DNA of 64,000 nucleotides from Clostridia bacterium (GTDB lineage: Bacteria > Bacillota > Clostridia > Oscillospirales > SIG627): the NCBI GenBank assembly GCA_017507325.1, contig JAFWBD010000042.1, forward strand, positions 1,979-65,978, written 5' to 3'. Below the pieces are notes generated by a model. It was not told where the DNA came from, searched no databases, and saw nothing but the letters and a program-made list of their open reading frames with translations. Positions 1 to 64,000 of this stretch are shown here, in pieces. A program made the translations under genes and the position numbers. Positions within the stretch are counted from its first letter, which is position 1. Each line of letters starts with the position of its first letter.

Positions 1-50
1 ACGGATTCTTTGCCATTTCGGGTCTTTGCCGTCGGGGACGGGGGGACACG

Positions 51-1745
51 GTGGTGGCCAAGATTCTGGCATTGGTGATACTGTTCTTTATGATCCTTCT
101 GGTGTTTACGCTGTCCAACGTGATCACGGCGGGGGTTCTGTGGAAGGGCTTTTCCAATCCCCTCCAAGGGGTTCAGGCCTTGAGCGAGAGAACGGTGGAT
201 CTGGCGCTGTTCCCCTTCCGGGCCAATATGATCGAAGCGTATTTATTCCTGTTTTTCCTTCGCTTTATGGCGATTTTGCTGCTGTTTGCCTTTGTATTTG
301 CCGTTTGCGCCATCACCAAGCGGATCTGGTCCTCCCTGGTTTTGGGAATGGGATATATTCTGCTGAGTCAGAATTTGGGTTCTCTGTTGCCTGCGGAGGG
401 CTTTTCGGGCTGGAAATACCTGAATCTGCGGGATCTGTTTTCGCCTCAGGGGACCATTGTTCGGTTCCGTGCGGTGGAGCTTTTGGATCGGGTGGTGGAT
501 CTGAATGCGATGCTGATCCTTTTGGCGGCAGGATCGCTGGTTTTGGCGGCGGTGATCTCCGTGGCGGTATGGGCCAAAAGGGGACTGCCCGCCATTCGTG
601 AGAAGATCCGCATTTCCCCTCGGGAGCTTTTTACCCGCATTACGGGGAAAAAGAAGCTTTTCAAGCCCTTCGGCGGTACGGGCTTTTTGTTCCACGAATT
701 TTTCAAGCTTCGCGCGCTGTTTTTGGTGCTTTTGCTTTTGGTGGGCTTGAAGGTCTACGATGCCAAGGAATACTATCAGAAGATCGATTCCGCTTATGAG
801 AGAATGTATGAAAAATACCTGGATAGCGGGATCGGCGGGCCGTATTCCGAGGAAAAGGCGCAGAAGATCCGAGATGATCTGCGCTATTACGCTCAGATCA
901 CGGGGAAAGTCGAACAAATGTACGAGGGCTTTATGAATAAGACCGTTTCCTCCGTGGAATACAAGGCCTTTATGGATGAATACTCCGTGGCTGAGGTGAT
1001 GAAGGACGTTTTGGAAAATCTTCAGGAGCGAGCGATCTATCTTGGCGAATTGCAGGAAAAGGAAGGCATTACGGGATACTTTTTATACGAGACCGGCTAC
1101 GGCTATTACGTTTCCCGCGGGGTGGATTGGTTCCTTCTGGTCTTCTTGGCCTTGGTGGCGCTTCGGATGTATTTGACGGAATTTGAGAAAAACAATTCCG
1201 GCAGCAGCGCCTATCACGTGATCCAGACCACGCCGAGAGGGCGGGAGGAAATGTTCGGAAGAAAGCTTCTGAGTCTTTGGCTGATTGCGGTGCCCGTGAC
1301 GATTCTGTTTTACGGGATCGATCTGTATTACCTGACAAAGGGCTTTTCGTTGCCCGAGCTTTCCGCCCCCGCGGTGAGCCTTTCCATTTATCGCGGGATG
1401 CTGGGGAGCATGAGCTTGCGAGATTGGATGGTGGCAAGCCTTGTCTTGCGGGTGCTGGGAATGCTTTTGTATTCGGCGGCAGCCTTTCTGGCGGCCTTTT
1501 GGACAAAGCAGCCCTTCCGCGCTTATGCGCTGACGGCATCGCTTCTGTTCATTCCCCATTTTGCTCAGCAGAGCGGAATTTCGATCTGCGAATGGATCGA
1601 TATTACGATGTTTTTTGACGTGGATCGGATGATGCGGACCCTAAAGCCCGCACTCTTCGGACTGTATTTTGCAGTTGGTTTGATTCTGACGGCGCTCTTC
1701 CTTTCGAAGGCGGCCAAAAAAACAAAAGGAGGACAGGTGGTATGA
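51..1745 (+). CDS. Multi-pass membrane protein, probable permease partner of the downstream ABC ATPase. The frame is open back to nt 3, so the true start may lie upstream of the window.
   Basis: 564-aa ORF with hydrophobic helices at both ends flanking a ~150-aa charged soluble insert. Its stop overlaps the next start (ATGA at 1742-1745), indicating translational coupling. Confidence 0.55.
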   Translation: MVAKILALVILFFMILLVFTLSNVITAGVLWKGFSNPLQGVQALSERTVDLALFPFRANMIEAYLFLFFLRFMAILLLFAFVFAVCAITKRIWSSLVLGMGYILLSQNLGSLLPAEGFSGWKYLNLRDLFSPQGTIVRFRAVELLDRVVDLNAMLILLAAGSLVLAAVISVAVWAKRGLPAIREKIRISPRELFTRITGKKKLFKPFGGTGFLFHEFFKLRALFLVLLLLVGLKVYDAKEYYQKIDSAYERMYEKYLDSGIGGPYSEEKAQKIRDDLRYYAQITGKVEQMYEGFMNKTVSSVEYKAFMDEYSVAEVMKDVLENLQERAIYLGELQEKEGITGYFLYETGYGYYVSRGVDWFLLVFLALVALRMYLTEFEKNNSGSSAYHVIQTTPRGREEMFGRKLLSLWLIAVPVTILFYGIDLYYLTKGFSLPELSAPAVSLSIYRGMLGSMSLRDWMVASLVLRVLGMLLYSAAAFLAAFWTKQPFRAYALTASLLFIPHFAQQSGISICEWIDITMFFDVDRMMRTLKPALFGLYFAVGLILTALFLSKAAKKTKGGQVV

Positions 1746-2655
1746 GGCTGAAAATCGAAGAATTATCCAAGAGCTACGGAAAAACCCGAGCTTTGATTCA
1801 ATTTTCCATGGAAATGGAAAGCGGAATTTACGCTCTCTTGGGCCCCAACGGAAGCGGGAAATCCACCTTGATGAACATCATTACGGATAATCTGCAGGCG
1901 GACAGCGGACGGATCTTGTACCGCAACGAGGCGGGAGAGGAAGAAGAAACGGGAAAATGGGAAAGAGCTTCCGCTCGCTGGTGGGCTATATGCCGCAATA
2001 CCCCGGTCTTTACGCCAATTTTACCGTGAGCCGTTTTCTGTGGTATATGGCGGTTTTGAAGGACGTGGCGCGGGACAAAAAGGGGAGAGAAAAGCGGAAG
2101 TATCTGGAGGCGCACATTCGAGGCCTTTTGGAGGCGGTGGAGCTTTGGGACGTGGCGGGAAGAAAGATCTCGGCTCTCTCGGGCGGCATGAAGCAGCGCC
2201 TCGGCTTGGCGCAGGCTCTTTTGGGGGATCCCGATATCATCATTCTGGATGAGCCCACGGCGGGGCTGGATCCCAAGCAGCGGATCGCCATTCGCAATCT
2301 GATCGCCTCGGTGGCGCTGAATAAGATCGTTCTCATTGCCACCCACGTGGTTTCCGACGTGGAATTCATTGCCAGCAAGGTTTTGATGCTGAAAAAGGGA
2401 GAGGTGGTCTCCTTTGATTCCCCGAGCGGACTGATGAGAACCATGGAGGGGAAGGTCTGGATGTATCCCGTACCGCGGGAGCGGCTGGAGGAGATGCAGA
2501 AGACATTCAAGGTGATCGGCCTTGCGCGGGATGAGAAGGAAGGGTACGTTTTGATGCGGGTGCTTTCCGAGGAAAAGCCCGGCGAGGAGGCCTATGCCGC
2601 CAAGCCCACCCTGGAGGACTGCTATCTTTCCGTATTTGACGAGGAGATCGTATAA
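1742..2655 (+). pseudogene. ABC transporter ATP-binding protein interrupted by a 1-nt frameshift
   Basis: Walker A GPNGSGKST lies in the frame starting at 1742, which stops at 2029. Q-loop GYMPQ, signature LSGGMKQR, Walker B IIILDEPTAGLD and H-loop IATH lie in the -1 frame (ORF 1957-2655). Total length is 914 nt = 3n+2. Confidence 0.8.
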
Positions 2656-2662
2656 CGAAAAA

Positions 2663-2700
2663 GCACAAGCCCGTTTCTCGGGCTTGTGCACTCTTTTTTT
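2663..2700. terminator. Bidirectional rho-independent terminator between convergent genes
   Basis: Perfect 11-bp stem gcacaagcccg/cgggcttgtgc with loop tttct, followed by a T-run (2693-2700) and preceded by an A-run. Confidence 0.75.
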
Positions 2701-2705
2701 AGGGG

Positions 2706-3824
2706 TTACCACTCCAAAAGGGAGCTGCTTTCGTAACGGGAGAGGAGCGCCTCGGCGAGTCCCTCCACCGAGAAGCGATCCTCGGTTTCGCGGATCCTTT
2801 CGGCGGGGAAATTCCGTACGGAGATGCTTTGGTGAATGGCGCGGATGACCTTGGTGTGGGCCATGGCGGTCTTTACGGTGCAAACGGGGGGGACGCCCGT
2901 TTTGGCGGCGGCAATACAGAGATTCAATTTGTTTACCACGGGGTTTTCCCCCTCCTCGGGGGAGCCGTAATCGATCTCGGTGCCGTCGGCAAGGAGGGCG
3001 CGGACTCTTTTTTCCCCATCGCCGTCGTAGAAAACGGTTCCCTTTTCGAATTCATAGGAAAAGACGGGATTTTTCTTGGGGCTTGCCACGTGAGAGGCGG
3101 AAAAATAAAGGGGAACGCCTCCTGCGCGGAGGCTTATGGTGCAGGTATCAAAGGTTTCAATGGGATAAGCCCGATAGCAGCTGCCTGTGACCTCCTCGGG
3201 ATCGGCGCTTTCCGAAAGGGAGGGGCCCAAGAGAAAGAGCATATTGTGAATGTAGTGGGCGCAGGCATTGGAGGCGATGGAATCCAGAACGGGCACACCC
3301 TCTCGCTCCATTTTTCCCGCCCAGCCCACGCCGCGGGCGTAGTATTCCTTTTTGCGGGGCCAAAGGATCAGGGTCTTCATAGACTTGGGTTTGCCAAGGC
3401 GGCCGGAGAGAATATCCTTTTTCAAGCGAAGAATGGCCTCGGAAAAAGACCATTGATAGCCAACGGCCAAGAATTTTCCCGTTTCCGCCATCGCCCGCTC
3501 CATGGCCTCGGCCTCCTCTACGGTGGGAGCAACGGGCTTTTCGCAGAGAACGTGAGAGCCGTTTTTGAGACAGAAAACGGCTTGCGCGCTATGGAGAAAT
3601 ACGGGGGTGGCCAAAATGGCCAGATCGGCACGGTTTTCCCGATAAAAGCTCTTCGCATCGGGATAAACGGGCACGCCCGAGGCCAAAATCAGATCTCGGG
3701 TGGGGCAGGTATCAAAATAAGGCTCTACCACCCCCTTCAAAAGAGACTTCTTTTCGGGATCGCCCAAAAGGGCTTTGATATAATGGGCGCCGTAGCCGCC
3801 GGCGCCGATGAGTAAAATTTTCAC
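2706..3824 (-). CDS. Gfo/Idh/MocA-family NAD(P)-dependent oxidoreductase
   Basis: 372 aa. N-terminal Rossmann motif MKILLIGAGGYG and a family-typical EKP motif (LCEKPVA). The start overlaps the upstream stop. Confidence 0.8.
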   Translation of the reverse strand: MKILLIGAGGYGAHYIKALLGDPEKKSLLKGVVEPYFDTCPTRDLILASGVPVYPDAKSFYRENRADLAILATPVFLHSAQAVFCLKNGSHVLCEKPVAPTVEEAEAMERAMAETGKFLAVGYQWSFSEAILRLKKDILSGRLGKPKSMKTLILWPRKKEYYARGVGWAGKMEREGVPVLDSIASNACAHYIHNMLFLLGPSLSESADPEEVTGSCYRAYPIETFDTCTISLRAGGVPLYFSASHVASPKKNPVFSYEFEKGTVFYDGDGEKRVRALLADGTEIDYGSPEEGENPVVNKLNLCIAAAKTGVPPVCTVKTAMAHTKVIRAIHQSISVRNFPAERIRETEDRFSVEGLAEALLSRYESSSLLEW

Positions 3825-4756
3825 GGGGATACCTCCTTGGTTTGGTGTTCGTCGGCAGAGGCGCGGGCCAGAAGGGAGATGCGGGTCAGCATCAAAATCT
3901 CCTCCAAGGGGATCAGATCACGGCCCTTGAGAAATTCCAGCGCCAAAAGAGGGGCCTCGGTGGGGGTGAATTCCTCGGTTTTTTCTCCGTCGATCACAAG
4001 ATAGCGGTCCTCGAAGACCTCGATGATCCCTTCCTCTCCCACCACGCGGATCCGATCGTCTCCGTGGGTCTTGGCGCCCTTGGGACGGTAATAATCCAGA
4101 TTGGCGGAGGCGAGAATGCCGCCTTCCATTTCAAATTGGCAAAGGGCGGTCATTTCGGGATCGCCCCGATGCAGGGCGGTGACCCTTTGGAAGGGGGCAT
4201 CGGCAAAATGATAGATCCAATCGATGGCGTGGATCCCCACCCAAGGAATGGTGCCGGTATACAGCTCGCGGTTTTGATACCAAGTCGGGCGGTTGCCGAA
4301 GCGGTAGCTTTTTTGCGCGTTGAGCATACGGACCTTGCCGATCCTTCCCGCACGCACCTTCTCGGCCGCCTCGTAGAAGGAGGGGGTGAAGCGGAGAAAA
4401 TGCATGGCGGCAAAGCGAATGTTGTTTTCCCGAACGGCTTTTTCCACCGCCGCCAGCTCCTCGAGACTGCCCGCCACGGGCTTTTCCGCCAAAATGTCGA
4501 TCCCCATAGCGGCAACGCGGCACAGAATCGAGGCGGTGAGCCCGAAAACGGGGGAAATGACCGCCACGTCGGGCTTTTCGGTGCGGAGCATTTCTTCGTA
4601 GGAGGCGTAGATCTTTCCCTCATAGCCCCGAAAGGGCTCCGTGCTCTCCTCGGCACTTCCCGGCGCGTAGCCCACAAATTCCGCCTCGGGATGCTCCTTC
4701 ATTTCCCGAAAGGCGCGGGCGCTGTGGCCGCTTTTTCCAATGAAACAAATCTTCAT
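3821..4756 (-). CDS. Gfo/Idh/MocA-family oxidoreductase (second paralogue)
   Basis: 311 aa. N-terminus MKICFIGKSGH and motif AEKPVA; co-oriented and overlapping with 2706-3824. Confidence 0.75.
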   Translation of the reverse strand: MKICFIGKSGHSARAFREMKEHPEAEFVGYAPGSAEESTEPFRGYEGKIYASYEEMLRTEKPDVAVISPVFGLTASILCRVAAMGIDILAEKPVAGSLEELAAVEKAVRENNIRFAAMHFLRFTPSFYEAAEKVRAGRIGKVRMLNAQKSYRFGNRPTWYQNRELYTGTIPWVGIHAIDWIYHFADAPFQRVTALHRGDPEMTALCQFEMEGGILASANLDYYRPKGAKTHGDDRIRVVGEEGIIEVFEDRYLVIDGEKTEEFTPTEAPLLALEFLKGRDLIPLEEILMLTRISLLARASADEHQTKEVSP

Positions 4757-4765
4757 AGCTACTCC

Positions 4766-6073
4766 TTAATCATCATATTCTATCAGCATCACCGCATCGG
4801 AATGCCAGCCGCCCGTATGGGAGCCGTATTCTCCCTCGTGCCAATAGACGGGCATATTGTCCTGGGCGTGGATCGGAACGACGGGACGCCAGATCTTCTT
4901 CCCCTCTTTTTCGGGAATGCGGCGAAGGACCTGCTCCAGGGCGTAGCTTTTGCCGTTATCGTGGGACAGGTAGCTTTCCAGCACCCGACATTCTCCGTCA
5001 AAGCGGGCGATGAAAATGCGGTTGGTATAGACGGGGGCGATGCCGATCTTGTTTTTCCAGATGCCCGCCTCGCCCACGCCGTAATAATAGGCCATTCCGC
5101 CAAGATAGGTCTGAGAGCCGTCGGGAATATTGCGGGAAAGAAATTCTCCCGCCTTGCAGATGGGATCGGAAATGTTCCAGGTGCCGTCGCGGAAGGTGGC
5201 GGACCGGTAACAGGGCTTTTCGGGGTCGGGAGCCTCGGGGCAATCCAGCACGAAGGGGGCAAAGCCTACCCTAAGAGGCAGGGTGGGAGAGACCTCCAAA
5301 AGGCGCACCGTGGTTCCCTCGGGGGAGGCGTAGACGGTATCCAATTGGTCAAGGCGAATCAATCCGCCTCGGTACAGATTCAAGGGGGTTTCACTGCCGT
5401 CGGTCTTTAACAGGGTTCCGTCGGCACGGAAAATGCCGCTGCGGATGTTGTGATCCTGCGAGGCACGGGGGTGCCCGTAAAGAGCAAAGAAAAACTGCTC
5501 CTTCTCGGGGGTGTTGAGATACTGCTTGCGCACGTTGAGATAAAACAGACCGCCCTGATCCGACTCCAAAAACTTCACGGGCTCGCTCCAGCTGAGGCCC
5601 TCGTCGGCGGAATAGCGAAACTGCCAGGTGACGGAGCTGACACGGCAAAAAAACCAAAGCTCATTTTTTACGGTGTTTTCATACAGCTGGGCATAGGTGA
5701 CCGAGCCGTCGTAACAGAGGGTTTTTTCGGGGCCGAAGGAGAAAATATCGTAGGGCTTTTCCGTGATGCGGTAATGGATGCCGTGAACGTTGTGCCCCGT
5801 ATAGGCGACGATGATTTTTCCCGATTCCGTAATGCAAACGGAAGGGGCGTTGTGCTCGTCGGCATAGTTGCAGTTGAGGGTGCAAAGGCGCACGTCGCGG
5901 GAAGGGGTCTTGGAGCACTTGGCGTCCATTTCCTTTAAATGGATCTCGCCCATATCCGTAACGTAAGCAATATAGGTCAAACCGTTTGCGGCTACAATGG
6001 CCTTTTCGTTGATCCACCAATCGGTGTTGGCTCGTTTGATTTTTTTGATGACGCTGTTTTTCAAATCAATCAT
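4766..6073 (-). CDS. Cytoplasmic BNR/Asp-box repeat (sialidase-fold, BNR_4-like) protein
   Basis: Two Asp-box motifs (SADEGLSWSEP, SHDNGKSY) and no signal peptide. Start chosen at ATG 6073 (MIDLKN) with a GAGG RBS 9 nt upstream, rather than the ORF-track start at 6115. Confidence 0.6.
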   Translation of the reverse strand: MIDLKNSVIKKIKRANTDWWINEKAIVAANGLTYIAYVTDMGEIHLKEMDAKCSKTPSRDVRLCTLNCNYADEHNAPSVCITESGKIIVAYTGHNVHGIHYRITEKPYDIFSFGPEKTLCYDGSVTYAQLYENTVKNELWFFCRVSSVTWQFRYSADEGLSWSEPVKFLESDQGGLFYLNVRKQYLNTPEKEQFFFALYGHPRASQDHNIRSGIFRADGTLLKTDGSETPLNLYRGGLIRLDQLDTVYASPEGTTVRLLEVSPTLPLRVGFAPFVLDCPEAPDPEKPCYRSATFRDGTWNISDPICKAGEFLSRNIPDGSQTYLGGMAYYYGVGEAGIWKNKIGIAPVYTNRIFIARFDGECRVLESYLSHDNGKSYALEQVLRRIPEKEGKKIWRPVVPIHAQDNMPVYWHEGEYGSHTGGWHSDAVMLIEYDD

Positions 6074-6204
6074 GGCATAACCTCGCTTTTTTTGATTGCA
6101 AGAACAGTATACCACATAAAAAAAGAATAAAAAACAGTTTTTTCAGAACAAAAGGTTTGATTTTCAAAACAAAAGCTGTTACAATGGAAGCGGGAGGGAT
6201 GAAA

Positions 6205-6948
6205 ATGGCGTTTACCGATTACGAAAGCTTTCGTATTTTGAATATTGCCCGTATCAGGCGAAAAGGAAGAAAGAGCAATACCGTAAAGCGAGATTGGTCC
6301 TCGCTGGGCTTTCGCCTGTCGGGAGAATCGCTCTTTACCTACGACGGAGGGCAGATCCGCGCCGATGCGGGGAGCATCACCTATTTGCCCAGAAGCCTTT
6401 CCTTTCGGAGAGAATCGGAGGGGGAGGAGGTGATCGTGGTGCATTTGGACTGCCACGAAAAGGAGAATCTCGGTATCGAATCATCGGACGGAACGGCGCT
6501 GCGGCCGATTTTCGAGGAAATGGTAACGTTGTGGCAGAATAAGGCATCGGGATATCGCCATCGCTGTCAAGCCCTGCTCCATTTGGCCCTGGCCCGACTT
6601 TCGGAGGGAGAAGCCGATCGGGCGCAGGATGTGATCCGTCCCGCCGTTTTGTATTTGGATCAGCATTTTGACGATCCGAGCTTGACGGTGGAAACGCTTT
6701 CTTCTCTATGCTGTGTGACGCCCGAATATTTTCGGCGGCTGTACCGAAGGGCCTACGGAACCTCGCCCCGCCGAGCCTTGGTGGAAAAAAGGCTGGAGCG
6801 GGCTTGCCTTCTGTTGCAAAGCGGGGATTATACCGTCAGGGAAGCTTCCCTTCTTTGCGGCTTTTCGGATGCCAAGTATTTTTGCGCCAGCTTTTCCCGC
6901 CGCTTCGGGATCCCTCCGACCGCCTATAAAAGAAAATACGTTCGATAG
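6205..6948 (+). CDS. AraC-family transcriptional regulator
   Basis: C-terminal double HTH of AraC type (…YFRRLYRRAYGTSPRRALVEKRLERACLLL…FSDAKYFCASFSRRFGIPPTAYKR). Start is ambiguous (6157 TTG, 6184, 6199, 6205); 6205 has a GGGAGGG RBS 7 nt upstream. Divergent from the BNR gene. Confidence 0.8.
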   Translation: MAFTDYESFRILNIARIRRKGRKSNTVKRDWSSLGFRLSGESLFTYDGGQIRADAGSITYLPRSLSFRRESEGEEVIVVHLDCHEKENLGIESSDGTALRPIFEEMVTLWQNKASGYRHRCQALLHLALARLSEGEADRAQDVIRPAVLYLDQHFDDPSLTVETLSSLCCVTPEYFRRLYRRAYGTSPRRALVEKRLERACLLLQSGDYTVREASLLCGFSDAKYFCASFSRRFGIPPTAYKRKYVR

Positions 6949-6954
6949 AAAGCC

Positions 6955-6982
6955 AAGAGGCACCTGCATGCAGGTGCCTCTT
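6955..6982. terminator. Perfect 28-nt palindrome between convergent araC-like and pckG genes
   Basis: aagaggcacctgc/gcaggtgcctctt forms a perfect hairpin. It lacks a strong U-tract, so confidence is lower. Confidence 0.5.
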
Positions 6983-6995
6983 GATGAGAAAAGAC

Positions 6996-8771
6996 TTATT
7001 TCAGGTTGTTCTTCAGGGTCTCCAGCTGAGAAGCGAGCTCAGCGGGGAGACGGTCGAATTTCTTGTAGTACTCGGTTACGTCCTCAGCGTACTCAACCCA
7101 AGCCTCGCGATCCACGGAAAGGATGCCCTTGAGGGTCTCAATATCCATATCCAGATCGGTCAGATCGATATCCTCGGGTCTGGGAATGTAGCCGATGGCG
7201 GTCTCTTCTGCATCGGCTTTGCCTTCGCAACGGTCGATGATCCAGTTGAGCACTCTCATATTGTCACCGAAGCCGGGCCAAATGAAGTTGCCTTCATCAT
7301 CGGTACGGAACCAGTTGACGTTGAAGATCTTGGGAGCCTTGTCACCGAGCTTTTCGCCCATATCCAGCCAATGCTGGAAGTAATCGCCCATATTGTAGCC
7401 GCAGAAGGGAAGCATAGCCATAGGATCGTGACGAACCACGCCCACGGCGCCGGCAGCGGCGGCAGTGGTCTCGGAGGCCATAATGGAGCCTACGAATACG
7501 CCGTTCTTCCAATCCTTGGACTGATACACCAGAGGAGCAAGCTTGGCTCTTCTGCCGCCGAAGATGATGGCGGAGATGGGAACGCCCGCACCCTTGTCGA
7601 ATTCATCGGAAATGCAGGGGCAGTTGGCCGCGGGAGCGGTGAAGCGGGAGTTGGGATGAGCGGCGCAGGTGGTCTTGTCGGCCTTGTTGAACTTGGCGGG
7701 ATCCCAAGGATTGCCCTTCCAATCCAAGGAGTTCTCGGGCAGATTCTTGTTCAGACCCTCCCACCAAACGGTATTGTCGTTCAGATCGAGACAAACGTTG
7801 GTAAAGATGGTGTTCTTCTTGGTGGAGGCCAGTGCGTTGAAGTTGGACTTCTCGTTGGTACCGGGAGCCACGCCGAAGAAGCCGTTCTCGGGGTTGATGG
7901 CGTAGAGTCTGCCGTCGGCACCGATGCGCATCCAGGCGATGTCATCACCCACGGTCCAAACCTTGTAGCCCTTCTTGCGGAGGTATTCCGGAGGGATGAG
8001 CATGGCAAGGTTGGTTTTTCCGCAAGCGGAGGGGAAGGCGGCGGCGACGTATTTCACCTCGCCCTTGGGATTTTCCAGTCCGAGAATGAGCATATGCTCG
8101 GCCATCCAGCCTTCCTTCCAGCCCTGGTAGGAGGCAATACGGAGAGCGAAGCACTTCTTGCCCAAAAGCACGTTTCCGCCGTAACCGGAGTTCACGGAGA
8201 TGATGGTGTTATCCTCGGGGAACTGGCAGATATATCTCTTCTCGGGATCAATATCGCATCTGGAGTGGAGGCAGCGAACCCAATCGTTGGAATCGCCCAG
8301 AACCTCCAATACCTTGGAGCCGACACGGGTCATAATGACCATATTCAAAACCACGTAGATGGAATCGGTTACCTCGATACCGATCTTGGCCAAGGGAGAG
8401 CCGACGGGACCCATGGAATAAGGAATCACGTACATGGTCTTTCCCTGATAGGAGCCGCGGGCGATATCGTACAGCTTCTTGTACATCTCTGCGGGAGCGC
8501 ACCAATTGTTGGTGGGGCCTGCATCCTCCTTTACGGTGGTGCAGATAAAGGTTCTGTCCTCAACGCGTGCCACGTCGTTGGGGTTGGTTCTGTGAAGATA
8601 GCAGCCGGGAAGCTTTTCCTCGTTGAGCTTCATCATTTCACCGGTCTTGACGGCCTCGGCACGGAGCGCCTCCAGCTGAGCCTCGTCACCGGTGATCCAT
8701 TCTACCTTCGCGGGATTGAGAAGAGAGACCATCTCTTCGATCCACTTATTTACGGTTGCATTGGTGGTCAT
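6996..8771 (-). CDS. pckG: Phosphoenolpyruvate carboxykinase (GTP)
   Basis: About 590 aa with GTP-PEPCK hallmarks (…FPSACGKTNLAML…, …NWFR…D…G.FIWPGFGDN…). Start moved to ATG 8771 (MTTNATV) because the promoter -10 at 8816-8821 leaves no room for an RBS before 8795. Confidence 0.9.
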   Translation of the reverse strand: MTTNATVNKWIEEMVSLLNPAKVEWITGDEAQLEALRAEAVKTGEMMKLNEEKLPGCYLHRTNPNDVARVEDRTFICTTVKEDAGPTNNWCAPAEMYKKLYDIARGSYQGKTMYVIPYSMGPVGSPLAKIGIEVTDSIYVVLNMVIMTRVGSKVLEVLGDSNDWVRCLHSRCDIDPEKRYICQFPEDNTIISVNSGYGGNVLLGKKCFALRIASYQGWKEGWMAEHMLILGLENPKGEVKYVAAAFPSACGKTNLAMLIPPEYLRKKGYKVWTVGDDIAWMRIGADGRLYAINPENGFFGVAPGTNEKSNFNALASTKKNTIFTNVCLDLNDNTVWWEGLNKNLPENSLDWKGNPWDPAKFNKADKTTCAAHPNSRFTAPAANCPCISDEFDKGAGVPISAIIFGGRRAKLAPLVYQSKDWKNGVFVGSIMASETTAAAAGAVGVVRHDPMAMLPFCGYNMGDYFQHWLDMGEKLGDKAPKIFNVNWFRTDDEGNFIWPGFGDNMRVLNWIIDRCEGKADAEETAIGYIPRPEDIDLTDLDMDIETLKGILSVDREAWVEYAEDVTEYYKKFDRLPAELASQLETLKNNLK

Positions 8772-8815
8772 AGGAAATTTCCTTTCAATTTTCATTTTTG
8801 TTCAGAATTCACTCT

Positions 8816-8844
8816 ATTATACTAAAATGCCGAAAATAATGCAA
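8816..8844 (-). promoter_or_regulatory. Sigma-A-type promoter of pckG
   Basis: Minus strand reads TTGCAT-17 nt-TATAAT. Confidence 0.6.
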
Positions 8845-8965
8845 GGGGAAAATGAAAAAAAGCAAAAAAAAGAACATTTTTTTCCGCTCCGATGAATTTT
8901 GGAGGACGAAGAAGGCTTTTTTTCAAAGAAAGAGGCATCTTTTCACAAAAAAATCACAAAAACAT

Positions 8966-8994
8966 TTGAAATGGAGCAAACTATGTATTATAAT
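8966..8994 (+). promoter_or_regulatory. Sigma-A-type promoter of the M16-lgt-folD gene string
   Basis: TTGAAA-17 nt-TATAAT, 49 nt upstream of ATG 9043. Confidence 0.6.
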
Positions 8995-9042
8995 ATAAAG
9001 AAGTATGCAAGGAATTCCCTCGGAATTCGGAAAGGAACCCAA

Positions 9043-10329
9043 ATGAATCGGGAAATCTTGGAACGTAGTTTTGCGGGCGACGGGATCGGCTTGAATTTTG
9101 TGGAAAACGATCGCTACAAGACCAACTATATCAGCATTTATTTTGTGACGGAGCTGAACAAAAAAAGCGCCTCCTACAACACCCTTCTGGCAAGGGTTTT
9201 GACCCGAGGCTGTGAAAAATACCCCACCCAGCGGGAATTGAACCGCGCTTTGGATTCTTGCTTTGACGCGGGACTTTTTTCCGACACGGCAAAGGTGGGA
9301 GAGTGGCACGCCCTTTCTCTTTCCCTCTGCCTTTTGGACGACAGCTTTGCCCTGGAGGGAGAGCACGTCACGGAAAAGGGGATCGAGCTCTTGCGCGAGG
9401 TGCTTTTGCACCCGTACTTGCCGGGCGGCAATTTTGACAAAAATTACGTGGAAAGCGAGAGAAGGCTGAATCTGGATGAGATCGCCGCCGCCGTGAACCA
9501 CAAGGCCCGCTACGCCAGAAGCCGTATGTTTGAGCATATGTGCCGCTTGGAGCCCTACAGCACCTGTCCCTTGGGGGATAAGAGGGAATTGCGTGCCATT
9601 ACCCCCGAGAGCTTGACCGAGTATTACCGTTCTCTTTTGGCCACCGCTCGGATTGAGGTCTTCTTTGTGGGAAGATTCGATCGGGAACGGGTGAAAAAGG
9701 AGATCGAAGAAATGTTCTCCTCGCTTGTCCGCAGTCCCAAGGAGCTTCCCGCCATTTCCGTGCGCACCAAGGCCAGAAACGTGAAGGAGGTGACCGAGAC
9801 CATGGACATCACCCAGGCCAATCTGGTGATGGGCTTCCGCATCGGGTGCACCCTGCAGGATCCCGCTTGGCGTGCCATGAGCCTTTATAACGCCGTTTTG
9901 GGAGGCTCGCTGACCTCAAAGCTCTTTTGCGTATTGCGAGAAAAAATGAGCCTTTGCTATTCCATTTCCTCCTCCCCGGACGCGCTGAAGGGCGTGATGC
10001 TGATCTATGCGGGAATCGCTCCCGAGAATCGCTCGGTTGCCATCCGCGAGGCCTTGAATCAGATGAATGAGATCCGAGAGGGCAACGTGACCCGAGAGGA
10101 GCTGGAAAGCGCCCGCGGCGCCTTGATCAATTCCCTCAACGGTCTGGAGGATAATCCCGCCGCTTTGGCCGAATGGTATTTGCCCCGCGTTTTGCTGGGG
10201 TGCATTCAAACGCCCGAGGCCATTGTGGAGGAATTGAAAAGGGTAAGCCTTGAGGACGTGGTGAAAGCCTCCGAGCGCATTACCTTGGATACCGTTTACA
10301 CCCTGACGGCAAAGGAGGTGCAGGCATGA
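9043..10329 (+). CDS. M16-family (insulinase-like) peptidase, non-catalytic subunit
   Basis: M16 architecture but no HxxEH at the expected N-terminal position. Start at ATG 9043 (MNREILE) with a GGAAAGGA RBS. Stop overlaps the next start (ATGA). Confidence 0.75.
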   Translation: MNREILERSFAGDGIGLNFVENDRYKTNYISIYFVTELNKKSASYNTLLARVLTRGCEKYPTQRELNRALDSCFDAGLFSDTAKVGEWHALSLSLCLLDDSFALEGEHVTEKGIELLREVLLHPYLPGGNFDKNYVESERRLNLDEIAAAVNHKARYARSRMFEHMCRLEPYSTCPLGDKRELRAITPESLTEYYRSLLATARIEVFFVGRFDRERVKKEIEEMFSSLVRSPKELPAISVRTKARNVKEVTETMDITQANLVMGFRIGCTLQDPAWRAMSLYNAVLGGSLTSKLFCVLREKMSLCYSISSSPDALKGVMLIYAGIAPENRSVAIREALNQMNEIREGNVTREELESARGALINSLNGLEDNPAALAEWYLPRVLLGCIQTPEAIVEELKRVSLEDVVKASERITLDTVYTLTAKEVQA

Positions 10330-11624
10330 GATTTTACACCAAGGAAAACCCCCGCATTCGGGAAAAATATGAATACGGAACCCACGAATCCGGCCTTCAG
10401 GTGGTGGTGATCCCCAAAAAGCACCGCAAGGCCTTTGCGCTGTTCGGTACCCGCTACGGATCCATTCACCGTGTGTTCAAAACGGAAGCGGATGAGGATT
10501 TTATCACCGTTCCCGACGGGATCGCGCATTTTCTGGAGCACAAGCTCTTTGAAAACGAGGACGGAAGCGATACCTTCCAGCATTTTGCCGCCTTGGGGGC
10601 CAGCTGTAATGCCTTTACCTCCAACGAAATGACGGCGTATCTGTTTTCGGCAACGGATCATTATTACGACAACCTGCGGGTTCTGCTCCGTTTTGTGACA
10701 AAGCCCTATTTTACTCCCGAAACCGTTCAAAAGGAAATGGGGATCATCGGGCAGGAGATCCGCATGGGGCAGGACGAGCCCTTCCATCAGCTCTATTACG
10801 GACTTTTGGATGCGCTGTTTTCCGAGCACAACGTGAAGGTGGACATTGCCGGCACGGAGGAGACCATTTCTCACATTACCGACAAGATCCTGTATCGCTG
10901 CTACAACACCTTTTACAATCTGAACAATATGCTTCTGGTGCTTTGCGGCCCCTGGGAGAAAAAGGCTGTGAAGGCCGTTCTGGATGAGATCTTGGAGAAG
11001 GCACCGCGGATTCGTATCGAAACGCGCTTTCCCGCGGAGCCCAAGCGGATCCACAAGAAAAAGGTGGTCAAGGAATGCCCCGTGGCCCTGCCGCTTTTTG
11101 CGGTGGGAATGAAGGAGGGCGATCTGAAAAAGAGGATCCGCCCCGACGAGATCCTGAAAAAGCAGGCGGAGCACGAGGTGCTTTCGGATATTCTCTTCGG
11201 CAAATCCTCCGATTTTTATAACGAGCTCTACGAGGAGGGGCTGATCGGAGACAAATTCTCCGTGGAGTACAATCTTTCCGGCAGCTACGGATATTTGCTT
11301 TTGTTCGGGGAATCCCGCAAGCCCGAGGCGGTGTACCGCCGCATTCGGGAGAGGGTGAAAAACGCCGCTTCTCTTGTGACCGAAGAGGATTTTCTCCGCA
11401 GTCGCCGCGCGGTGTACGGCAGGTGTGTTCAGGATTGGAATTCCACCACGGAGATTGCGGAAAACTTTATGGATTTTGCTTTTTCCGGAACGGATATGCT
11501 TTCCTATCCCGACGTGATCGCCTCTCTTCGCCTTGAGGATCTGCAGGAAAGAATTCAAAAATCTTACCGCACGGATCGGCTGGTGCTGTCCGTGGTAAAA
11601 CCGATAAAGGAGAAAAAAATATGA
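10326..11624 (+). CDS. M16-family zinc peptidase, catalytic subunit
   Basis: HFLEH (HxxEH) zinc motif near the N-terminus. Translationally coupled to both neighbours. Confidence 0.8.
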   Translation: MRFYTKENPRIREKYEYGTHESGLQVVVIPKKHRKAFALFGTRYGSIHRVFKTEADEDFITVPDGIAHFLEHKLFENEDGSDTFQHFAALGASCNAFTSNEMTAYLFSATDHYYDNLRVLLRFVTKPYFTPETVQKEMGIIGQEIRMGQDEPFHQLYYGLLDALFSEHNVKVDIAGTEETISHITDKILYRCYNTFYNLNNMLLVLCGPWEKKAVKAVLDEILEKAPRIRIETRFPAEPKRIHKKKVVKECPVALPLFAVGMKEGDLKKRIRPDEILKKQAEHEVLSDILFGKSSDFYNELYEEGLIGDKFSVEYNLSGSYGYLLLFGESRKPEAVYRRIRERVKNAASLVTEEDFLRSRRAVYGRCVQDWNSTTEIAENFMDFAFSGTDMLSYPDVIASLRLEDLQERIQKSYRTDRLVLSVVKPIKEKKI

Positions 11625-12622
11625 TGCAAGCATCTTCAACGACCATCGTTTCCTTTCCCGAATTGGGCTGGGGTCCCTGGACTCTTCAGCGCTTTTTGGT
11701 GGAAGATCTTTTCGGCGGCTTAACCATTGCCTGGTACGGGGTGATTATTTGCTGTGCCATGATTCTGGCCTGCGCCATCATTTTGTACAACGCCACCAAG
11801 CGCGAGGGCTTTGTGACGGATTCCTTCCTGGACTATTTTATTTTCGCCATCCCGCTGGGAGTGGTGGGAGCCAGAGCCATGTACGTTTTGGCCAAGCTTG
11901 AGGAATACGAAAGCTTCGGCGAGGCCATTGCCATCTGGAACGGCGGTCTTGCCATTTACGGAGCGGTGATCACGGGCATCGTGACCGTTCTGATTTTGGC
12001 AAAGATCAAAAAGCACAATCCCCTGCAGGTTTTCGATGCGGTGATCCCCGGTCTTCTCATTGCGCAGTCCATCGGGCGTTGGGGAAATTTTATCAACGGA
12101 GAGGCCTACGGCGAGACCATTACGGGAGTCAAGCTTCCCTGGGGAATGGTGGTCAACGGCGTTGGCCCCGTACATCCCGCCTTTCTCTATGAATCCCTGA
12201 TCACCTTTACGGGCTTTCTTTTGGCAATGTTTGTGGTATACCGCTTTAAGAAGATCCACGGACAGGTGTTCTGCTTCTATCTGATCTGGTACGGCTTGGG
12301 CAGAACGCTGGTGGAGGGGATCCGAACCGATTCTCTGATGATCGGATCTCTGCGCTTGGCGCAGTGCATCGGTCTGGCCTCGGTATTCGTGGGAATCGCC
12401 ATGCTGGTGCTTTTGCAGGTATTCCGCAAAGAGCCCGACGCTTCGGAAAAGGAGAATTTGGCGGAAGCGGAAGAAGAGATCGACGAGTCGGAGCGCACCA
12501 TTCCCTTGCGCAGTGAAGAGGAGGCCGCCGCCGAAATGGCCGCCGCCCTTCAGACGGACGATGAAAAGCTTTCGGACAACCAAGAGAAAACAGAGGAGAC
12601 AGAAGATGGCACAGATCATTAA
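11621..12622 (+). CDS. lgt: Prolipoprotein diacylglyceryl transferase with an acidic C-terminal tail
   Basis: Multi-TM protein with the Lgt signature …GRWGNFINGEAYG…. Confidence 0.85.
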   Translation: MMQASSTTIVSFPELGWGPWTLQRFLVEDLFGGLTIAWYGVIICCAMILACAIILYNATKREGFVTDSFLDYFIFAIPLGVVGARAMYVLAKLEEYESFGEAIAIWNGGLAIYGAVITGIVTVLILAKIKKHNPLQVFDAVIPGLLIAQSIGRWGNFINGEAYGETITGVKLPWGMVVNGVGPVHPAFLYESLITFTGFLLAMFVVYRFKKIHGQVFCFYLIWYGLGRTLVEGIRTDSLMIGSLRLAQCIGLASVFVGIAMLVLLQVFRKEPDASEKENLAEAEEEIDESERTIPLRSEEEAAAEMAAALQTDDEKLSDNQEKTEETEDGTDH

Positions 12623-13460
12623 CGGAAAAGAGACTTCCAAGAAAATTCGGGAGCAGATCCGCTTGGAAACGGAAAAAATGCAAAAGGAAACGGGGATCCG
12701 TCCCGGACTTGCGGTGATTTTGGTGGGAGATGATCCCGCCTCCGCCATTTACGTTCGCAACAAAAAGAAGGCCTGCGACGAGGTGGGCTTTTTATCCAAG
12801 GAATTCGTGCTTCCCGCTACGGCAAAGGAGGAAGATCTTTTGGCTCTGATCGATCAGCTCAATGCGGATCCCGAGATCCACGGAATTTTGGTACAGCTTC
12901 CCGTGCCCAAGCATATGGATGCCAAGAAGGTGATCGCGCGCATTGATCCCAAAAAGGACGTGGATGCCTTCTCCTTTGAAAACGTGGGGCGGATCGTGAC
13001 GGGAGATTTCGATTTCGTTCCCTGCACCCCTGCGGGCATTATGGAGCTTTTGGCGGAATACCGCATCTCTCCCGAGGGGAAAAGAGCGGTGGTGATCGGG
13101 CGGAGCAACATCGTGGGTAAGCCCATGGCACTATTGTTGCTCCATCAGAACGCCACGGTGACCGTTTGCCATTCCCGTACGGAAAATTTGGCCGAGATCT
13201 GCCGCGAGGCGGATATTCTGGTGGCGGCCGTGGGCAAGGCAAAATTCGTTACCGAGGATATGGTGAAGGAAGGCGCGGTGGTGATCGACGTGGGGATGAA
13301 CCGCGATGAAAACGGCCTTTGCGGAGACGTGGATTTTGCCGCCGTTGAGAAAAAGGCCTCCTATATTACGCCCGTGCCCGGCGGCGTTGGCCCCATGACC
13401 ATCACCCTTTTGATGAAGAATACGCTGACCTCTGCTCAAAAAGCGGGGAAAGGAGAATAA
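12606..13460 (+). CDS. folD: Bifunctional methylenetetrahydrofolate dehydrogenase/cyclohydrolase
   Basis: MAQIINGKE…PGLAVILVGDDPAS.IYVRNK…VQLPVP…CTP.G…VIGRSNIVGKP…PVPGGVGPMT. True start is ATG 12606; the 12513 start only adds an R/K-rich out-of-context extension overlapping lgt. Confidence 0.9.
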   Translation: MAQIINGKETSKKIREQIRLETEKMQKETGIRPGLAVILVGDDPASAIYVRNKKKACDEVGFLSKEFVLPATAKEEDLLALIDQLNADPEIHGILVQLPVPKHMDAKKVIARIDPKKDVDAFSFENVGRIVTGDFDFVPCTPAGIMELLAEYRISPEGKRAVVIGRSNIVGKPMALLLLHQNATVTVCHSRTENLAEICREADILVAAVGKAKFVTEDMVKEGAVVIDVGMNRDENGLCGDVDFAAVEKKASYITPVPGGVGPMTITLLMKNTLTSAQKAGKGE

Positions 13461-13468
13461 AAGAACCT

Positions 13469-14704
13469 ATGAAAAGCAGAATGAAACGAATTTTTTCTCT
13501 GTTTCTTGCTGTCCTTTGCATTTTGATGACGGTTTCCTGCCGGCAGGATCCCGAAAGCACCACCGAAGAAACGCAGAGCGATACCGAGCTTTCCACGGAG
13601 GAAAGAGCCGCTCTGGATGCGGCGGCCTTGGCGGATTTTATGCAGAAATACCGCAGTGGCCACTATCAGGAGCATTTGGTGTTTCAATATGACGATTTCA
13701 GCGCCTATTTACAGTTGGGTACCTACAAGGGAATGACCTATCCCGCCGATTCGATGATCTCCGAAGAAATTACCGATGAGCAGGTGGAGGATTACCTGAA
13801 GGGTATTCAGATTGTGGGAACCTTGGCCGACAGCGCCTTTACCGAAATCACGGATGGGACCGTTCAAAAATTTGATATGGTGACCATCGATTACCGCGGG
13901 GTGATCAGCGGCGAGGAGCATGAAAACGCCACGGCCTCGGACCAGGAGCTTTTGATCGGCAGCGGAACTTATATGGAAGGCTTTGAAAGCGGCTTGATCG
14001 GCAAGGAAGCGGGCAAGGAGATTCAGTTGGATCTGGTCTTCTCTCCTTATTATGGGGATCCCACCGTGGCGGGAAAGCCCGTTACCTTCTACGTGACTGT
14101 GAAAAAGATCCGCAGACCCACCGTTCCCGAATTGACGGTGGAGACCATCAATGCTCTGTACGGCTCTTCCTTTGCTTCGCTCTCTGAGGTGAAGGAGGAC
14201 ATTCGCGATTATCTGAAGACCGAAAAGAGCGCCAATGCCGCCTCGGCCATTATCAGCTATCTGGAATTGAAGCTGATGGATTCCTGCACGGTGATCCAAT
14301 ACCCCGAAAAGGAAATGGAGCATTACCGCAACCATTTCGTGGATTTCTATTCTCAGAATTTGGAGAACGGGCAGACCCTGGAGGAATATTGCGAGGAGGT
14401 CTTGGGAATCCAATACGAGGAATTTATGGAGGGAGCCGAGGATTACGCCAAGGAAACGGTGAAGGGTACGCTGATGTTTTTGGATATTGCCAAAAAAGAA
14501 AACATCACCTGCACCGACGAGCAGCTGGAGGCGCTGATTCTGGGGCTTTACGAGGGGCAGGCCGCCTATTATAACAGCCTGGAGGAGTTCCTTCAGGAAT
14601 ACGTTACCATTTACGGGGCGGATTTCTTTGAATTGAAGGTGATCAGTGCCGCTGTGATGGAAATGGTGGCAGAAAACGCCACGAAGGTTGAAAAGACGGC
14701 ATGA
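13469..14704 (+). CDS. Probable lipoprotein homologous to the trigger-factor PPIase plus C-terminal chaperone domains
   Basis: Signal peptide ending …LMTVSC (lipobox-like). FKBP-type core FDMVTIDYRGVISGEE…LLIGSGTYMEGFESGLIGKEAGKE…VTFYVTVKKI, then a helical TF-C-like region. No TF ribosome-binding N-domain. Confidence 0.7.
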   Translation: MKSRMKRIFSLFLAVLCILMTVSCRQDPESTTEETQSDTELSTEERAALDAAALADFMQKYRSGHYQEHLVFQYDDFSAYLQLGTYKGMTYPADSMISEEITDEQVEDYLKGIQIVGTLADSAFTEITDGTVQKFDMVTIDYRGVISGEEHENATASDQELLIGSGTYMEGFESGLIGKEAGKEIQLDLVFSPYYGDPTVAGKPVTFYVTVKKIRRPTVPELTVETINALYGSSFASLSEVKEDIRDYLKTEKSANAASAIISYLELKLMDSCTVIQYPEKEMEHYRNHFVDFYSQNLENGQTLEEYCEEVLGIQYEEFMEGAEDYAKETVKGTLMFLDIAKKENITCTDEQLEALILGLYEGQAAYYNSLEEFLQEYVTIYGADFFELKVISAAVMEMVAENATKVEKTA

Positions 14705-15867
14705 AACGCTTCACGGTTCTATTTTGCATTGGGATCCTCGTTCTTCTTTGCGGGGTCTCCTGCCGAGAGGAGTCTTTCTCCTCCACCGAGGGGGAAAAGA
14801 ACCCCCAAACGGAACAAAGCGAGAGCCCCGTTTCCACGGAGGAGCGCTTTGACCCTCCAAAGCGGGAGGATCGGGCGGAAAAATATCCCGAGGATCTTTC
14901 GGCGTATATTACTCTTCCCGAGCATCTTGGGGTGAAGGCGCCCTTTGCCGACCCGAGCCTTTGCAGCGATGCGGAATTGGAGGAGGCCATTTTCCAGATC
15001 CGTTTGGCGGTGGCAAAATTTGAAAAGAAGACGGGAACGGCGGAGCGCTATGACAAGGTGGTTCTGGATTTTGAATTGATTCTGGACACCCTTGTGCAGG
15101 AGGAATATGCGGTGGATGATCTGGAGATCGTGATCGGGTCGGAATCCACCGAGGAGATCTACCGCGCCATGGCATCGGCCTTGGTGTCCGCGTCGGTGGG
15201 GGACGTCAGATATACGGAATACACCTATCCCGAATCGGTGCTGTACGGAGAGATGTCGGGAAAGACTGTGGTTTTAAAGGGCAGTCTCAAAGAAATCCAT
15301 TCCCCCGTGCTTCCCGAGCTTACCGAGGAATTCATTCATTCTCTGAAGGGCTTTGAGGGGAAAAGCGAAGCGGAATTTCGGGAGTCGGTGAAAAAATCCG
15401 TTCTGGAAAGCAAAGAGGAGGAAAAGGTGGAGCGGGTTTGGGCGGCCTTTTTGGAGGGAGTGGTGATCCATTCCTATCCCGAGGAGGTTTTGAATCTGTA
15501 TCGCGATGACCACGTTTCCTATTACAAGGCCTTTGCCGAGGCTATGAAAATGGATTACGAGAGCTTTTTGGCGGAATACATCGGCTCGACCGCTGCCGAG
15601 ATTGAAGCGGAGGCGGTGGAATATGCCAAGGAGATGGTCAAAAACGATATGGTCTTCCTGCGGCTCTCGCAGATCTTGAACATCACCTTGACTGAGGAGG
15701 AATTCCGTCTCGGAGCGGAGGAATACCGCGATCGGGACAGCGCCGAATTCGAATCCTTGGAGGAATTTATCGAATATTATTCCGAGAGCATCATCCGCCG
15801 CAATTTGATTTGGGACAAGGCTCTGATGGTGGTGGTGGACAACGCCGTTTCCACCGTAGCCTCCTAA
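14701..15867 (+). CDS. Second trigger-factor-like probable lipoprotein with a degenerate PPIase core
   Basis: Signal peptide …LLCGVSC. Same architecture as 13469-14704, but the GSG..GFE motif is replaced (GSESTEEIYRAMA). ATGA overlap with the upstream gene. Confidence 0.6.
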   Translation: MKRFTVLFCIGILVLLCGVSCREESFSSTEGEKNPQTEQSESPVSTEERFDPPKREDRAEKYPEDLSAYITLPEHLGVKAPFADPSLCSDAELEEAIFQIRLAVAKFEKKTGTAERYDKVVLDFELILDTLVQEEYAVDDLEIVIGSESTEEIYRAMASALVSASVGDVRYTEYTYPESVLYGEMSGKTVVLKGSLKEIHSPVLPELTEEFIHSLKGFEGKSEAEFRESVKKSVLESKEEEKVERVWAAFLEGVVIHSYPEEVLNLYRDDHVSYYKAFAEAMKMDYESFLAEYIGSTAAEIEAEAVEYAKEMVKNDMVFLRLSQILNITLTEEEFRLGAEEYRDRDSAEFESLEEFIEYYSESIIRRNLIWDKALMVVVDNAVSTVAS

Positions 15868-15932
15868 GATCCTTTCGGAAGGAACAGACCCCGCTTGGAT
15901 CATCGTCGGGTTTTTGAGTCTGAAAAGAAGAA

Positions 15933-15973
15933 GCCTCCCACGGCATTTTTTCGCCGTGGGAGGCCATTTTTTG
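15933..15973. terminator. Rho-independent terminator between convergent genes
   Basis: 12-bp stem gcctcccacggc/gccgtgggaggc with an 8-nt loop, followed by cattttttg. Confidence 0.7.
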
Positions 15974-15999
15974 CGGAAAAAGTAACGTTTGCCGTTCCT

Positions 16000-16872
16000 T
16001 TACAGCGCGGTTTTGCAAAGAGAAATGAAGTTTTTCACCACCTGAGAATGATAATTGTCCTTCATGGTGATGATGGCCCGCTTGATGGTGAGATCGCACT
16101 CCTCAATGGAGCAAAAACGGAGGGGCTTTTTGCAATAGGAAAGGCTGTTTTCGGGGACGATGGCAACGCCGAGCCCCGCCTCGGCCCATTTTAAGTTGAT
16201 GGTCAGCTGCTTATTGACGGCACGGATGGCGGGATGAAAATGGGCGCTGTTGCAAAGAGTGAGAAAGCGCTCCTCGTAGCGGCGAATGATCAAAAGCGGG
16301 AGATTTTCCAATTCCGAAAGGGAGATGGAGGATTTGTTGCCGAAGGAAAATACGTCGGGATCGTAGGCGCAGACCAATTTTTCATCGCTGATGAAAACCG
16401 CCTCCATATCCTCCGTCAAAGCGGCGGGGGTGGAAATGACTCCGATTTCCGCAATGCCGTCGGTAAGCATTTGCAAAATATCATCGGATTCCTTTTCGTG
16501 GATCTCATAGGTGACAAGGGGATATTTTTGGGAAAACATGGGGATGATGCGCTCCAGCAAATTGATCTCCCCCGATTGGATGGTGGCGATCCGAAGACAA
16601 CCGACGTTTCCGTTTTCGGAATCGTGAATTTCCTGGTGCAGGGCATTTTCCTGCATCAGGATTTTTTTGGCCCGTTCATAAAAGATCAGACCCGTATCGG
16701 TCAATTTCAGATGACGGGAATTGCGGTCGATCAAAACGGTATCCAATTCCTTTTCCAAGGCTTTGAGCTGATTGGAAAGGGCGGGCTGGGCGATGAAAAG
16801 CTTTTTGGAAGCCGCGGTCAGGGAGCCGGTGTCGGCGATTTCAATGAAATTTCTCAGGGTTTTACTGTTCAC
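16000..16872 (-). CDS. LysR-family transcriptional regulator, divergent from the portal gene
   Basis: N-terminal wHTH …LRNFIEIADTGSLTAASKKLFIAQPALSNQLKALE…. Start set at GTG 16872 with a GGAG RBS 7 nt upstream; the ORF-track start at 16953 adds 27 atypical residues. Confidence 0.8.
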   Translation of the reverse strand: MNSKTLRNFIEIADTGSLTAASKKLFIAQPALSNQLKALEKELDTVLIDRNSRHLKLTDTGLIFYERAKKILMQENALHQEIHDSENGNVGCLRIATIQSGEINLLERIIPMFSQKYPLVTYEIHEKESDDILQMLTDGIAEIGVISTPAALTEDMEAVFISDEKLVCAYDPDVFSFGNKSSISLSELENLPLLIIRRYEERFLTLCNSAHFHPAIRAVNKQLTINLKWAEAGLGVAIVPENSLSYCKKPLRFCSIEECDLTIKRAIITMKDNYHSQVVKNFISLCKTAL

Positions 16873-16981
16873 GGCGGATCTCCATTTGTTTTTGTTATGA
16901 ATACTTAAAAAAACAGCTGTTTTCAGTATAGACATAGAAGGAGAATTTGTCAAGGCTTTTTCAAAAAAGACTGCCGTGTCA

Positions 16982-17011
16982 TTGTGTGGCAGTATGCGTT
17001 TGTCATATAAT
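16982..17011 (+). promoter_or_regulatory. Candidate promoter of the portal-capsid module, with an overlapping inverted repeat
   Basis: TTGTGT-18 nt-TATAAT (17006-17011), 35 nt before ATG 17046. Inverted repeat actgcc-N12-ggcagt (16970-16993) overlaps the -35/spacer. Confidence 0.4.
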
Positions 17012-17045
17012 CCACCCCAAGGAAAGCAAGAAGAAAGGAGAGACT

Positions 17046-18617
17046 ATGAAAAAGCAAATGAAGAAGGTCATCACGGAGGATTTTGCTTTGCTGGAAAAGG
17101 GGAGAGAATACAACCGCAGGATCGCCTATTACGATACGGTGAACCGCAACGAAAGGTTTTACCGCGGCGATCAATGGATGGGGGTGCCCTCGGGGGATCT
17201 GCCCACTCCCGTATTCAATCTGTTCAAGCGCGTGATCAATTATTTTGTGTCCACGATCATGAGCCAGAAGATGTCCCTTCACTTTTCGGCGGAGGAGGTC
17301 GGGGGATTTTTAGATCCCGCCAAGCGAGCGCAGACCGATGAGGCCTGCCGACTTCTGACACGCTATCTGAATTACCGTTTGGAGAAGGATAAGGTGGATT
17401 CGATCCTGACCCGCGGTCTGATGGATGCCGCTGTTACGGGGGATATGTTTCTGTACGTGTACTGGGATCCCTCCAAGAGAACCGCCCAAGGCTTTATGGG
17501 GGATTTCGTAACGGAGCTTCTGGATGGTACGCAGGTATTCTTCGGGGACGTGAACACGCCTTCGGTGAAGGATCAGCCCTACATTCTGCTGACGGGAAGG
17601 GAATTGGTATCCAAGCTTCGGCAGGAGGCTCTGCTTTGCGGTGCCTCCCGCGAGGAGGCAGAGAGGATCGTTTCGGATTCCGACGTGGAGGATCAGACGG
17701 GCGATTACGGAAAAAAGGAGCTGGAGGGAACCAAGGCCACCTACGTGATCAAGCTCTTTTTGGAAAACGGAAGCGTTCGCTATCGGAAAAGCTGCCGCAG
17801 TACGGTGATTGTGCCCGAGCGGGATACGGGATTGCAAAGCTATCCCGTGGTTCTGATGAATTGGGAGGGCGTGAAAAATTCCTACCACGGCCAAGGAGCG
17901 GCCACCGCCCTGGCGGACAATCAGCTTTACATCAACAAGGCCTTTGCCATGGTGATGAAGCATATGATGGACGTTTCCTTTTCCAAGGTGATGTACAACG
18001 CCAATCTCATTGATGAATGGACGGGTGAGATTGGGGAGGCTGTTGCGGTAAACGGTCCCGTGGAGAATGCCGCCATCCGAATGGAGCCGGGCAGTATGCA
18101 GGCGGGTTTTTTGGAGGTCATCAATATGACCATGGGTGTCACCAAGGAACTGATGGGCGCCACCGACGCCGCCCTGGGCTCGGTCAATCCCGATAATACC
18201 AGCGCCATCATTGCCCTGCAGCAAAGCTCGGCCGTTCCGCTGGAATTGCAACGGAAGGCGCTGTATCTTGCCGTGGAGCAATTGGGAATGATCTGGCTGG
18301 ACTTTATTTTCCATTATTACGTGCCCGAGCGGGTGATCCTCTTTCGGGAAAAGGGAGAGCTTTTGGGAGGAACCCTTCCTCTCGATCAAATGCAGGACAG
18401 CATCTTTTCCTGTACCCTGCAGGCGGGAGCCTCCACCTATTGGAGCGAGATCGCTCAGGTTGCGACGTTGGATAAACTGCTTTCCTTGGGAATTATCCGC
18501 TTTTCGCAGTACCTGGAGCGCTTGCCCGACGGTTACATTGCCAAGAAGGAGGAGCTTCTGGAAACGGTTCGTGAGGAGGAAAAGGCCAAGCTCGGCCTGA
18601 TAGAGGGTCAGAAATGA
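17046..18617 (+). CDS. Phage portal protein (probable)
   Basis: 523 aa with an AAAGGAG RBS. Sits immediately upstream of scaffold-like and coat genes. N-terminal …NERFYRGDQW… and a size and charge pattern typical of portals. Call rests on recall and synteny only. Confidence 0.65.
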   Translation: MKKQMKKVITEDFALLEKGREYNRRIAYYDTVNRNERFYRGDQWMGVPSGDLPTPVFNLFKRVINYFVSTIMSQKMSLHFSAEEVGGFLDPAKRAQTDEACRLLTRYLNYRLEKDKVDSILTRGLMDAAVTGDMFLYVYWDPSKRTAQGFMGDFVTELLDGTQVFFGDVNTPSVKDQPYILLTGRELVSKLRQEALLCGASREEAERIVSDSDVEDQTGDYGKKELEGTKATYVIKLFLENGSVRYRKSCRSTVIVPERDTGLQSYPVVLMNWEGVKNSYHGQGAATALADNQLYINKAFAMVMKHMMDVSFSKVMYNANLIDEWTGEIGEAVAVNGPVENAAIRMEPGSMQAGFLEVINMTMGVTKELMGATDAALGSVNPDNTSAIIALQQSSAVPLELQRKALYLAVEQLGMIWLDFIFHYYVPERVILFREKGELLGGTLPLDQMQDSIFSCTLQAGASTYWSEIAQVATLDKLLSLGIIRFSQYLERLPDGYIAKKEELLETVREEEKAKLGLIEGQK

Positions 18618-18640
18618 AATTCAAACGCAAGGAGGAAACC

Positions 18641-19081
18641 ATGAAAAAGAAGAAACTGAGCAAATTCAAGGAGGAGTGGACCGAGGAGAAGGACAGCCTT
18701 GAGCCCGAATCCGAAAAAGAAGAGATGGAAGAGAGCCGAAAGGAGCAGAGTGCGGAGGAGATGATGGAGGAGGATATCTCCCTGTTTCGCCGCCTGTTCC
18801 CCGACGTTTCCTCGGACAAGATTCCCGAGGAGGTATGGAAGAGAGTGGAGGCCGGGGAAAGCCTTGCCGCCGCTTACGCTCTGTATTCCGTTCAAAAAAT
18901 GAGAGAGGAAGAGGCCATTGAGAAGGTGAATGCCGAAAATGAAAAAAAGGCGCCGCCCCGCATCCGTCACGACGGAGCGGATAAGGTCTATTTTTCTCCC
19001 GAGGCCGTCAAGGCCATGTCCCGCAGCGAAATCAAGAAAAATTACGACGAGATCTTAGCTTCCATGGATAATTGGAACTGA
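18641..19081 (+). CDS. Phage scaffolding-like protein
   Basis: 146 aa, highly charged and helical (E/K-rich), located between portal and coat. Perfect AAGGAGG RBS 6 nt before ATG 18641; an alternative ATG at 18614 overlaps the portal stop. Confidence 0.5.
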   Translation: MKKKKLSKFKEEWTEEKDSLEPESEKEEMEESRKEQSAEEMMEEDISLFRRLFPDVSSDKIPEEVWKRVEAGESLAAAYALYSVQKMREEEAIEKVNAENEKKAPPRIRHDGADKVYFSPEAVKAMSRSEIKKNYDEILASMDNWN

Positions 19082-19101
19082 TCCGAGAAAGGAAAACGAA
19101 A

Positions 19102-19944
19102 ATGGCTATTGCAAACTTTATTCCCGCTCTGTGGAGCGAAACCCTTTATTCCGAATTGGAAAAGGATTACGTGGGAGTTCGCCTTTGCTCCCGTGAATTT
19201 GAAGGCGAGATCAAGGGGGAGGGTGACCGTGTGAAGATCTGCGGCATCGGCCCCGTGACGGTATTCGATTACCGAAAGAACCAGAATATGCCCGCGGCAC
19301 AGACCCTGACCGATCAGCAGCGCACGCTGATCATCGATCAGATCAAGGGCTTTAACTTCTGTCTGGATTCCGTGGACGTGGCTCAGTCCAAGAAGACGCT
19401 GATGCAGGCCGCGATGAAGGAGGCCTCCAACGCCCTTTCCGACGTGGCGGACAAATACGTGTACTCTCTTTATGACAGCGCGGTCAAATCCGTCACCAAC
19501 GACTACGTAACGGAGAACAACATTCTGCACACCCTGGCGGATGCCCGCCGCATTCTGATGGAGCACAACGTGCCCAATTCCACCAGAATCTCTTTGGAGA
19601 TTCCCCCTGCCATCGAGCAGAAGCTGGTGCTCTCGAAGGTGATGAACGCCACCGATAACACCGAGGTGCTGGGGCGCGGCTATATCGGAACCTTTATGGG
19701 CTTTGATATTTACGTGACCAACAACATCACCCCCGATGAAAACGGATGCTACCGCTGTTTTGCCAGAACGGGCAGAGCCGTGGCCTTTGCCGAGCAGCTT
19801 TCCGCCGTGAAGGCCTACGAGCCCGAATTGCGCCACGGAGATGCGGTCAAGGGACTTCATCTGTACGGTGCCAAGATCATTTACCCCAATGAATTGGTCT
19901 ATTTGAATCTGACTCCCGCCACGGACGACGAGTCGGAGGAATAA
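19102..19944 (+). CDS. Phage major capsid protein, P22-coat-like family
   Basis: 280 aa. The N-terminus MAIANFIPALWSE… matches the conserved FIPE(L/V)WS start I recall for P22_CoatProtein-family capsid proteins. Position after the scaffold gene fits. Confidence 0.7.
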   Translation: MAIANFIPALWSETLYSELEKDYVGVRLCSREFEGEIKGEGDRVKICGIGPVTVFDYRKNQNMPAAQTLTDQQRTLIIDQIKGFNFCLDSVDVAQSKKTLMQAAMKEASNALSDVADKYVYSLYDSAVKSVTNDYVTENNILHTLADARRILMEHNVPNSTRISLEIPPAIEQKLVLSKVMNATDNTEVLGRGYIGTFMGFDIYVTNNITPDENGCYRCFARTGRAVAFAEQLSAVKAYEPELRHGDAVKGLHLYGAKIIYPNELVYLNLTPATDDESEE

Positions 19945-19968
19945 GACCGATCGGCAAAGGAGAGGAAA

Positions 19969-20352
19969 ATGACCACAGCACGTGAAATTTTTCAGAGAAG
20001 TCTTGCCCTTTTGGGGCAGGAACCGGGTGAAAATACGGAAGCCTTCGAAAGAAGAGCCCCGAGGATCCTGAACCTCCTTCTTGCCGAGCTGGTGGAGTTG
20101 GATTATTGGCTGAAGGGAGAAAAAATGCCCGATACCGTATCGGTCCCCTCGGTGGAGACGCTGGAGGATCCCTTGGAATTGGACGAGAGCATCGAATGGA
20201 TGCTTTTGCCCTTGGGTCTGGCGGCCCTTCTGATCCAGGAGGAGGAGGGAGCCCGCGGGAGCTTTTTCCTTCAGCTGTATGAAAACGAGCGTGAAACCCT
20301 GCGGCGACGCCGCCGCAGGGGCAGACGCCACAAAATTCTGCGAAGCTTTTAG
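19969..20352 (+). CDS. Small phage-module protein in the head-completion/adaptor position; function unknown
   Basis: 127 aa, acidic body with an arginine-rich tail (RRRRRRGRRHK). Position corresponds to gp4 in the P22 gene order. Confidence 0.4.
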   Translation: MTTAREIFQRSLALLGQEPGENTEAFERRAPRILNLLLAELVELDYWLKGEKMPDTVSVPSVETLEDPLELDESIEWMLLPLGLAALLIQEEEGARGSFFLQLYENERETLRRRRRRGRRHKILRSF

Positions 20353-20363
20353 GAGGAGATCGT

Positions 20364-22853
20364 ATGGCAAAGAATTTTACGTTTCGCATGGATCGCTTCG
20401 GCACGTATTGCCCCACCGAAAAGCGGGATCTGTATGCGGATCCCGCCAAAAGCCCCGATACCGTCAATTTTACCGTTTCCAAGGACGGCTTTTTGAAGAA
20501 GAGAGAGGGCTATTCGGTTTTGGCAAGGCCGAACGGAAAGATCCGCGCCATCGGGGTGGAAAATTTAGGCGGAAGGGAATATTTCCTTGCCGTGATCGCT
20601 TCTTCCTTATACGTTTCCGAGAGGGGCTTTGACAGTCTTCGGGCGGTATCGGGTACGGTGACGGGAGAGGGAAGGGTTCAGTTTTATTCCTTTTACGATG
20701 GGATCTATCTGATGACGGGGGAAGAGATTCTGTGCTTTAACGGAACGGATCTTGAGATCCTGACACCCCATGTCCCTTTGGTGATGATCTCTACAGACCC
20801 TTACGGGGAAGGAATTCTTTATGAGGAGCCCAATCTTTTGACCAACCGTGTGCGCCAAAGCTTTTCTCCCGATGGAGAGAGTCGGCATTTTTATCCCGTT
20901 CTGCCCGATATTCAATCGGTGGAATGGGTAAAGATCGGCGGAGAAACGGTTCCGACGGAGGAATACTACTGGGACGGAATGAACGGCTGTCTGGTATTTT
21001 TAACGGAGCCCGATCCCGGGACGGATACCATGGAGGTGCAAATGATACGCCGAGACAAGGCCGCACCGGATCGCATTCAAAAATGCCGTTTTGCTTGCTT
21101 TTTCGGGGGAGCCAACGATACCCGAGCCTTTTTATACGGCAATCCCGATACCCCCGCCATCCGCTATCACAGCGGGATGGTGGAGGGAAAGCCCGCCATG
21201 AATTACTTTCCCGAGACCGCCTATTCCTTGGTGGGGGGCGGAAGTACCGTTACGGCTGTGCTCCGTCACTACGACCGTCAGCTGATCTTTACGGAGAACG
21301 CCGCCTATTATTCCTACCTGGAATACTTAACGGGAGAAAACGGAAAGCTGATCGCCGCCTTTCCCGTTTTGCCCCTTTCGGACGATCGGGGGAACGTGCC
21401 CGAGGGGCAGGCGATCCTGGCAGAGAATACCCCTTATACCTTATCGGAAACGGGGCTTTACCGCTGGGTTTCCACCAGCATCCGCGATGAGAGAAACGCT
21501 CGCTGCGTTTCGGATCCCATTGCGAAGGCTCTGCAGAAGGAAAACTGCAGGGAGGCGATCTTGTTTTACCGCAAGGCGGAATCGGAGCTTTTGATCTCCT
21601 TCGGAACCACCCTCTACGTGTACCGCGAGCGGCAGGATCTGTTTTGCCGCTACGAGGTGCCGGATCTTTGCGGATTTGCCGAATGGGAAAACAAGCTGTA
21701 TTTCTTCACCGACAGCAGCATCTGTTTGGTGGGAGGGGAGAGCGATGCGGGAGCGGCTGTTTCGGCCCACTGGGAATCGGGGCTGATGGATTTCGGCTCT
21801 GCGGCCGCAAGCAAAAACCTCTTTTGGCTGAATCTTTTGGGGGAGAGCGAGGAGGATATGGCGGTGAAGATCACCCTTTTGGATGAAAAGGACACCGTGC
21901 GGGCGGAAAAAAGCATCCTCCTAAAGGGCGGAGTGCATTTTTCATCTGCTGCTTTGCGCCTTCCTCTCAGAAGGATTCGCCTTTTGAGGCTTCGTTGGAG
22001 CTTTCCTCCAAGGCCGCCCTCAGCATACGGGAGATCCGAGCCGAGGGACGGATCACGGATAAAAAGGAGTAAAAAAATGGCTATGAAGAATATAACGCAA
22101 AATCTCTTGAAGCGCTTGGAGGAGGGGACGGCGGAGATCTATTCCCGCTACCGCTCCCGCTTGAAGGAGACGCAAAAAAAGTACGACGTCGCACTGGAGG
22201 AATTGGAAGACGATCACCGCAGGGCGATGAACGCCGCATCGGCACAAGGGAAAATCGAAAGAAAGAATACCTTGGAAAAAATGGCGGATGCGGGATACGT
22301 GGGCGGCGGTGAAACGGTGCAGGTAAGCCTTGCCGCCGGTGCCGCCCGTGCCGCCGATCTGCGGGCTCTATCGGGTCAGCAGGCAAAAAATGCGGCACAA
22401 TTACAGGTGGAGAAGATCCGCGAGGAGCAGGATCTTTTGGAGACGGCCGACCGCGAGGCGGCTGAGCTGAAGGGAGACACCCTTTCGGCGATCCGCGAGC
22501 AGGAGAATCTGGATCGGGAATTCGAGGCGGAGGAGAATCAGCGGAAATTTGAAAACGATTTGGCCCTGAAGGAATGGGAATGGAAGAAAAGCGAAGCCGC
22601 TTCGGCCGAAAAAGAAAAGAACCCCACCAAGCAGGAGGAGGGGCTGGTTCCGAAAATCGAGCCTTACGCTTATCTGGAGGCGATTGTGGAGAAAAACACC
22701 GTTTACTATCCTCAGAAGGGCTATAAAACCCTGGATCGCCGCGGAATTTTGCAGGCCATCAACGATATTGTGCGGGATACCAACGTTTCCCGCAGCTATC
22801 GGTACGAATTGTATTTGTATGCCAAGAGTATGGGATATCTGAATATCGAATGA
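20364..22853 (+). CDS. Large phage-type structural ORF (829 aa as written). It is probably two genes fused by a 1-nt frameshift: a ~569-aa beta-rich protein (20364-~22072) and a 258-aa coiled-coil protein (22077-22853).
   Basis: Residues encoded at ~21955-22075 are R-rich junk in frame 0. The -1 frame there reads …SSQKDSPFEASLELSSKAALSIREIRAEGRITDKKE-TAA (stop 22070-22072), followed by AAAAAGGAG…ATG at 22077. Confidence 0.5.
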   Translation: MAKNFTFRMDRFGTYCPTEKRDLYADPAKSPDTVNFTVSKDGFLKKREGYSVLARPNGKIRAIGVENLGGREYFLAVIASSLYVSERGFDSLRAVSGTVTGEGRVQFYSFYDGIYLMTGEEILCFNGTDLEILTPHVPLVMISTDPYGEGILYEEPNLLTNRVRQSFSPDGESRHFYPVLPDIQSVEWVKIGGETVPTEEYYWDGMNGCLVFLTEPDPGTDTMEVQMIRRDKAAPDRIQKCRFACFFGGANDTRAFLYGNPDTPAIRYHSGMVEGKPAMNYFPETAYSLVGGGSTVTAVLRHYDRQLIFTENAAYYSYLEYLTGENGKLIAAFPVLPLSDDRGNVPEGQAILAENTPYTLSETGLYRWVSTSIRDERNARCVSDPIAKALQKENCREAILFYRKAESELLISFGTTLYVYRERQDLFCRYEVPDLCGFAEWENKLYFFTDSSICLVGGESDAGAAVSAHWESGLMDFGSAAASKNLFWLNLLGESEEDMAVKITLLDEKDTVRAEKSILLKGGVHFSSAALRLPLRRIRLLRLRWSFPPRPPSAYGRSEPRDGSRIKRSKKMAMKNITQNLLKRLEEGTAEIYSRYRSRLKETQKKYDVALEELEDDHRRAMNAASAQGKIERKNTLEKMADAGYVGGGETVQVSLAAGAARAADLRALSGQQAKNAAQLQVEKIREEQDLLETADREAAELKGDTLSAIREQENLDREFEAEENQRKFENDLALKEWEWKKSEAASAEKEKNPTKQEEGLVPKIEPYAYLEAIVEKNTVYYPQKGYKTLDRRGILQAINDIVRDTNVSRSYRYELYLYAKSMGYLNIE

Positions 22854-22877
22854 TTTTTTCGGCTCTGCAAGACGGTA

Positions 22878-22906
22878 TTGCCATTTGAAAGAAAAAATGA
22901 TATAAT
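22878..22906 (+). promoter_or_regulatory. Sigma-A-type promoter of the rnfC/D-like pair
   Basis: TTGCCA-17 nt-TATAAT. Confidence 0.6.
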
Positions 22907-22934
22907 ACTGTCATTAAATAAGGGAGGTCGCCTT

Positions 22935-24266
22935 GTGGGGAGCTTCAAAAGAGGAATCGAAACGGAATACGTCGGTGCTGCCAAAAATGCGGGCATAGAA
23001 AAAATGCCCGCCACCGGCTACGTGGTTTTGCCCTTTGATAGGCCCAATGGGCAGGAGTCGTTATGCGTGGCGGCGGGAAGCCGCGTCAAAAAAGGCGAAT
23101 TGCTGGTGCGGGGTGATCTTTTGCACGAGCCCGTTTTTTCATCGGTATCGGGAAGCGTGGTTTCCGTGGGAGAGGTGATGACCCTGCGCGGTAAGGCGCA
23201 GGCTGTGACGGTGGAAAACGATTTCAAGGAGGAATGGCACCCCTCGGTACAGCCCTTTTCCAAGCCCTTGCTTCGGGCCGCTCCCGAGGAGATTCGGGAA
23301 TTTTTGAAGAATAAGGGAATCGAAAATTTGGACGGTGAGGGGCTTTCTCTGGAACGAAAGCTTTCCTTGGCCGCGGGCAAGGCAAAAGAAGTCATCGTGA
23401 ACTGCCTGGAATGCGAGCCGTACCTTCACGGGGTTCACAGCCTTCTGATCCATGAAGCCGCTGCCGTGGCGGGCGGCGCCCGTATTCTGGCGGCGGCCCT
23501 GGGCGTCAAGAGGATCTCATTTGTGATGGATCTGAAGCGGAGAGACGAGGCGGTTTCCCTTCGGAATCAGCTGAAAGGGAAAAACCTTTCGGCGCGCTTC
23601 CGATTTCTTTCGGCCAAATACCCTCAGCAGGAGGAGCGGCAGATGATCCTGGCGGTCAAGCATCGGGAGATTCCCTTATCGGTTGCTCCCGAGCGCTTGG
23701 GAATTGCATCGTTTGGGGTCCATACGGTGTATGCGGTGTATCAGGCCTTTGTGACGGGGATGCCGCAGGTGGAGCGTGTGGTGACGGTAGAGGGAGACTG
23801 TGTTTTGCAGCCCTCCAATCTGAGGGTTCCCTTGGGAGCGCCTCTTTCGGAGCTGATCTCCCGTTGCGGCGGATTTTCCACCTCTCCGGGAAGAGTGCTC
23901 ATCGGCGGGCCCTTTTCGGGAAAAGAAGAAAAGAATTTGCAAATTCCCGTAACGGGAGAGATCAAGGCGATTCTTGCCTTTGCCGAGAAGGAAACGGAGA
24001 CGGCGGCAAGCTGTGTTCGTTGCGGGCGCTGTGCCTTGGTTTGCCCCCAAAGGCTGACCCCCACCTCTCTGGCCCGTCTGTACCGCAAAAACAAGATCGG
24101 AGGGCGGGATCGGAGATTTCTTTCGGATTGCAGAGAATGCGGATGCTGCTCTGCGGTCTGCCCGGTGAAGATCCCGCTTTTAAAGAGGATCCGCGCGGGC
24201 AAGGAAGCATTTTCGGAAAAGAAATATGAATCGGAAAGAGAGAAGCGTAATGGAAACCCGACTTAG
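22935..24266 (+). CDS. RnfC-like iron-sulfur protein (RnfC_N barrel, degenerate NuoF-like nucleotide loop, two 4Fe-4S motifs)
   Basis: GTG 22935 follows an AGGGAGG RBS by 7 nt. Motifs include …VNCLECEPYL…, CVRCGRCALVCP and CRECGCCSAVCP. The canonical GxGGAGFP loop reads NLDGEGLS. Confidence 0.75.
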   Translation: MGSFKRGIETEYVGAAKNAGIEKMPATGYVVLPFDRPNGQESLCVAAGSRVKKGELLVRGDLLHEPVFSSVSGSVVSVGEVMTLRGKAQAVTVENDFKEEWHPSVQPFSKPLLRAAPEEIREFLKNKGIENLDGEGLSLERKLSLAAGKAKEVIVNCLECEPYLHGVHSLLIHEAAAVAGGARILAAALGVKRISFVMDLKRRDEAVSLRNQLKGKNLSARFRFLSAKYPQQEERQMILAVKHREIPLSVAPERLGIASFGVHTVYAVYQAFVTGMPQVERVVTVEGDCVLQPSNLRVPLGAPLSELISRCGGFSTSPGRVLIGGPFSGKEEKNLQIPVTGEIKAILAFAEKETETAASCVRCGRCALVCPQRLTPTSLARLYRKNKIGGRDRRFLSDCRECGCCSAVCPVKIPLLKRIRAGKEAFSEKKYESEREKRNGNPT

Positions 24267-25296
24267 GACAGCACCGGAGCCCTTGGCGGAGCAAGAGGTT
24301 TGCTCCTGGATGAAGGACGCCTTGATCGCGACGGTGCCCGCTTTTTTGTGGGCGAGCTATTTATTCGGTTTGAGGGTGCTCGTGCTTTTGGCGGTCTCTG
24401 TTTTTTCGGCACTGTTTTTGGATGCTCTGATGGGGCGGCTCCTTCGACGGCAGACGGCCGCATCGCTTTCCGCGGCGGCGGTAACGGGCGCGATTTTTAC
24501 GCTGCTTCTTCCCGTTACGTTCCCTTTGTATCTGGTGCCCCTTGGAATTTTTGTGGCCATTGTGCCCATCAAGCATTTGTTCGGCGGTTTGGGAAGAAAT
24601 ATTCTCAATCCCGCGCTTTCTGCCTGGGCGGTGCTGTATGTGCTCTATCCCGAGCATTTGAATGCCTTCACCCGTCCGCATTACAATCCGGGTGTGTTTC
24701 GCATTTGGTTTTCCTCGGAGGAATTGGAGGGCTATCGGGAGCTGTCTCCCTTGGAGGCCTTGGAGAGCGGGGGAGAGCCCTTGGGACTTGTTGCCCTTCT
24801 GAAGGGGGATTTTGCGGGAGCCGTTGGAGAATGCGCGGGGCTTTTGCTTCTGGTGGGGGGACTGTATCTTTTGGTAAAATCGGTGATCTCCTGCCACGTT
24901 CCGTTCTGGTATCTGATGACGACGGGGCTCGGGCTGTATCTGTTTTGTCCCGATCCCGAAGCGGGGCGCTTCCTTTTTATGCTGAACGGAATGCTGACGG
25001 GCAATTTGATTCTTGGTGCCTTTTTTATGGCAACGGACTGTGTGACCTCACCCTTGACGGTGCGGGGCAGAGCCTTTTTCGGGATCTTGCTGGGGGTATT
25101 AACGGTAGCTCTTCGCCTGCGGGGGGCCTCTCACGCGGCGGTTCCTCTGGCGATCCTGTTCGGGAATCTGACGGTGCGGCTGATCGACCGCATTTTGACG
25201 CCTACACCCTTCGGACGCAAAAAGATTTCGCTTTTGTGGATCGCGCTTCAAAAAAGGATCGGCGAGTGGCGGGTCACAAGAAAAAAACAGCCGTAA
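24226..25296 (+). CDS. RnfD/NqrB-family membrane protein
   Basis: Polytopic membrane protein with …HLFGGLGRNILNPAL… and …FFMATDCVTSPLT…. Start is ambiguous (24226 or 24250), and both overlap the rnfC-like stop. Confidence 0.8.
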   Translation: MNRKERSVMETRLRTAPEPLAEQEVCSWMKDALIATVPAFLWASYLFGLRVLVLLAVSVFSALFLDALMGRLLRRQTAASLSAAAVTGAIFTLLLPVTFPLYLVPLGIFVAIVPIKHLFGGLGRNILNPALSAWAVLYVLYPEHLNAFTRPHYNPGVFRIWFSSEELEGYRELSPLEALESGGEPLGLVALLKGDFAGAVGECAGLLLLVGGLYLLVKSVISCHVPFWYLMTTGLGLYLFCPDPEAGRFLFMLNGMLTGNLILGAFFMATDCVTSPLTVRGRAFFGILLGVLTVALRLRGASHAAVPLAILFGNLTVRLIDRILTPTPFGRKKISLLWIALQKRIGEWRVTRKKQP

Positions 25297-25320
25297 CGGC
25301 AAGTGAAAACGGAAAACCGA

Positions 25321-25358
25321 CCGATGCTTCGATGAGGCATGGGTCGGTTTTTTTGAGA
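25321..25358 (+). terminator. Rho-independent terminator after the rnfD-like gene
   Basis: Stem ccgaccgatgc/gcatgggtcgg (one mismatch) followed by T7. Confidence 0.6.
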
Positions 25359-25364
25359 ATTTTC

Positions 25365-26507
25365 TTATTTAAAGAGATTTTTCAATTTGTCGGCAAAGGA
25401 TTTTTTGCGATCCATATTGACGTTGTTGCAGCTGTCGTCAAACTGACGGAGCAGATCACGCTGAGTGGAGGAGAGGTTTTTCGGAACCTCCACCTGAACG
25501 GTGAAATACAGATTGCCCCGACGGTTGGTGCGGATCACGGTGATGCCGCGACCCTTGAGGGTAAACTGCGTTCCGGTTTGGGTTCCCTCGGGAATGCGGA
25601 AGCTTTCCTTTCCCTCCAGCGTGGGGATCTGAATCTCCCCGCCCAAGGCCGCTTCCGCAAAGGAAATGGGTACCTCGCAGAAAATGTCGTAGCCGCGACG
25701 CTGGAAAACGGGATGGGGACGAATGTTGATCTCCACCACCAGATCACCGTTTTCACCGCCTCCTCTGCCTGCATTTCCCTGCCCGCGCAGAAGAATGCGC
25801 TCACCCTCGTTGATGCCTGCGGGAATGGTAGCGTCAAACTTTTTGCTTTTCCGCTCCACGCCCTGCCCGCGGCAGTTTTTACAGGGGGTTTTGATGATCT
25901 TTCCGCTTCCGCCGCAAACGTCGCAGGGGCGGGTGCTTTGCATCATCCCCAGCATAGTCCTTTGCTGAAAACGGATCTGACCGCTGCCTCCGCAACGAGA
26001 GCAGGTTTCTGCCTTGGTGCCGGGCTCGGCTCCCGATCCGGAGCAGGCGGAGCAGGTTTCCGTTCTCGGAAACTGAATGGTCTTCTGACAGCCAAAGGCC
26101 GCTTCTTCAAAGGATATGACGATTCGGGTGAGAATATCGTCTCCCCGAATGGCACTGCTTCGCCTCGTGGAGGTGGTGCCGCCGAAAAAGGAGGAGAAAA
26201 TATCTCCCATATCAAAATCCATTCCGCCAAAGCCGCCGAAGCCGCCAAAACCGCTGTTCTGACCTGCTCCGTAGTTGGGATCGACGCCGGCGTGGCCGAA
26301 TTGGTCATAGCGCATCTTTTTATCGGAATCGGACAAAACGGAATAGGCCTCGTTGACCTCTTTGAATTTGACCTCGGCCTCCTGATCGCCCGGATTCATA
26401 TCCGGATGATATTTTTTGGCCAGCTTGCGGTAGGCTTTTTTGATCTCGTCATCCCCCGCGCCCTTGGAAAGGCCCAGTACCTCGTAATAATCGCGCTTGT
26501 CTGCCAT
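25365..26507 (-). CDS. dnaJ: Molecular chaperone DnaJ
   Basis: J-domain (DYYEVLGL…HPD), G/F-rich linker and four CxxCxGxG zinc-finger repeats. Confidence 0.95.
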
Positions 26508-26536
26508 GAATATGTTCCTTATCGTTCAATGTGATT

Positions 26537-26563
26537 CCCCCAAGCCGCACGGCGGCTTGGGGG
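26537..26563 (-). other. Intercistronic stem-loop between dnaK and dnaJ
   Basis: Perfect 12-bp stem cccccaagccgc/gcggcttggggg with a 3-nt loop and no U-tract. Probably an mRNA-stability or partial-termination element. Confidence 0.5.
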
Positions 26564-26571
26564 AGAGGGGT

Positions 26572-29066
<2,495 letters not shown>

Positions 29067-29067
29067 A

Positions 29068-30117
29068 TCATTTTTCCTTTGTTTCAATCAGAGGTAATTG
29101 CGGTTCAAACCGATGGGTGGAATGGATCTTCTTTGCCAGATACTGCAGCCTTGCCACGGCCATGCCGTAATTCATTCGCTTCGGGCCGATGATGCACACC
29201 GATCCCTTCAGCCCCATTCCCAAAAGGAAGGGACAGATCACGAAGCTTGCACTGTCAAGACCGCTCTCTCCCGAGGCGATGCGTACCCGAAGAGAGGTGG
29301 AAAATTCCTGGCGGAAGCGGTCGATGAGAGCCTCCTCGTTTTCCAATTCCCGAAAGATCTCCACGGCGGTCGCAGGGTCGGAAAATTCGGGGTGGGTCAG
29401 AAGATTGGACAGCCCCTTGACGGTCACGCTGTCCCGCCCGAACTGCGCGATGACGCTGTAAATGATTCGGATCAGGGGGGCGATCAAGCTACGGTATTCG
29501 CCCAGGTCCTTTTCCATGGCAACCATTCGCTCCAGCGTGATGCCGCCCAATTCCTTCTTGGCCAAATGGTCGTTGAGAACCCCCACGATAAAGCGGACGC
29601 TTTCGGGGGAAAGGGGAATGTTGACGTGCAGCTGCTTGGGAATGGCCTTTCCGGAGGAGGTGATCATTACCAGAAGAAAGGTGCTGTTGCCTACGTATAC
29701 GCCGTCGAAGCGCTCAATGGTGCCACAGCTTTCCTGCGTAAAGACCGCCACGGCGTAGCCCGTCATCTTGGCCAAAAGGCTTGCCATATCGGAAACGATC
29801 TGTTCACCGGTTTTGACCTTGTCCGCCAAAAGGGAGTTGAGAAGCACCGTTTCCTCAAAGGAGAGGCGGTAATCCTCCATCAGGGAATCCACGTACAGAC
29901 GGTAGCCCCGCGCGGTGGGGATGCGGCCCGCCGAGGTGTGGGGGTGCTCCAAAAGGCCGAGCTTTTCCAGATCGTTCATCTCGTTGCGGATGGTGGCCGA
30001 GGAGCAGGGAGTGCGAAGCCTCGACATCAAGATCTTGGAGCCCACGGGCTCACCCGTGGTAATGAAAAGGTTGATCACTTCCTTGAGGATCTCTTTTTTG
30101 CGGGAGCTCAAATCCAT
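29068..30117 (-). CDS. hrcA: Heat-inducible transcription repressor HrcA
   Basis: First gene of the hrcA-grpE-dnaK-dnaJ operon. N-terminal wHTH …RKKEILKEVINLFITTGEPVGSK…, with a CIRCE operator immediately upstream. Confidence 0.9.
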   Translation of the reverse strand: MDLSSRKKEILKEVINLFITTGEPVGSKILMSRLRTPCSSATIRNEMNDLEKLGLLEHPHTSAGRIPTARGYRLYVDSLMEDYRLSFEETVLLNSLLADKVKTGEQIVSDMASLLAKMTGYAVAVFTQESCGTIERFDGVYVGNSTFLLVMITSSGKAIPKQLHVNIPLSPESVRFIVGVLNDHLAKKELGGITLERMVAMEKDLGEYRSLIAPLIRIIYSVIAQFGRDSVTVKGLSNLLTHPEFSDPATAVEIFRELENEEALIDRFRQEFSTSLRVRIASGESGLDSASFVICPFLLGMGLKGSVCIIGPKRMNYGMAVARLQYLAKKIHSTHRFEPQLPLIETKEK

Positions 30118-30136
30118 TTTCTTCACCACCTCACAT

Positions 30137-30163
30137 TTAGCACTCTTAACGGGTGAGTGCTAA
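30137..30163 (-). promoter_or_regulatory. CIRCE operator (HrcA binding site)
   Basis: Perfect consensus TTAGCACTC-N9-GAGTGCTAA. Confidence 0.95.
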
Positions 30164-30175
30164 CCCCTTGCTCAT

Positions 30176-30204
30176 ACTTTATCACGAATGGAAGAGATTG
30201 TCAA
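30176..30204 (-). promoter_or_regulatory. Sigma-A promoter of the hrcA operon
   Basis: Minus strand reads TTGACA-17 nt-TAAAGT, directly upstream of CIRCE. Confidence 0.7.
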
Positions 30205-30334
30205 GCCCCTCACAAAAAGTTAACAAATCTTTCTTTGGTTATGATTCCCTTTTTCTTCCTTTTTATCACGAAACGGGGCCGTTTTTTTCTTTTTTTCGGA
30301 TGATGCGGGTATAATAGAAATCGGGAGGAAGAAA

Positions 30335-31786
30335 ATGAAGAAATGCATTGGTATTGTTTTGATCGCGGGAATCCTTTTTTTCTGTGGAATTTTCCCGCAG
30401 GCTGCTTCTTCGGGGGGGTGTGAAGAATGTGCGGCCTTGGAGGCGGCGGGCTTTCCCGCGGGCTATCGGGAGGCTCTGTGCGCCGTTCAAAAGAAGCATC
30501 CCGAGTGGCGTTTCGTACCTCTTTCGGTGACGGCGCTTTCGGACGTGCGGGGAGAAAATTACAGCTTCGGGTACGTTTTGGATCAGGAATTGCGCACGCC
30601 TTCGCGAAATCTGGTTCCCTCGGGGGAGGTGTACCGCCCGTACCGGGCGGAGGGAGGTGAATGCTGCGACAGCGGTTATTTTCCCGCCTCCCGCGAGGCG
30701 GTGGCGTATTTTGTGGATCCGCGGCCGCATCTTTCCGAAAAGGGAATCTTTCAGTTTTTGGATCTTTCGAATTGTGCGGACGTTTCGGTGCGGGACGTGG
30801 AACGGGCATTGGAGAACACGGATTATTCCCGGAAAGAAACGGCCGAAGCAATCCTTTCCTTGGGGAAGAAGCACGGGATCAATCCCTTGGGAATCGCGGT
30901 GCGACTGCGAAGGGAGCAGGGAAGGGAGGGAAACTGTCTTCTTTGGGGGAAGAGCGGAACGGTTTTGTGGAATTGGTATCAAAACGGAACCCAAACGGAG
31001 GCAGGCCGACAGATTCTGGCTCCCGCCGAAGGGCATTCGGAAAAGGAGCTGCTTTCCCTTGACGGCTTTTTCAATCCCTTGAACGTTGCCGCCTCGGGGA
31101 CGGGCGCCTTCCGCATCTATGAAGCGGGGGCAAGATATGCCGCGGCCCGGGGATGGGATTCCTTTGACAAGGGCCTTGAGGGCGGCATCCGAAAAATAGC
31201 GGAGGAATACGTTCTCCGTTTTCAGAATACCCCGTATTTACAAAAATGGAACGTGGATATCCGCTCCTGCGGGGAAAGCGGAGCCTCCCGAAATTTTTGG
31301 GGGCAATATATGCAGAACGTCGGCGGAGCGAAACGGGAGGGAGAAATGCTGTACGATTGCTACCTCCAAACGGGCTTGCTTTCCTGCCCTTTGGTGTTTT
31401 GTATTCCCGTTTATGACGCAATGCCCCCCTTCCCGTCCCCGGATCCCGCCGAAGGGAAATGTCCTCTTTTTTCGGCCGAGGAAAGGACTCTCTGCCAAAG
31501 GGGGAGCCTTGTGACGGAGGATCACGAAGAAAATATGAGTGAAAAATCCGTTGATGCGGCACAGGCCCCCGAGAGACAAATCGGAGCGAAGGAGAATCCC
31601 GCTCAAAGAGAACGGGAGAAAAGGAGCGTGCCTCTTGTCTTGGCGCTGGGGGGTCTTTTTCTCTTGGCAAAGGGCTTCTTGCTTTGTAAAAAGCCCCGTT
31701 TTCTCGAAAAAAAGAGAAAAATTTTGCAAAAAAAGGTAGAAAAAAATCAAAAAAAGTCTCCCAAAATTTTGATTTTTGTGCTATAA
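30335..31786 (+). CDS. Secreted, C-terminally membrane-anchored cell-wall hydrolase-like protein (glucosaminidase/muramidase-type domain, tentative)
   Basis: N-terminal signal peptide (MKKCIGIVLIAGILFFCG…) and a C-terminal TM helix (VPLVLALGGLFLLAKGFLL) followed by a K-rich tail. The central region resembles LytD-type glucosaminidase domains by recall only. Confidence 0.55.
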   Translation: MKKCIGIVLIAGILFFCGIFPQAASSGGCEECAALEAAGFPAGYREALCAVQKKHPEWRFVPLSVTALSDVRGENYSFGYVLDQELRTPSRNLVPSGEVYRPYRAEGGECCDSGYFPASREAVAYFVDPRPHLSEKGIFQFLDLSNCADVSVRDVERALENTDYSRKETAEAILSLGKKHGINPLGIAVRLRREQGREGNCLLWGKSGTVLWNWYQNGTQTEAGRQILAPAEGHSEKELLSLDGFFNPLNVAASGTGAFRIYEAGARYAAARGWDSFDKGLEGGIRKIAEEYVLRFQNTPYLQKWNVDIRSCGESGASRNFWGQYMQNVGGAKREGEMLYDCYLQTGLLSCPLVFCIPVYDAMPPFPSPDPAEGKCPLFSAEERTLCQRGSLVTEDHEENMSEKSVDAAQAPERQIGAKENPAQREREKRSVPLVLALGGLFLLAKGFLLCKKPRFLEKKRKILQKKVEKNQKKSPKILIFVL

Positions 31787-31842
31787 TAAGGGTAGAAATC
31801 TTGATGACACGATCGTTTACTTTAGAGAAAGAGAGCAAAGAT

Positions 31843-32355
31843 ATGTTCCGAGTGGGAGAGATTCTCCGATACGGGCAGGCAGGCGTTTGCCGCGTGGAGG
31901 AGATAAAGATGATGGATGCCGGGGGCGGAGAGCAGGAGTATTTCGTGTTGAAGCCGCTGTTTAAAAACGGCGCGATGCTGTTTGTGCCAAGCTCAAACGA
32001 GGGCCTTGTGGGCCGTATGTGTCCCTTGCTGACACCCGAAGAGATTGAAGCGATCCAAGCGGAGATCTCCCGAAGACCAGCGGAATGGATTCGGGATTTT
32101 CGCCGCCGCAGCGAAGCCTTCAAGAAGGCGCTTGCCTCGTCGGATCGGCGGGATGCGCTGTTTTTGATGAAGTGTATCTATGCTCACAAGAGAAAGCTGC
32201 GTGCCGAGGGAAAGGGAATTCACACCACCGACGATTATTTCCTCAAGGATGCGGAGCAGCTGATCTTCAGCGAATTTTCCATGGTACTGGAAAAAAGCGT
32301 CTCTTTGGTGGAAAAGGAGATCCGATCTCTTTTGGGGGAAGAAAGCTCCCTCTGA
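31843..32355 (+). CDS. CarD/CdnL-family RNA-polymerase-binding regulator-like protein
   Basis: N-terminal Tudor-like motif MFRVGEILRYGQAGVCRVEEI…EYFVLKPLF…; about 170 aa. Confidence 0.7.
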   Translation: MFRVGEILRYGQAGVCRVEEIKMMDAGGGEQEYFVLKPLFKNGAMLFVPSSNEGLVGRMCPLLTPEEIEAIQAEISRRPAEWIRDFRRRSEAFKKALASSDRRDALFLMKCIYAHKRKLRAEGKGIHTTDDYFLKDAEQLIFSEFSMVLEKSVSLVEKEIRSLLGEESSL

Positions 32356-32376
32356 TCGATGAACCGAAAGAAAGAA

Positions 32377-32407
32377 CCCCTGCTTTTGCAAAAAGCAGGG
32401 GTTTTTT
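32377..32407. terminator. Bidirectional rho-independent terminator
   Basis: Stem cccctgctttt/aaaagcagggg followed by T6, between convergent genes. Confidence 0.75.
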
Positions 32408-32437
32408 GGTGCGTTGGTTTCTTTGCGGTGAAAAGTC

Positions 32438-33022
32438 TCAGAGGGGAGGAAGCATCAAGGGCTGGAGCTGGTCTCCCTCCATTGCCAAACGAAGGGCGGC
32501 AGAAACGAGGGAAAAATCGCTTTGAAGGGAGGCGGGCTTTTCCGCCGAATCGTCCTGACGGAAGGGAACGAAATAATAGCCCTTTTTGTCCATCAGCGTG
32601 CCGATGCTGTGGGCGGAGCCCGAGAGGGCATCGTTGGTGGAAAGAGCGATCAGAACGCCGCGGCCCGTTCTGCGGTGGGACTTGACGGCCATGGTAACGG
32701 CGGTATCGGTGATGCCGCAGGCAAGCTTGGAAAGGGTGTTGCCCGTGCAAGGGCAGACTACCAGAAAATCCAGCATTTTTTTGGGTCCCAGGGGCTCGGC
32801 CCCTACGATGCTGTCGATGGGCTCTCTTTTGCAGATCTCAAGAACGTGCCGCCGCACCTCCTCCTTGGAATGAAAGCGGGTATCGGTTCCCGCCACTCGC
32901 TCGGAGAGGATGGGGAGAATTTCGTAATGGGGTTGTAATTCCTTCATTACGGCAAAGGCCTTGTCTAAGGTGCAGAAGGAGCCGGTTAAGGCAAAGCCGA
33001 TGACTTTTTTCAATGGGTTCAC
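32438..33022 (-). CDS. dpaB: Dipicolinate synthase subunit B (flavoprotein)
   Basis: 194 aa with …IGFALTGSFCT… and …CTGNTLSKLA.GITDT…. Overlaps the dpaA stop. Confidence 0.85.
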   Translation of the reverse strand: MNPLKKVIGFALTGSFCTLDKAFAVMKELQPHYEILPILSERVAGTDTRFHSKEEVRRHVLEICKREPIDSIVGAEPLGPKKMLDFLVVCPCTGNTLSKLACGITDTAVTMAVKSHRRTGRGVLIALSTNDALSGSAHSIGTLMDKKGYYFVPFRQDDSAEKPASLQSDFSLVSAALRLAMEGDQLQPLMLPPL

Positions 33023-33792
33023 TCACTTTCTTCGGAGTCTCGGCAAGGCTCCGTCAGAATTCGGTACAGCGCCTCCGCCTCGGAGGCGGGGGCGTATTGC
33101 CCCGGTAATCCGTGAAGGACGTGAAAATCAATGCCGAGATCTTGCATTTTTTCGGTGGAAAGCCCCGAAAGTCCCGAAGCAATTTGAAAAAATGAGCTTC
33201 CGCTCCGAAGAAGGCGGAGAATCGGATCGGGAAAGATCGGGTCGGGCACGGTGTTCAGGACGGCGTCGAACATAGCGGCCTTGGCATTCCACTCGGGATA
33301 GAGATTGAAGCCGTCCTCGGAGGCTCTTTTCATGGATCCTTCCCGAGAATGGATCCAAACCTCGCTTCCGCACAGCCAAAAGAGCCGCGCCAAGGCGGAG
33401 CCGCAATGGCCGTAGCCGCAAATAAGAATGCACAGATCCGACAGCAATCCGTCGGTTTTTTCGATGACCTGTGCCAGGGTGCCCTCGGCTGTGGCCAAGG
33501 CGTTGCGAAGGCGGTAGGAGGGATCCTTCAGAACGGGGACGAGAAAAAGACTTTTTTCTTTGGCGAGGGAATCCATTGCCTTCGTGGGATTTCCCAGAAG
33601 CACGGTGCTTTGCGGCTGCATTTTGTTCATCAGAGACAGTGTCTTTTCCTCTGTGAAGGAAAAGGGGAGGATCACCGTGCAGGGTTCGGATTCCTCCAAG
33701 CGTCCTTTCAAGATGGGATATCCCTCCCGAATCAGTCTTTCTTCCAAAAGCTCGTAGCGGCGGTCGCGGCCGAAAATACAAATGGGATTCAT
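33019..33792 (-). CDS. dpaA: Dipicolinate synthase subunit A
   Basis: Rossmann-type GYGHCG motif, paired with dpaB. Start at ATG 33792 (MNPICIFG) with an AGGAG RBS 7 nt upstream. Confidence 0.8.
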   Translation of the reverse strand: MNPICIFGRDRRYELLEERLIREGYPILKGRLEESEPCTVILPFSFTEEKTLSLMNKMQPQSTVLLGNPTKAMDSLAKEKSLFLVPVLKDPSYRLRNALATAEGTLAQVIEKTDGLLSDLCILICGYGHCGSALARLFWLCGSEVWIHSREGSMKRASEDGFNLYPEWNAKAAMFDAVLNTVPDPIFPDPILRLLRSGSSFFQIASGLSGLSTEKMQDLGIDFHVLHGLPGQYAPASEAEALYRILTEPCRDSEESE

Positions 33793-33828
33793 ATGATTTC
33801 TCCTGACGTATACCTGTTTTCCACACTG

Positions 33829-33837
33829 TATTCTATG
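33829..33837 (-). promoter_or_regulatory. Possible sigma-K-type -10 element upstream of dpaA
   Basis: Minus strand reads CATAGAATA, matching CATA-N3-TA, 37 nt before the dpaA ATG. The -35 AC is not clearly placed. Confidence 0.3.
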
Positions 33838-33866
33838 ACAAAGCCGATATTTTGCCACGGGGCGCT

Positions 33867-33900
33867 GAAAAAAATCTCCCTCGGGGCGAGCCGAGGGAGA
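33867..33900 (-). terminator. Rho-independent terminator after the 33904-34653 gene
   Basis: 10-bp stem tctccctcgg/ccgagggaga followed by T7 on the minus strand. Confidence 0.7.
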
Positions 33901-33903
33901 AGC

Positions 33904-34653
33904 TTATTTTTCAATGCCGAAATCCTGAAGGGTCAGGGAGGAAAGATCGCTCTCCTCCTCTTCGTCTTCCGCCGAGGGTTCCTCTTCAACGTTTTTTTCG
34001 GGGGGATCGGAGGGAGGGGGAACGGGCCCCGCCAAGCTTCGCAGGATCAGAGAAAGCAGATAGAAAATCTGATAGAGAAAAACGGAAATGGTAAAAAAGC
34101 GATAGTGAAAGCCCGAATGGCCGATGGGAATGATCTGATAAAAATAGTAGGGGGAAAGCTTTTGATCCAAAAGAGCCGAGAGGATCAGAAGAAGAATTTC
34201 CAAAAGCCCGTAGCCTGCGTAAAAATGCAGGGCAAAGGGGCGAATCTCCCGCAAAAAGAAAGAGGCCATGGCAAAAAAGGCACAGAGGAGAATGAAAAAA
34301 TGAGAGATCAAAACGGAGGTATGTACCGTTTCCTCCCCCAGCACGGCGAAAAACTGCAAAAGGGCGTAAAGGGCAAAGGGGAGAGAGCCCAGCGCCGTTC
34401 CCAAAAGCTGAAGGGCCTTCCCGGGACGGGCAAGATACAGAGCGGAGGCGATCACGGAAAAGAAGGGGACCGCCATCCAGACCGTGTCGGAAAAGGCGGT
34501 GAAAAAGCCCTTTTGGGTGGACACGGGAATTTCAAAATAAAAGCGCATTCCGATATCGGAAAACCAGCCCCAGGCAAAAAAGGTGAAAAACAGCATGGCC
34601 GCGGAGGCCAGCAGGGAAAGAACGGTAAAAAGGGTGTAACGCTTGGAATTCAT
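33904..34653 (-). CDS. Polytopic membrane protein of unknown function with a proline- and acid-rich C-terminal tail
   Basis: 249 aa, about 6 hydrophobic helices, tail …PVPPPSDPPEKNVEEEPSAEDEEEESD…. I recognise no family. Confidence 0.6.
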   Translation of the reverse strand: MNSKRYTLFTVLSLLASAAMLFFTFFAWGWFSDIGMRFYFEIPVSTQKGFFTAFSDTVWMAVPFFSVIASALYLARPGKALQLLGTALGSLPFALYALLQFFAVLGEETVHTSVLISHFFILLCAFFAMASFFLREIRPFALHFYAGYGLLEILLLILSALLDQKLSPYYFYQIIPIGHSGFHYRFFTISVFLYQIFYLLSLILRSLAGPVPPPSDPPEKNVEEEPSAEDEEEESDLSSLTLQDFGIEK

Positions 34654-34782
34654 ACGGCATTCACTTCCTCGTTTCTTTTAAATCCAATCCATTATAAAGA
34701 AAAAAACCTTCTCCGTCAAGGGATTGTCATGGCGTGGCAGTGGGGTTTTGTAGTAAAATCTCCAAAAAAAGGAGAAAGAATT

Positions 34783-35184
34783 GTGAAAAAAACAAAACTG
34801 ACGGAAGAAAAGGCAAAAATCCTTCTGCGGCGCTACTTTGAAAGCCGCAAGGTGGAGAAAAGAGATTCGCAGGGGAATCCCATTGTGAACAAAATGGGGG
34901 AGACCGTCCTTGAGGCCCGACCCGCTACGGTAACGGGAATGGTTCTGGCACTGGGGCTTTGCGGTCGGGAGGAATTGGAGGCGATCACAGACAAAAAAAC
35001 AAAAGCACTCATTGACCGAGCGCTTTTGAAGATCGAGGAGGAGGCGGAGGAAAAGCTTTTTTCCAAGGACTGCTTTAACGGGGCCAAGCTGTTTTTGTCG
35101 GTCAATTTTCCCCGTTGGAGCGGGGAGAGCGTTGCGGAAACGGGCACCGCTTCCTTGGGGGTCTGCTCCGTTTGGGCGGAATGA
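34783..35184 (+). CDS. terS: Phage terminase small subunit (gp3-packaging-type), isolated copy
   Basis: 133 aa. GTG 34783 follows an AAAGGAG RBS. Pattern …YFE…PATVTGMVLALGL.GREEL…IDRALLKIEEEAEEKLF…GAKLFLSVNF..W matches the HTH and oligomerisation core I recall for small terminases. Only the 3' end of the 611-aa track ORF is credible. Confidence 0.65.
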   Translation: MKKTKLTEEKAKILLRRYFESRKVEKRDSQGNPIVNKMGETVLEARPATVTGMVLALGLCGREELEAITDKKTKALIDRALLKIEEEAEEKLFSKDCFNGAKLFLSVNFPRWSGESVAETGTASLGVCSVWAE

Positions 35185-35185
35185 A

Positions 35186-35794
35186 TCATTCCACCACCAC
35201 GATCAAGCACCCGCTGTGAACCGTGATGCGGGTGTTTTCGCGGGCCTCGTTGCTGACCCCCAAGGGAAAATCGGGGGTAACGCGGGCACGGTTTACATTG
35301 TATTTGGCACCGCTGACGGAAACCTCGGCTTCGCCGCCTGCGGCAAACAAAGAAAAATATCCATCGGATGCCGCGAGGGTCAGGGTTCCCGCTTCCAGCA
35401 GAAGAACCCGACAGTAGGGGTCCACGATCTCCCCCTCGGCCCCGTGGCTTTTTAAAAAGAACAGGGTTTGCAAATTGGCAAGGGAATGGGAAAATCTCTT
35501 CCCCCCCAGAGCACCGTACAGCCGAAAGCGGCGATAGCCCAAAAAAAGGCCGTGGCGGCAAGCGGCGATCATATCGGTATCGTCCTTTTCGCAGGGGAGA
35601 GACAAAACGGGAAGCGAGGTGGGCAGATACCCGAGAGAATCCCCGTCGCCGATGAAAAGATCGGCCGTTTTTCCCGCACGGCTCAGATATTCAAGCCCCC
35701 CGTCGGCGGCCAGGATCAGATCCGACTCTTTTTTTTCGGGTAAAAGGGCAGGATCGATGCGCCCGGCACCCACAACGTGGCAAACACCCTTCAT
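35186..35794 (-). CDS. thiN: Thiamine diphosphokinase
   Basis: 202 aa with …ILAADGG…FIGDGDS…KDDTDM…, co-operonic with thiT. Confidence 0.85.
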   Translation of the reverse strand: MKGVCHVVGAGRIDPALLPEKKESDLILAADGGLEYLSRAGKTADLFIGDGDSLGYLPTSLPVLSLPCEKDDTDMIAACRHGLFLGYRRFRLYGALGGKRFSHSLANLQTLFFLKSHGAEGEIVDPYCRVLLLEAGTLTLAASDGYFSLFAAGGEAEVSVSGAKYNVNRARVTPDFPLGVSNEARENTRITVHSGCLIVVVE

Positions 35795-36459
35795 TTCCGT
35801 TCCCCTTCCGCTTGAATGAGGGGGATGCGGGAGACAAAGGCGGCCGCCAGCGCGGTCAGAATCATTTCGGGAAGCATATAAAGGCCGTTATAGATCAAGG
35901 AGTACAAAAGGGAAAGAAGAGCGCCCGAGCAATGCTCCATAATCCAGGCGGAAAAGGGAAAGGCGGCGGCAGCGCTTTCCGTGAAAAACCAGCTTGCCCA
36001 TTCTCCGTAAAAAACGGCACCCGAAAGCACGTGGAAGGCATAGGTCAAGCTGAGGGCAAAAAGGCTCCCCTGAACCAGCGCCTTCTTTTTGGGGAAAAGG
36101 CGGCGGAACACGCCTCCCAGCCCCGCGACACCGAAGGCACAAATATAATCCAAAAACAAAATGATCAGCGCGATGCCCGCCCCTCCCATATAGGAATCCG
36201 AGGAGGGCAAAAAGAGAGCGGAGACCGTTTTAAAGCCCACGGCCATTTGCAAAACGGCAAAAATAAGACCGCTTCCCAGACCCCATTTCAGCCCGTAAAG
36301 GTAGGAAATGACGATCAAGGGCAAAAGACCCGCGGGGGTGATGGTACCGCCGAAGGGCAGGTTTAAAAAGGGAATGAATTCCGCCACAAAGGTCAGCGCG
36401 GTGCCCAAGGCAATGAGCATGGCGGAGGTGACCAGCTTTTTGGTTTTGCTTTGCTTCAT
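35791..36459 (-). CDS. thiT: ECF-type thiamine transporter S-component (ThiT-like)
   Basis: About 220-aa, 6-TM protein directly downstream of a TPP riboswitch. Start at ATG 36459 (MKQSKTKK). Confidence 0.75.
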   Translation of the reverse strand: MKQSKTKKLVTSAMLIALGTALTFVAEFIPFLNLPFGGTITPAGLLPLIVISYLYGLKWGLGSGLIFAVLQMAVGFKTVSALFLPSSDSYMGGAGIALIILFLDYICAFGVAGLGGVFRRLFPKKKALVQGSLFALSLTYAFHVLSGAVFYGEWASWFFTESAAAAFPFSAWIMEHCSGALLSLLYSLIYNGLYMLPEMILTALAAAFVSRIPLIQAEGERK

Positions 36460-36524
36460 AAAAGGCTCCCAAATAAAAAATTCACACAGGACGGAGGGCC
36501 TGCGTGAATGTATCTTCGTCAACA

Positions 36525-36605
36525 AAAACTCCCTACGCCGGTATTATCCATCTCAGGTAAAAGGGTTCGCATTCTGATGCGTCTCAGCCGAAGCACCCCT
36601 GTTTT
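36525..36605 (-). promoter_or_regulatory. TPP (THI-box) riboswitch
   Basis: Minus strand reads GGGGTGC…CTGAGA…AACCC…ACCTGAGATGGATAATACCGGCGTAGGGA, the conserved TPP aptamer core. Confidence 0.85.
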
Positions 36606-36627
36606 TTTCCGCTTGTGCGTGGGACTT

Positions 36628-36656
36628 ATTATACGTTTTTTTTTGCAATTTGTCAA
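36628..36656 (-). promoter_or_regulatory. Sigma-A promoter driving the TPP riboswitch-thiT-thiN operon
   Basis: Minus strand reads TTGACA-17 nt-TATAAT. The -35 lies 12 nt from the terL ATG on the other strand. Confidence 0.7.
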
Positions 36657-36667
36657 GAGAGAATCAT

Positions 36668-38038
36668 ATGAATACCGTTGAACGTTTTTTATCCAGTCTG
36701 CACCCTTTTCCGCCCCAGGAGAAATTTTTTTTGGCAAAAGCGCGGCGCATTGCCTACGGCGGTGCGAGAGGGGGCGGCAAGAGCTTTGCCATGCGGGCCA
36801 AATTGGTGCTGCTTGCTTTGCGCTACCCCGGGATCCAGATCCTTCTGTTGCGCCGCACCTTTCCCGAATTGCGGGAGAATCATATCAATCCTCTTCAGCG
36901 CTGGCTGTACGGCTTTGCCCGCTATAAGGATTCCACCAAGGAGTTTTTGTTCCCCTCGGGATCCCGCATCAAATTGGGGTATCTCAGCGAGGAGGGTGAT
37001 ACTCTGCAGTATCAAGGGCAGGCCTACGAGGTCATCGGAATGGAGGAGGCCACCCAATTTTCCGAAAGCCAATACTATGCCATGACGGAATGCTGCCGTC
37101 TGGCAGGACAGCTGAAGGAAAAATTCACCCCGCGGATGTATTTTACCTGCAATCCCGGCGGGGTGGGACACGCTTGGGTGAAAAGGCTGTTTATCGACCG
37201 CCGCTATCGGGAGGGAGAGCGGGAGGAGGATTACGTGTTCATTCCCTCCACGGTGTACGACAACCGCTATCTGATCAGCGAAAATCCCGAATACGTCCGC
37301 AATCTGGAAAGCCTTCCTCCCTTGCGGCGCAGGGCGATGCTGGAGGGGGATTGGGATGCCTACGAGGGACAGTATTTTACGGAATTTGACCGAAAGCGCC
37401 ACGAGATCGAGCCCTTTGCCATCCCCGAGGATTGGCACCGCTTTGCGGCGCTGGATTACGGCCTTGATATGACGGCTTGCCTTTGGTTTGCCTATCCCCC
37501 CGACCGAAGAAGAATCGTGGTATATCGGGAATTGTATTGCCCCGATCTGGTTCTGTCTCAGGCGGCGGAAAAAATTTTGGAGGCCAACCAATCGGATCCC
37601 GTTCGCTATATTGCCGCCTCCCCCGATCTGGCGGGGCGCAGGCAGGAGGGCGGCAAGAGCGGCTTTGATATTTTATCGGCGGCGGGGATGAAAAATCTGA
37701 TCCCTGCGGAAAACGCCAGAATACCCGGTTGGCGAAGGGTGCGGGAATTTTTGCGCGCCTCGGGGGAGGAGGGGGCCTATTTGGGCTTGTTTTCTTCCTG
37801 CCGAAATCTGATCCGCACCCTGCCGCAGCTCCGCTTCGATCCCGTGAAAACCGAGGATGCCGCGCTGACGCCCCACGAATTCACTCACGCCCCCGACGCC
37901 TTGCGCTACGGCCTCTCCTCTCTGCCCTTTTTACCGGGAGAGCCTCTGCGGGAAAAGAAGGTGCGAAAGAGCATTCGGGATGAATTTTTCGGAAAGCGGG
38001 AAGGCGCGGGGGAATATTTCGATTTTTTGAAAAAATGA
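36668..38038 (+). CDS. terL: Phage terminase large subunit, isolated copy
   Basis: Walker A YGGARGGGKSF, Walker B-like …YEVIGMEEAT, C-terminal nuclease-type region (…ALDYGLDMT…), 456 aa. ATG 36668 is preferred over the TTG at 36650. Confidence 0.8.
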   Translation: MNTVERFLSSLHPFPPQEKFFLAKARRIAYGGARGGGKSFAMRAKLVLLALRYPGIQILLLRRTFPELRENHINPLQRWLYGFARYKDSTKEFLFPSGSRIKLGYLSEEGDTLQYQGQAYEVIGMEEATQFSESQYYAMTECCRLAGQLKEKFTPRMYFTCNPGGVGHAWVKRLFIDRRYREGEREEDYVFIPSTVYDNRYLISENPEYVRNLESLPPLRRRAMLEGDWDAYEGQYFTEFDRKRHEIEPFAIPEDWHRFAALDYGLDMTACLWFAYPPDRRRIVVYRELYCPDLVLSQAAEKILEANQSDPVRYIAASPDLAGRRQEGGKSGFDILSAAGMKNLIPAENARIPGWRRVREFLRASGEEGAYLGLFSSCRNLIRTLPQLRFDPVKTEDAALTPHEFTHAPDALRYGLSSLPFLPGEPLREKKVRKSIRDEFFGKREGAGEYFDFLKK

Positions 38039-38086
38039 TTGACTTGGGCTTTTTTTCTGTGGTAAACTGAAAAAAAGGAGCGGGTT

Positions 38087-38875
38087 ATGCTAAAGGAATT
38101 TTTTGAAAACGAAGGAATTTTCTGCTACCGTGAGCTTTCCGTTTCGGATCTTACGGTGAACGATGAGGCAAAATTTCAAAGAATAGAGGAAAAAATGGGG
38201 AGGATCGAATCGGCGGTGATCTTTTTGATCCCCTATTTTGTGGGGCAGAAAACCACCAATCTCTCCGTATATGCCCAGGTGAAGGATTACCATCGCTACG
38301 TGCGGGAATTGGAGGATAGGTTTTCCCGCTACTGCAAGGAAAAAAAGGAGGAGCTCTCCTTTCACATCCTCGCCGATACCTCTCCCTTGGATGAAAGAAG
38401 GGCGGCGCTTTCCGCAGGGCTCGGGGTGATGGGGAAAAACGGATTGATCCAGAACGAGCGCTACGGATCGCTGTTTTTTATCGGGGAAATGCTTCTCTCT
38501 CGCGCCTTTTCTCCCGAAAAAGCCCTTCCCCCTCGGGAATGCTGCGGCTGCGGCGCCTGCCTTGCGGCCTGCCCCACGGGAGCGGTGGAGGATCCGCAAA
38601 GAAGACTCTGTCTTTCCATGATTTCTCAAAAAAAGGTCTTGACCCCCGAGGAAGAGGCGCTTTTTTCCCGCGCCGATTGCAAATGGGGCTGTGATCTGTG
38701 TCAGAACGCCTGCCCTGCAAATCTCGGTGCGGAAATGAACCCGATCCCGTTTTTTTGGGAGGACAGGGTGGATTTTCTCTCGGAGGAAGTGATCTCTTCT
38801 CCCAAGGAGGAGTTTCAAAAGCGGGCGTTTTCCTGGAGAGGGAGAAGCGTTTTAAGAAGAAATCTGAAGAAATAA
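38087..38875 (+). CDS. QueG-like (DUF1730-type) 4Fe-4S protein, short form
   Basis: …ADTSPLDERRAALSAGLGVMGKNGLIQNERYGSLFFIGE… plus CxxCxxCxxxCP and C…CDLCQNACP motifs. It lacks the C-terminal extension of canonical QueG. Confidence 0.6.
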   Translation: MLKEFFENEGIFCYRELSVSDLTVNDEAKFQRIEEKMGRIESAVIFLIPYFVGQKTTNLSVYAQVKDYHRYVRELEDRFSRYCKEKKEELSFHILADTSPLDERRAALSAGLGVMGKNGLIQNERYGSLFFIGEMLLSRAFSPEKALPPRECCGCGACLAACPTGAVEDPQRRLCLSMISQKKVLTPEEEALFSRADCKWGCDLCQNACPANLGAEMNPIPFFWEDRVDFLSEEVISSPKEEFQKRAFSWRGRSVLRRNLKK

Positions 38876-38897
38876 CGAGGGTAAGCCTTTACGAAAA

Positions 38898-38936
38898 AAT
38901 GATCCCATCCGTTGGATGGGATCATTTGTCTTTTTT
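38898..38936. terminator. Bidirectional rho-independent terminator
   Basis: 13-bp stem aatgatcccatcc/ggatgggatcatt with a 3-nt loop, followed by tgtctttttt. Confidence 0.75.
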
Positions 38937-38941
38937 CGGAT

Positions 38942-39880
38942 TTATTCGCAGCAGGGATCTTCTTTTTTGGGTTCCTCTTTTTTGTCGGCTTCGGGGGTAT
39001 TGTCTCCGAGACCCGTGGTTTCGGCAAAGAGAACGTTGGAGCGGGTCATATTCACCGCATCCGTGGGGATGATGATCTTGGAGGCGGTTCCGCCGGACAT
39101 TTGCACCAGGGCCTCGTACTTTTTCAATTCCAGAACCGACAGATCCACGCCCACCGCCTTCAAAGCGGCCAGACCGTCTGCCTCGGCCTGCTTGGCCAAA
39201 AGAATGGCGCGGGCTTCACCCTCGGCGCGGGCAATACGGGCGTCTCTCTCGCCCTCTGCGGCCAGGATCAGGGCTTGCTTATCGCCCTCGGCACGGGTGA
39301 TGACGGCGGCACGGTGCCCCTCGGCCTCCAAAAGGGTCTCGCGGCGGTCGCGCTCGGCTTTCATCTGCTTTTCCATGGCATTCTGGATCTCGGCGGGGGG
39401 GATGATGTTTTTCAGCTCCACACGGTTGACCTTGATGCCCCATTGATCGGTGGCATCGTCCAAAATGGCGGTCATTTTTCCGTTGATGGTATCGCGGGAG
39501 GTGAGGGTATCGTCCAATTCCAATTCGCCCACGATGTTACGCAGGGTGGTTGCGGTCAGATTGGCCAGGGCGCTGATGGGATTCACGGCGCCGTAGGTGA
39601 AGAGCTTGGCATCGAACACCTTAAAATACACCACGGTGTCGATCTGCATGGTAACGTTATCCTTGGTGATCACAGGCTGAGGGGGAGAATCCAGCACTTG
39701 CTCCTTCAAGGTCACCTTGTTGGCCACCCGATCAATGACGGGGATCAAAAAGTGCAGACCCGCACTCCAGGTTTTTTGATATTTTCCAAGACGCTCGATC
39801 ACGTGTTCCGATGCCTGAGGAACCACCTTCAAGCAGATCAGAAGCAGAAGAACGAGAATTCCGATTACGATATAGGGCAT
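38942..39880 (-). CDS. SPFH/band-7 (stomatin-like) membrane protein
   Basis: N-terminal TM helix, an SPFH core (…ERLGKY…GLHFLIP.ID…) and an A/E-rich coiled coil (…AEGE…A.I..AEGE…). Confidence 0.85.
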   Translation of the reverse strand: MPYIVIGILVLLLLICLKVVPQASEHVIERLGKYQKTWSAGLHFLIPVIDRVANKVTLKEQVLDSPPQPVITKDNVTMQIDTVVYFKVFDAKLFTYGAVNPISALANLTATTLRNIVGELELDDTLTSRDTINGKMTAILDDATDQWGIKVNRVELKNIIPPAEIQNAMEKQMKAERDRRETLLEAEGHRAAVITRAEGDKQALILAAEGERDARIARAEGEARAILLAKQAEADGLAALKAVGVDLSVLELKKYEALVQMSGGTASKIIIPTDAVNMTRSNVLFAETTGLGDNTPEADKKEEPKKEDPCCE

Positions 39881-39912
39881 AAAATCACCTCACTGTATTT
39901 TTTGTTACGATC

Positions 39913-39941
39913 AGTATATCATATGGAAAAAAAGCTGTCAA
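39913..39941 (-). promoter_or_regulatory. Sigma-A promoter of the SPFH gene
   Basis: Minus strand reads TTGACA-17 nt-TATACT. Confidence 0.65.
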
Positions 39942-39977
39942 TTCCATCGGCGGAATTTCAAGAAAAAGGAAGAGGCT

Positions 39978-41933
39978 TTACTTTTTGGCGGCGGGCAAAA
40001 GATTTTTTTCCGCCTGCAGGACGGTGCAAAGGAGGAGATTGCGGATCTTGCGCATGGGGATCTCCCGTGCCACGGAAATGTTCAGATAGCCGCTGTTTTC
40101 ATCAAAGGAATTCTTATAATCGTTTAAATACTTATCAATGAGATCGCGGGGGAGAAAGCAGCTTTTTACGTCCAAAAAGATGCCGTTGGCGGTCTCTCTC
40201 AAAATGATGACGTCCGATTCCTCCGCCACGGAAAAATGAATGCCCGCACTGCTCAGAACCGTGCTTCGAATCAGATCGATGGAGACCTGATTGCCGTTTT
40301 TCAAGGGGAAGCCCTCGTTGGCGGCCAAAAGCTTTCCTAAGGTGTGGGGATTTTGCAGGGGAGCGGTGTCCTCATCGGCTAAGTGATCCAGTCGGGGAGA
40401 TTCCACCCGAAAGGCGGTATTTTTCCCGAACACGGAAAGGCAGCTGTCCAAAACCTCCTCAAAGCTGATGGAATCGCTGATGTTGCCCAGCCAGCACAGC
40501 GCCTGCACCAGAAGGTTCAGAACCAGACCCACCACGAAGCCCAGACCCATTCCCTTCAACTCCACCACGCCCAGACTGACGGAGAGTCCGCTGATGCCGG
40601 AGATCAGAACGGCGGCGGTGATGATCTGATTGGAGATCTTTTTGTAATTGACCCTTTGCTCCACCAGAAGCTGGATACCGGGAGCGGAGATGATTCCGAA
40701 TAAAAACAATTCCATTCCGCCGATCACAGCCTTGGGAATGCTCAGAAGAAAGCTTTGCAAAACCCCCACAAAGGAAAAGAGAATGGCAATGAAGGCCGCA
40801 ATGATATAGGGTGCGGGGGAGAAGGGGTTGATGAGGCTTTGAATGAAGGGATCGGGATCGTTTCGCTTGACGTCGGATTTGTGAATGCTCATAACGGCAA
40901 TGTTTTCCGCGTAAATGGTGTTGGGAACCGAGCCCATCAGCGCGGCCGCCACGGTCGCCACACCGTGGGAGAACAGACCCGTTTGCAGGGATTTGATGTT
41001 TTTTTCGTTGAAAAGCCCCGTTTCACTTTTTTCCTCGTTGGTCATACGGCTGACCACGGTGACGCGGCCGATGTTCTCCGTAAAGACGATGAAGGTTGCG
41101 GGGATCACCGCCACCAAAAGGCCGAACAGATTTTCGGGAACGGAAAAAACGGGCATATGAAACCTGGGAACCGTCAGCCAGCGGAAGGCGGAGGGATCCA
41201 ATTCGGGAAAGCCGTGGAGCAGAATGTGAACCAGATACCCCACGATCATACCTGCAATGATGGCGGCGTTTTTCCAAACGCGGTGGCGGATCAGAGAAAA
41301 GAGGACGATGACCACCAGCGTGGTAATGGCAACCAGAGCGGCATCGGAATCCACCATACCCTCGATCACGTCAAAGCCCGAATCCACAATGGCGGTATCC
41401 GCAAGCTCCAGACCGATCAGGGAAATGGCGGGACCCACAACGGAGGCGGGCAGGAGAAAGGAGAGGATCTTGTCGATCCCCTTTTTTTGGTACAAAAAGG
41501 AGAGAAAGACCAGAATCAGTCCGCTGAATAGATAAGCCCAGCCCACGTATACGTACGCCTGATCAGGCAAAACCTCTTCGGTGGTTTGAATCTGGATCAG
41601 ATAAATGGTCAGCCCGATGTAGGCAAAGCTCGAGCCCACGTAAACGGGGATCTTGCCGCGGGAAAGAAGCGTGAACAAAAGGGTACCGATTCCGCTGGAA
41701 AAGAGGACCAGAGACATATCGATCACGTTTTCCCCGATGGTGTTATTCACCAAAATGGGAACGAGAATGGTGGCGGGCACCATGGCCAAAAAGTGCTCGA
41801 AGGCCAGCGCCATCATTCCGCTGCGGGAGAAGACCCAGCTGAGCCTGCGGCAAAAGGTTTCCCAAGGGGATTCCCCCGGCAGAGGCGCATTGCCCGCCGA
41901 GGCTTCCCGGGAAGAGAAGAACCGTTTTTTCAT
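39978..41933 (-). CDS. NCS2-family nucleobase (uracil/xanthine-type) permease fused to a ~170-aa C-terminal cytoplasmic domain of unknown function
   Basis: 651 aa. The polytopic N-terminal ~470 aa is NCS2-like (…FEHFLAM.PATILVP…, …TENIG…). A soluble tail follows from about …SFEEVLDSCLS… to the end. Confidence 0.75.
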   Translation of the reverse strand: MKKRFFSSREASAGNAPLPGESPWETFCRRLSWVFSRSGMMALAFEHFLAMVPATILVPILVNNTIGENVIDMSLVLFSSGIGTLLFTLLSRGKIPVYVGSSFAYIGLTIYLIQIQTTEEVLPDQAYVYVGWAYLFSGLILVFLSFLYQKKGIDKILSFLLPASVVGPAISLIGLELADTAIVDSGFDVIEGMVDSDAALVAITTLVVIVLFSLIRHRVWKNAAIIAGMIVGYLVHILLHGFPELDPSAFRWLTVPRFHMPVFSVPENLFGLLVAVIPATFIVFTENIGRVTVVSRMTNEEKSETGLFNEKNIKSLQTGLFSHGVATVAAALMGSVPNTIYAENIAVMSIHKSDVKRNDPDPFIQSLINPFSPAPYIIAAFIAILFSFVGVLQSFLLSIPKAVIGGMELFLFGIISAPGIQLLVEQRVNYKKISNQIITAAVLISGISGLSVSLGVVELKGMGLGFVVGLVLNLLVQALCWLGNISDSISFEEVLDSCLSVFGKNTAFRVESPRLDHLADEDTAPLQNPHTLGKLLAANEGFPLKNGNQVSIDLIRSTVLSSAGIHFSVAEESDVIILRETANGIFLDVKSCFLPRDLIDKYLNDYKNSFDENSGYLNISVAREIPMRKIRNLLLCTVLQAEKNLLPAAKK

Positions 41934-41976
41934 TACAATGCGATCCTTTCGTTTTGATCGGTTTCGACTTTATTCG

Positions 41977-42006
41977 ATTATAAAGGAAAGGATTTCGTTT
42001 TGTCAA
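41977..42006 (-). promoter_or_regulatory. Candidate sigma-A promoter of the permease gene
   Basis: Minus strand reads TTGACA-18 nt-TATAAT. Confidence 0.55.
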
Positions 42007-42055
42007 TGGTTTGGAGGGGCGCTTTCACTTTTTTTGCTAAATTTTAAGAAAGGGG

Positions 42056-42084
42056 TTGACAGATTGGGAAAAATCCCTTATCCT
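42056..42084 (+). promoter_or_regulatory. Candidate promoter of a ~390-nt leader preceding the repeat lipoprotein gene
   Basis: TTGACA-17 nt-TATCCT. Confidence 0.45.
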
Positions 42085-42211
42085 TGTAGTGAGGAGAAGA
42101 GCTTTTGCGGGGTGCGGAAAATGCATTCCGCTGAAAAAAGATTCCCATCGATGAAAGATCGGATGGGGGCCGAGGTTCGGCCGAAAAAAGAATGAGATCT
42201 CGGTTCAACGT

Positions 42212-42264
42212 GCGCAGATACAGATGGGAATTTTACCGTCTATCTATGCGCATTTTTTATTTTT
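42212..42264 (+). terminator. Intrinsic terminator/attenuator inside the leader
   Basis: Imperfect stem GCGCA.GATA/TATC..TGCGC followed by TTTTTTATTTTT, about 220 nt upstream of the lipoprotein ATG. Confidence 0.5.
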
Positions 42265-42481
42265 ACTCTAAAAAGCGGAAGGGAGGAAATGATTCCGTGA
42301 AGAAAACCGAAAGAAAAACGCATTTTTTATCAGCTCGGGTCATCTCGTCCTCGGGGAGGTATTGCCTGCTGCTGAGCAGTACCTGCGCATAGTCTGCCGA
42401 CGGGCTATGCGCAACTGCCTTGAAGCTTTCCGATTGATATTTCGAATACAACAAAATAACCGAAAGGAGCGACCCGGCGAT

Positions 42482-44590
42482 ATGATGAAAAAGAAATGGA
42501 GAGTACTGAGCGGCGCGATGGTTCTTTGCCTTTTGCTTGCGATGCTTTCCGCTTGCCATACGGGCGAAATGCCGCAGACAAGCTTTCCGAAAACAGAGCC
42601 CCTTTCTTCCGATGAAGTCCTCACCGATTCTACCGAAGAATCCTTGACCCAGGAAGATGCGAAAACCGAAGAGCCGATCACAGGGGAGCAAGAAACGAAG
42701 GAGCCCGAAACAAAGGAGCCCGAAACAAAGGAACCCGAAACGAAGGAACCCGAGACGGAAGAGCCCAAAATCTTGCCTCCGGAGGGCTTTATTGAATATA
42801 TGGATTGGTGGGGGCCCATCAAGCCGTTTCAGCGATATTACCCCTTTAAAATGTACCGAATTGACTTTTTATCCAGCCACGGGATCTTTTCGATCGAAGA
42901 GGTGCATCAAGCTGCCATTCAGGTCGAACAGAGCGTGACAACTGACGAGATTGTACAAATCCCTTCCATTTATTTGATGATCCAAGCGATGGGGATTCCG
43001 AAGGAAACGTTCATTCAGGTCAACGAAGCCTACAAAGCAAAGCCCACCTCCGATTATCCCGCATATACGGATGAAGAAATTGAGGGGCTGTATCTCCCTC
43101 GGGATCAGATCAAAGAAGCGCTGAAGCTGGATTACGCCTTCTTTTACGAAGGAAATTTATACAATCTTGAGGAATTGTCTTATTTGGAGGATGCAAAATT
43201 AAAAGAAATGATCGCCAAAGGCGGTCTCAATGAATTCTTCGAAAAAAACAAGGTATATTCGGATTGGAGACCGCAGTATTGGAGTTTTATGCTGGACCGT
43301 ATGGCCACCATCCGCCAAGGCGGCACCTCGATCCCCGCAGTCAAGCCCGAGCCGCCGCTTTTGGACGATGAATCCAAAAAGCCGGAGGGTTTTGTGGATG
43401 ATAAATTCTGGATCGGAGATATCCCTTTCTATCTACATTTTATCCCTCAGGTCTACAACTACAAAATGCTGTATCAATACGGCTTTTATACCGAAGGGGT
43501 CGTTGATTTGATGCGCAAGAGGATCGAAAGAAAGGAATGGGTTCCGGTGTTCTATCTTCTCATCAAGGAAATGGAGATCCCCAAGGAAACATTCATTCAG
43601 ATCAACGAAGCTCATAAGAACGCCTTGAAAACAAAGCCTCAGAATTCGGACGAATACCCCGCCTTTACCGATGAGCAGATCGATCTGCTTTACAGCTGCA
43701 CCGAGGAGGAGATCCGCCTTGCCTTGAAAACGGAATATACCTTTTTGTATGAGGGGCAATTGCACACCGTCGGTCAGCTTGTAAAGCTGAACAGCGAACG
43801 TCCGGATATTTTCAGAGAAATGGTGGAAAAAGGCGGTTTAAGCGAATTTTTGGAGCAAAATCAAAAGTATGCGGACTGGATGCCCAGCGTTTGGGTTCCT
43901 TTGCAGAAGCTGGTGGACGAGGTGAAAGGCGGCACCTCGATCCCCGCAGCGGGGCCCGAGCCGCCCGAGCCGCCGCTTTTAAACGATGAATCCAAAAAGC
44001 CGGAGGGCTTTGTGGATGATAAATTCTGGAAGAAGTCTGCTTTTGAGCTGTATTTTGTTCCCCAGGCCTATCATGACAAAATGCTGATTCAATACGGCTC
44101 TTACTCCGAGACGTTCGTTGATCTGATGCGCAAAAATTGGGCCGAGGAAAGCAGGCAAAAATATGGATATACCGATCAAATTCCGCTGATCTATTATCTG
44201 ATCCGAGAGATGAAGATTTCCAAGGAAAGCTTCATTCAGATCAACGAAGCCTACAAGGAGGCCTTGAAAACAAAGCCTCAGAATTCGGACGAATACCCCG
44301 CCTTTACCGATGAGCAGATCGATCTGCTTTACAGCTGCACCGAGGAGGAGATCCGCCTTGCCTTGAAAACGGATTATGCCTTTATGTACAAGGGAGTCCT
44401 GTATAACGTTGCTTTACTCAAAAAGGCCGGAGGAACGGACCCCGTCTTCTTCAGAGAAATGGTGGAAAAAGGCGGTTTGAGCGAATTTTTGGAGCAAAAT
44501 CAAAAGTATGCGGACTGGATGCCAAGCGTTTGGGTTCCTTTGCAGAAGCTGGTGGACGAGGTGAAAAAAACGCTTCCCTCCGCCTCATAA
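42482..44590 (+). CDS. Lipoprotein with an ETKEP tandem-repeat linker and three ~210-aa repeats of an unknown domain
   Basis: Signal peptide MMKKKWRVLSGAMVLCLLLAMLSAC with a canonical lipobox (LSAC), then a repeat architecture (see repeat features). The track start at 42362 is rejected. Confidence 0.75.
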   Translation: MMKKKWRVLSGAMVLCLLLAMLSACHTGEMPQTSFPKTEPLSSDEVLTDSTEESLTQEDAKTEEPITGEQETKEPETKEPETKEPETKEPETEEPKILPPEGFIEYMDWWGPIKPFQRYYPFKMYRIDFLSSHGIFSIEEVHQAAIQVEQSVTTDEIVQIPSIYLMIQAMGIPKETFIQVNEAYKAKPTSDYPAYTDEEIEGLYLPRDQIKEALKLDYAFFYEGNLYNLEELSYLEDAKLKEMIAKGGLNEFFEKNKVYSDWRPQYWSFMLDRMATIRQGGTSIPAVKPEPPLLDDESKKPEGFVDDKFWIGDIPFYLHFIPQVYNYKMLYQYGFYTEGVVDLMRKRIERKEWVPVFYLLIKEMEIPKETFIQINEAHKNALKTKPQNSDEYPAFTDEQIDLLYSCTEEEIRLALKTEYTFLYEGQLHTVGQLVKLNSERPDIFREMVEKGGLSEFLEQNQKYADWMPSVWVPLQKLVDEVKGGTSIPAAGPEPPEPPLLNDESKKPEGFVDDKFWKKSAFELYFVPQAYHDKMLIQYGSYSETFVDLMRKNWAEESRQKYGYTDQIPLIYYLIREMKISKESFIQINEAYKEALKTKPQNSDEYPAFTDEQIDLLYSCTEEEIRLALKTDYAFMYKGVLYNVALLKKAGGTDPVFFREMVEKGGLSEFLEQNQKYADWMPSVWVPLQKLVDEVKKTLPSAS
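42692..42766 (+). repeat. Five tandem 15-bp coding repeats (ETKEP x4 + ETEEP)
   Basis: Units gaaacgaaggagccc / gaaacaaaggagccc / gaaacaaaggaaccc / gaaacgaaggaaccc / gagacggaagagccc, read directly from the sequence. Confidence 0.95.
43317..44566 (+). repeat. Internal duplication within the lipoprotein gene: modules 2 and 3 are offset by exactly 639 nt
   Basis: A 113-nt run is identical (43622-43734 = 44261-44373). A ~117-nt run is near-identical (43811-43927 vs 44450-44566). Linkers 43317-43412 and 43926-44030 are near-identical apart from a 9-nt insertion. Confidence 0.9.
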
Positions 44591-44626
44591 TTTTTCAAAA
44601 TCGGATTTTCCCCCACAACAAAATGG

Positions 44627-44657
44627 CAGACCTGCGCTTAGCGCAGGTCTGTTTTTC
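44627..44657. terminator. Rho-independent terminator between convergent genes
   Basis: Perfect 11-bp stem cagacctgcgc/gcgcaggtctg with loop tta, followed by tttttc. Confidence 0.8.
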
Positions 44658-44673
44658 GGATGAGAAGGCTTTT

Positions 44674-45747
44674 TCAGCGGCGGGATTCGAGAAGCTTTTT
44701 GACCACCTCGTCGCCCACCTGAGAGGTCGTGGCGCTTCCGCCGAGATCGGAGGTGAGGGCGGCCTTTTCCACCAGCATTTCCTCAATGATCTCGATCAAG
44801 CGGTCGGAAAGGGCGCGATGGCCGAAGAATTCCAGCATTTGCGCCGCCGACCACACCGTGGCGAGGGGGTTGGCCTTGCCCTGTCCCGCAATGTCGGGAG
44901 CGGAGCCGTGAATGGGCTCAAACATAGAGGGGAATTTTCGCTCGGGGTTGATGTTGGCCCCTGCGGCAAGACCCATTCCTCCCGCAATGGCGGCACCCAG
45001 ATCGGTGAGGATATCGCCGAAGAGGTTGGAGGTCACCACCACCTCAAAGCGGGCGGGATCCTTTACCATAAACATGCTGGCGGCATCCACAAGATACGTA
45101 TGGGTGGGAACCTCGGGGTATTCCGCCGAAACTTCGCGGAAGATCTGATCCCAAAATACCATGGAATAGTTCAGGGCATTGCCCTTGCTGATGCTGGTCA
45201 GGCTCTTCTTTTCTTTTTTTGCCAATTCGAAGGCATAGCGAATGATCCGCTCACAGCCGTAGCGGGAGAAGACGCCGTCCTGAATGACCACCTCGTTGGG
45301 CTTATTCTTATAGAGCCAGCTGCCGCTTCCCGCATATTCGCCCTCGCTGTTTTCGCGAACGAAGATCATATCGATCTCCTCCCGCTTTACGCCCTTCAAG
45401 GGGCAGGGAGCGCCGTTTAACAGCTTCACGGGGCGAAGGTTCACGTACTGATCGAAGCCCTTGCGGATTCTCAAAAGCAGATCCCAGAGAGAAATGTGAT
45501 CGGGAACGTCGGGCGCACCCACGGCTCCGAGAAAGATGGCATCGAAATGCGAAAGGGTTTCCATTCCGTCCTCGGGCATCATTTTCCCGGTTTCGTGGTA
45601 ATAATCACAGCCCCAAGGGAAAAAGGTAAAATCAAAGGCAAAGCCTCCGTCCACCTCGGCGGCGGCCTTCAGCACCTTGACACCCTCTGCAATGACCTCG
45701 GGTCCGATTCCGTCTCCGCCGATCACGGCAATTTTGTATGTATTCAT
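44674..45747 (-). CDS. Tartrate dehydrogenase/decarboxylase or D-malate dehydrogenase-like enzyme (isopropylmalate dehydrogenase superfamily)
   Basis: …IAVIGGDGIGPEV…, …FVRENSEGEY…, …NLFGDILTDLGAAIAGGMGLAAGANINPE…. Start at ATG 45747 with an AAAGGAG RBS. Confidence 0.8.
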   Translation of the reverse strand: MNTYKIAVIGGDGIGPEVIAEGVKVLKAAAEVDGGFAFDFTFFPWGCDYYHETGKMMPEDGMETLSHFDAIFLGAVGAPDVPDHISLWDLLLRIRKGFDQYVNLRPVKLLNGAPCPLKGVKREEIDMIFVRENSEGEYAGSGSWLYKNKPNEVVIQDGVFSRYGCERIIRYAFELAKKEKKSLTSISKGNALNYSMVFWDQIFREVSAEYPEVPTHTYLVDAASMFMVKDPARFEVVVTSNLFGDILTDLGAAIAGGMGLAAGANINPERKFPSMFEPIHGSAPDIAGQGKANPLATVWSAAQMLEFFGHRALSDRLIEIIEEMLVEKAALTSDLGGSATTSQVGDEVVKKLLESRR

Positions 45748-45864
45748 TGAAAACACTCCTTTTACTAAGTTTTTCCTTGCAATTTTTATTATAACGCGGT
45801 ATATTGTATTTGTAAAATACTATTTTTATTGCAATATATAGCTTTAAGCTATGAAAGGAGAAAT

Positions 45865-46746
45865 ATGACGCTCACGCAATTGCGCTATTTTTGTACGGTG
45901 TGCCACACCGAAAGCGTGACCCTTGCGGCACAGAAATTGAATATTTCCCAGCCCTCCCTCTCAGGGGCTCTTCGGAATCTGGAGCGGGAATTCGGGGTGC
46001 AGCTGTTCCGCCGCCGCCATCGCCGCTTGATTCTGACCGAGGAGGGGGTTCGTTTTCTGGAGCTTGCGGAGCACCTTCTCTCCGAAAGCGACCGCGCCTA
46101 CCGAAAAATGGCGGAGCTGAGTCGGGAGGAGACGCCGCTGAAATTGGGGGTCCCGCCCATGATCGGCTCCTTGGTTTTGCCGCGGCTGTATCGGGCGTTC
46201 ACCGAATCGCCACCCGCCTTTCTCCCCGAGATTGTGGAGGATGACAAAAGGGGATTGGTATCCCTTTTGGAGGAGGGAAGGATCGATATGGCCTTTTTGC
46301 CCCACGATCGGGAATGGGAGGCGCCCTTTCGGAGCATTCTCTTTTCCACTCAGCAAAACGTGTGCTGTGTGGCAAGGGGGCACCCTCTTGCCCGTCGGAA
46401 GAATATCGGGATCCACGAGATCGGAGAAGAGGGGCTTGTGATGTTCAAGAACAGCTTTTTTCAGACCGAGCGGATTCTGGAGCGCTTTTCCCGCGAGGGG
46501 AAAAAGCCGAACGTTTTGCTGTACACCGCTCAGCTTTCCACGGTGCAGAATATGATCACGGCGGGCGCGGCGGTGGGCTTTGTGTTCGAATTTTTGGCCG
46601 CCTCCACTCCCGATGCCGTGGGGATCCCCCTTTTGCCGCCCATGACGACGGATATCAGCTTGGTTTGGAAGCAGGATCGGCCCTTAACGGAGAATATGCG
46701 CGATCTGATCCGCTTTGCCAAGGAAAATCGGGATCTGTCCCGTTAG
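45865..46746 (+). CDS. LysR-family transcriptional regulator, divergent from the dehydrogenase
   Basis: MTLTQLRYFCTV…ESVTLAAQKLNISQPSLSGALRNLE…, with an AAAGGAG RBS. Confidence 0.85.
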   Translation: MTLTQLRYFCTVCHTESVTLAAQKLNISQPSLSGALRNLEREFGVQLFRRRHRRLILTEEGVRFLELAEHLLSESDRAYRKMAELSREETPLKLGVPPMIGSLVLPRLYRAFTESPPAFLPEIVEDDKRGLVSLLEEGRIDMAFLPHDREWEAPFRSILFSTQQNVCCVARGHPLARRKNIGIHEIGEEGLVMFKNSFFQTERILERFSREGKKPNVLLYTAQLSTVQNMITAGAAVGFVFEFLAASTPDAVGIPLLPPMTTDISLVWKQDRPLTENMRDLIRFAKENRDLSR

Positions 46747-47474
46747 TCTCCCAGGCGGATGTTGATGCCGCCGCGGTCGTTGTCGCTTCGTTCCGTATGC
46801 ACGGTGATATAGGGAGCGAGCGCCTGCGCCGTTTGGATCAGGGGCATCGACTGAAGATAGACCTCGCCCGGCCCTGTGACGCGGGTATGGAAGAGCCCTT
46901 CGCCGCCGAAGAAAATATTGGCCGCACCCTTGACCGTTTCGATCTCCATGGAGCAGGTTTCGCTCATAGCGGCAAGATACCCCGTATCCACCAAAATGCT
47001 TTCACCCGCCTGCAGGGTGTACTTTTTGCAGTAGCCGTCGATCTCCAGAAAGACCAGACCGCTTCCGCTGATTTTTTGCATAATAAAGCCTTCACCGCCG
47101 AAGAATCCGTGGCGAAGCTTTTTTTGCAGCCAAACGGAAAGCTCAAGCCCTTTTTCCATGGCAAGAAAGGCGCCCTTTTGAACGATGATCCCTCGATTCG
47201 GCCGCACCTCAAAGGGAATGATGGAGCCGGGAAAATCGGAGGCGAAGGCAACGGTGCCCTTGCCGCCTATGGGCGTGAATTCATTGAGAAAGACGGATTC
47301 CCCCGAAAGCATTCTTCCGAATACCTTTTTCAGACCGCCGCCGGTATTGGTGGACATTTGTATATTGGGGCTCATCCAGCTCATGGCGCCCCTTTGGGTG
47401 CACAGGGTTTGGCCTGCCTCGGGATGGCAGATGACAACGGGGAGATTGCCCCCCTCGATTTCGTATTGCAGCAT
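46743..47474 (-). CDS. AIM24/TIGR00266-family protein of unknown function
   Basis: 243 aa with …MLQYEIEGG…PVV…L..G…AM.WM… and repeated GGEG(F/L) motifs typical of this family. Confidence 0.7.
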   Translation of the reverse strand: MLQYEIEGGNLPVVICHPEAGQTLCTQRGAMSWMSPNIQMSTNTGGGLKKVFGRMLSGESVFLNEFTPIGGKGTVAFASDFPGSIIPFEVRPNRGIIVQKGAFLAMEKGLELSVWLQKKLRHGFFGGEGFIMQKISGSGLVFLEIDGYCKKYTLQAGESILVDTGYLAAMSETCSMEIETVKGAANIFFGGEGLFHTRVTGPGEVYLQSMPLIQTAQALAPYITVHTERSDNDRGGINIRLGD

Positions 47475-47506
47475 ATTTTTTTCCTCCTGTTACGGCTTGA
47501 ATTTTG

Positions 47507-48412
47507 TTATTCGTTTTCGGAATGCCGCCGCGCCATGGCCGCTTCCACCTCATCCCTTCGGGGAATGGAAACGGAGGCACCGCGGCGGGAAACCGCAATG
47601 GCGGCGGCAAGGGAAGCGCGGGACAGGATCTCTTGCGGGGGCAGCCCCTCGAAAAGACCCGCAATAAAATAGCCCGTGAAGGTATCGCCCGCGGCCGTGG
47701 TATCCACCGCCTCTGCGGGATAGGCCTTTTGGGGATGGAGCGATTTTCCGTCCCAGAATAGGCTTCCCTCCTCACCCAAGGTCAGCATCAATTGGGTGCG
47801 GGGGTATTTCTTTTTCAGGCGCTCCAGGGCGGCCAAGGGCTCCTTTTCTCCCGAAAGGAGGGCCGCCTCCGTTTCGTTGAGAATGAGGACCGAAACCGAG
47901 GAAAGATCCGCGGCAAGCAGGGCCTCGTTGCAGGGGGAGGGATTTAAAAGGATCCGAAGACCTCTTTTTTCGGCCTCCTTCAAAATGAATTCGGTTTTAG
48001 CCAATTCGTTCTGCAGAAGGATCCAGTCTCCCGCCTCAAAATGGGAAAGGGTCTCGGTCACGTCCTCCTCGCGGATCTCGCCGTTTGCTCCGGGATAGAC
48101 CAAAATGCAGTTTTCGCCGTGCTTTGTGACCTGAATGACGGCGTGACCGCTTTTTTCCGAGCTTTGCTTGACCCAATCGGTATTCACCCCGTTCTCGCGG
48201 AGAAGCTCCAAAAGAAAATCCCCGTCCGCACCCACGCAGCCTGCGTGGAAAACCGAGAGTCCCGCCTTGGCCAAGGCAATGGATTGATTCAGCCCCTTGC
48301 CCCCGGGAAAGACCGCAAGGGCTTCGGCCGCCTCGGTCTCGCCCTCGGTGACGATGTGATCCAAGGTGTAAACGTTATCGACGTTGCAGGAGCCGTAGTT
48401 TAATATTTTCAT
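47507..48412 (-). CDS. rbsK: Ribokinase (PfkB family)
   Basis: …PGGKGLNQS… and …DTTAAGDTF… motifs. Start at ATG 48412 with an AAGGAGG RBS and an ATGA overlap with the esterase gene. The track start at 48598 is rejected. Confidence 0.85.
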   Translation of the reverse strand: MKILNYGSCNVDNVYTLDHIVTEGETEAAEALAVFPGGKGLNQSIALAKAGLSVFHAGCVGADGDFLLELLRENGVNTDWVKQSSEKSGHAVIQVTKHGENCILVYPGANGEIREEDVTETLSHFEAGDWILLQNELAKTEFILKEAEKRGLRILLNPSPCNEALLAADLSSVSVLILNETEAALLSGEKEPLAALERLKKKYPRTQLMLTLGEEGSLFWDGKSLHPQKAYPAEAVDTTAAGDTFTGYFIAGLFEGLPPQEILSRASLAAAIAVSRRGASVSIPRRDEVEAAMARRHSENE

Positions 48413-49215
48413 CGGGCACCCTCCTTGGTGGAGTTCTTCGGGAAATAATACCGCAGAGCGCGATCCAAATGCAGATCCCACCATTTCCAGCTGTGATTCC
48501 CCTCGGATTCCTCGTAAAAATGGGGAACCTTGAGACGATTCAAATGGGCGTCGAAGGAACGGTTGATCCCAATAAGGCCGTCCTCCGTGCCGCACCACAG
48601 ATAAAAATCGGGCAGGGTCACCCCGCTCTTCGTTTGCTTTTCGGCAAGGGAAAACAGATCGTGCTCCGTTCCCTCCAAATCGAGAGGAGAGGTCAGATCA
48701 AAGCCGAAGATCCCCCGCCAATTCTCAAGGTCCACACTTCTGCCCTTGCGGGTTACGTCCAGGGAGCCGGAGAGGGAAATGCAGGCGCCAAAGCGCTCGG
48801 GATAGGTAAGAGCCGCCTTCACGGCGCCGTATCCGCCCATGGAATTCCCCGCCACCAGATTTTTTTCCTTCTTCGTGCTGATCCCGCGGAAATAGCGGGC
48901 GCAAACGTCGGGCAATTCCTCCCCGACAAAGCTTAAAAAGCCTTTGCCGTAGGCGGTATCGGTATACCAGTTGTTGCCCACCTCGGGCATCACAATGGCA
49001 ATGCCGTAGTGCTTGCAGTACAGATCCACGTCCGTTCTGCGAAGCCAGGTGGTGTGATCGGAGGACATTCCGTGAAACAGATACAGCGTGGAAAATTCCC
49101 CCTCGGGCGCCCCCGCACCCTCCTCCTTTTTTTCGATCTCGGGCAACAGCACGTTCACCGTGGTCGGAGTTTTCAATGCCTTGGAAAAATAATTGAATTC
49201 CAAAAATGCCGCCAT
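48409..49215 (-). CDS. Esterase-D/CE1-type serine esterase
   Basis: …LYLFHGMSSDHT.W… and nucleophile elbow GNSMGG; 268 aa. Confidence 0.75.
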   Translation of the reverse strand: MAAFLEFNYFSKALKTPTTVNVLLPEIEKKEEGAGAPEGEFSTLYLFHGMSSDHTTWLRRTDVDLYCKHYGIAIVMPEVGNNWYTDTAYGKGFLSFVGEELPDVCARYFRGISTKKEKNLVAGNSMGGYGAVKAALTYPERFGACISLSGSLDVTRKGRSVDLENWRGIFGFDLTSPLDLEGTEHDLFSLAEKQTKSGVTLPDFYLWCGTEDGLIGINRSFDAHLNRLKVPHFYEESEGNHSWKWWDLHLDRALRYYFPKNSTKEGAR

Positions 49216-49382
49216 TTTTCTTCCCCCCTTCTTTCGGGCCGCACCCCTTCCGATGCCCCCTTTTTCTGCCTCCTATTTTACCATATCCCCCTTTTCGGGT
49301 CAAGGAAAAAATGAGGGGTAGGATTTTGGATCCTTCGGATCAAGAAGGAGAGGAGAAAATGCGCGAAAAGTGGAAATAGGTC

Positions 49383-49411
49383 TTTACTTTTGCGGGAAAA
49401 TGGGGTATAAT
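49383..49411 (+). promoter_or_regulatory. Candidate sigma-A promoter of pfp
   Basis: TTTACT-17 nt-TATAAT. Confidence 0.55.
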
Positions 49412-49454
49412 TTGTGAGAAAATAACTTTTTTGTCAAAAGGAGTGTACAGTAAT

Positions 49455-51116
49455 ATGAAACTTTCCCCTCTGCAGAAGGTGAGATACCGGTATCAGCCCA
49501 AGCTTCCCGGCATGCTCCGCGGCGGTATTTCCGAGATCTGCGTAAAATCCGGTGCGGCCACCGAGAGTGTGGCGGATCAGGAGAAGATCCAAGCCTTGTT
49601 CCCCAACACCTACGGCAAGAATGAGATCACCTTTACGGTGGGCAAAAACAATGCCGAAGCCAAAAAGCAGGTGGTGGGCGTGATTTTGTCCGGCGGTCAG
49701 GCACCCGGCGGCCACAACGTGATCTGCGGCCTTTACGATGCCTTGAAGGCAGGCGGCAAGGACAACGTGCTCTACGGCTTCAAGGGCGGCCCCAGCGGTC
49801 TTCTGGAGGACGATTACGTGATCTTTGACGATGAATACATCGACGCTTACCGCAATACCGGCGGCTTTGATATCATCGGCTCCGGCAGAACCAAATTGGA
49901 AACGGCCGAGCAGTTTGCCGTGGTGGCCGAGGTTTGCAAGAAGCACGGCATCACCGCCATCGTCATCATCGGCGGTGACGATTCCAACACCAACGCCGCC
50001 GTTTTGGCCGAGTATTTTGCCGCCAACAACACCGGCGTTCAGGTGATCGGCTGTCCCAAGACCATTGACGGCGACTTGAAGAACGAGGATATTGAGTGCT
50101 CCTTCGGCTTCGATACCGCCACCAAGACCTATGCCGAGATCATCGGTAACATTGAGAGAGACGCCAATTCCGCCAAGAAATATTGGCACTTTGTTAAGGT
50201 CATGGGCCGCTCCGCCTCCCACGTGGCATTGGAGTGTGCTTTGCAGACCCGCCCCAACGTTTGCTTGGTGGGTGAGGAGATCGCCGCCAAGAAGATGTCC
50301 CTGGCTCAGATCGCCGATTACATTGCCGATTCCGTGGCAAGCCGCGCCGAGACCTGCGGCAACTTCGGTGTTGCCATCATCCCCGAGGGAATCGTGGAAT
50401 TCGTTCCCGAATTCTCTGTGCTCATTGCCGAGATCAACGAGCTTCTGGCCGGTGAAAAGACCGATGCCTTCAACGCCCTTCCCACTTGGGAGGAGAAATA
50501 CGCCTTCATTCAAAAGGGCCTGACCGCAGAATCCATGGCGGTGTTTGCCATCCTTCCCGAGGCCATTCAGCAGCAGCTTTTCCTGGAGCGCGATCCCCAC
50601 GGAAACGTTCAGGTTTCTCTCATTGAATCCGAAAAGCTCTTCTCCGCTCTGGTGAAGGACAATTTGGCCGCCCGCAAGGCCAAGGGGACCTACAAGGGCA
50701 AATTCTCTCCCTTGCATCACTTCCTGGGCTACGAGGGACGCTGTGCATTCCCCTCCAATTTTGATGCCGACTACTGCTATTCCTTGGGCTATAACGCCTT
50801 TATGCTGATCCAGTACGGCTACAACGGATACCTTTCCAAGGTTTCCAACCTCAGCCATCCCGCCGAGGAGTGGGTGGCAGGCGGTATGCCCATCACCAAG
50901 ATGATGAACATCGAGAGAAGAAACGGTAAGGATAAGCCCGTAATCCGCAAGGCTCTTGTGGAATTGGACGGCAAGCCCTTCCGCTATTTTGCCGCTCACA
51001 GAGAAGAGTGGGCCAAGAATACCTGCTACGTATATCCCGGTGCCATTCAGTATTTCGGACCCACCGAGGTGTGCGACACCACCACGGTGACCCTTGCCTT
51101 GGAGCAGGGCGAATAA
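49455..51116 (+). CDS. pfp: Diphosphate-fructose-6-phosphate 1-phosphotransferase (PPi-dependent PFK, long type)
   Basis: …[15 protein letters not shown]…, …[12 protein letters not shown]…, …PKTIDGDL…; about 553 aa. Start at ATG 49455. Confidence 0.9.
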
Positions 51117-51138
51117 AAAGTCCCCGAAAAATGACAGA

Positions 51139-51173
51139 GCCGACACGGCAAAAGCCGTGTCGGCCCTTTTTTT
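51139..51173. terminator. Rho-independent terminator between convergent genes
   Basis: 11-bp stem gccgacacggc/gccgtgtcggc with loop aaaa, followed by ccttttttt. Confidence 0.8.
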
Positions 51174-51178
51174 GCGGG

Positions 51179-52105
51179 TCAGCGGAACAAAGCGCAGGCT
51201 TTTTCGGCGATCTCCCTCTCGGATGGTTCTTTTTTCTCGGGAACAAAGGCGGTGTAGCTTGTGACCTCCGAAACGGTTTCTCCGTCGATCTGCAGAGGCG
51301 TGGGGCGATCAAAGGACACGGTGATGGATTTTCCCGTATAGATATGAACCGCATCGCTGTGCAAAACGTGCGTTCCCTTAAAAATGGAGGGGAAGATCCC
51401 CAGGGTGCGCAATTTTCCCGCTCCGCCGAAGACCATCAGTGAAAGGGTGCCTCCTTCGGTGCGATCCTGCTTGGGGGTGGGGATCATACCGCCGCCGTAG
51501 CAGCGGCCGTGCATGGTGGGAGCCAGCCATACCCTTTGATGGGAAAAGCGTTTTCCGTCTACGGTGACGGTGGCATTGACGGGCTGAAAGTGAAACAAAA
51601 GCCCCGAAACGGCGATGGCGGCGTAGTTAATCTTCGGCTTTTTCTTGCCCTTTTCGGCGGCGGCCCCCTTGATTCGGTCGCCTTTTTCACAGCAGTAGCC
51701 GTCGATCCCGAAGCCCACTCCGTTGATGAAACGAAGGGTTTTTCCCTTGACCGTCACGCAGGGAAGATCCGTCAGGTATTTTTTGACGGGAAAGGGGTCG
51801 CAGCCCTTGGAATGTCCCAGATCGGCGGCAAAATCGTTTCCCGTGCCGCAGGGGTAATACAGGATCTCGCCTTCAAAGGAAGCGAGGTCCGTTTCGTTGA
51901 CAAAACGGTTTAAGGTGCCGTCTCCTCCGCAAAGGATCAGAAGATCGTCCTTTGCCAGCCCCTCCAGAAAAACGCGGAAATTTCGGATGCGGGAGATCTC
52001 AAGATAAATGAATTTTCCGTCCAAAACAAAATCCAGAAAGGAGAAGCTCTCCTCGGTGCCGCCTTCTCCTGCGGCGGAATTGTACAATACGTAGCCTTTT
52101 TTCAT
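51179..52105 (-). CDS. Diacylglycerol/lipid kinase (DAGK_cat, YegS-like)
   Basis: …LILCGGDGTLNRFVN… catalytic motif. Start at ATG 52105 (MKKGYVLYN). Confidence 0.8.
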   Translation of the reverse strand: MKKGYVLYNSAAGEGGTEESFSFLDFVLDGKFIYLEISRIRNFRVFLEGLAKDDLLILCGGDGTLNRFVNETDLASFEGEILYYPCGTGNDFAADLGHSKGCDPFPVKKYLTDLPCVTVKGKTLRFINGVGFGIDGYCCEKGDRIKGAAAEKGKKKPKINYAAIAVSGLLFHFQPVNATVTVDGKRFSHQRVWLAPTMHGRCYGGGMIPTPKQDRTEGGTLSLMVFGGAGKLRTLGIFPSIFKGTHVLHSDAVHIYTGKSITVSFDRPTPLQIDGETVSEVTSYTAFVPEKKEPSEREIAEKACALFR

Positions 52106-52830
52106 CACAGATCTCCTTTCGGCATTTCGGTGCCTTTTTTTTGCTTTCGTTTTTTCCTGCAATCGGAACAAAAGAGGCCGAGGGCGGCAAGGACTGCGCC
52201 CGCGCTTTCATAAAGCATATCGGCCATGGTATCGAAAAGGCCGATATCCAGATAGCCCGTGATGGGCAGAGGGGCGCCGTTGACCGAAAGAGAGGTGATG
52301 TTGCTCAGCTTCCCCACGTTTCCGATGCCGCTTCCCAGATAGGTGGAATGGATGCTGTGGATCAGCGTATCCATTTGAGAATCGGTTCCGAAGAGAACGT
52401 CCGAGAAGAACTCGCCGAATTCCCAAAATACGCTGACGGAAACGGAAAAGAAAAGGGCAAAGGCGGCGCAAATCACAGGAGAGGGCTTTTGCTTGGTGCT
52501 CCCTACGGCCAGATATCCCAGCAAGGCGAAGACAAGACCGCCCGAAAAATGAAGCAATTTATCCCAATGAGGAACGGTATGATAGAAAAGATAGCATTTG
52601 CCCAGCATCGGCCCCAAGGCATAGAAAAGGCAAAATAGGTACAGCGGCAGAGGGAGAGTTTTCTTCAAAAGCTTTTCCAGCACAAAGGGAGCCCACACGA
52701 AAAGCAGGGTGAGAGCCGCCATGGAAATTTTTCCGAAGCCTTTGTTTGCCATCAGAAAAAGGGTAACGAGGGCGAAGACGGAGGCGGACAAGGTGAGAAG
52801 CGGGCGTAAAGCCTTGGTGGAAAGCTTCAC
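52105..52830 (-). CDS. Polytopic membrane protein (YjdF/DUF2238-like, tentative)
   Basis: About 241 aa and 6-7 TM helices. GTG 52830 follows a GAGGAGG RBS and overlaps the pgsA stop (GTGA). The long track ORF to 53136 is rejected. Confidence 0.55.
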   Translation of the reverse strand: MKLSTKALRPLLTLSASVFALVTLFLMANKGFGKISMAALTLLFVWAPFVLEKLLKKTLPLPLYLFCLFYALGPMLGKCYLFYHTVPHWDKLLHFSGGLVFALLGYLAVGSTKQKPSPVICAAFALFFSVSVSVFWEFGEFFSDVLFGTDSQMDTLIHSIHSTYLGSGIGNVGKLSNITSLSVNGAPLPITGYLDIGLFDTMADMLYESAGAVLAALGLFCSDCRKKRKQKKGTEMPKGDL

Positions 52831-53390
52831 AGCGAGACCTCCTCTTTTTTTAAGGCCTTCAGATGCATGTTTCCGTAGCAAACGGCGGAATACAGCATGG
52901 CGATGACGGAAAGTCCGATCAGAGCATCGGAGAACCAAGGAGAAATTTCGGGGAGGATCAGATGGAGCCCCACGGTGCAATACAGAAGGGCCGTGGTCAG
53001 CTTCCCGTGCCAAACGGCACCCTCGATCTTTCGCTGTTTTCGGATGCTGCAAAGGGCTAAAATACCCGTGAAGATCTCTTTTGCCGCCAAAAGGCAGGCG
53101 GGAAAAAGCATATGGGGAAATTGCAGTGTCAGGCATAACAGGGTCGAAAATTGAGTCAGCTTATCCGCCACGGGATCCAGTGCCTTGCCCAGATCGCTGA
53201 CCGCGTGGAATCGGCGAGCGATATAGCCGTCGGCCAGATCCGAAAGGCCCGAGAGCAGCACCAAAAGAAAAGCGAGGGTGGAATTTTTGCGGACAAGAAA
53301 AGCCCAAACGATGGCAGGGATCATAACAAGGCGAAGCAGGGTGATCCCGTTGGGAAGGGTGAAAATTTTGTTTTTGGCCGTTTTCATCAA
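52827..53390 (-). CDS. pgsA: CDP-alcohol phosphatidyltransferase (PgsA-like)
   Basis: Motif DLADGYIARRFHAVSDLGKALDPVADK, which fits D-G-x2-A-R-x8-G-x3-D-x3-D. Confidence 0.8.
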   Translation of the reverse strand: MMKTAKNKIFTLPNGITLLRLVMIPAIVWAFLVRKNSTLAFLLVLLSGLSDLADGYIARRFHAVSDLGKALDPVADKLTQFSTLLCLTLQFPHMLFPACLLAAKEIFTGILALCSIRKQRKIEGAVWHGKLTTALLYCTVGLHLILPEISPWFSDALIGLSVIAMLYSAVCYGNMHLKALKKEEVSL

Positions 53391-53569
53391 AAATACTCCT
53401 TTTCCGTTTGATCCCTACTGTAATCCTCTTTTTTCAACAAAAGCTCAACGGAAGATCAACTTTTGTTGAAAAAACGCAGCTTTTCGAAAAAAATTGCAAG
53501 AAAAAGAAGGATCCATCTCAAGAAATGAATCCTTCCCGAAAAAAAGAAGTGCTTGACGTGAAAAACGTA

Positions 53570-54616
53570 TTATAATATGACCGTAAAGCGGCAACCGCCC
53601 TCTGCGCGGTTTTCGGCCGTAATGCTTCCCCCTGCGATGGAGAGAATCTTTTTCACCAAGGGGAGGCCCAAGCCGTTTCCCTCCTGCTTATGGGAGCTGT
53701 CCCCTTGATAGAATTTGTCGAAAAGGTGCTTTTCGGCTTCCTCGGAGAGGCCGGGACCGAAGTCATCAATGACAAAGCGGATCCGATCCCCCTCTTTTTT
53801 TAAATTCAGGAGGATGCGTCCCCCTTCGGGGCTGAATTTGACGGCGTTGCCCACCAAATTGGAAAACACGTGATACATCAGCGGCTCGGATCCGAAATAG
53901 GAGATCGCCTCCAGATCCGCCTCCGGCTCCAGATGCTTCTTCTCCCATTCCTCCGCCGTATCCACCAAAACCGAGCGGATCTGCTCATCCAAGGAAAAAT
54001 GGCGGCAGTGGGTCTGAATGGATTGATTCTCGATCTTGGATAACAACAGGATCCCCGAGACCAAGGTGGAAAGACGGGCGGTGTTGAAGCGGATCTTCTC
54101 CACGTATTCCGATTGCTCCTCGCTCAGAGGCTCGCTTTCCGCAAGCAAAGCGGAATAGCCCTCAATGGCGGACAGCGGGGTTTTGAATTCGTGGGAAACG
54201 TTGGAAACGAAATCACTTTGGAGGATCTCGGTGGCTTGCAGCTCCTTTACCATCATATGAAAGCCCGCGAAAACCTCACGGATCTCCGCCGAGGAGGAAT
54301 GGGTCTCCAGATGCACGGTAAAATCGCCCTTGGCCACCCGCGCCATCCCTTCCCGCAGGGTTTTGATGGGATCGAAAAAGATCTTGGAGAGGAAAACGGT
54401 GGAGACCGTGGCCACCACGAAGCTGAACAGATTCAGCTGAATGATCTGAGGGATCCCCGCAAAGGCGGGAAACAGACGCCCGATCAGTGCAGAGAAGAAA
54501 AAGGCGATGAGAATGCTTCCCAGCACCACCACGCCCACCAGAAGGGTCAGACGGGTTCTGAGGCTGAAACGGATCTTCTTTGCTTTTTTCGGCAAGGTAA
54601 TGGAAGCTTTTTTCAT
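53570..54616 (-). CDS. Sensor histidine kinase (2 TM, HAMP, HisKA, HATPase_c)
   Basis: H-box SHEFKTPLSAI, N-box …NLVGNAVKF and G-boxes …DDFGPGL…GNGLGL. ATGA overlap with the response-regulator gene. Confidence 0.85.
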   Translation of the reverse strand: MKKASITLPKKAKKIRFSLRTRLTLLVGVVVLGSILIAFFFSALIGRLFPAFAGIPQIIQLNLFSFVVATVSTVFLSKIFFDPIKTLREGMARVAKGDFTVHLETHSSSAEIREVFAGFHMMVKELQATEILQSDFVSNVSHEFKTPLSAIEGYSALLAESEPLSEEQSEYVEKIRFNTARLSTLVSGILLLSKIENQSIQTHCRHFSLDEQIRSVLVDTAEEWEKKHLEPEADLEAISYFGSEPLMYHVFSNLVGNAVKFSPEGGRILLNLKKEGDRIRFVIDDFGPGLSEEAEKHLFDKFYQGDSSHKQEGNGLGLPLVKKILSIAGGSITAENRAEGGCRFTVIL

Positions 54617-55284
54617 GGCCTTGTCACCTTATAGCCCACGCCGCGAATGGTGACGATCTTGAAATCGGGATTGTCCTGAAAGCGCTCTCTGAGCCGCCCG
54701 ATGTGAACGTCTACGGTGTGGGTGTCGCTTTCCGAATCGTAGCCCCAGATATCATCCATCAGCTGTTGGCGGGTGAAAATCCTGCCGGGAAAGGATGCCA
54801 TTTTATAAAGGAGCAGGAATTCCTTTTGGGGAAGAACGGTGGTTTTTTTGCCGTCGAATACCGTAAAGCCGTCGTATTCCAAAACGGTTTGCCCGATCTC
54901 CTGCCGCCGCTCGCTGACCATACGGGCTCTTCGCAAAAGGGCCCGGACCCGAAGCAGCATTTCGTTGACGTTGACGGGCTTGACCATATAATCGTCCGTT
55001 CCGGAAAGAAAGCCTTGGCGCAGATCGTCAAAGCTGTCCTTGGCGGTGATCATCAGAACGGGGGTGCAGTACCCGCTTTCCCGCAGAAGGCGCACCAATT
55101 CGTACCCGTCGAGAACGGGCATCATCACGTCGGAAATGATCAGATCGAAGGAATCGGTCTCCATGGCATCCAGCGCCGCTTTGCCGTTTGACACCTCCTT
55201 GACCTTGTATCCGTTTTTCAATAGCACGTGGGCAAACAGCCGACGGAGCTCCGAATCATCCTCTGCAATCAAAACGTTCAGCAT
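54613..55284 (-). CDS. OmpR/PhoB-family response regulator
   Basis: Receiver domain (…IAEDD…DLIISDVMMP…) and a winged-helix C-terminus (…VDVHIGRLRERF…IVTIRGVGYK). Confidence 0.9.
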   Translation of the reverse strand: MLNVLIAEDDSELRRLFAHVLLKNGYKVKEVSNGKAALDAMETDSFDLIISDVMMPVLDGYELVRLLRESGYCTPVLMITAKDSFDDLRQGFLSGTDDYMVKPVNVNEMLLRVRALLRRARMVSERRQEIGQTVLEYDGFTVFDGKKTTVLPQKEFLLLYKMASFPGRIFTRQQLMDDIWGYDSESDTHTVDVHIGRLRERFQDNPDFKIVTIRGVGYKVTRP

Positions 55285-55352
55285 TTTTTCTCCTCCTCTC
55301 GCCTCTATCCTACAAAAAGAAGATCAACTCATTTTGAACGAAAGAGAAAAAC

Positions 55353-56834
55353 TCAGAGCATTTCGGCCACGGCGGTTCCGTGATATTCCTTCAGAAAATC
55401 CTCCGCCTTCTTTTCCATGGCGATGACAGCCGTATTCCCGCGGAAGGAAAAGGTGAAGAGGGCATTCCCCAAATATCGATCGATGATCTGAAGCTTGAGG
55501 AGCAATTTTGATTCTTCTCCCCAAATGCCCGAGACGGCGCAGTCATAGCGGTAGCCCTCTGTGTTCGGAAGGCCTGCGTGAAGGGTGGGGTAGCCGTCCT
55601 GAGGGAATTTTGAGAATACGTTTTTCCCCATTCCGAACAAAAGACACTTTTCTCCCTGGGCATTTTCATAGTGGAATTCTCCCGTTTGATCCTCGCGGAA
55701 CACGAAAGAGAAACGGCGGATCCCCATGGGGTTCTCCCGACAAACGAAGGTTTTGCCTTGAATGCGGTTTTGCTCCTCGGAAAAGCTTTTTCCCCGAAGG
55801 TGCATCAGCTGCAGAGAGGCGGCAAAGCGTCGGCAGGACAAGGCCGCCTTGGGATTTGCCTTCAGCGGATGAGGGTGCAAATGATCGACAATGATCTCGA
55901 ACAGGGCGCTTTCGATGAGGTTCTTGGCGGAATCGAAGCCCTGGTTATCGGCGGTGCAGGTGAAGAGAAAATTTTTTTCGGGCAGACAAACGGTGAGTTG
56001 ACAGCCCATTCCGTTGAAGGCAAAGCCGCCTTCTCGGGTGCCCCAGATCAAATAGCCGTAGCCTTGGGTGAAGGCACTCGCAAAGCCGATTCGGTCGTTA
56101 TACACTTTGGGGGAAGTGGCCTTGCGGATGAAATCTTCTCCCATCAAGCGCTTTCCCTGCCAAACGCCGCCGTTCATCAAAAGCCTTCCGAAGGAGGCCA
56201 TATCGCGGGTGGTGCACAAAAGAGCGGAATCTCCGAAGCTGTCCTCCGTTTTCGTTTTCAGTATTTCGGCATTGCGGAAGCTGCCCATATGGGAAAAGAG
56301 GCGCTCACGGAGAAATTCCATCAGCGGCATTCCCGAAAGCTTTTCTACAAGAACAGATAGAAGCTGAGAGCCGGGACTATCGTATTTCCAAAGCATTCCT
56401 CCGGGATGATCGGCGGAATTTTCGGCAAAATACAGATGAACGCGGTCCGGATCGGCGTGGGTGAACCAGCGGGGCGTTTCTCCTGCGGTCTCCATGGTCA
56501 ACAGATCCCGAACGGTCAGCTCTTCCAGATACGGTGGCAAGATCCTTCCATCGGTTTTTTCGGGAAAATGATCGGCGATGCAATCCGAAAGGGAAATTTT
56601 TCCGTCCTCGATCAAAAGTCCCACCGCAATGCCCACGAAGCTCTTGGTTTGAGAATACATCCGATGGCAAAAATCCCGATGGAAGGGCTTCCAATAGGCC
56701 TCGGCAAAAATATCGTCGCCTCTCATCATCAGAACGCTGTGCATCACAAGTCCGCGGCGCTCCAAGGCCTTGAGAAACTGCAAAACGTAGCGGGAGGAAA
56801 TTCCCGCCTCTTCGGGGGAAACGGTTTTAAACAT
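55353..56834 (-). CDS. Serine hydrolase of the beta-lactamase/class-C esterase family with a C-terminal extra domain
   Basis: SxxK motif (YSQTKSF) at the expected N-terminal position; 493 aa. Confidence 0.75.
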   Translation of the reverse strand: MFKTVSPEEAGISSRYVLQFLKALERRGLVMHSVLMMRGDDIFAEAYWKPFHRDFCHRMYSQTKSFVGIAVGLLIEDGKISLSDCIADHFPEKTDGRILPPYLEELTVRDLLTMETAGETPRWFTHADPDRVHLYFAENSADHPGGMLWKYDSPGSQLLSVLVEKLSGMPLMEFLRERLFSHMGSFRNAEILKTKTEDSFGDSALLCTTRDMASFGRLLMNGGVWQGKRLMGEDFIRKATSPKVYNDRIGFASAFTQGYGYLIWGTREGGFAFNGMGCQLTVCLPEKNFLFTCTADNQGFDSAKNLIESALFEIIVDHLHPHPLKANPKAALSCRRFAASLQLMHLRGKSFSEEQNRIQGKTFVCRENPMGIRRFSFVFREDQTGEFHYENAQGEKCLLFGMGKNVFSKFPQDGYPTLHAGLPNTEGYRYDCAVSGIWGEESKLLLKLQIIDRYLGNALFTFSFRGNTAVIAMEKKAEDFLKEYHGTAVAEML

Positions 56835-57636
56835 CGCCTTCTTCCTTTCTTTTTCTCCCCTCGGTGGGGGAGACGTGATAGATCCTTTTGTATTGCTTGG
56901 AAAAGTAATTGCTGTCGGTAAAGCCGCAGCTTAAGGCAATTTCGGAAATTTTGAGATGGCTCTTTTCCTTTAAAAGCGTATCGGCTCTCTGAAGACGGTA
57001 AATATTCAGGTATTCGTTGAAGCCAAAGCCCGTTTCCCGCTTGAAGGTACGGGAAAGGTGCTCGGGGCTGACGTAGCAAAGCCTTGCCGCCTCCTTTAAG
57101 CTGACGCTTTCCGAATAATGCCCGTGGATATAAGAAACGGCTTTTTCCGCAATGCCAACCTCATCCTGCAGGGGCGATGCCACCTTGGCTTCTCGGATGA
57201 CCGTCAGCAGAATACGGGCCAAAAGGGAGCGGACCTCGTCCTCCGAAAATTCATCGGGGGAGCGGTATTCCCTTTGAATGGCCAGAAAATCTTCTCTCAG
57301 CTCGGCATTTTGCTCCTCTGACCTTACGATATGGGGGTGGGCGGCAAAATGCTTTAAGACGGAAGGGGGGATAAAGGCGGGAGAGCAGTTGATCAGAAAA
57401 CGGGAATGATTTTCGGATTCGTAATTGGTTTTGTGAATCACCCCCCGCGGGATCAGGGCAAGATCCCCTGCGGTGAGAAGATACGATTTTTTATCGATGA
57501 AATAGCGGCATTTTCCCTTTGCCAGATAATAAATCTCGTAACACTTGTGGTAATGGATCTCGGTTTTTTTAGAATCGGTATGCTCCAAATATTCAAAGAA
57601 AAAGTTTCTTTTGGAAAAAAGGGCTTGGTTTTCCAT
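56827..57636 (-). CDS. AraC-family regulator (cupin sensor plus HTH)
   Basis: N-terminal cupin-like region (…HYHKCYEIYYL…G) and a C-terminal AraC HTH (…GFTDSNYFSKQYKRIYHVSP). Confidence 0.8.
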   Translation of the reverse strand: MENQALFSKRNFFFEYLEHTDSKKTEIHYHKCYEIYYLAKGKCRYFIDKKSYLLTAGDLALIPRGVIHKTNYESENHSRFLINCSPAFIPPSVLKHFAAHPHIVRSEEQNAELREDFLAIQREYRSPDEFSEDEVRSLLARILLTVIREAKVASPLQDEVGIAEKAVSYIHGHYSESVSLKEAARLCYVSPEHLSRTFKRETGFGFNEYLNIYRLQRADTLLKEKSHLKISEIALSCGFTDSNYFSKQYKRIYHVSPTEGRKRKEEGDV

Positions 57637-57769
57637 GGTGCACCTCCAAGGGCATTATAGAAAAAAGCATCAAAAAAATCAAGACTTTTTCCGAATTACA
57701 TCAAATATATCAAGGAAATGCAGTATAAATTTGATCTATGATAAAGAAAACAAAAAGGGGGAAGGCAAT

Positions 57770-59185
57770 ATGCAGTACCGAAACGGAAAAGCGGAAGAGA
57801 TCAAAATCGCCTACGTCGGAGGAGGCTCCCGAGGATGGGCGTGGAAATTGATGAGCGAATTGGCCCGCGCGGAGGACATCGGCGGTGAGGTTCGGCTGTA
57901 TGATATCGATTTCGGAGCGGCCGAGGCCAATGCGGTCATCGGCGGCCTTTACAGCAAGGCGGGGGAGGCAAAGTCCTGCTTTCGGTACCGCGCCTGCCGC
58001 AGTGCCGCCGAGGCGATGACGGGGGCGGATTTTGTGATCGTTTCCATTCTCCCCGGAAGCTTTGAGGAAATGGAGAGCGACGTTCACACCCCCGAGGCCT
58101 ACGGGATCTATCAATCCGTAGGGGATACCACGGGTCCCGGCGGCATTGTACGGGCGATGCGCACCGTTCCCATGATGCAGGAAATTGCCGAGGCGGTGAA
58201 AAGCTTTTGCCCAAAGGCCTGGGTCATCAATTATACCAATCCCATGAGCCTTTGCGTTCGCACGCTCTATGAGACCTTTCCCGAGATCCGTGCCTTCGGC
58301 TGCTGTCATGAGGTGTTCGGCACGCAAAAGCTTTTGGCTTCTGCCGTGGAGGAGCTTTGCGGCATCGAGGGCATTACAAGGCAGGAAATCAAGGTGGAGG
58401 TGACGGGGGTCAATCACTTTACCTTTCTGATTCGCGGGCAGTATCGGGATCTGGATCTGTTTCCTCTGTACCGTCGCTTTGCCGAGCGCTATGCCGAAAG
58501 CGGCTTTACCAAAAAATTGGATCCCGATTGGAGGAGCAATCCCTTCCGCTGTAATCATCGGGTGAAAATGGATTTGTTTTTGCGCTTCGGAGCCATTGCT
58601 GCGGCGGACGACCGCCATCTGGCGGAGTTTTGTCCGGGAGATTGGTATCTGGCATCCCCCGAAAGGGCCGCACAGTGGGGCTTTTCTCTGACACCCGTTT
58701 CCTGGCGAAAGCAGGATTTGCAGAATAGACTTGCCAAGAGTCGCCGTCTTTTGTCGGGAGAGGAAAAGCCCGAGATCAAGTCTACGGGAGAGGAGGGGGT
58801 CCGCCAGATCCGCGCTCTTCTGGGGCTGGGAGATTTTGTGACCAACGTGAACCTGCCCAACCGAGGACAGGTGCCCGATCTGCCCCTCGGGGCGGTGGTG
58901 GAGACCAACGCCTCCTTTCGGGATAACAGCGTGACCCCCGTTTTGGCGGGCGCTATGCCCGAGGGGGTCCGCGCCTTGGTGGAGAGGATCGTATCCGTCC
59001 AGGAGGATACGGTAAAGGGTGCCATCCTGCGGGATCCGAATCGGGTGCTCCGCGGATTTTTACACGATCCCTTGGTGGAGGGGCGCACCGATCGCGGAGA
59101 GGAGCTATTCGAAAAAATGGTGGAAAATACCAAGGGGTATTTGGGTGATTATTCGTGCCTTTCCTTGAGGGGAGAGCGGGTATGA
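57770..59185 (+). CDS. Glycoside hydrolase family 4 enzyme (alpha-galacturonidase/alpha-glucosidase type)
   Basis: N-terminal NAD motif IAYVGGGSRGW and …NYTNPM…CHE…. Start at ATG 57770; the track start at 57611 is rejected. Confidence 0.8.
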   Translation: MQYRNGKAEEIKIAYVGGGSRGWAWKLMSELARAEDIGGEVRLYDIDFGAAEANAVIGGLYSKAGEAKSCFRYRACRSAAEAMTGADFVIVSILPGSFEEMESDVHTPEAYGIYQSVGDTTGPGGIVRAMRTVPMMQEIAEAVKSFCPKAWVINYTNPMSLCVRTLYETFPEIRAFGCCHEVFGTQKLLASAVEELCGIEGITRQEIKVEVTGVNHFTFLIRGQYRDLDLFPLYRRFAERYAESGFTKKLDPDWRSNPFRCNHRVKMDLFLRFGAIAAADDRHLAEFCPGDWYLASPERAAQWGFSLTPVSWRKQDLQNRLAKSRRLLSGEEKPEIKSTGEEGVRQIRALLGLGDFVTNVNLPNRGQVPDLPLGAVVETNASFRDNSVTPVLAGAMPEGVRALVERIVSVQEDTVKGAILRDPNRVLRGFLHDPLVEGRTDRGEELFEKMVENTKGYLGDYSCLSLRGERV

Positions 59186-60489
59186 TTCGGATTGAAGAAA
59201 AATTTTGTCCCGTATCCCGTCCCGAGCGGGTGATTCAATTCGGAACGGGGGCCTTTTTGAGGGGCTTTGTGGATTGGATGCTGCAAAAAATGAACGATCA
59301 AGGCCTCTTTTGCGGAAATGCAGTAGTGGTTCAATCCACACCGCGGGGGATCGCGCCTCAGCTTGCGGCACAAAAGGGACTTTATACCCAGGTGCTTCGC
59401 GGTGCGGAAGGGGAAGAGGCTCGGGTGATTGACGTTCTTTCCCGCTGCATTGATCTGAATTCGGATTCCGATGCGTATTTTGCCTTGGCACAGCAAAAGG
59501 AACTGCGCTTTATTGTTTCCAATACCACCGAGGCGGGGATCGAATTTTGTCCCGAGGATCGACTGGAAGGCTTTCCGAATATCACCTTTCCCGCCAAGCT
59601 GACCGCCCTGCTCTACCGTCGCTTTCAGGCGGGCTTGGAGGGCTTTTGGATTCTTCCCTGCGAATTGATCGATCGGAACGGAGAAAAATTGAAGGAGGCG
59701 GTGCTTTCTTATGCCGCGCTCTGGGAACTGGAAGAGGATTTTTCCCGCTGGGTCTGCGAGAAAAACCGTTTCTGCTGTACGCTGGTGGATCGCATCGTGA
59801 CGGGCTTTCCCCGTGAGGATCCCCCGCGCTTGGAATGGCAGGACGATATTTTGAACGTATCGGAATTCTATCATCTTTGGGTCATAGAGGCATCAGGGGA
59901 TCTGGAGCGGGAATTTCCCTTGATTCGTTCGGGACTCAACGTGATTCTAACCGAGAATTCGGAGCCCTACCGAACCAGAAAGGTGCGCATTCTCAACGGT
60001 GCACACACCGTTATGACATCCTATGGGCTGCTTTGGGGCTTTGATACGGTGAAGGAATGTATGGATCATGAAAAAATGAGGGATTTTGTCAGAGGTGCCT
60101 TGACGGAAGAGATCCTTCCAACCCTCAGCCTTCCGCGGGAGGAATTGCTTTCGTATACCGAAAGCATCCTTTGCCGTTTTTCCAATCCTTATCTGAAGCA
60201 CCGTCTGTCCTCCATCTCGCTGAATTCCGTCAGCAAATTTAAGGTGCGGGTGTTGCCCTCCATTCTGGGGTATTATGAAAAAACGGGGTGCTTGCCCAAA
60301 AATTTGATTTGTGCCTTCGGCTTTTTGATCCGTCTTTATCGGGAAAGAACGATGCCCGACGATGAGAGGATCTGCCGTATGATGCGGGAGGGCACGGTAA
60401 AGGACGTTTTGGCCAACAAAGCGCTTTGGGGCAGGGACTGCTCCTTTATGACGGAGGAGGTTTTGCCTTATGTCGAAGTTTCCCGATGA
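59182..60489 (+). CDS. uxaB: Tagaturonate reductase (altronate oxidoreductase)
   Basis: …VIQFGTGAFLRGFVDWM… mannitol-dehydrogenase-family N-terminus, with uxaA context. ATGA overlap with the GH4 stop. Confidence 0.8.
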   Translation: MIRIEEKFCPVSRPERVIQFGTGAFLRGFVDWMLQKMNDQGLFCGNAVVVQSTPRGIAPQLAAQKGLYTQVLRGAEGEEARVIDVLSRCIDLNSDSDAYFALAQQKELRFIVSNTTEAGIEFCPEDRLEGFPNITFPAKLTALLYRRFQAGLEGFWILPCELIDRNGEKLKEAVLSYAALWELEEDFSRWVCEKNRFCCTLVDRIVTGFPREDPPRLEWQDDILNVSEFYHLWVIEASGDLEREFPLIRSGLNVILTENSEPYRTRKVRILNGAHTVMTSYGLLWGFDTVKECMDHEKMRDFVRGALTEEILPTLSLPREELLSYTESILCRFSNPYLKHRLSSISLNSVSKFKVRVLPSILGYYEKTGCLPKNLICAFGFLIRLYRERTMPDDERICRMMREGTVKDVLANKALWGRDCSFMTEEVLPYVEVSR

Positions 60490-61885
60490 AAATGCTGCGT
60501 TTTTTCGCATTCATCCTGCGGACAACGTGGAGGTTTCGGTAGAAAGCGGACACAAAAGAGCCACTTGCTTGATTGCAGAAGGGGAGAGGGTCATCAAATA
60601 CGGCTCGCCCATCGGCATTGCCACAAGAGACATTGCCGCGGGAGAGTGGGTACACAGCCATAACCTTGCCTCCGCCCTTCGGGGCTTGGGAGAATATGGC
60701 TACGAGCCCGTTTCGGCACCGCTTCCGGGAGAGGGCGGCGAGCGCTCCTTTCTCGGTTATGAAAGAGAGGACGGATCTGCCGGAATCCGCAACGAGGTGT
60801 GGATCATCAATACCGTGGGCTGTGTGAACAAAACCGCTCAGCGACTGGCCGATAAAACCGGGGCCTTTGCCTTTCCCCATCCCTTCGGCTGCTCTCAACT
60901 GGGGGACGATCTGGAATACACCCAAAGGATATTGAAGGGCTTGGTGTGCCACCCCAATGCCGCAGGGGTCTTGGTTTTGGGGCTGGGGTGCGAGAACAAC
61001 AATTTGGAGAGGTTCTGCCGTTTTTTGGGAGAGGACATCTCTCCCGATCGGATTCGATTTCTGAATGCTCAGGATGCGGAGGATGAAATGGCCGAGGGAG
61101 AAACTCTGATCGGGGAGCTTTTTTCCTACGCCGCGGGCTTTCACCGCACAAAACAGCCTCTGAAAAAATTAAAAGTCGGCTTAAAATGCGGCGGAAGCGA
61201 CGGTTTCAGCGGCATTACCGCCAATCCCTTGGTCGGGCGCTTCTCCGACCTTCTGATCCGCGAGGGTGGGAGCACGGTGCTCACCGAGGTGCCCGAAATG
61301 TTCGGAGCAGAGCATCTTTTCATGGAAAGATGCCGAAGCCGAGAGATCTTTGATAAAACGGTGGCCTTGATCCGCTCCTTTCGGGAATATTATCTGCGCC
61401 ACGGACAAAGGATCGATGAAAATCCCTCACCGGGAAACCGCGAGGGCGGTATTACCACCTTGGAGGAGAAATCCTTGGGCTGCATTCAAAAGGGAGGGCT
61501 CTCCGCCGTAATGGACGTTTTGGAGCCGGGAGAGAAGATTCGAGGGAGCGGTCTGCATCTGCTCTCGGGTCCCGGAAACGACGGAGTGGCGGTGACCAAC
61601 CTTGCGGCCTCGGGAGCGCAAATGATCCTGTTTACCACAGGTCATGGTACGCCATTGGGCGCTCCGGTTCCCACGGTGAAAATTTCCACCAATACGGCCT
61701 TGGCGCAAAAAAAGCCCCATTGGATTGATTTTGATGGGGGAGAGCTTCTCTCGGAAGGCAATATGGAAGAGATGAGCGAGCGATTGATGAATCTCGTTCT
61801 GGAGATCGCCGAGGGAAAGGAAGCCCTGAATGAAAAAAACGGCTATCGGGAGATCGCCATCTTTAAAAACGGCGTTACGCTGTAA
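60470..61885 (+). CDS. uxaA: Altronate dehydratase
   Basis: SAF-domain N-terminus (…IHPADNV…I..GE.VIKYG.PIG.A.RDI..GEWVHSHN) and a GD_AH_C-type C-terminus. Confidence 0.9.
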   Translation: MSKFPDENAAFFRIHPADNVEVSVESGHKRATCLIAEGERVIKYGSPIGIATRDIAAGEWVHSHNLASALRGLGEYGYEPVSAPLPGEGGERSFLGYEREDGSAGIRNEVWIINTVGCVNKTAQRLADKTGAFAFPHPFGCSQLGDDLEYTQRILKGLVCHPNAAGVLVLGLGCENNNLERFCRFLGEDISPDRIRFLNAQDAEDEMAEGETLIGELFSYAAGFHRTKQPLKKLKVGLKCGGSDGFSGITANPLVGRFSDLLIREGGSTVLTEVPEMFGAEHLFMERCRSREIFDKTVALIRSFREYYLRHGQRIDENPSPGNREGGITTLEEKSLGCIQKGGLSAVMDVLEPGEKIRGSGLHLLSGPGNDGVAVTNLAASGAQMILFTTGHGTPLGAPVPTVKISTNTALAQKKPHWIDFDGGELLSEGNMEEMSERLMNLVLEIAEGKEALNEKNGYREIAIFKNGVTL

Positions 61886-61906
61886 GCACATCCGAAGCCA
61901 TTGAAA

Positions 61907-61944
61907 AATCCCGCAAAAGCACGGCTTTTGCGGGATTGCTTTTT
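61907..61944. terminator. Rho-independent terminator between convergent genes
   Basis: 14-bp stem aatcccgcaaaagc/gcttttgcgggatt with loop acg, followed by gcttttt. Confidence 0.8.
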
Positions 61945-61947
61945 GCA

Positions 61948-63219
61948 TTATTCTTCTGGCTCGGAAAGGGCGCGGATCAATTCTATGGGGTGATTGGTCA
62001 TAAAAATGCCAACGCCCCTTCGCCTGCTTTCCTGCCAAAGACCCTTGTAATCGAATTCCCTCAAGAACCAAGCCCCAAAGCGGATCCGTTCACGGTATTC
62101 GGCCACCAGGGCCCAATCCTCTTCCAGCCATTTCACCACGTCTCCGCGGGGGATGACTGCAGGGGTCAGATCGGGATGAGCCAGCAGAAATTCGCAGGCC
62201 TCGCGGGATGCCTCCGTTTCCTTGGCGCGGAGCATATTGTCCAGGCGAATCCCTCTTTCGGCATAGGAGCGGGAGAAGAAGAGGATTTCCTCTGCCTTGA
62301 TGTGATTGATCAGATAGATCGATTCGGAGGAGCCCGTCTTTTCCGTTAAGGGAAGAAGATCCTCGGAATAGGAAAAGCGCTTGTCGGTGTGCACGAAAAT
62401 GCGTCCGCGGCAGGCACGGAGGATCTCCTCAAAGGTAGGGATCGGAAAAGGGGTCAAATCGCCCAGCCGATCCCGCAGTCGAAGGGTACGAAGCTGCTCT
62501 AAGGTCCAATCCGACAGTTGGGTGGAATGGGGGTAGCCCTCCTTCTTGATTTTTCCCGCGGCATCGGTAACGCGGGTCAGATCTGCATCGTGCATGCAGA
62601 CCCATACCCCGTCGGCACTTCTTTGAATGTCCACCTCCACGGCATCAGCTCCGCAGCGCCAAGCGCTCAGAGCTCCCTCCAGAGAGTTTTCGGGATAAAG
62701 GCTGTGCTCGCCCCGATGGGCGATGACAAAGGGGCGCTCCTTGGGACAGCGGAGAACCCTGCGCTTTTCTTCAAGACCCGAGGGAAAAGAGGCGGCGGGA
62801 AGGTGGCGAAGGTGTGCGGGGAAAAAGGCCTCGGGATCCGAGCCGTATTCCGAGCGCTCCTGCAGGGTCAGGTTCTGTGAAAGCTCCTCGGGGGAAAAGG
62901 AACCGTCCGCCCCCACGCGGGAGACCAAATAGGAGACCCCTTGGGTCAGCGCGAACAGATCGCTTCCCTCCACCTTGACCGAGCGCTCCTTTCCCAAAAC
63001 GCGGCAGCTGCCGTAGGGAAGGGGGGAAAAAATTTCGGCGGAATCGGGGCCGATGATAAAAACCCGATCTTCCTTTTTGAATTCTTCCTCTCCTGCAAGC
63101 GGAAGGAGAAGATCGCATTTTTCCTGCAGGGCACGGCGAAGAAAAAGCGCCGCCTCGGTGCTGAAGGAGAAGGCGGGGTCAAAGGCGATTCGATAATCGG
63201 AAAGATGTGCTTTGGTCAT
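61948..63219 (-). CDS. Glycerophosphodiester phosphodiesterase-family protein with an unknown ~190-aa N-terminal domain
   Basis: GDPD core …FVIAHRGEHSLYPENSLEG…GADAVEVDIQRSADGVWVCMHD…. Start at ATG 63219 with a GAGG RBS. Confidence 0.75.
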   Translation of the reverse strand: MTKAHLSDYRIAFDPAFSFSTEAALFLRRALQEKCDLLLPLAGEEEFKKEDRVFIIGPDSAEIFSPLPYGSCRVLGKERSVKVEGSDLFALTQGVSYLVSRVGADGSFSPEELSQNLTLQERSEYGSDPEAFFPAHLRHLPAASFPSGLEEKRRVLRCPKERPFVIAHRGEHSLYPENSLEGALSAWRCGADAVEVDIQRSADGVWVCMHDADLTRVTDAAGKIKKEGYPHSTQLSDWTLEQLRTLRLRDRLGDLTPFPIPTFEEILRACRGRIFVHTDKRFSYSEDLLPLTEKTGSSESIYLINHIKAEEILFFSRSYAERGIRLDNMLRAKETEASREACEFLLAHPDLTPAVIPRGDVVKWLEEDWALVAEYRERIRFGAWFLREFDYKGLWQESRRRGVGIFMTNHPIELIRALSEPEE

Positions 63220-63336
63220 AAACGTACCTCGATCACTTTGTTTTTTTATCATACCACGAAAAGGGCGCGTTGTAAAGAAGAGAAAGAAAAACAAAAAAGA
63301 AGCCCTCGTGGGAAGGCTTCCCTTTTGCGAACTCAA

Positions 63337-63615
63337 TCAGTTGTTCTCTTTCATTGCTGCAAAGCAATCGCTGCAGTAAACGGGGCGATCGCTGGTGGGC
63401 TGGAAGGGAACCTTTGCTTCCTTACCGCAGTTTGCACAAGTGGTAGTGAAGTATTCTCTTGCCTGTCTGGTAGCGTTCTTCTTTGCATCTCTGCAGGGCT
63501 TGCATCTCTGGGGCTCGTTCTGGAAACCTTTCTCAGCGTAGAATTCCTGTTCACCGGCGGTGAAAACGAATTCATTGCCACAGTCTTTGCATACCAGTGT
63601 CTTGTCTTCGTACAT
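63337..63615 (-). CDS. Small double zinc-ribbon protein
   Basis: 92 aa with four CxxC pairs (CKDCG…CKPC…CANCG…CSDC). Confidence 0.7.
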   Translation of the reverse strand: MYEDKTLVCKDCGNEFVFTAGEQEFYAEKGFQNEPQRCKPCRDAKKNATRQAREYFTTTCANCGKEAKVPFQPTSDRPVYCSDCFAAMKENN

Positions 63616-63724
63616 TTGCCATACCTCTTACATATTTTCAATAAAATTGCCCAGAACGGACTTGCACCGTCACCCTTTTAGATCGTTGCCGATCAAAACG
63701 CTCTCTTTAAGCTACACGGGCATA

Positions 63725-64000
63725 TTAACGATTGGAAAAAAGAGAAGAAAGCTTTCTTCTCACGCGATAGAGAGAATTCTCCACGCTTTTTTTGTTTCTC
63801 CCAAGCAGAGCGGCAATGCCGACGGCATCGGTTCCCTGCAAATGGAGACCGAGAATACGGCGCTCCAAGGGAGAAAGGACGGAATCGATCTTTCGCATAC
63901 ATTCGGCAAAGCCTTCCTTTCCCAGCAACACCTGCTCCGGTGCCTCTGCCTCGGCGGAAAGAAGCTCCTCCCCGAGGGGGAAGGATTGCACCTCTTTTTG
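63725..64000 (-). CDS. Sigma-70-family sigma factor, C-terminal part only (gene continues beyond the window)
   Basis: Region-4 HTH …LSPLERRILGLHLQGTDAVGIAALLGRNKKSVENSLYRVRRKL…. The frame remains open to nt 64000. Confidence 0.6.
   Translation of the reverse strand, partial: QKEVQSFPLGEELLSAEAEAPEQVLLGKEGFAECMRKIDSVLSPLERRILGLHLQGTDAVGIAALLGRNKKSVENSLYRVRRKLSSLFSNR

Follow-up and report, generated by a model that had tools for sequence, protein, structure and literature searches.

Closest Described Systems

RcGTA of Alphaproteobacteria is a gene transfer agent (GTA) under the coordinated control of a dedicated activator, GafA/CtrA. cf-PICIs are compact mobile islands equipped with an integrase and with modules for regulation and replication, and they lack tail genes. 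For the Clostridia, a podovirus-like GTA designated FpGTA has been published for Faecalibacterium prausnitzii (PMC12946183, Nat Commun 2026). Its multi-operon particles were shown experimentally to contain 8.4–8.9 kb of host DNA in Faecalibacterium, and GTA-like packaging was reported for other Oscillospiraceae, for which the gene cluster was not identified (PMC12946183; bioRxiv 10.64898/2026.07.08.737213). The first-pass annotation of the DNA described here knew of no such system around the dnaK operon in Clostridia. FpGTA has been published since then; it is comparable to the present system and differs from it in capsid family and layout.

Phage-Type Genes in the Window

The window, which denotes the whole stretch of DNA analyzed, comprises 64,000 nt of a Clostridia bacterium (SIG627; GCA_017507325.1, contig JAFWBD010000042.1, positions 1,979–65,978 of the forward strand). 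Its phage-type genes form three separate units (head/tail, terS, and terL) with host operons between them, and were assigned as follows.

17043..18617, + strand: portal protein, 524 aa (PF16510 P22_portal, 5e-15; phrog_156, 7e-31; dN/dS ~0.13)
18614..19081, + strand: scaffold-like acidic protein, 155 aa (phrog_14606, of unknown function, 7e-6 only)
19102..19944, + strand: major capsid protein, 280 aa, HK97 fold, Phage_capsid_4 (PF25209, 5e-11; phrog_267, 1e-38; dN/dS ~0.10)
19969..20352, + strand: p127, putative head-completion/adaptor protein (neighbor of the nozzle gene in 61 loci)
20364..22072, + strand: tail nozzle of the P22 gp10/T7 gp12 type (AF2 pLDDT 92.4; Foldseek matches to podovirus nozzles)
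22077..22853, + strand: p248, coiled-coil protein (own RBS and ATG; family c5)
34783..35184, + strand: terS, small terminase subunit, 133 aa (weak matches: GP3_package, 3e-3; phrog_606, 1e-3)
36668..38038, + strand: terL, large terminase subunit, 456 aa (Terminase_3, 2e-13; Terminase_6N, 2e-12; phrog_979, 6e-47; dN/dS ~0.10)

The first-pass annotation placed a portal, a scaffold-like protein, a coat protein, and three further structural ORFs in island 1, followed by a lone terS and a lone terL. Profile and fold searches agreed that these ORFs encode capsid, short-tail, and packaging proteins. The portal and capsid matched profiles, and the capsid has more than 1000 homologues of ~278 aa. Its identity to the major capsid proteins of Aeribacillus AP45 and C. 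perfringens phiCP34O is 39–41%. No Pfam or NCBIfam family was found for the 155-aa acidic ORF by profile search, and its scaffold-like role was inferred from its position between portal and capsid, which is held in 69 loci. The large terminase was identified by strong profiles and by full-length homologues in many Clostridia MAGs (59–82% identity). The small terminase was identified by its weak profiles together with homologues (44–64% identity) that lie upstream of terL in the related loci L008, L044, and L009. Such homologues are directly upstream of terL in L009 and L010, and the L010 neighbor also matches GP3_package weakly.

Of the three structural ORFs downstream of the capsid gene, the nozzle was established by its fold. 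Its AF2 model matched the nozzles of P22 (gp10), Sf6, Pan3, and Pa223 in the PDB with Foldseek E-values of 1e-11 to 1e-15, the top matches including P22 gp10 8u10_1 and 8eap_D, and its sequence shares 28% identity with a virion protein from Page and Pony, podophages of Bacillus. For p127, no profile match, PDB match, or similarity to P22 gp4 was detected, and a putative role in head completion or as an adaptor was assigned solely by position. For p248, no family, PDB, or phage match and no similarity to P22 gp26 was detected. Its Glu/Lys/Gln-rich linker varies and its C-terminal domain is conserved, and members of its family c5 lie at or near the island end in 37 loci.

The nozzle and p248 were joined into one 829-aa ORF by mechanical calling, owing to a 1-nt deletion in the T-run at 21981–21984 that shifts the last ~29 nozzle codons. 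All 90 database homologues are separate proteins of ~570 aa. The frameshift in this genome may be either an assembly error or a real inactivation.

The host genes lying between the islands are rnfC/D, dnaJ/dnaK/grpE/hrcA, a carD-like gene, dpaB/dpaA-like genes, and thiN/thiT, accompanied by a perfect CIRCE (30137–30163) and a TPP riboswitch (36513–36610). This corresponds to the earlier description, except that the wall hydrolase listed there was reduced to a weak 45-residue match.

Genes Absent from the Islands

The absence of integrase, repressor, replication, and holin genes, of tRNAs, and of an att repeat had also been observed earlier, and it was borne out by the present search. None of the called ORFs of the 64 kb matched an integrase, recombinase, replication, repressor, or holin family, nor do they include a primase, receptor-binding/fiber gene, or endolysin; no tRNA or att repeat was found in the 64-kb sequence. 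In the ±10 kb gene maps of sampled relatives, mobility, replication, and lysogeny genes were likewise absent, the single exception being a DnaD-like gene that follows the L048 island. Relatives' islands do contain a fiber-like gene (c7) and M15/Amidase_3 lysins, and no fiber or receptor-binding gene was found in the clade-A islands.

Particles that have no need to adsorb would fit the lack of a fiber or receptor-binding gene in the window and in the clade-A islands. The genes might encode a particle system under selection for a function unrelated to transfer, for example programmed lysis that releases eDNA, the killing of competitors, or a phage decoy. The packaging genes would then have been retained because particles need them to mature, not to deliver DNA. 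All the evidence for domestication given below fits this alternative equally well. However, few genes of the set are as conserved as terS and terL, which argues that DNA packaging itself is selected. Furthermore, the sister sub-clades kept a tail-fiber-like gene inside their islands, and host DNA is packaged by FpGTA, the closest system studied experimentally (PMC12946183). We regard a non-transfer function as unlikely.

Comparison with FpGTA, RcGTA, P22, and cf-PICIs

Both FpGTA and the present system belong to gut Clostridia of the Oscillospiraceae/Ruminococcaceae group (PMC12946183). Both are built of podovirus-type parts, namely terS, terL, portal, HK97-fold capsid, and a P22-gp10-type nozzle, and the FpGTA nozzle was matched to PDB 8eap (PMC12946183), the entry of which chain D was also matched here. 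They further share the lack of integration and replication genes, the occupation of more than one locus, near-ubiquity within the lineage, and a coiled-coil protein after the nozzle, annotated as "TolA-like" in FpGTA. The two were set apart by the published description of FpGTA (RCH50844–RCH50852). Its capsid is annotated as N4-gp56 family, whereas the capsid here is Phage_capsid_4 (PF25209) and gave no match at E ≤ 0.01 to NCBIfam, including the N4-gp56 model of FpGTA. A Prp protease lies between portal and capsid in FpGTA, where the scaffold-like protein is located here. The FpGTA genes from terS to nozzle form one 10.5-kb operon, while those of the window form three units and only distant relatives are compact. 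A conserved motif is present here, and none was described for FpGTA. A podovirus-like GTA is already known in Clostridia, and the present GTA-like system has a different capsid family.

RcGTA resembles the present system in its domesticated phage genes, vertical inheritance, purifying selection, distribution over several loci, and lack of self-transfer, while the coordinated control known for RcGTA would here be an inferred property. It differs in being siphovirus-like: its tail is long, and terS and terL stay together in its 15-kb head-tail cluster. The proteins of the two systems belong to unrelated lineages, and the host is Gram-negative as opposed to the spore-forming Firmicutes considered here.

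Island 1 follows the P22 order 1-8-5-4-10-26, with a PF16510 portal and a gp10-fold nozzle, and the nozzle resembles a virion protein of Page and Pony. In contrast to the P22/Page modules, ejection proteins, tailspike, lysis, replication, and lysogeny genes are missing and the terminase genes are detached. The 280-aa capsid lacks the insertion domain of P22, and its closest relatives in culture are capsids of siphoviruses; no similarity of p127 to gp4 or of p248 to gp26 was detected.

The present genes resemble cf-PICIs as a small capsid and packaging gene set inside a bacterial chromosome. That they differ from these compact islands was proposed in the first-pass annotation; the differences are the lack of an integrase or replication gene, the presence of the tail nozzle, and a dispersed layout syntenic with host genes. 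Identity as a cf-PICI was rejected on the lack of an integrase, AlpA-type regulator, and primase/replication module and on the presence of the nozzle gene.

Dispersal of the Islands

The split layout was observed in 39/39 loci with at least 62% capsid identity (~39 species). The islands span 21 kb in the window, with an inter-island distance of 17 kb, which is about 7 kb in L044; on contig JAFWZW010000010.1 the capsid and terL genes are 86 kb apart. These varied distances show that the islands are not one mobile unit. To our knowledge, the 86-kb spread would be more than any podovirus head of this type could hold. The order in L044 is island 1, dpaBA, terS, thiNT, and terL without the rnf/dnaK block; the setting around the dnaK operon emphasized earlier is incidental. 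In more distant relatives, the same gene families occur as one compact module of 7–13 genes without integrase or replication genes. Together with the split clade, these modules form a series of layouts from compact to dispersed.

The compact modules bear on a further possibility, that the genes belong to a cf-PICI-like satellite or mini-phage that still moves between cells, with a helper phage supplying the missing functions. They hold terS, terL, portal, and capsid within 7–13 genes, some contain an S24 repressor and lysis genes, one from human feces was deposited as "Bacteriophage sp." (MT836592.1), and a large serine recombinase adjoins terS-terL in L009. Against this, the window contains no integrase, primase/replication gene, or att repeat, and joint excision or packaging is impossible for genes in separate loci with as much as 86 kb between them. 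The flank with trigger-factor-like paralogues and lysR is conserved in 10 species, and divergence tracks that of the host gene. The IMG/VR motif scan found none of the split islands, and the relatives that did turn up in IMG/VR were just two, both short and distant (49% capsid identity). A mobile satellite is hence very improbable.

Composition, Selection, and Inheritance

In GC, GC3, and synonymous codon use, all seven phage-type genes lay at |z| < 1.5 relative to 48 host genes; this computed scan agrees with the by-eye impression that the islands match their flanks. An intact or recently defective prophage was rejected, as there is no contiguous block, the islands are split by core operons, and composition is host-like. 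The islands are not confined to one strain: 404 GTDB species genomes contain the capsid family, and the phage-type ORFs are intact in nearly all of the 39 split-layout loci (~39 species, 62–81% capsid identity). The dN/dS values, approximate since dS is saturated, were 0.10 for capsid, 0.13 for portal, 0.10 for terL, and 0.29–0.37 for the remaining phage-type genes, as compared with 0.15–0.36 for flanking host genes. Purifying selection on the phage-type genes is thus no weaker than on their host neighbors, which counts for domestication. Divergence followed that of a flanking host gene for both portal (rho 0.76, Mantel p 0.0015) and nozzle (rho 0.56, p 0.0065).

These values weigh on the idea of a decaying podovirus-type prophage that was broken up by rearrangements, its pieces surviving by chance or hitch-hiking. 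The frameshifted nozzle gene, the incomplete set with no fiber or lysis genes in the window, and the location among rearranged host genes would all suit decay. Neutral decay, however, would have destroyed both the ORFs, which are intact across ~39 species with saturated synonymous sites, and the non-coding motif conserved upstream of two separate islands. The dN/dS range of 0.10–0.37 is not above that of the host neighbors, and the phage-type genes are fully ameliorated. This alternative is largely refuted, and we regard it as very improbable.

A Promoter-Like Motif Shared by Two Islands

Two promoter/operator-like elements were located in the window.

16977..17011, + strand: element P1 (motif TGTCATTGTGTGGCAGTA at 16977–16994; TATAAT at 17006–17011, 32 nt before the portal ATG)
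34725..34759, + strand: element P2 (motif TGTCATGGCGTGGCAGTG at 34725–34742; TAAAAT at 34754–34759, 24 nt before the terS GTG)

The conserved motif is 16–18 nt long. The element as a whole has a tandem TGTCA/TGKCA repeat, a −10-like box lies 13 nt downstream, and a normal −35 box is lacking. P1 and P2 were the only matches in 64 kb, where 0.04 were expected by chance. With at most two mismatches, the motif was found upstream of the portal gene in 34/37 split-clade loci, the same element precedes terS in L008, L044, and L009, and 38 of the 41 matches in 1.47 Mb of scanned loci lay upstream of portal or terS. It was not found in the compact loci. No canonical sigma-70 promoter was found on the + strand upstream of portal, terS, or terL. 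terL has no clear motif copy, and its upstream region is occupied by the thiT promoter and riboswitch. In L093, the motif lies in front of an isolated holin gene that has host genes on either side, and this locus comes from the same metagenome as the portal island L094. Since other phage contigs contain the motif in antisense orientation ahead of an unrelated TerL, its role as a promoter is putative only. The portal operon and terS, at least, have a dedicated promoter-like element in common.

Proposed Particle System

The reading that we favor, with somewhat better than even confidence, is a GTA-like particle system that is spread over several loci, inherited vertically, and regulated in common. 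The domesticated GTA-like system suggested by the first-pass annotation thereby gains support from gene identities, conservation, selection, host-like composition, and dispersal. A Firmicutes podovirus would have been fixed in the chromosome of the ancestor of a clade of uncultured gut/rumen Clostridia (Oscillospiraceae-type MAGs), of which only the genes for head building, short-tail closure, and DNA filling were kept (portal, scaffold, capsid, p127, nozzle, p248, terS, and terL). Host genome rearrangements may then have separated these genes into distinct transcription units, which a dedicated activator or sigma factor would switch on together. Procapsids would assemble on the portal, TerS/TerL would perform headful packaging of random chromosomal DNA, and p127, nozzle, and p248 would close the particle. 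Lysis genes located elsewhere would release the particle, and the DNA would be transferred.

A stronger version, to which we give somewhat less than an even chance, holds that a Page/P22-like podovirus was domesticated independently and long ago and became a true multi-locus GTA that is clade-wide in uncultured spore-forming gut/rumen Clostridia and organized as a TGTCATTGYGTGKCAG regulon. The head/tail operon, terS, a lysis cassette, and further loci would be switched on through the TGTCATTGYGTGKCAG element by a regulator dedicated to it. If so, virus-prediction tools would miss the islands because their pieces are tiny and host-like, and GTA-like packaging in gut Oscillospiraceae without a findable GTA cluster would be explained. 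The compact-to-dispersed series of about 400 species would then represent a natural record of a phage turning into a GTA.

The lack of a fiber, endolysin, or holin gene in the window, the nozzle frameshift, and the lack of a clear motif copy at terL count against the GTA reading. As for particle size, a small head is not to be assumed, because the cultured phages nearest by this capsid family have genomes of 38–52 kb.

Genes of the Three Islands

The first-pass annotation had described phage-type capsid and packaging genes in three islands among housekeeping operons. This was confirmed by matches to P22_portal and Phage_capsid_4 and by a clear terL, while terS was recognized weakly. The features concerned are as follows.

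13469-16953: two tandem trigger-factor-like paralogues (Trigger_C + FKBP_C) and a divergent LysR regulator, upstream of portal
17043-18617, +: portal (P22_portal, 5e-15; phrog_156, 7e-31)
18614-19081, +: scaffold-like acidic protein, 155 aa
19102-19944, +: major capsid protein, 280 aa (Phage_capsid_4, 5e-11; phrog_267, 1e-38)
19969-20352, +: p127, 127 aa, assigned by position only
20364-22853, +: mechanical 829-aa ORF spanning the last two genes of island 1 (tail nozzle and p248)
30137-30163: perfect CIRCE, with dnaJ-dnaK-grpE-hrcA
34783-35184, +: terS (island 2), weak small-terminase matches only
36513-36656, −: thiT promoter (sigma-70, perfect TTGACA-17-TATAAT) and TPP riboswitch, filling the entire space upstream of terL
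36668-38038, +: terL (island 3), clear large terminase

Island 1 consists of six genes, all on the + strand. The tail nozzle was modeled with a pLDDT of 92, and its best structural matches by Foldseek were podovirus nozzles, including P22 gp10, Sf6, Pan3, and Pa223; its only relatives in cultured phages were those of the Bacillus podophages Page and Pony (28% identity). The proposed correspondence with P22 proteins held for the portal family and the gp10-type nozzle; for the proteins encoded on either side of the nozzle gene, profile-profile comparison gave no similarity of p127 to gp4 or of p248 to gp26. Profiles of p127, p248, and terS gave only chance matches to PDB sequences, and a tblastn search of 50,697 phage records with p127 and p248 gave none; the roles of these two proteins are putative assignments by position. 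The AF2 model of the capsid was poor (pLDDT only 60), and its Foldseek matches to Che8, other HK97-fold capsids, and encapsulins show no more than agreement with an HK97 fold. Genomes of 38-52 kb are found in the nearest cultured phages sharing this capsid family, so that the family gives no basis for the head size.

The 829-aa ORF represents two genes that are separate in every relative, encoding about 570 aa and about 250 aa. A T-run inside it (21981-21984) is one base shorter than the frame of all relatives needs, which alters the last ~29 nozzle codons and fuses the nozzle in frame to the p248 gene. When the T-run is restored, a family-typical nozzle C-terminus is obtained with a stop at 22070-22072, and p248 starts at an ATG (22077) with an RBS of its own. 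An assembly error may explain this frameshift, as may a genuine mutation that leaves the strain with a defect; an independent assembly of the same strain (L091) ends ahead of the site.

Between the islands lie ordinary chromosomal genes, namely rnfC/D, dnaJ-dnaK-grpE-hrcA, and carD-like and dpaB/dpaA-like genes, and the thiN-thiT operon separating terS from terL runs on the opposite strand. Since the thiT promoter and the TPP riboswitch occupy the upstream space, terL is left without a visible promoter of its own. Family scans of all remaining called ORFs of the 64 kb turned up metabolism, transport, and regulators, and none of the ORFs matched a family of integrases, recombinases, replication proteins, repressors, holins, or fibres; the absence of such genes and of tRNAs, as claimed earlier, was borne out for the 64 kb, in which the tRNA search was also negative and an endolysin gene is likewise lacking. 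The composition of the window is even (GC about 0.53 over 64 kb). The seven phage-type genes fell within 1.5 sd of 48 host genes in GC, GC3, and synonymous codon choice, so that the likeness of islands and flanks previously judged by eye holds on computation. As side observations, Pfam gave no family for the ORFs at 42362-44590 and 51-1745 (742 and 564 aa), nor for a 249-aa ORF at 33904-34653 (−), which adjoins terS and keeps this adjacency in the related loci L008 and L044.

Layout and Inheritance in Relatives

Database homologues of the capsid number >1000, are of equal length, and form a smooth series of 60-83% identity; without exception, their sources are MAGs of uncultured Clostridia and Oscillospiraceae of the gut or rumen. 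A search of a representative library with the capsid gave a large family, and a GTDB scan using one genome per species located relatives in 404 species. The layout was surveyed by mapping the window proteins onto the 80 best loci. At a capsid identity of at least 62%, 39 of 39 loci had a head/tail island lacking terminase (the split clade). At 55% or less, counting the loci that extend far enough upstream, terL lay beside portal or capsid in one compact module in every case. Wherever terS and terL still adjoin, terS homologues are directly upstream of terL.

The compact modules have 7-13 genes in several orders. The fullest contains terS, terL, portal, scaffold, capsid, p127, and nozzle, a small zinc-ribbon gene, an S24 repressor of LexA/CI type in divergent orientation, an XhlA-like gene, an ~100-aa ORF, an Amidase_3-LysM endolysin, and a Gly-rich tail-fibre-like protein. 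The control genes were located as follows.

L053 (related locus), 5454-6507: S24 (LexA/CI-type) repressor, divergent, and 76-aa zinc-ribbon gene, just upstream of terS; homologues in the loci L055, L081, and L085

This arrangement suggests that the compact relatives are under SOS-type control, which was replaced in the split clade. The scanned flanks of the compact modules consisted of host genes, with no integrase or replication genes. A 9588-bp record from human faeces deposited as "Bacteriophage sp." (L118, MT836592.1) is such a compact module, comprising terS, terL, portal, scaffold, capsid, two small genes, and nozzle, with no terminal repeat and nothing else.

In the sub-clade of the window, the left flank (trigger-factor-like paralogues, often three, and lysR) is kept in ten species, and the right flank is not conserved. 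In L044, island 1 is followed directly by dpaB-dpaA, terS, thiN-thiT, and terL, relative to which the rnf/dnaK block of the window is extra; thiN-thiT stands between terS and terL in the window, L008, and L044. On JAFWZW010000010.1, the distance from the capsid gene to terL is 86 kb. The compact modules would represent an earlier state, and the clade of the window a more dispersed one. In another related locus (L009), a large serine recombinase (Resolvase + Recombinase + Zn_ribbon_recom; 11549-12886) lies directly 3' of an adjoining terS-terL pair, which otherwise has host genes all round.

Presence in relatives and purifying selection had been proposed as a check on domestication, and both were found: relatives in 404 species, and dN/dS of 0.10-0.37 for the phage-type genes. 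With synonymous sites saturated and non-synonymous change low, dN/dS was about 0.10 for capsid and terL, about 0.13 for portal, 0.29-0.37 for scaffold, p127, nozzle, p248, and terS, and 0.15-0.36 for lysR, dpaA, dpaB, thiN, and other neighbours. For portal and nozzle, distances are correlated with those of a flanking host gene; the capsid varies too little within this subset to tell. Islands left by a decaying prophage are strongly argued against by this tracking of host divergence, together with the low dN/dS and the homologous ORFs, which are almost all intact and of normal length.

A Shared Putative Control Element

Alignment of upstream regions gave a common motif, TGTCATTG(C/T)GTG(G/T)CAG(TA), followed 13 nt on by TAnAAT. 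The 64 kb contain two copies, against 0.04 expected by chance, located 49 nt ahead of the portal start and 41 nt ahead of the terS start; their TAnAAT boxes are at 17006-17011 and 34754-34759. The fetched loci (1.47 Mb) gave 41 matches, of which 38 precede the portal operon or terS in the same position and orientation. With ≤2 mismatches allowed, no compact locus has the motif in the 1 kb upstream of terL. A copy before the window's terL was considered and rejected, the similarity there being weak and overlapping the thiT promoter. Since no standard sigma-70 promoter was detected on the + strand ahead of any island, and the element has no TTGACA box at normal spacing from its −10 box, we infer a promoter that would need an activator or an alternative sigma factor. 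LysR (16000-16953) was rejected as the regulator, because another gene stands between lysR and portal in the related loci L044 and L021.

The motif also occurs elsewhere. In L093 (894-1697, −), it precedes a stand-alone 109-aa holin (phrog_608, 1e-9) and a membrane protein of 134 aa, with host genes on either side, a HAD hydrolase gene among them; L093 and the portal island L094 belong to one metagenome. The regulon may include this holin locus, in a related organism, as a lysis island of its own. In L048 alone (13794-14495), an extra copy immediately precedes the gene of a DnaD-like winged-helix protein (213 aa; phrog_2514, 2e-27) right behind the head/tail island; this protein may be a regulator or the relic of a replication gene. 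Seven lower-GC phage contigs from metagenomes (L095, L097, L099, L101, L103, L105, and L110; GC 0.35-0.46) carry the 16-nt motif and −10 box antisense, about 20 nt (11-65 nt) ahead of an unrelated 544-aa TerL and behind the terminator of the preceding gene; similarity continues beyond the −10 box (TATAATCGCCTCACAA). Most sites from a metagenome scan were unrelated or due to chance, the informative loci being only L093, L094, L115, and possibly L107. An Rfam search downstream of the motif in the motif-scan loci gave no RNA.

Comparison with Gene Transfer Agents

To our knowledge, few gene transfer agents (GTAs) have been studied experimentally, mostly in Alphaproteobacteria, and that GTAs are major movers of DNA in gut Clostridia has been supported only by evidence of 2024-2026, resting on one cluster, FpGTA of Faecalibacterium prausnitzii. 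FpGTA forms podovirus-like 40-nm particles with 8.4-8.9 kb of host DNA and is encoded in two operons (PMC12946183). GTA-like packaging in Oscillospiraceae for which prophage predictors find no gene cluster was described in two recent studies (PMC12946183; bioRxiv 10.64898/2026.07.08.737213). FpGTA is the closest described system, and on paper the system of the window would work like it. Three features set the two apart: the FpGTA capsid belongs to the N4-gp56 family, unlike that of the window; FpGTA has a Prp protease gene, which the window's system lacks; and the genes from terS to the nozzle form a single operon in FpGTA but not in the window.

The genes of the window fit a multi-locus particle system of the GTA kind that was domesticated and is passed on vertically, and their conservation, selection, and host-like composition support the earlier GTA-like reading as a candidate. 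The conserved, putatively regulatory motif and the compact-to-dispersed evolutionary series are new in this analysis. If true, this would be a second podovirus-derived GTA system beside FpGTA, probably independent, spread over hundreds of uncultured species and displaying successive stages of dispersal, from compact modules through detachment of the terminase to separation of terS and terL. Small, host-like, scattered islands would evade prophage predictors, which would explain why such tools miss the GTA clusters of some producers; an IMG/VR motif scan gave chance matches only and recovered no split-clade island, consistent with such an escape. The short, highly conserved motif offers a handle to list the whole regulon in complete genomes and to fish for its regulator. 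Tandem 10-bp-spaced repeats, as in the motif, are the kind of site that OmpR-type regulators bind. A pair of OmpR-type response regulator and histidine kinase genes is located in the window at 53570-55284 (−).

Follow-up and report, generated by a model that had tools for sequence, protein, structure and literature searches.

Does an opposite-strand thiamine operon lodged between a small and a large terminase gene mark the wreck of a prophage, or does it separate two genes that still package DNA, and if so, how is the downstream gene transcribed? The question arises from a 64-kb stretch of Clostridia DNA (the window), whose gene order and coordinates at this locus, first set out in a preliminary description, were all reproduced here and whose gene junctions are very tight. 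That description judged the layout atypical for both a prophage and a simple remnant, and suspected that terL might be cryptic.

Terminase genes and the operon between them

The large terminase gene, terL (36668..38038, + strand, ATG at 36668), encodes an ATPase and nuclease recognized by PF04466 (1.7e-13), PF03237 (2.2e-12) and phrog_979 (6.7e-47), with a phrog_2 match spanning residues 11-448. The integrity of its catalytic motifs was checked by alignment: YGGARGGGKS, EEAT and TCNPGG, which we take to be the Walker A, Walker B and coupling motifs, are invariant in 80/80 orthologues, as are the aspartates of ALDYG, SPD and DALRY. The latter fit the conserved acidic residues of an RNase H-like nuclease at the C-terminus; their individual roles are predicted ones, since a search of solved structures by sequence with TerL gave no match. 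Orthologues are complete (440-480 aa) in all 80 loci fetched, and relatives are encoded in 198 species genomes. TerL stands out as the most conserved protein of its neighbourhood, with a median of ~80% identity to close relatives vs 38-64% for 8/9 neighbours (the ninth had no adequate match). A pN/pS of 0.22 and a dN/dS of ~0.1 indicate strong purifying selection; with all 80 fetched orthologues of full length and their motifs intact, the suspicion that terL is cryptic does not stand.

The assignment of the partner gene, terS (34783..35184, + strand), as a divergent small terminase of the P22 gp3 type appears to hold for the family and is weak for the single protein. Taken alone, the window protein reaches 18 bits with PF16677, below the cut-off of 29.4, and matches phrog_606 weakly (E 1.4e-3). 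Several orthologues carry PF16677, however, and hhalign of the TerS family against the PF16677-positive sister family C5 gave a probability of 94.4% (E 8e-8), so that at profile level TerS appears to belong to the gp3 family. An AlphaFold2 model (pLDDT 83) found its best full-length PDB match in 3p9a (P22 gp3) over 133 columns, with a TM-score of only 0.41-0.47 and E 0.2; a beta-hairpin insertion of ~20 residues is missing in the sister family. The gene has a pN/pS of 0.45. Its GTG start at 34783 follows the strong ribosome-binding site AAAGGAG seen earlier, and its TGA stop (35182-35184) is separated by 1 nt from the complement of the convergent thiN stop (35186-35188), as originally described.

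The intervening minus-strand unit is a TPP riboswitch-controlled thiamine salvage operon, complete as first reported. It comprises the riboswitch (36480..36610), in which an aptamer (36513-36610; 62 bits against Rfam RF00059, gathering score 54.3, E 9.5e-10) is followed by a terminator-like hairpin (36509-36480) found in a terminator scan; thiT, for the S component of an ECF-type thiamine transporter (35791..36459; PF09515 1e-19); and thiN, for thiamine pyrophosphokinase (35186..35794; PF04263 2e-11, PF04265 2e-9). The riboswitch adjoins terL in 9/9 thiT-bearing loci tested. The same scan placed the intrinsic terminator of the operon inside the antisense strand of terS (34990..35028, minus strand; hairpin 35028-35000 plus T-run). 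This hairpin and T-run recur in loci with thi genes (dG averaging -16.8 and -19.2), with 94% of cells paired vs 30-60% in slid controls, and the terminator is absent from the same site where terS and terL are adjacent (dG -7.2). Locus L009 retains a decayed relic of it, and L025, L027, L029 and L037 have another, stronger hairpin at that position. A thi terminator built into terS solely in thi-bearing lineages points to co-adaptation of the two.

Comparison of relatives showed that thiT and thiN do not always lie between the terminase genes. In a simple neighbour-joining TerL tree, loci with adjacent terS and terL are basal and thiT-only loci branch next; loci with thiN and thiT form a subclade with a queG-like gene after terL, a gene also present in the window. 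On this tree terS-terL adjacency is ancestral, and the cassette is a derived insertion, long retained, that is kept in one subclade; thiT arrived first and thiN joined it later. Three loci (L009, L024, L043) are adjacent although they fall inside the thi clade, and therefore need secondary loss or recombination.

Head genes and their promoter pattern

A second set of phage-type genes lies at 17.0-22.9 kb on the + strand, ~15-20 kb upstream of the terminase genes (34.8-38.0 kb); the dnaK operon separates the two loci. It begins with a P22-like portal protein (17046..18617; PF16510 4.3e-15, phrog_156 6e-31) that is 46-60% identical to the portals of contiguous clusters and 51-100% identical to its orthologues among the at least 120 matches listed. 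Next comes a protein (cluster C3, 18614..19081) with no curated family match; in Group B loci and in L081 it likewise sits between the genes for the portal and the capsid protein, a position suggestive of a scaffold. The HK97-type major capsid protein (19102..19944, 280 aa; phrog_267 1.3e-37, PF25209 6e-11) matches major capsid protein gp6 of PDB 8e16 (E 2.8e-27) and shares 39-41% identity with its counterparts in phages of Aeribacillus and C. perfringens; the cluster members related to it are all named Clostridia, Clostridiales or Eubacteriales MAGs. A conserved 127-aa protein (cluster C7, 19969..20352), whose order is kept in Group B, L081, L082 and L085, is possibly a head-completion or adaptor protein. 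The last gene (20364..22853) fuses a C4 protein of ~570 aa to an E/K/A-rich module of ~260 aa. Residues 1-520 of the product match cluster C4 (32% identity, E 8e-70), and its C-terminal part matches a 274-aa ORF that stands apart in L082; in L085, too, C4 is followed at this position by an ORF of its own, of 264 aa. Profile searches found no family match for the fused protein.

The terminase and head loci have a promoter-like signal in common. The pattern TGTCAT-N4-TGKCA-N14-TAnAAT has exactly two matches in 64 kb, one before terS and one before the portal gene; written as TGTCATNNNNTGKCA-N13/14-TANNNT, it again has two window matches, both on the + strand with 14-nt spacing, vs 0 in 100 shuffles. 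Before the head operon (16977..17011) it reads TGTCATTGTGTGGCA, 14 nt, TATAAT (17006-17011), and before terS (34725..34759) TGTCATGGCGTGGCA, 14 nt, TAAAAT (34754-34759). The upstream direct repeat at terS, TGTCAT-N4-TGGCA (34725-34739), is conserved. With at most one mismatch the pattern occurs in 33/42 Group A loci, 28-125 nt upstream of terS (mostly 47-90 nt). Exact single matches across loci number 20, of which 18 are upstream of terS, one precedes the portal gene of L082 and one the tail-fibre/lysis operon of L020; in L082 and L085 the portal gene is preceded by the same element. Neither window copy has a good -35 hexamer. Where no convincing terS promoter had been found before, there is thus a promoter-like signal, made of a conserved -10 and a direct-repeat element and common to the portal operon. 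Such a common pattern suggests common control of the head and terminase loci: an activator would bind the TGTCAT-N4-TGKCA direct repeat, turning on the head operon and terS together.

Transcription of terL

The element is missing at terL. Its start lies instead beside the thiT promoter (36627..36656, minus strand), a 12/12 match to consensus with the -35 at 36656-36651 and the -10 at 36633-36628; this TTGACA-17-TATAAT ranks first among 5 promoter-like sites within 3.9 kb, where shuffles gave 2.2 +/- 1.4. The terL ATG is 11 nt from the complement of the -35, so any terL promoter there must overlap that of thiT, in keeping with the preliminary description. That description also called the terL ribosome-binding site weak, and we agree: agagagaatcat offers no good Shine-Dalgarno sequence. 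We found no independent conserved promoter for terL, the candidate at 36519-36547 lacking conservation.

The most likely source of terL transcripts would be the terS promoter, by read-through of the thi cassette in the antisense direction, and we favour this over a bidirectional thiT promoter at about an even chance of being right. Such read-through would meet head-on traffic from the consensus-strength thiT promoter before reaching a gene with a poor Shine-Dalgarno sequence. Tentatively, terL might instead be expressed mainly from the thiT promoter acting in both directions, with a start near 36640 and a leader of ~28 nt. On the + strand the thiT -10 presents TATTAT (36627-36632), a possible divergent -10 for terL, and TATTATA (36627-36633) has TAnnnTA symmetry, the overlapping -10s having reciprocally coinciding -11A and -7T. 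This recalls the bidirectional sigma-70 promoters of Warman et al. 2021 and PMC10268837, the latter describing divergent start sites 18 bp apart, the distance that the overlap at thiT predicts. The likeness is one of sequence geometry only, and unlike those promoters thiT has a poor + strand -35. The 26 sequences scored, from the window plus 25 loci, all have the reciprocal -11A/-7T arrangement, though in thi-bearing loci this is so by construction; T stands at the first position of the + strand hexamer in 15/26, and the window and its 17 closest loci have predicted leaders of 20-29 nt. These counts are not independent, because the loci are related. Against a two-way promoter, the + strand -35 matches only 1-3/6 bases in all 26 sequences (2-3 in all but L018) with no extended TG, and terL would be uncoupled from the element common to terS and the portal gene. 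Were terL nevertheless transcribed in this way, which we hold to be the main alternative though less likely, TerL expression would be low and activator-independent.

Descent and the nature of the module

More distant relatives (TerL 54-63% identical) have a single cluster running TerS-TerL-portal-scaffold-like-capsid protein-C7-C4 through to holin, flanked on both sides by core genes, e.g. lepA and hemW. In the window lineage the terminase pair split off from the head genes of such an ancestral-type cluster; a TPP-riboswitch-thiT cassette was then inserted between terS and terL, reading in the opposite direction, and thiN joined it afterwards. Flanking genes are conserved within each group, and pairwise TerL identity correlates with that of type III glutamine synthetase (GS-III, r 0.98), glucose-6-phosphate isomerase (PGI, 0.92), PrmA (0.93) and LepA (0.73), as well as of the portal protein (r 0.93), as expected for vertical inheritance with the host under purifying selection. 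In the window, L081, L082, L084 and L085, neither the clusters nor the genes beside them include any for an integrase, replication or lysogeny. Some members have lysis or tail-fibre genes: L081 and L084 have holins, L082 a tail-fibre protein and an M15 endolysin, and L020, just upstream of terS, a tail-fibre-like protein together with an XhlA-like protein and an endolysin of glycoside hydrolase family 25 (GH25); homologues of the tail, holin and endolysin genes of L020, L081 and L082 are absent from the 64-kb window. A large serine recombinase directly follows terL in 12 loci of one subclade, and could hint at residual mobility.

That terS and terL are functionless leftovers of a decaying prophage, with terL silent, would agree with the lack of other phage genes within 10 kb and with the missing promoter and weak ribosome-binding site of terL. 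It is contradicted by 80/80 intact orthologues with invariant catalytic residues, and by a TerL that is more conserved than its housekeeping neighbours at a dN/dS of ~0.1, and we consider it very improbable. More generally, the flanks are core genes, orthologues occur in 198 species and 80/80 are intact, and the layout, as first remarked, fits neither an ordinary integrated prophage nor a cryptic remnant. A small mobile element common in these MAGs and still moving between genomes, for example a capsid-forming phage satellite or a mini-prophage, would explain why a human faecal contig of 9.6 kb, labelled 'Bacteriophage sp.', has a homologous cluster, and why a serine recombinase adjoins terL in some loci; capsid-forming satellites are similar in gene content (10.64898/2026.07.08.737213). 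Yet genes for an integrase, a primase or replication are missing from the clusters, each group keeps its own flanking core genes, TerL identity rises and falls with that of housekeeping genes (r up to 0.98) and the genes are dispersed in the window over two loci ~15 kb apart, which leaves little probability for such an element. Somewhat less improbable, though still unlikely, is a domesticated capsid/packaging module that has lost tail and lysis functions and is kept for a use other than transfer (e.g. tail-less DNA-filled capsids, defence or decoy, DNA disposal or storage). No tail, holin or endolysin genes occur in the window or beside the head operon of the closest relative, L085, and the head and terminase genes are nonetheless strongly conserved; but the view here covers 64 kb of the genome, other members retain tail-fibre, holin and endolysin genes, and in L020 the tail-fibre/lysis genes follow the same promoter pattern directly upstream of terS.

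The reading we prefer, a domesticated, GTA (gene transfer agent)-like phage module spread over several loci, can be set against known systems. GTA-like packaging is reported to be common in Oscillospiraceae, Ruminococcaceae and Christensenellaceae, with a locus identified in Faecalibacterium only (PMC12946183, Nat Commun 2026). Like that agent, FpGTA of Faecalibacterium prausnitzii, the module is found in gut Oscillospirales-type Clostridia, has a core cluster of ~10 kb in the order TerS-TerL-portal-(small protein)-capsid protein-hypothetical proteins, an E/K/A-rich 'TolA-like' protein, a TerS without a helix-turn-helix domain and tail-fibre/lysis genes in a second locus, and has no integrase or replication module. 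FpGTA (RCH50844-RCH50853) differs in its capsid protein, annotated as N4-gp56 family, and in the Prp-like protein encoded between portal and capsid protein; NCBIfam gave no hit for either the window capsid protein or C3, and Pfam gave only PF25209 for the capsid and none for C3, a comparison that is indirect because it is based on protein names in that paper's supplement. FpGTA terminase genes also stay with the head genes, whereas those of the window form a separate locus split by a host operon. With RcGTA-type agents of Alphaproteobacteria (PMC11841831) the module has in common vertically inherited phage-derived head/packaging genes, a multi-locus 'genome', rates of evolution like those of host genes and, as predicted here, common transcriptional control. 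The sequence families are unrelated, however; RcGTA has a siphovirus-like tail module and adjacent terS/terL (g1, g2) in its head cluster, and no counterpart of its regulators CtrA and GafA was identified in the window. The headful packaging module of P22 (gp3 TerS, gp2 TerL, gp1 portal) is matched by a TerS that at profile level appears to belong to the gp3 family, by the P22_portal family (PF16510) and, in contiguous clusters, by the TerS-TerL-portal order; it differs from ours in its surrounding phage genome and in its capsid protein, that of the window belonging to another family (PF25209, closest PDB 8e16 gp6). Unlike the sister family of P22-type TerS, that of the window bears the hairpin insertion.

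Genomic hallmarks of a GTA are thus at hand, and GTA identity, as read from the genes alone, is probable. Structural and packaging genes occur without replication, integration or lysogeny modules (with the caveat of the serine recombinase by terL in 12 loci); several loci bear the promoter pattern from which common control is predicted; and genes for release or delivery (holin, endolysin or tail-fibre) are present in L020, L081, L082 and L084, with none in the window. TerS and TerL would load DNA via the portal into small capsids. We consider it likely that terS and terL still work in packaging, as part of a phage-derived, vertically inherited, GTA-like capsid/packaging module whose hosts make up a large, mostly uncultured clade of gut Clostridia.

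Layout of the terminase genes and the thi cassette

In the window, terS (34783-35184, + strand) has a GTG start behind AAAGGAG and a TGA stop at 35182-35184, which leaves 1 nt before the complement of the stop codon of the convergent thiN gene (35186-35188), as the preliminary description had it. The complete minus-strand unit that it placed between terS and terL is likewise borne out by Rfam and Pfam matches: thiN (35186-35794) has the two domains of a thiamine pyrophosphokinase, PF09515 identifies thiT (35791-36459), and the TPP riboswitch aptamer (36513-36610) scores 62 bits, above the gathering score of 54.3, with a terminator-like hairpin and T-run (36509-36480) detected by terminator scan. 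The thiT promoter (36656-36628, - strand; TTGACA-17-TATAAT) is a perfect 12/12 consensus match. It crowds the start of terL (+ strand, ATG at 36668), which lies 11 nt past the complement of the -35, and in the window sequence this ATG has no good Shine-Dalgarno sequence upstream, in agreement with the weak ribosome-binding site described. These observations stood; the accompanying interpretation of terS and terL was only partly supported.

TerL matches PF04466, PF03237 and phrog_979 (at 7e-47), and judged from these matches its large-terminase identity can be taken as certain; phmmer of TerL against PDB gave no match. Profile searches also upheld the naming of ORF 34783-35184 as a small terminase. 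Its own product matches small-terminase models weakly (PF16677, 18 bits with a cut-off of 29.4; phrog_606, E 1.4e-3). A profile of terS proteins aligns with the small protein that holds the same position in distant relatives (Group B, described below) at 94.4% probability (E 8e-8), one representative of that Group B family passes PF16677 at 9e-10, and the database already assigns PF16677 to several terS orthologues. The AlphaFold2 model of the terS product (pLDDT 83), which has an inserted beta-hairpin at residues 23-45, finds its best full-length PDB match, a weak one, in 3p9a, the P22 gp3 nonamer subunit (TM-score 0.41-0.47, E 0.2). On the strength of a terS homologue standing immediately before terL in 42 related loci, the profile alignment, the PF16677 assignments of orthologues and the weak fold match, we accept terS as a divergent small terminase of the gp3 type.

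A phage-derived gene set in dispersed loci

One genome per species was scanned, yielding a TerL relative in 198 species; the best 80 loci were analysed, and clustering of their ORFs produced two groups. In Group A, which includes the window (TerL 62-82% identical), terS and terL are the only cluster genes within 6 kb. Group B (TerL 54-63% identical) has a single cluster encoding the small terminase, TerL, a portal-like protein, 180-aa and 274-aa proteins, small proteins and a 570-aa protein (C4), often with lepA and hemW upstream. Two fuller views of Group B (L081 and L084) show the cluster running on to a holin, and no integrase or replication genes were seen in them; in L084 an XRE-type helix-turn-helix gene is also oriented away from the cluster.

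In the window, terS and terL sit among housekeeping genes (hrcA-grpE-dnaK-dnaJ, dipicolinate synthase genes, a queG-like gene, and genes for an SPFH protein and a permease). Searching the window with Group B proteins recovered the head genes 15-20 kb upstream: portal (17046-18617; PF16510, phrog_156), a scaffold-like protein of cluster C3 (18614-19081; conserved position), major capsid protein (19102-19944; phrog_267 at 1e-37, PDB 8e16 at E 3e-27), a 127-aa protein of cluster C7 (19969-20352; conserved order) and C4 (20364-22853; 32% identity, E 8e-70). The closest relative seen, L085, has the same layout. In the window the last of these genes is a single 829-aa ORF that joins C4 to an E/K/A-rich module of ~260 aa; the two are separate genes in L085 (568 aa and 264 aa) and in another relative, L082, and the joined ORF is either a real fusion or the result of stop-codon loss or misassembly of the MAG. 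In L082 the capsid gene is further followed by genes for a tail-fibre protein and an M15 endolysin.

The preliminary description had allowed that terL might be cryptic, and its relatives speak against this. Among the best 80 loci analysed, all 80 TerL orthologues are complete, and alignment of the ATPase and nuclease motifs found Walker A, the EEAT Walker B, TCNPGG and the three nuclease aspartates invariant (n=80). Values of pN/pS are 0.22 for terL and 0.45 for terS. TerL identity to the 13 closest loci is 80%, versus 38% to 64% for flanking genes, the extremes being a 249-aa membrane protein upstream of terS (38%) and both thiT and the dipicolinate synthase B subunit (64%). Pairwise TerL identity tracks that of the adjacent housekeeping genes (r 0.98 for type III glutamine synthetase, GS-III; 0.92 for glucose-6-phosphate isomerase, PGI; 0.93 for PrmA; 0.73 for LepA), and it does so for the portal protein (r 0.93) and the capsid protein (0.87) too. 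The completeness and invariance of the orthologues, the pN/pS values and the co-variation with housekeeping genes are the mark of a domesticated element and speak against both a remnant and a mobile element.

When the sequences ahead of terS were aligned, a direct repeat, TGTCAT-N4-TG(G/T)CA, proved to be conserved, with a TAnnnT hexamer 13-14 nt behind it. The window holds two exact copies of the repeat, both on the + strand, one (34725-34739) 58 nt ahead of the start of terS and the other (16977-16991) before the portal gene, each 14 nt ahead of a -10 hexamer (TAAAAT and TATAAT, respectively); terS, for which the preliminary description had found no convincing promoter, does have a promoter-like signal. 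The full pattern had 0 matches in 100 shuffles. Across the loci there are 20 exact single matches, all on the + strand: 18 upstream of terS, one upstream of the L082 portal gene and one at 661-695 of locus L020. With one mismatch allowed, the pattern precedes terS in 33 of the 42 Group A loci, and it is also found before the portal gene of L085. The L020 match stands ahead of a + strand block (match and block together 661-4730) that ends at terS and encodes two fibre-like proteins, the first of them tail-fibre-like with collagen repeats, then an XhlA-like protein, a GH25 (glycoside hydrolase family 25) endolysin and a small membrane protein; homologues of these block genes are absent from the window and the other loci. 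Because the same pattern precedes terS, the portal gene and this tail-fibre/lysis block, the dispersed loci look like one regulon.

As for its regulator, a LysR-type gene reads away from the portal promoter both in the window (16000-16953, - strand; start codon 24 nt from the repeat) and, at the same position, in L085 (8928-9803, - strand; 61% identical), making it a candidate activator, which we offer only as a lead, as we do the resemblance of the element to Pho-box-type direct repeats. Sigma-54 and sporulation-sigma readings were dropped, as the order and spacing of the element do not fit those consensus sequences. The Group A pattern is absent from Group B clusters; in L046, L050, L052, L054 and L055 the small terminase gene is preceded by a different tandem repeat, GGGATTTTCTTCGGAAAAAAGC (x2), at ~60-140 nt, and by TGTCAAnnnnTGKCA at ~200 nt.

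We also note some further genes at these loci. Back-to-back with the terS promoter element, an 11/12 consensus promoter (34691-34719, - strand) drives the gene of the 249-aa membrane protein (33904-34653, - strand). This conserved multi-pass protein carries an acidic tail and matches no family; its gene keeps synteny with terS in 10 close relatives. A conserved 483-aa secreted or membrane protein (30335-31786, + strand), between hrcA and a CarD-like gene and syntenic in L005, L009, L013 and L019, weakly matches SagB-type glucosaminidase and could be a cell-wall hydrolase; no link of it to the phage-derived genes was found. A 742-aa ORF (42362-44590, + strand; 696 aa from ATG 42500) has a PETKE-repeat linker, three internal repeats of ~190 aa and no Pfam match, and two tandem lipoprotein-like paralogues (13469-15867, + strand) have trigger-factor C-terminal and FKBP domains, an arrangement kept in L085. 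In 12 loci with adjacent terS and terL (L028, L030, L032-L036, L038-L042), a large serine recombinase of ~450 aa (C13; e.g. L041 7447-8817) lies directly downstream of terL, between it and C14-prmA-rsmE; it could be either a relic integrase or a DNA switch.

Insertion of the thi cassette and the transcription of terL

Comparison of the junction in relatives showed that thiT-thiN is not always between the terminase genes. On the TerL tree, adjacent terS and terL (gaps 7-74 nt) are basal; one clade has thiT alone between them, and thiN joins thiT in one of its subclades, whose terL, like that of the window, has a queG-like gene behind it. One locus (L015) has thiN alone behind the same promoter, and in three (L009, L024, L043) terS and terL are adjacent again. 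The TPP riboswitch adjoins terL in 9 of 9 thiT-bearing loci tested. In the close clade, 4-12 nt separate the terL ATG from the complement of the thiT -35 (TTTGTCAAG); in 6 of 9 distant thiT-only loci the distance is 15-50 nt, most of these six showing a good Shine-Dalgarno sequence. In L021, a ZMP/ZTP riboswitch (4518-4597, - strand; 62.8 bits) lies just upstream of terS.

The thi operon of the window has no intergenic space at its 3' end, and the terminator scan placed its canonical terminator inside terS (35028-34990, - strand), so that the same stretch of terS codes for protein on one strand and supplies the inserted operon's terminator on the other. The mean fold energy of the equivalent segment is -16.8 kcal/mol in thiN-bearing loci, -19.2 in thiT-only loci and -7.2 in those without the cassette, with a T-run in the first two only. 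A joint consensus fold (RNAalifold) of the 22 embedded-terminator sequences was unusable, because two clades use hairpins in different registers, so each sequence was folded singly and pairs were counted on the main clade: 94% of cells pair, versus 30-60% with slid partners, and one pair shows a compensatory change. The other clade (L025, L027, L029, L037) differs in the amino acids encoded at this place and folds into another hairpin, a stronger one (-26 to -33 kcal/mol). L009 keeps a decayed copy of the terminator, which argues that it lost the cassette secondarily. That the insertion is derived and has co-adapted with terS is well supported.

Neither the shared element nor any other conserved + strand promoter was found for terL. 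One rejected candidate lies in the riboswitch complement (36519-36547, TCAACA-17-TATTAT, 9/12); its -10 is simply the conserved aptamer motif GGTATTATCC read backwards, and its -35 is not conserved in relatives. Another, a degenerate direct-repeat copy before terL (TTTCACGATTTGTCA in several loci), is the spacer plus -35 complement of the thiT promoter; TTTCACGATTTGTCA does not occur in the window, and 14 nt beyond it a -10 would already be within the ORF.

We therefore infer the route of terL transcription from the arrangement of the junction. Read-through from the terS promoter, which has in our estimate an even chance of being correct, would supply terL by the ancestral operon logic; no convincing + strand terminator was seen between 35185 and 36667, the cassette is always in the one orientation permitting read-through, and the hairpin in terS should not stop terS transcripts, since no U-run follows it on the + strand. 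Head-on traffic from the consensus thiT promoter counts against it. That promoter might itself drive terL by divergent + strand initiation, a somewhat less probable route: its -10 overlaps a + strand TATTAT (36627-36632), with geometry as described for bidirectional promoters, but the + strand -35 is poor. The cassette may be a metabolic gate on DNA packaging and not a passive passenger, although we think this improbable. Since terL lacks its own promoter and convergent transcription under riboswitch control faces it over 1.5 kb, the share of terS-promoter polymerases reaching terL would be set by thiamine status. With ample TPP, thi transcripts would stop at 36480, confining interference to ~140 nt; with scarce TPP, full-length antisense transcription would suppress terL, and particle filling would then depend on how much cofactor is available. 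Four features fit such a gate: the opposite orientation of the cassette, which is conserved, its long retention, its tight junctions of 1 nt and 11 nt, and the terminator within terS.

Relation to gene transfer agents

According to recent virome studies, GTA-like packaging of bacterial DNA is abundant in gut Oscillospiraceae, Ruminococcaceae and Christensenellaceae, with a responsible locus located only in Faecalibacterium (PMC12946183). The window family has in common with this Faecalibacterium GTA (FpGTA) the host group, gene order, size, split into loci and a 'TolA-like' protein. The two differ when compared by names only: the FpGTA capsid protein is named as N4-gp56 family, along with a Prp-like protein, and window proteins match neither model. 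NCBIfam and Pfam naming gave no link between the window element and FpGTA, nor did an exhaustive capsid-protein search with cluster-name look-up, which returned only unnamed proteins or Clostridia MAGs. The nearest phage-collection entry, MT836592.1 (L083, 1-9588; an unannotated 9.6-kb 'Bacteriophage sp.' contig from human faeces), has a homologous cluster with the order TerL-portal-scaffold-like-capsid-123 aa-203 aa-C4; the small terminase encoded there differs, being of an unrelated Terminase_2 type with a helix-turn-helix, which suggests that small terminases have been exchanged within the family.

We file the element as of GTA-like kind, with an unusual split of the terminase genes. Comparative sequence data give good support to a vertically inherited phage-derived module in co-regulated loci, with a derived thi insertion co-adapted with terS; gene-transfer activity is presumed. 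The window and its relatives thus present a concrete GTA candidate, with a conserved gene set in roughly 200 species genomes, clear predictions for particle proteomics, and a promoter element usable for finding the remaining loci. Should the GTA reading be wrong, a false 'prophage' call would still be removed from many MAGs. The junction offers a clean natural example of a host operon inserted into a domesticated phage operon, followed by mutual adaptation.
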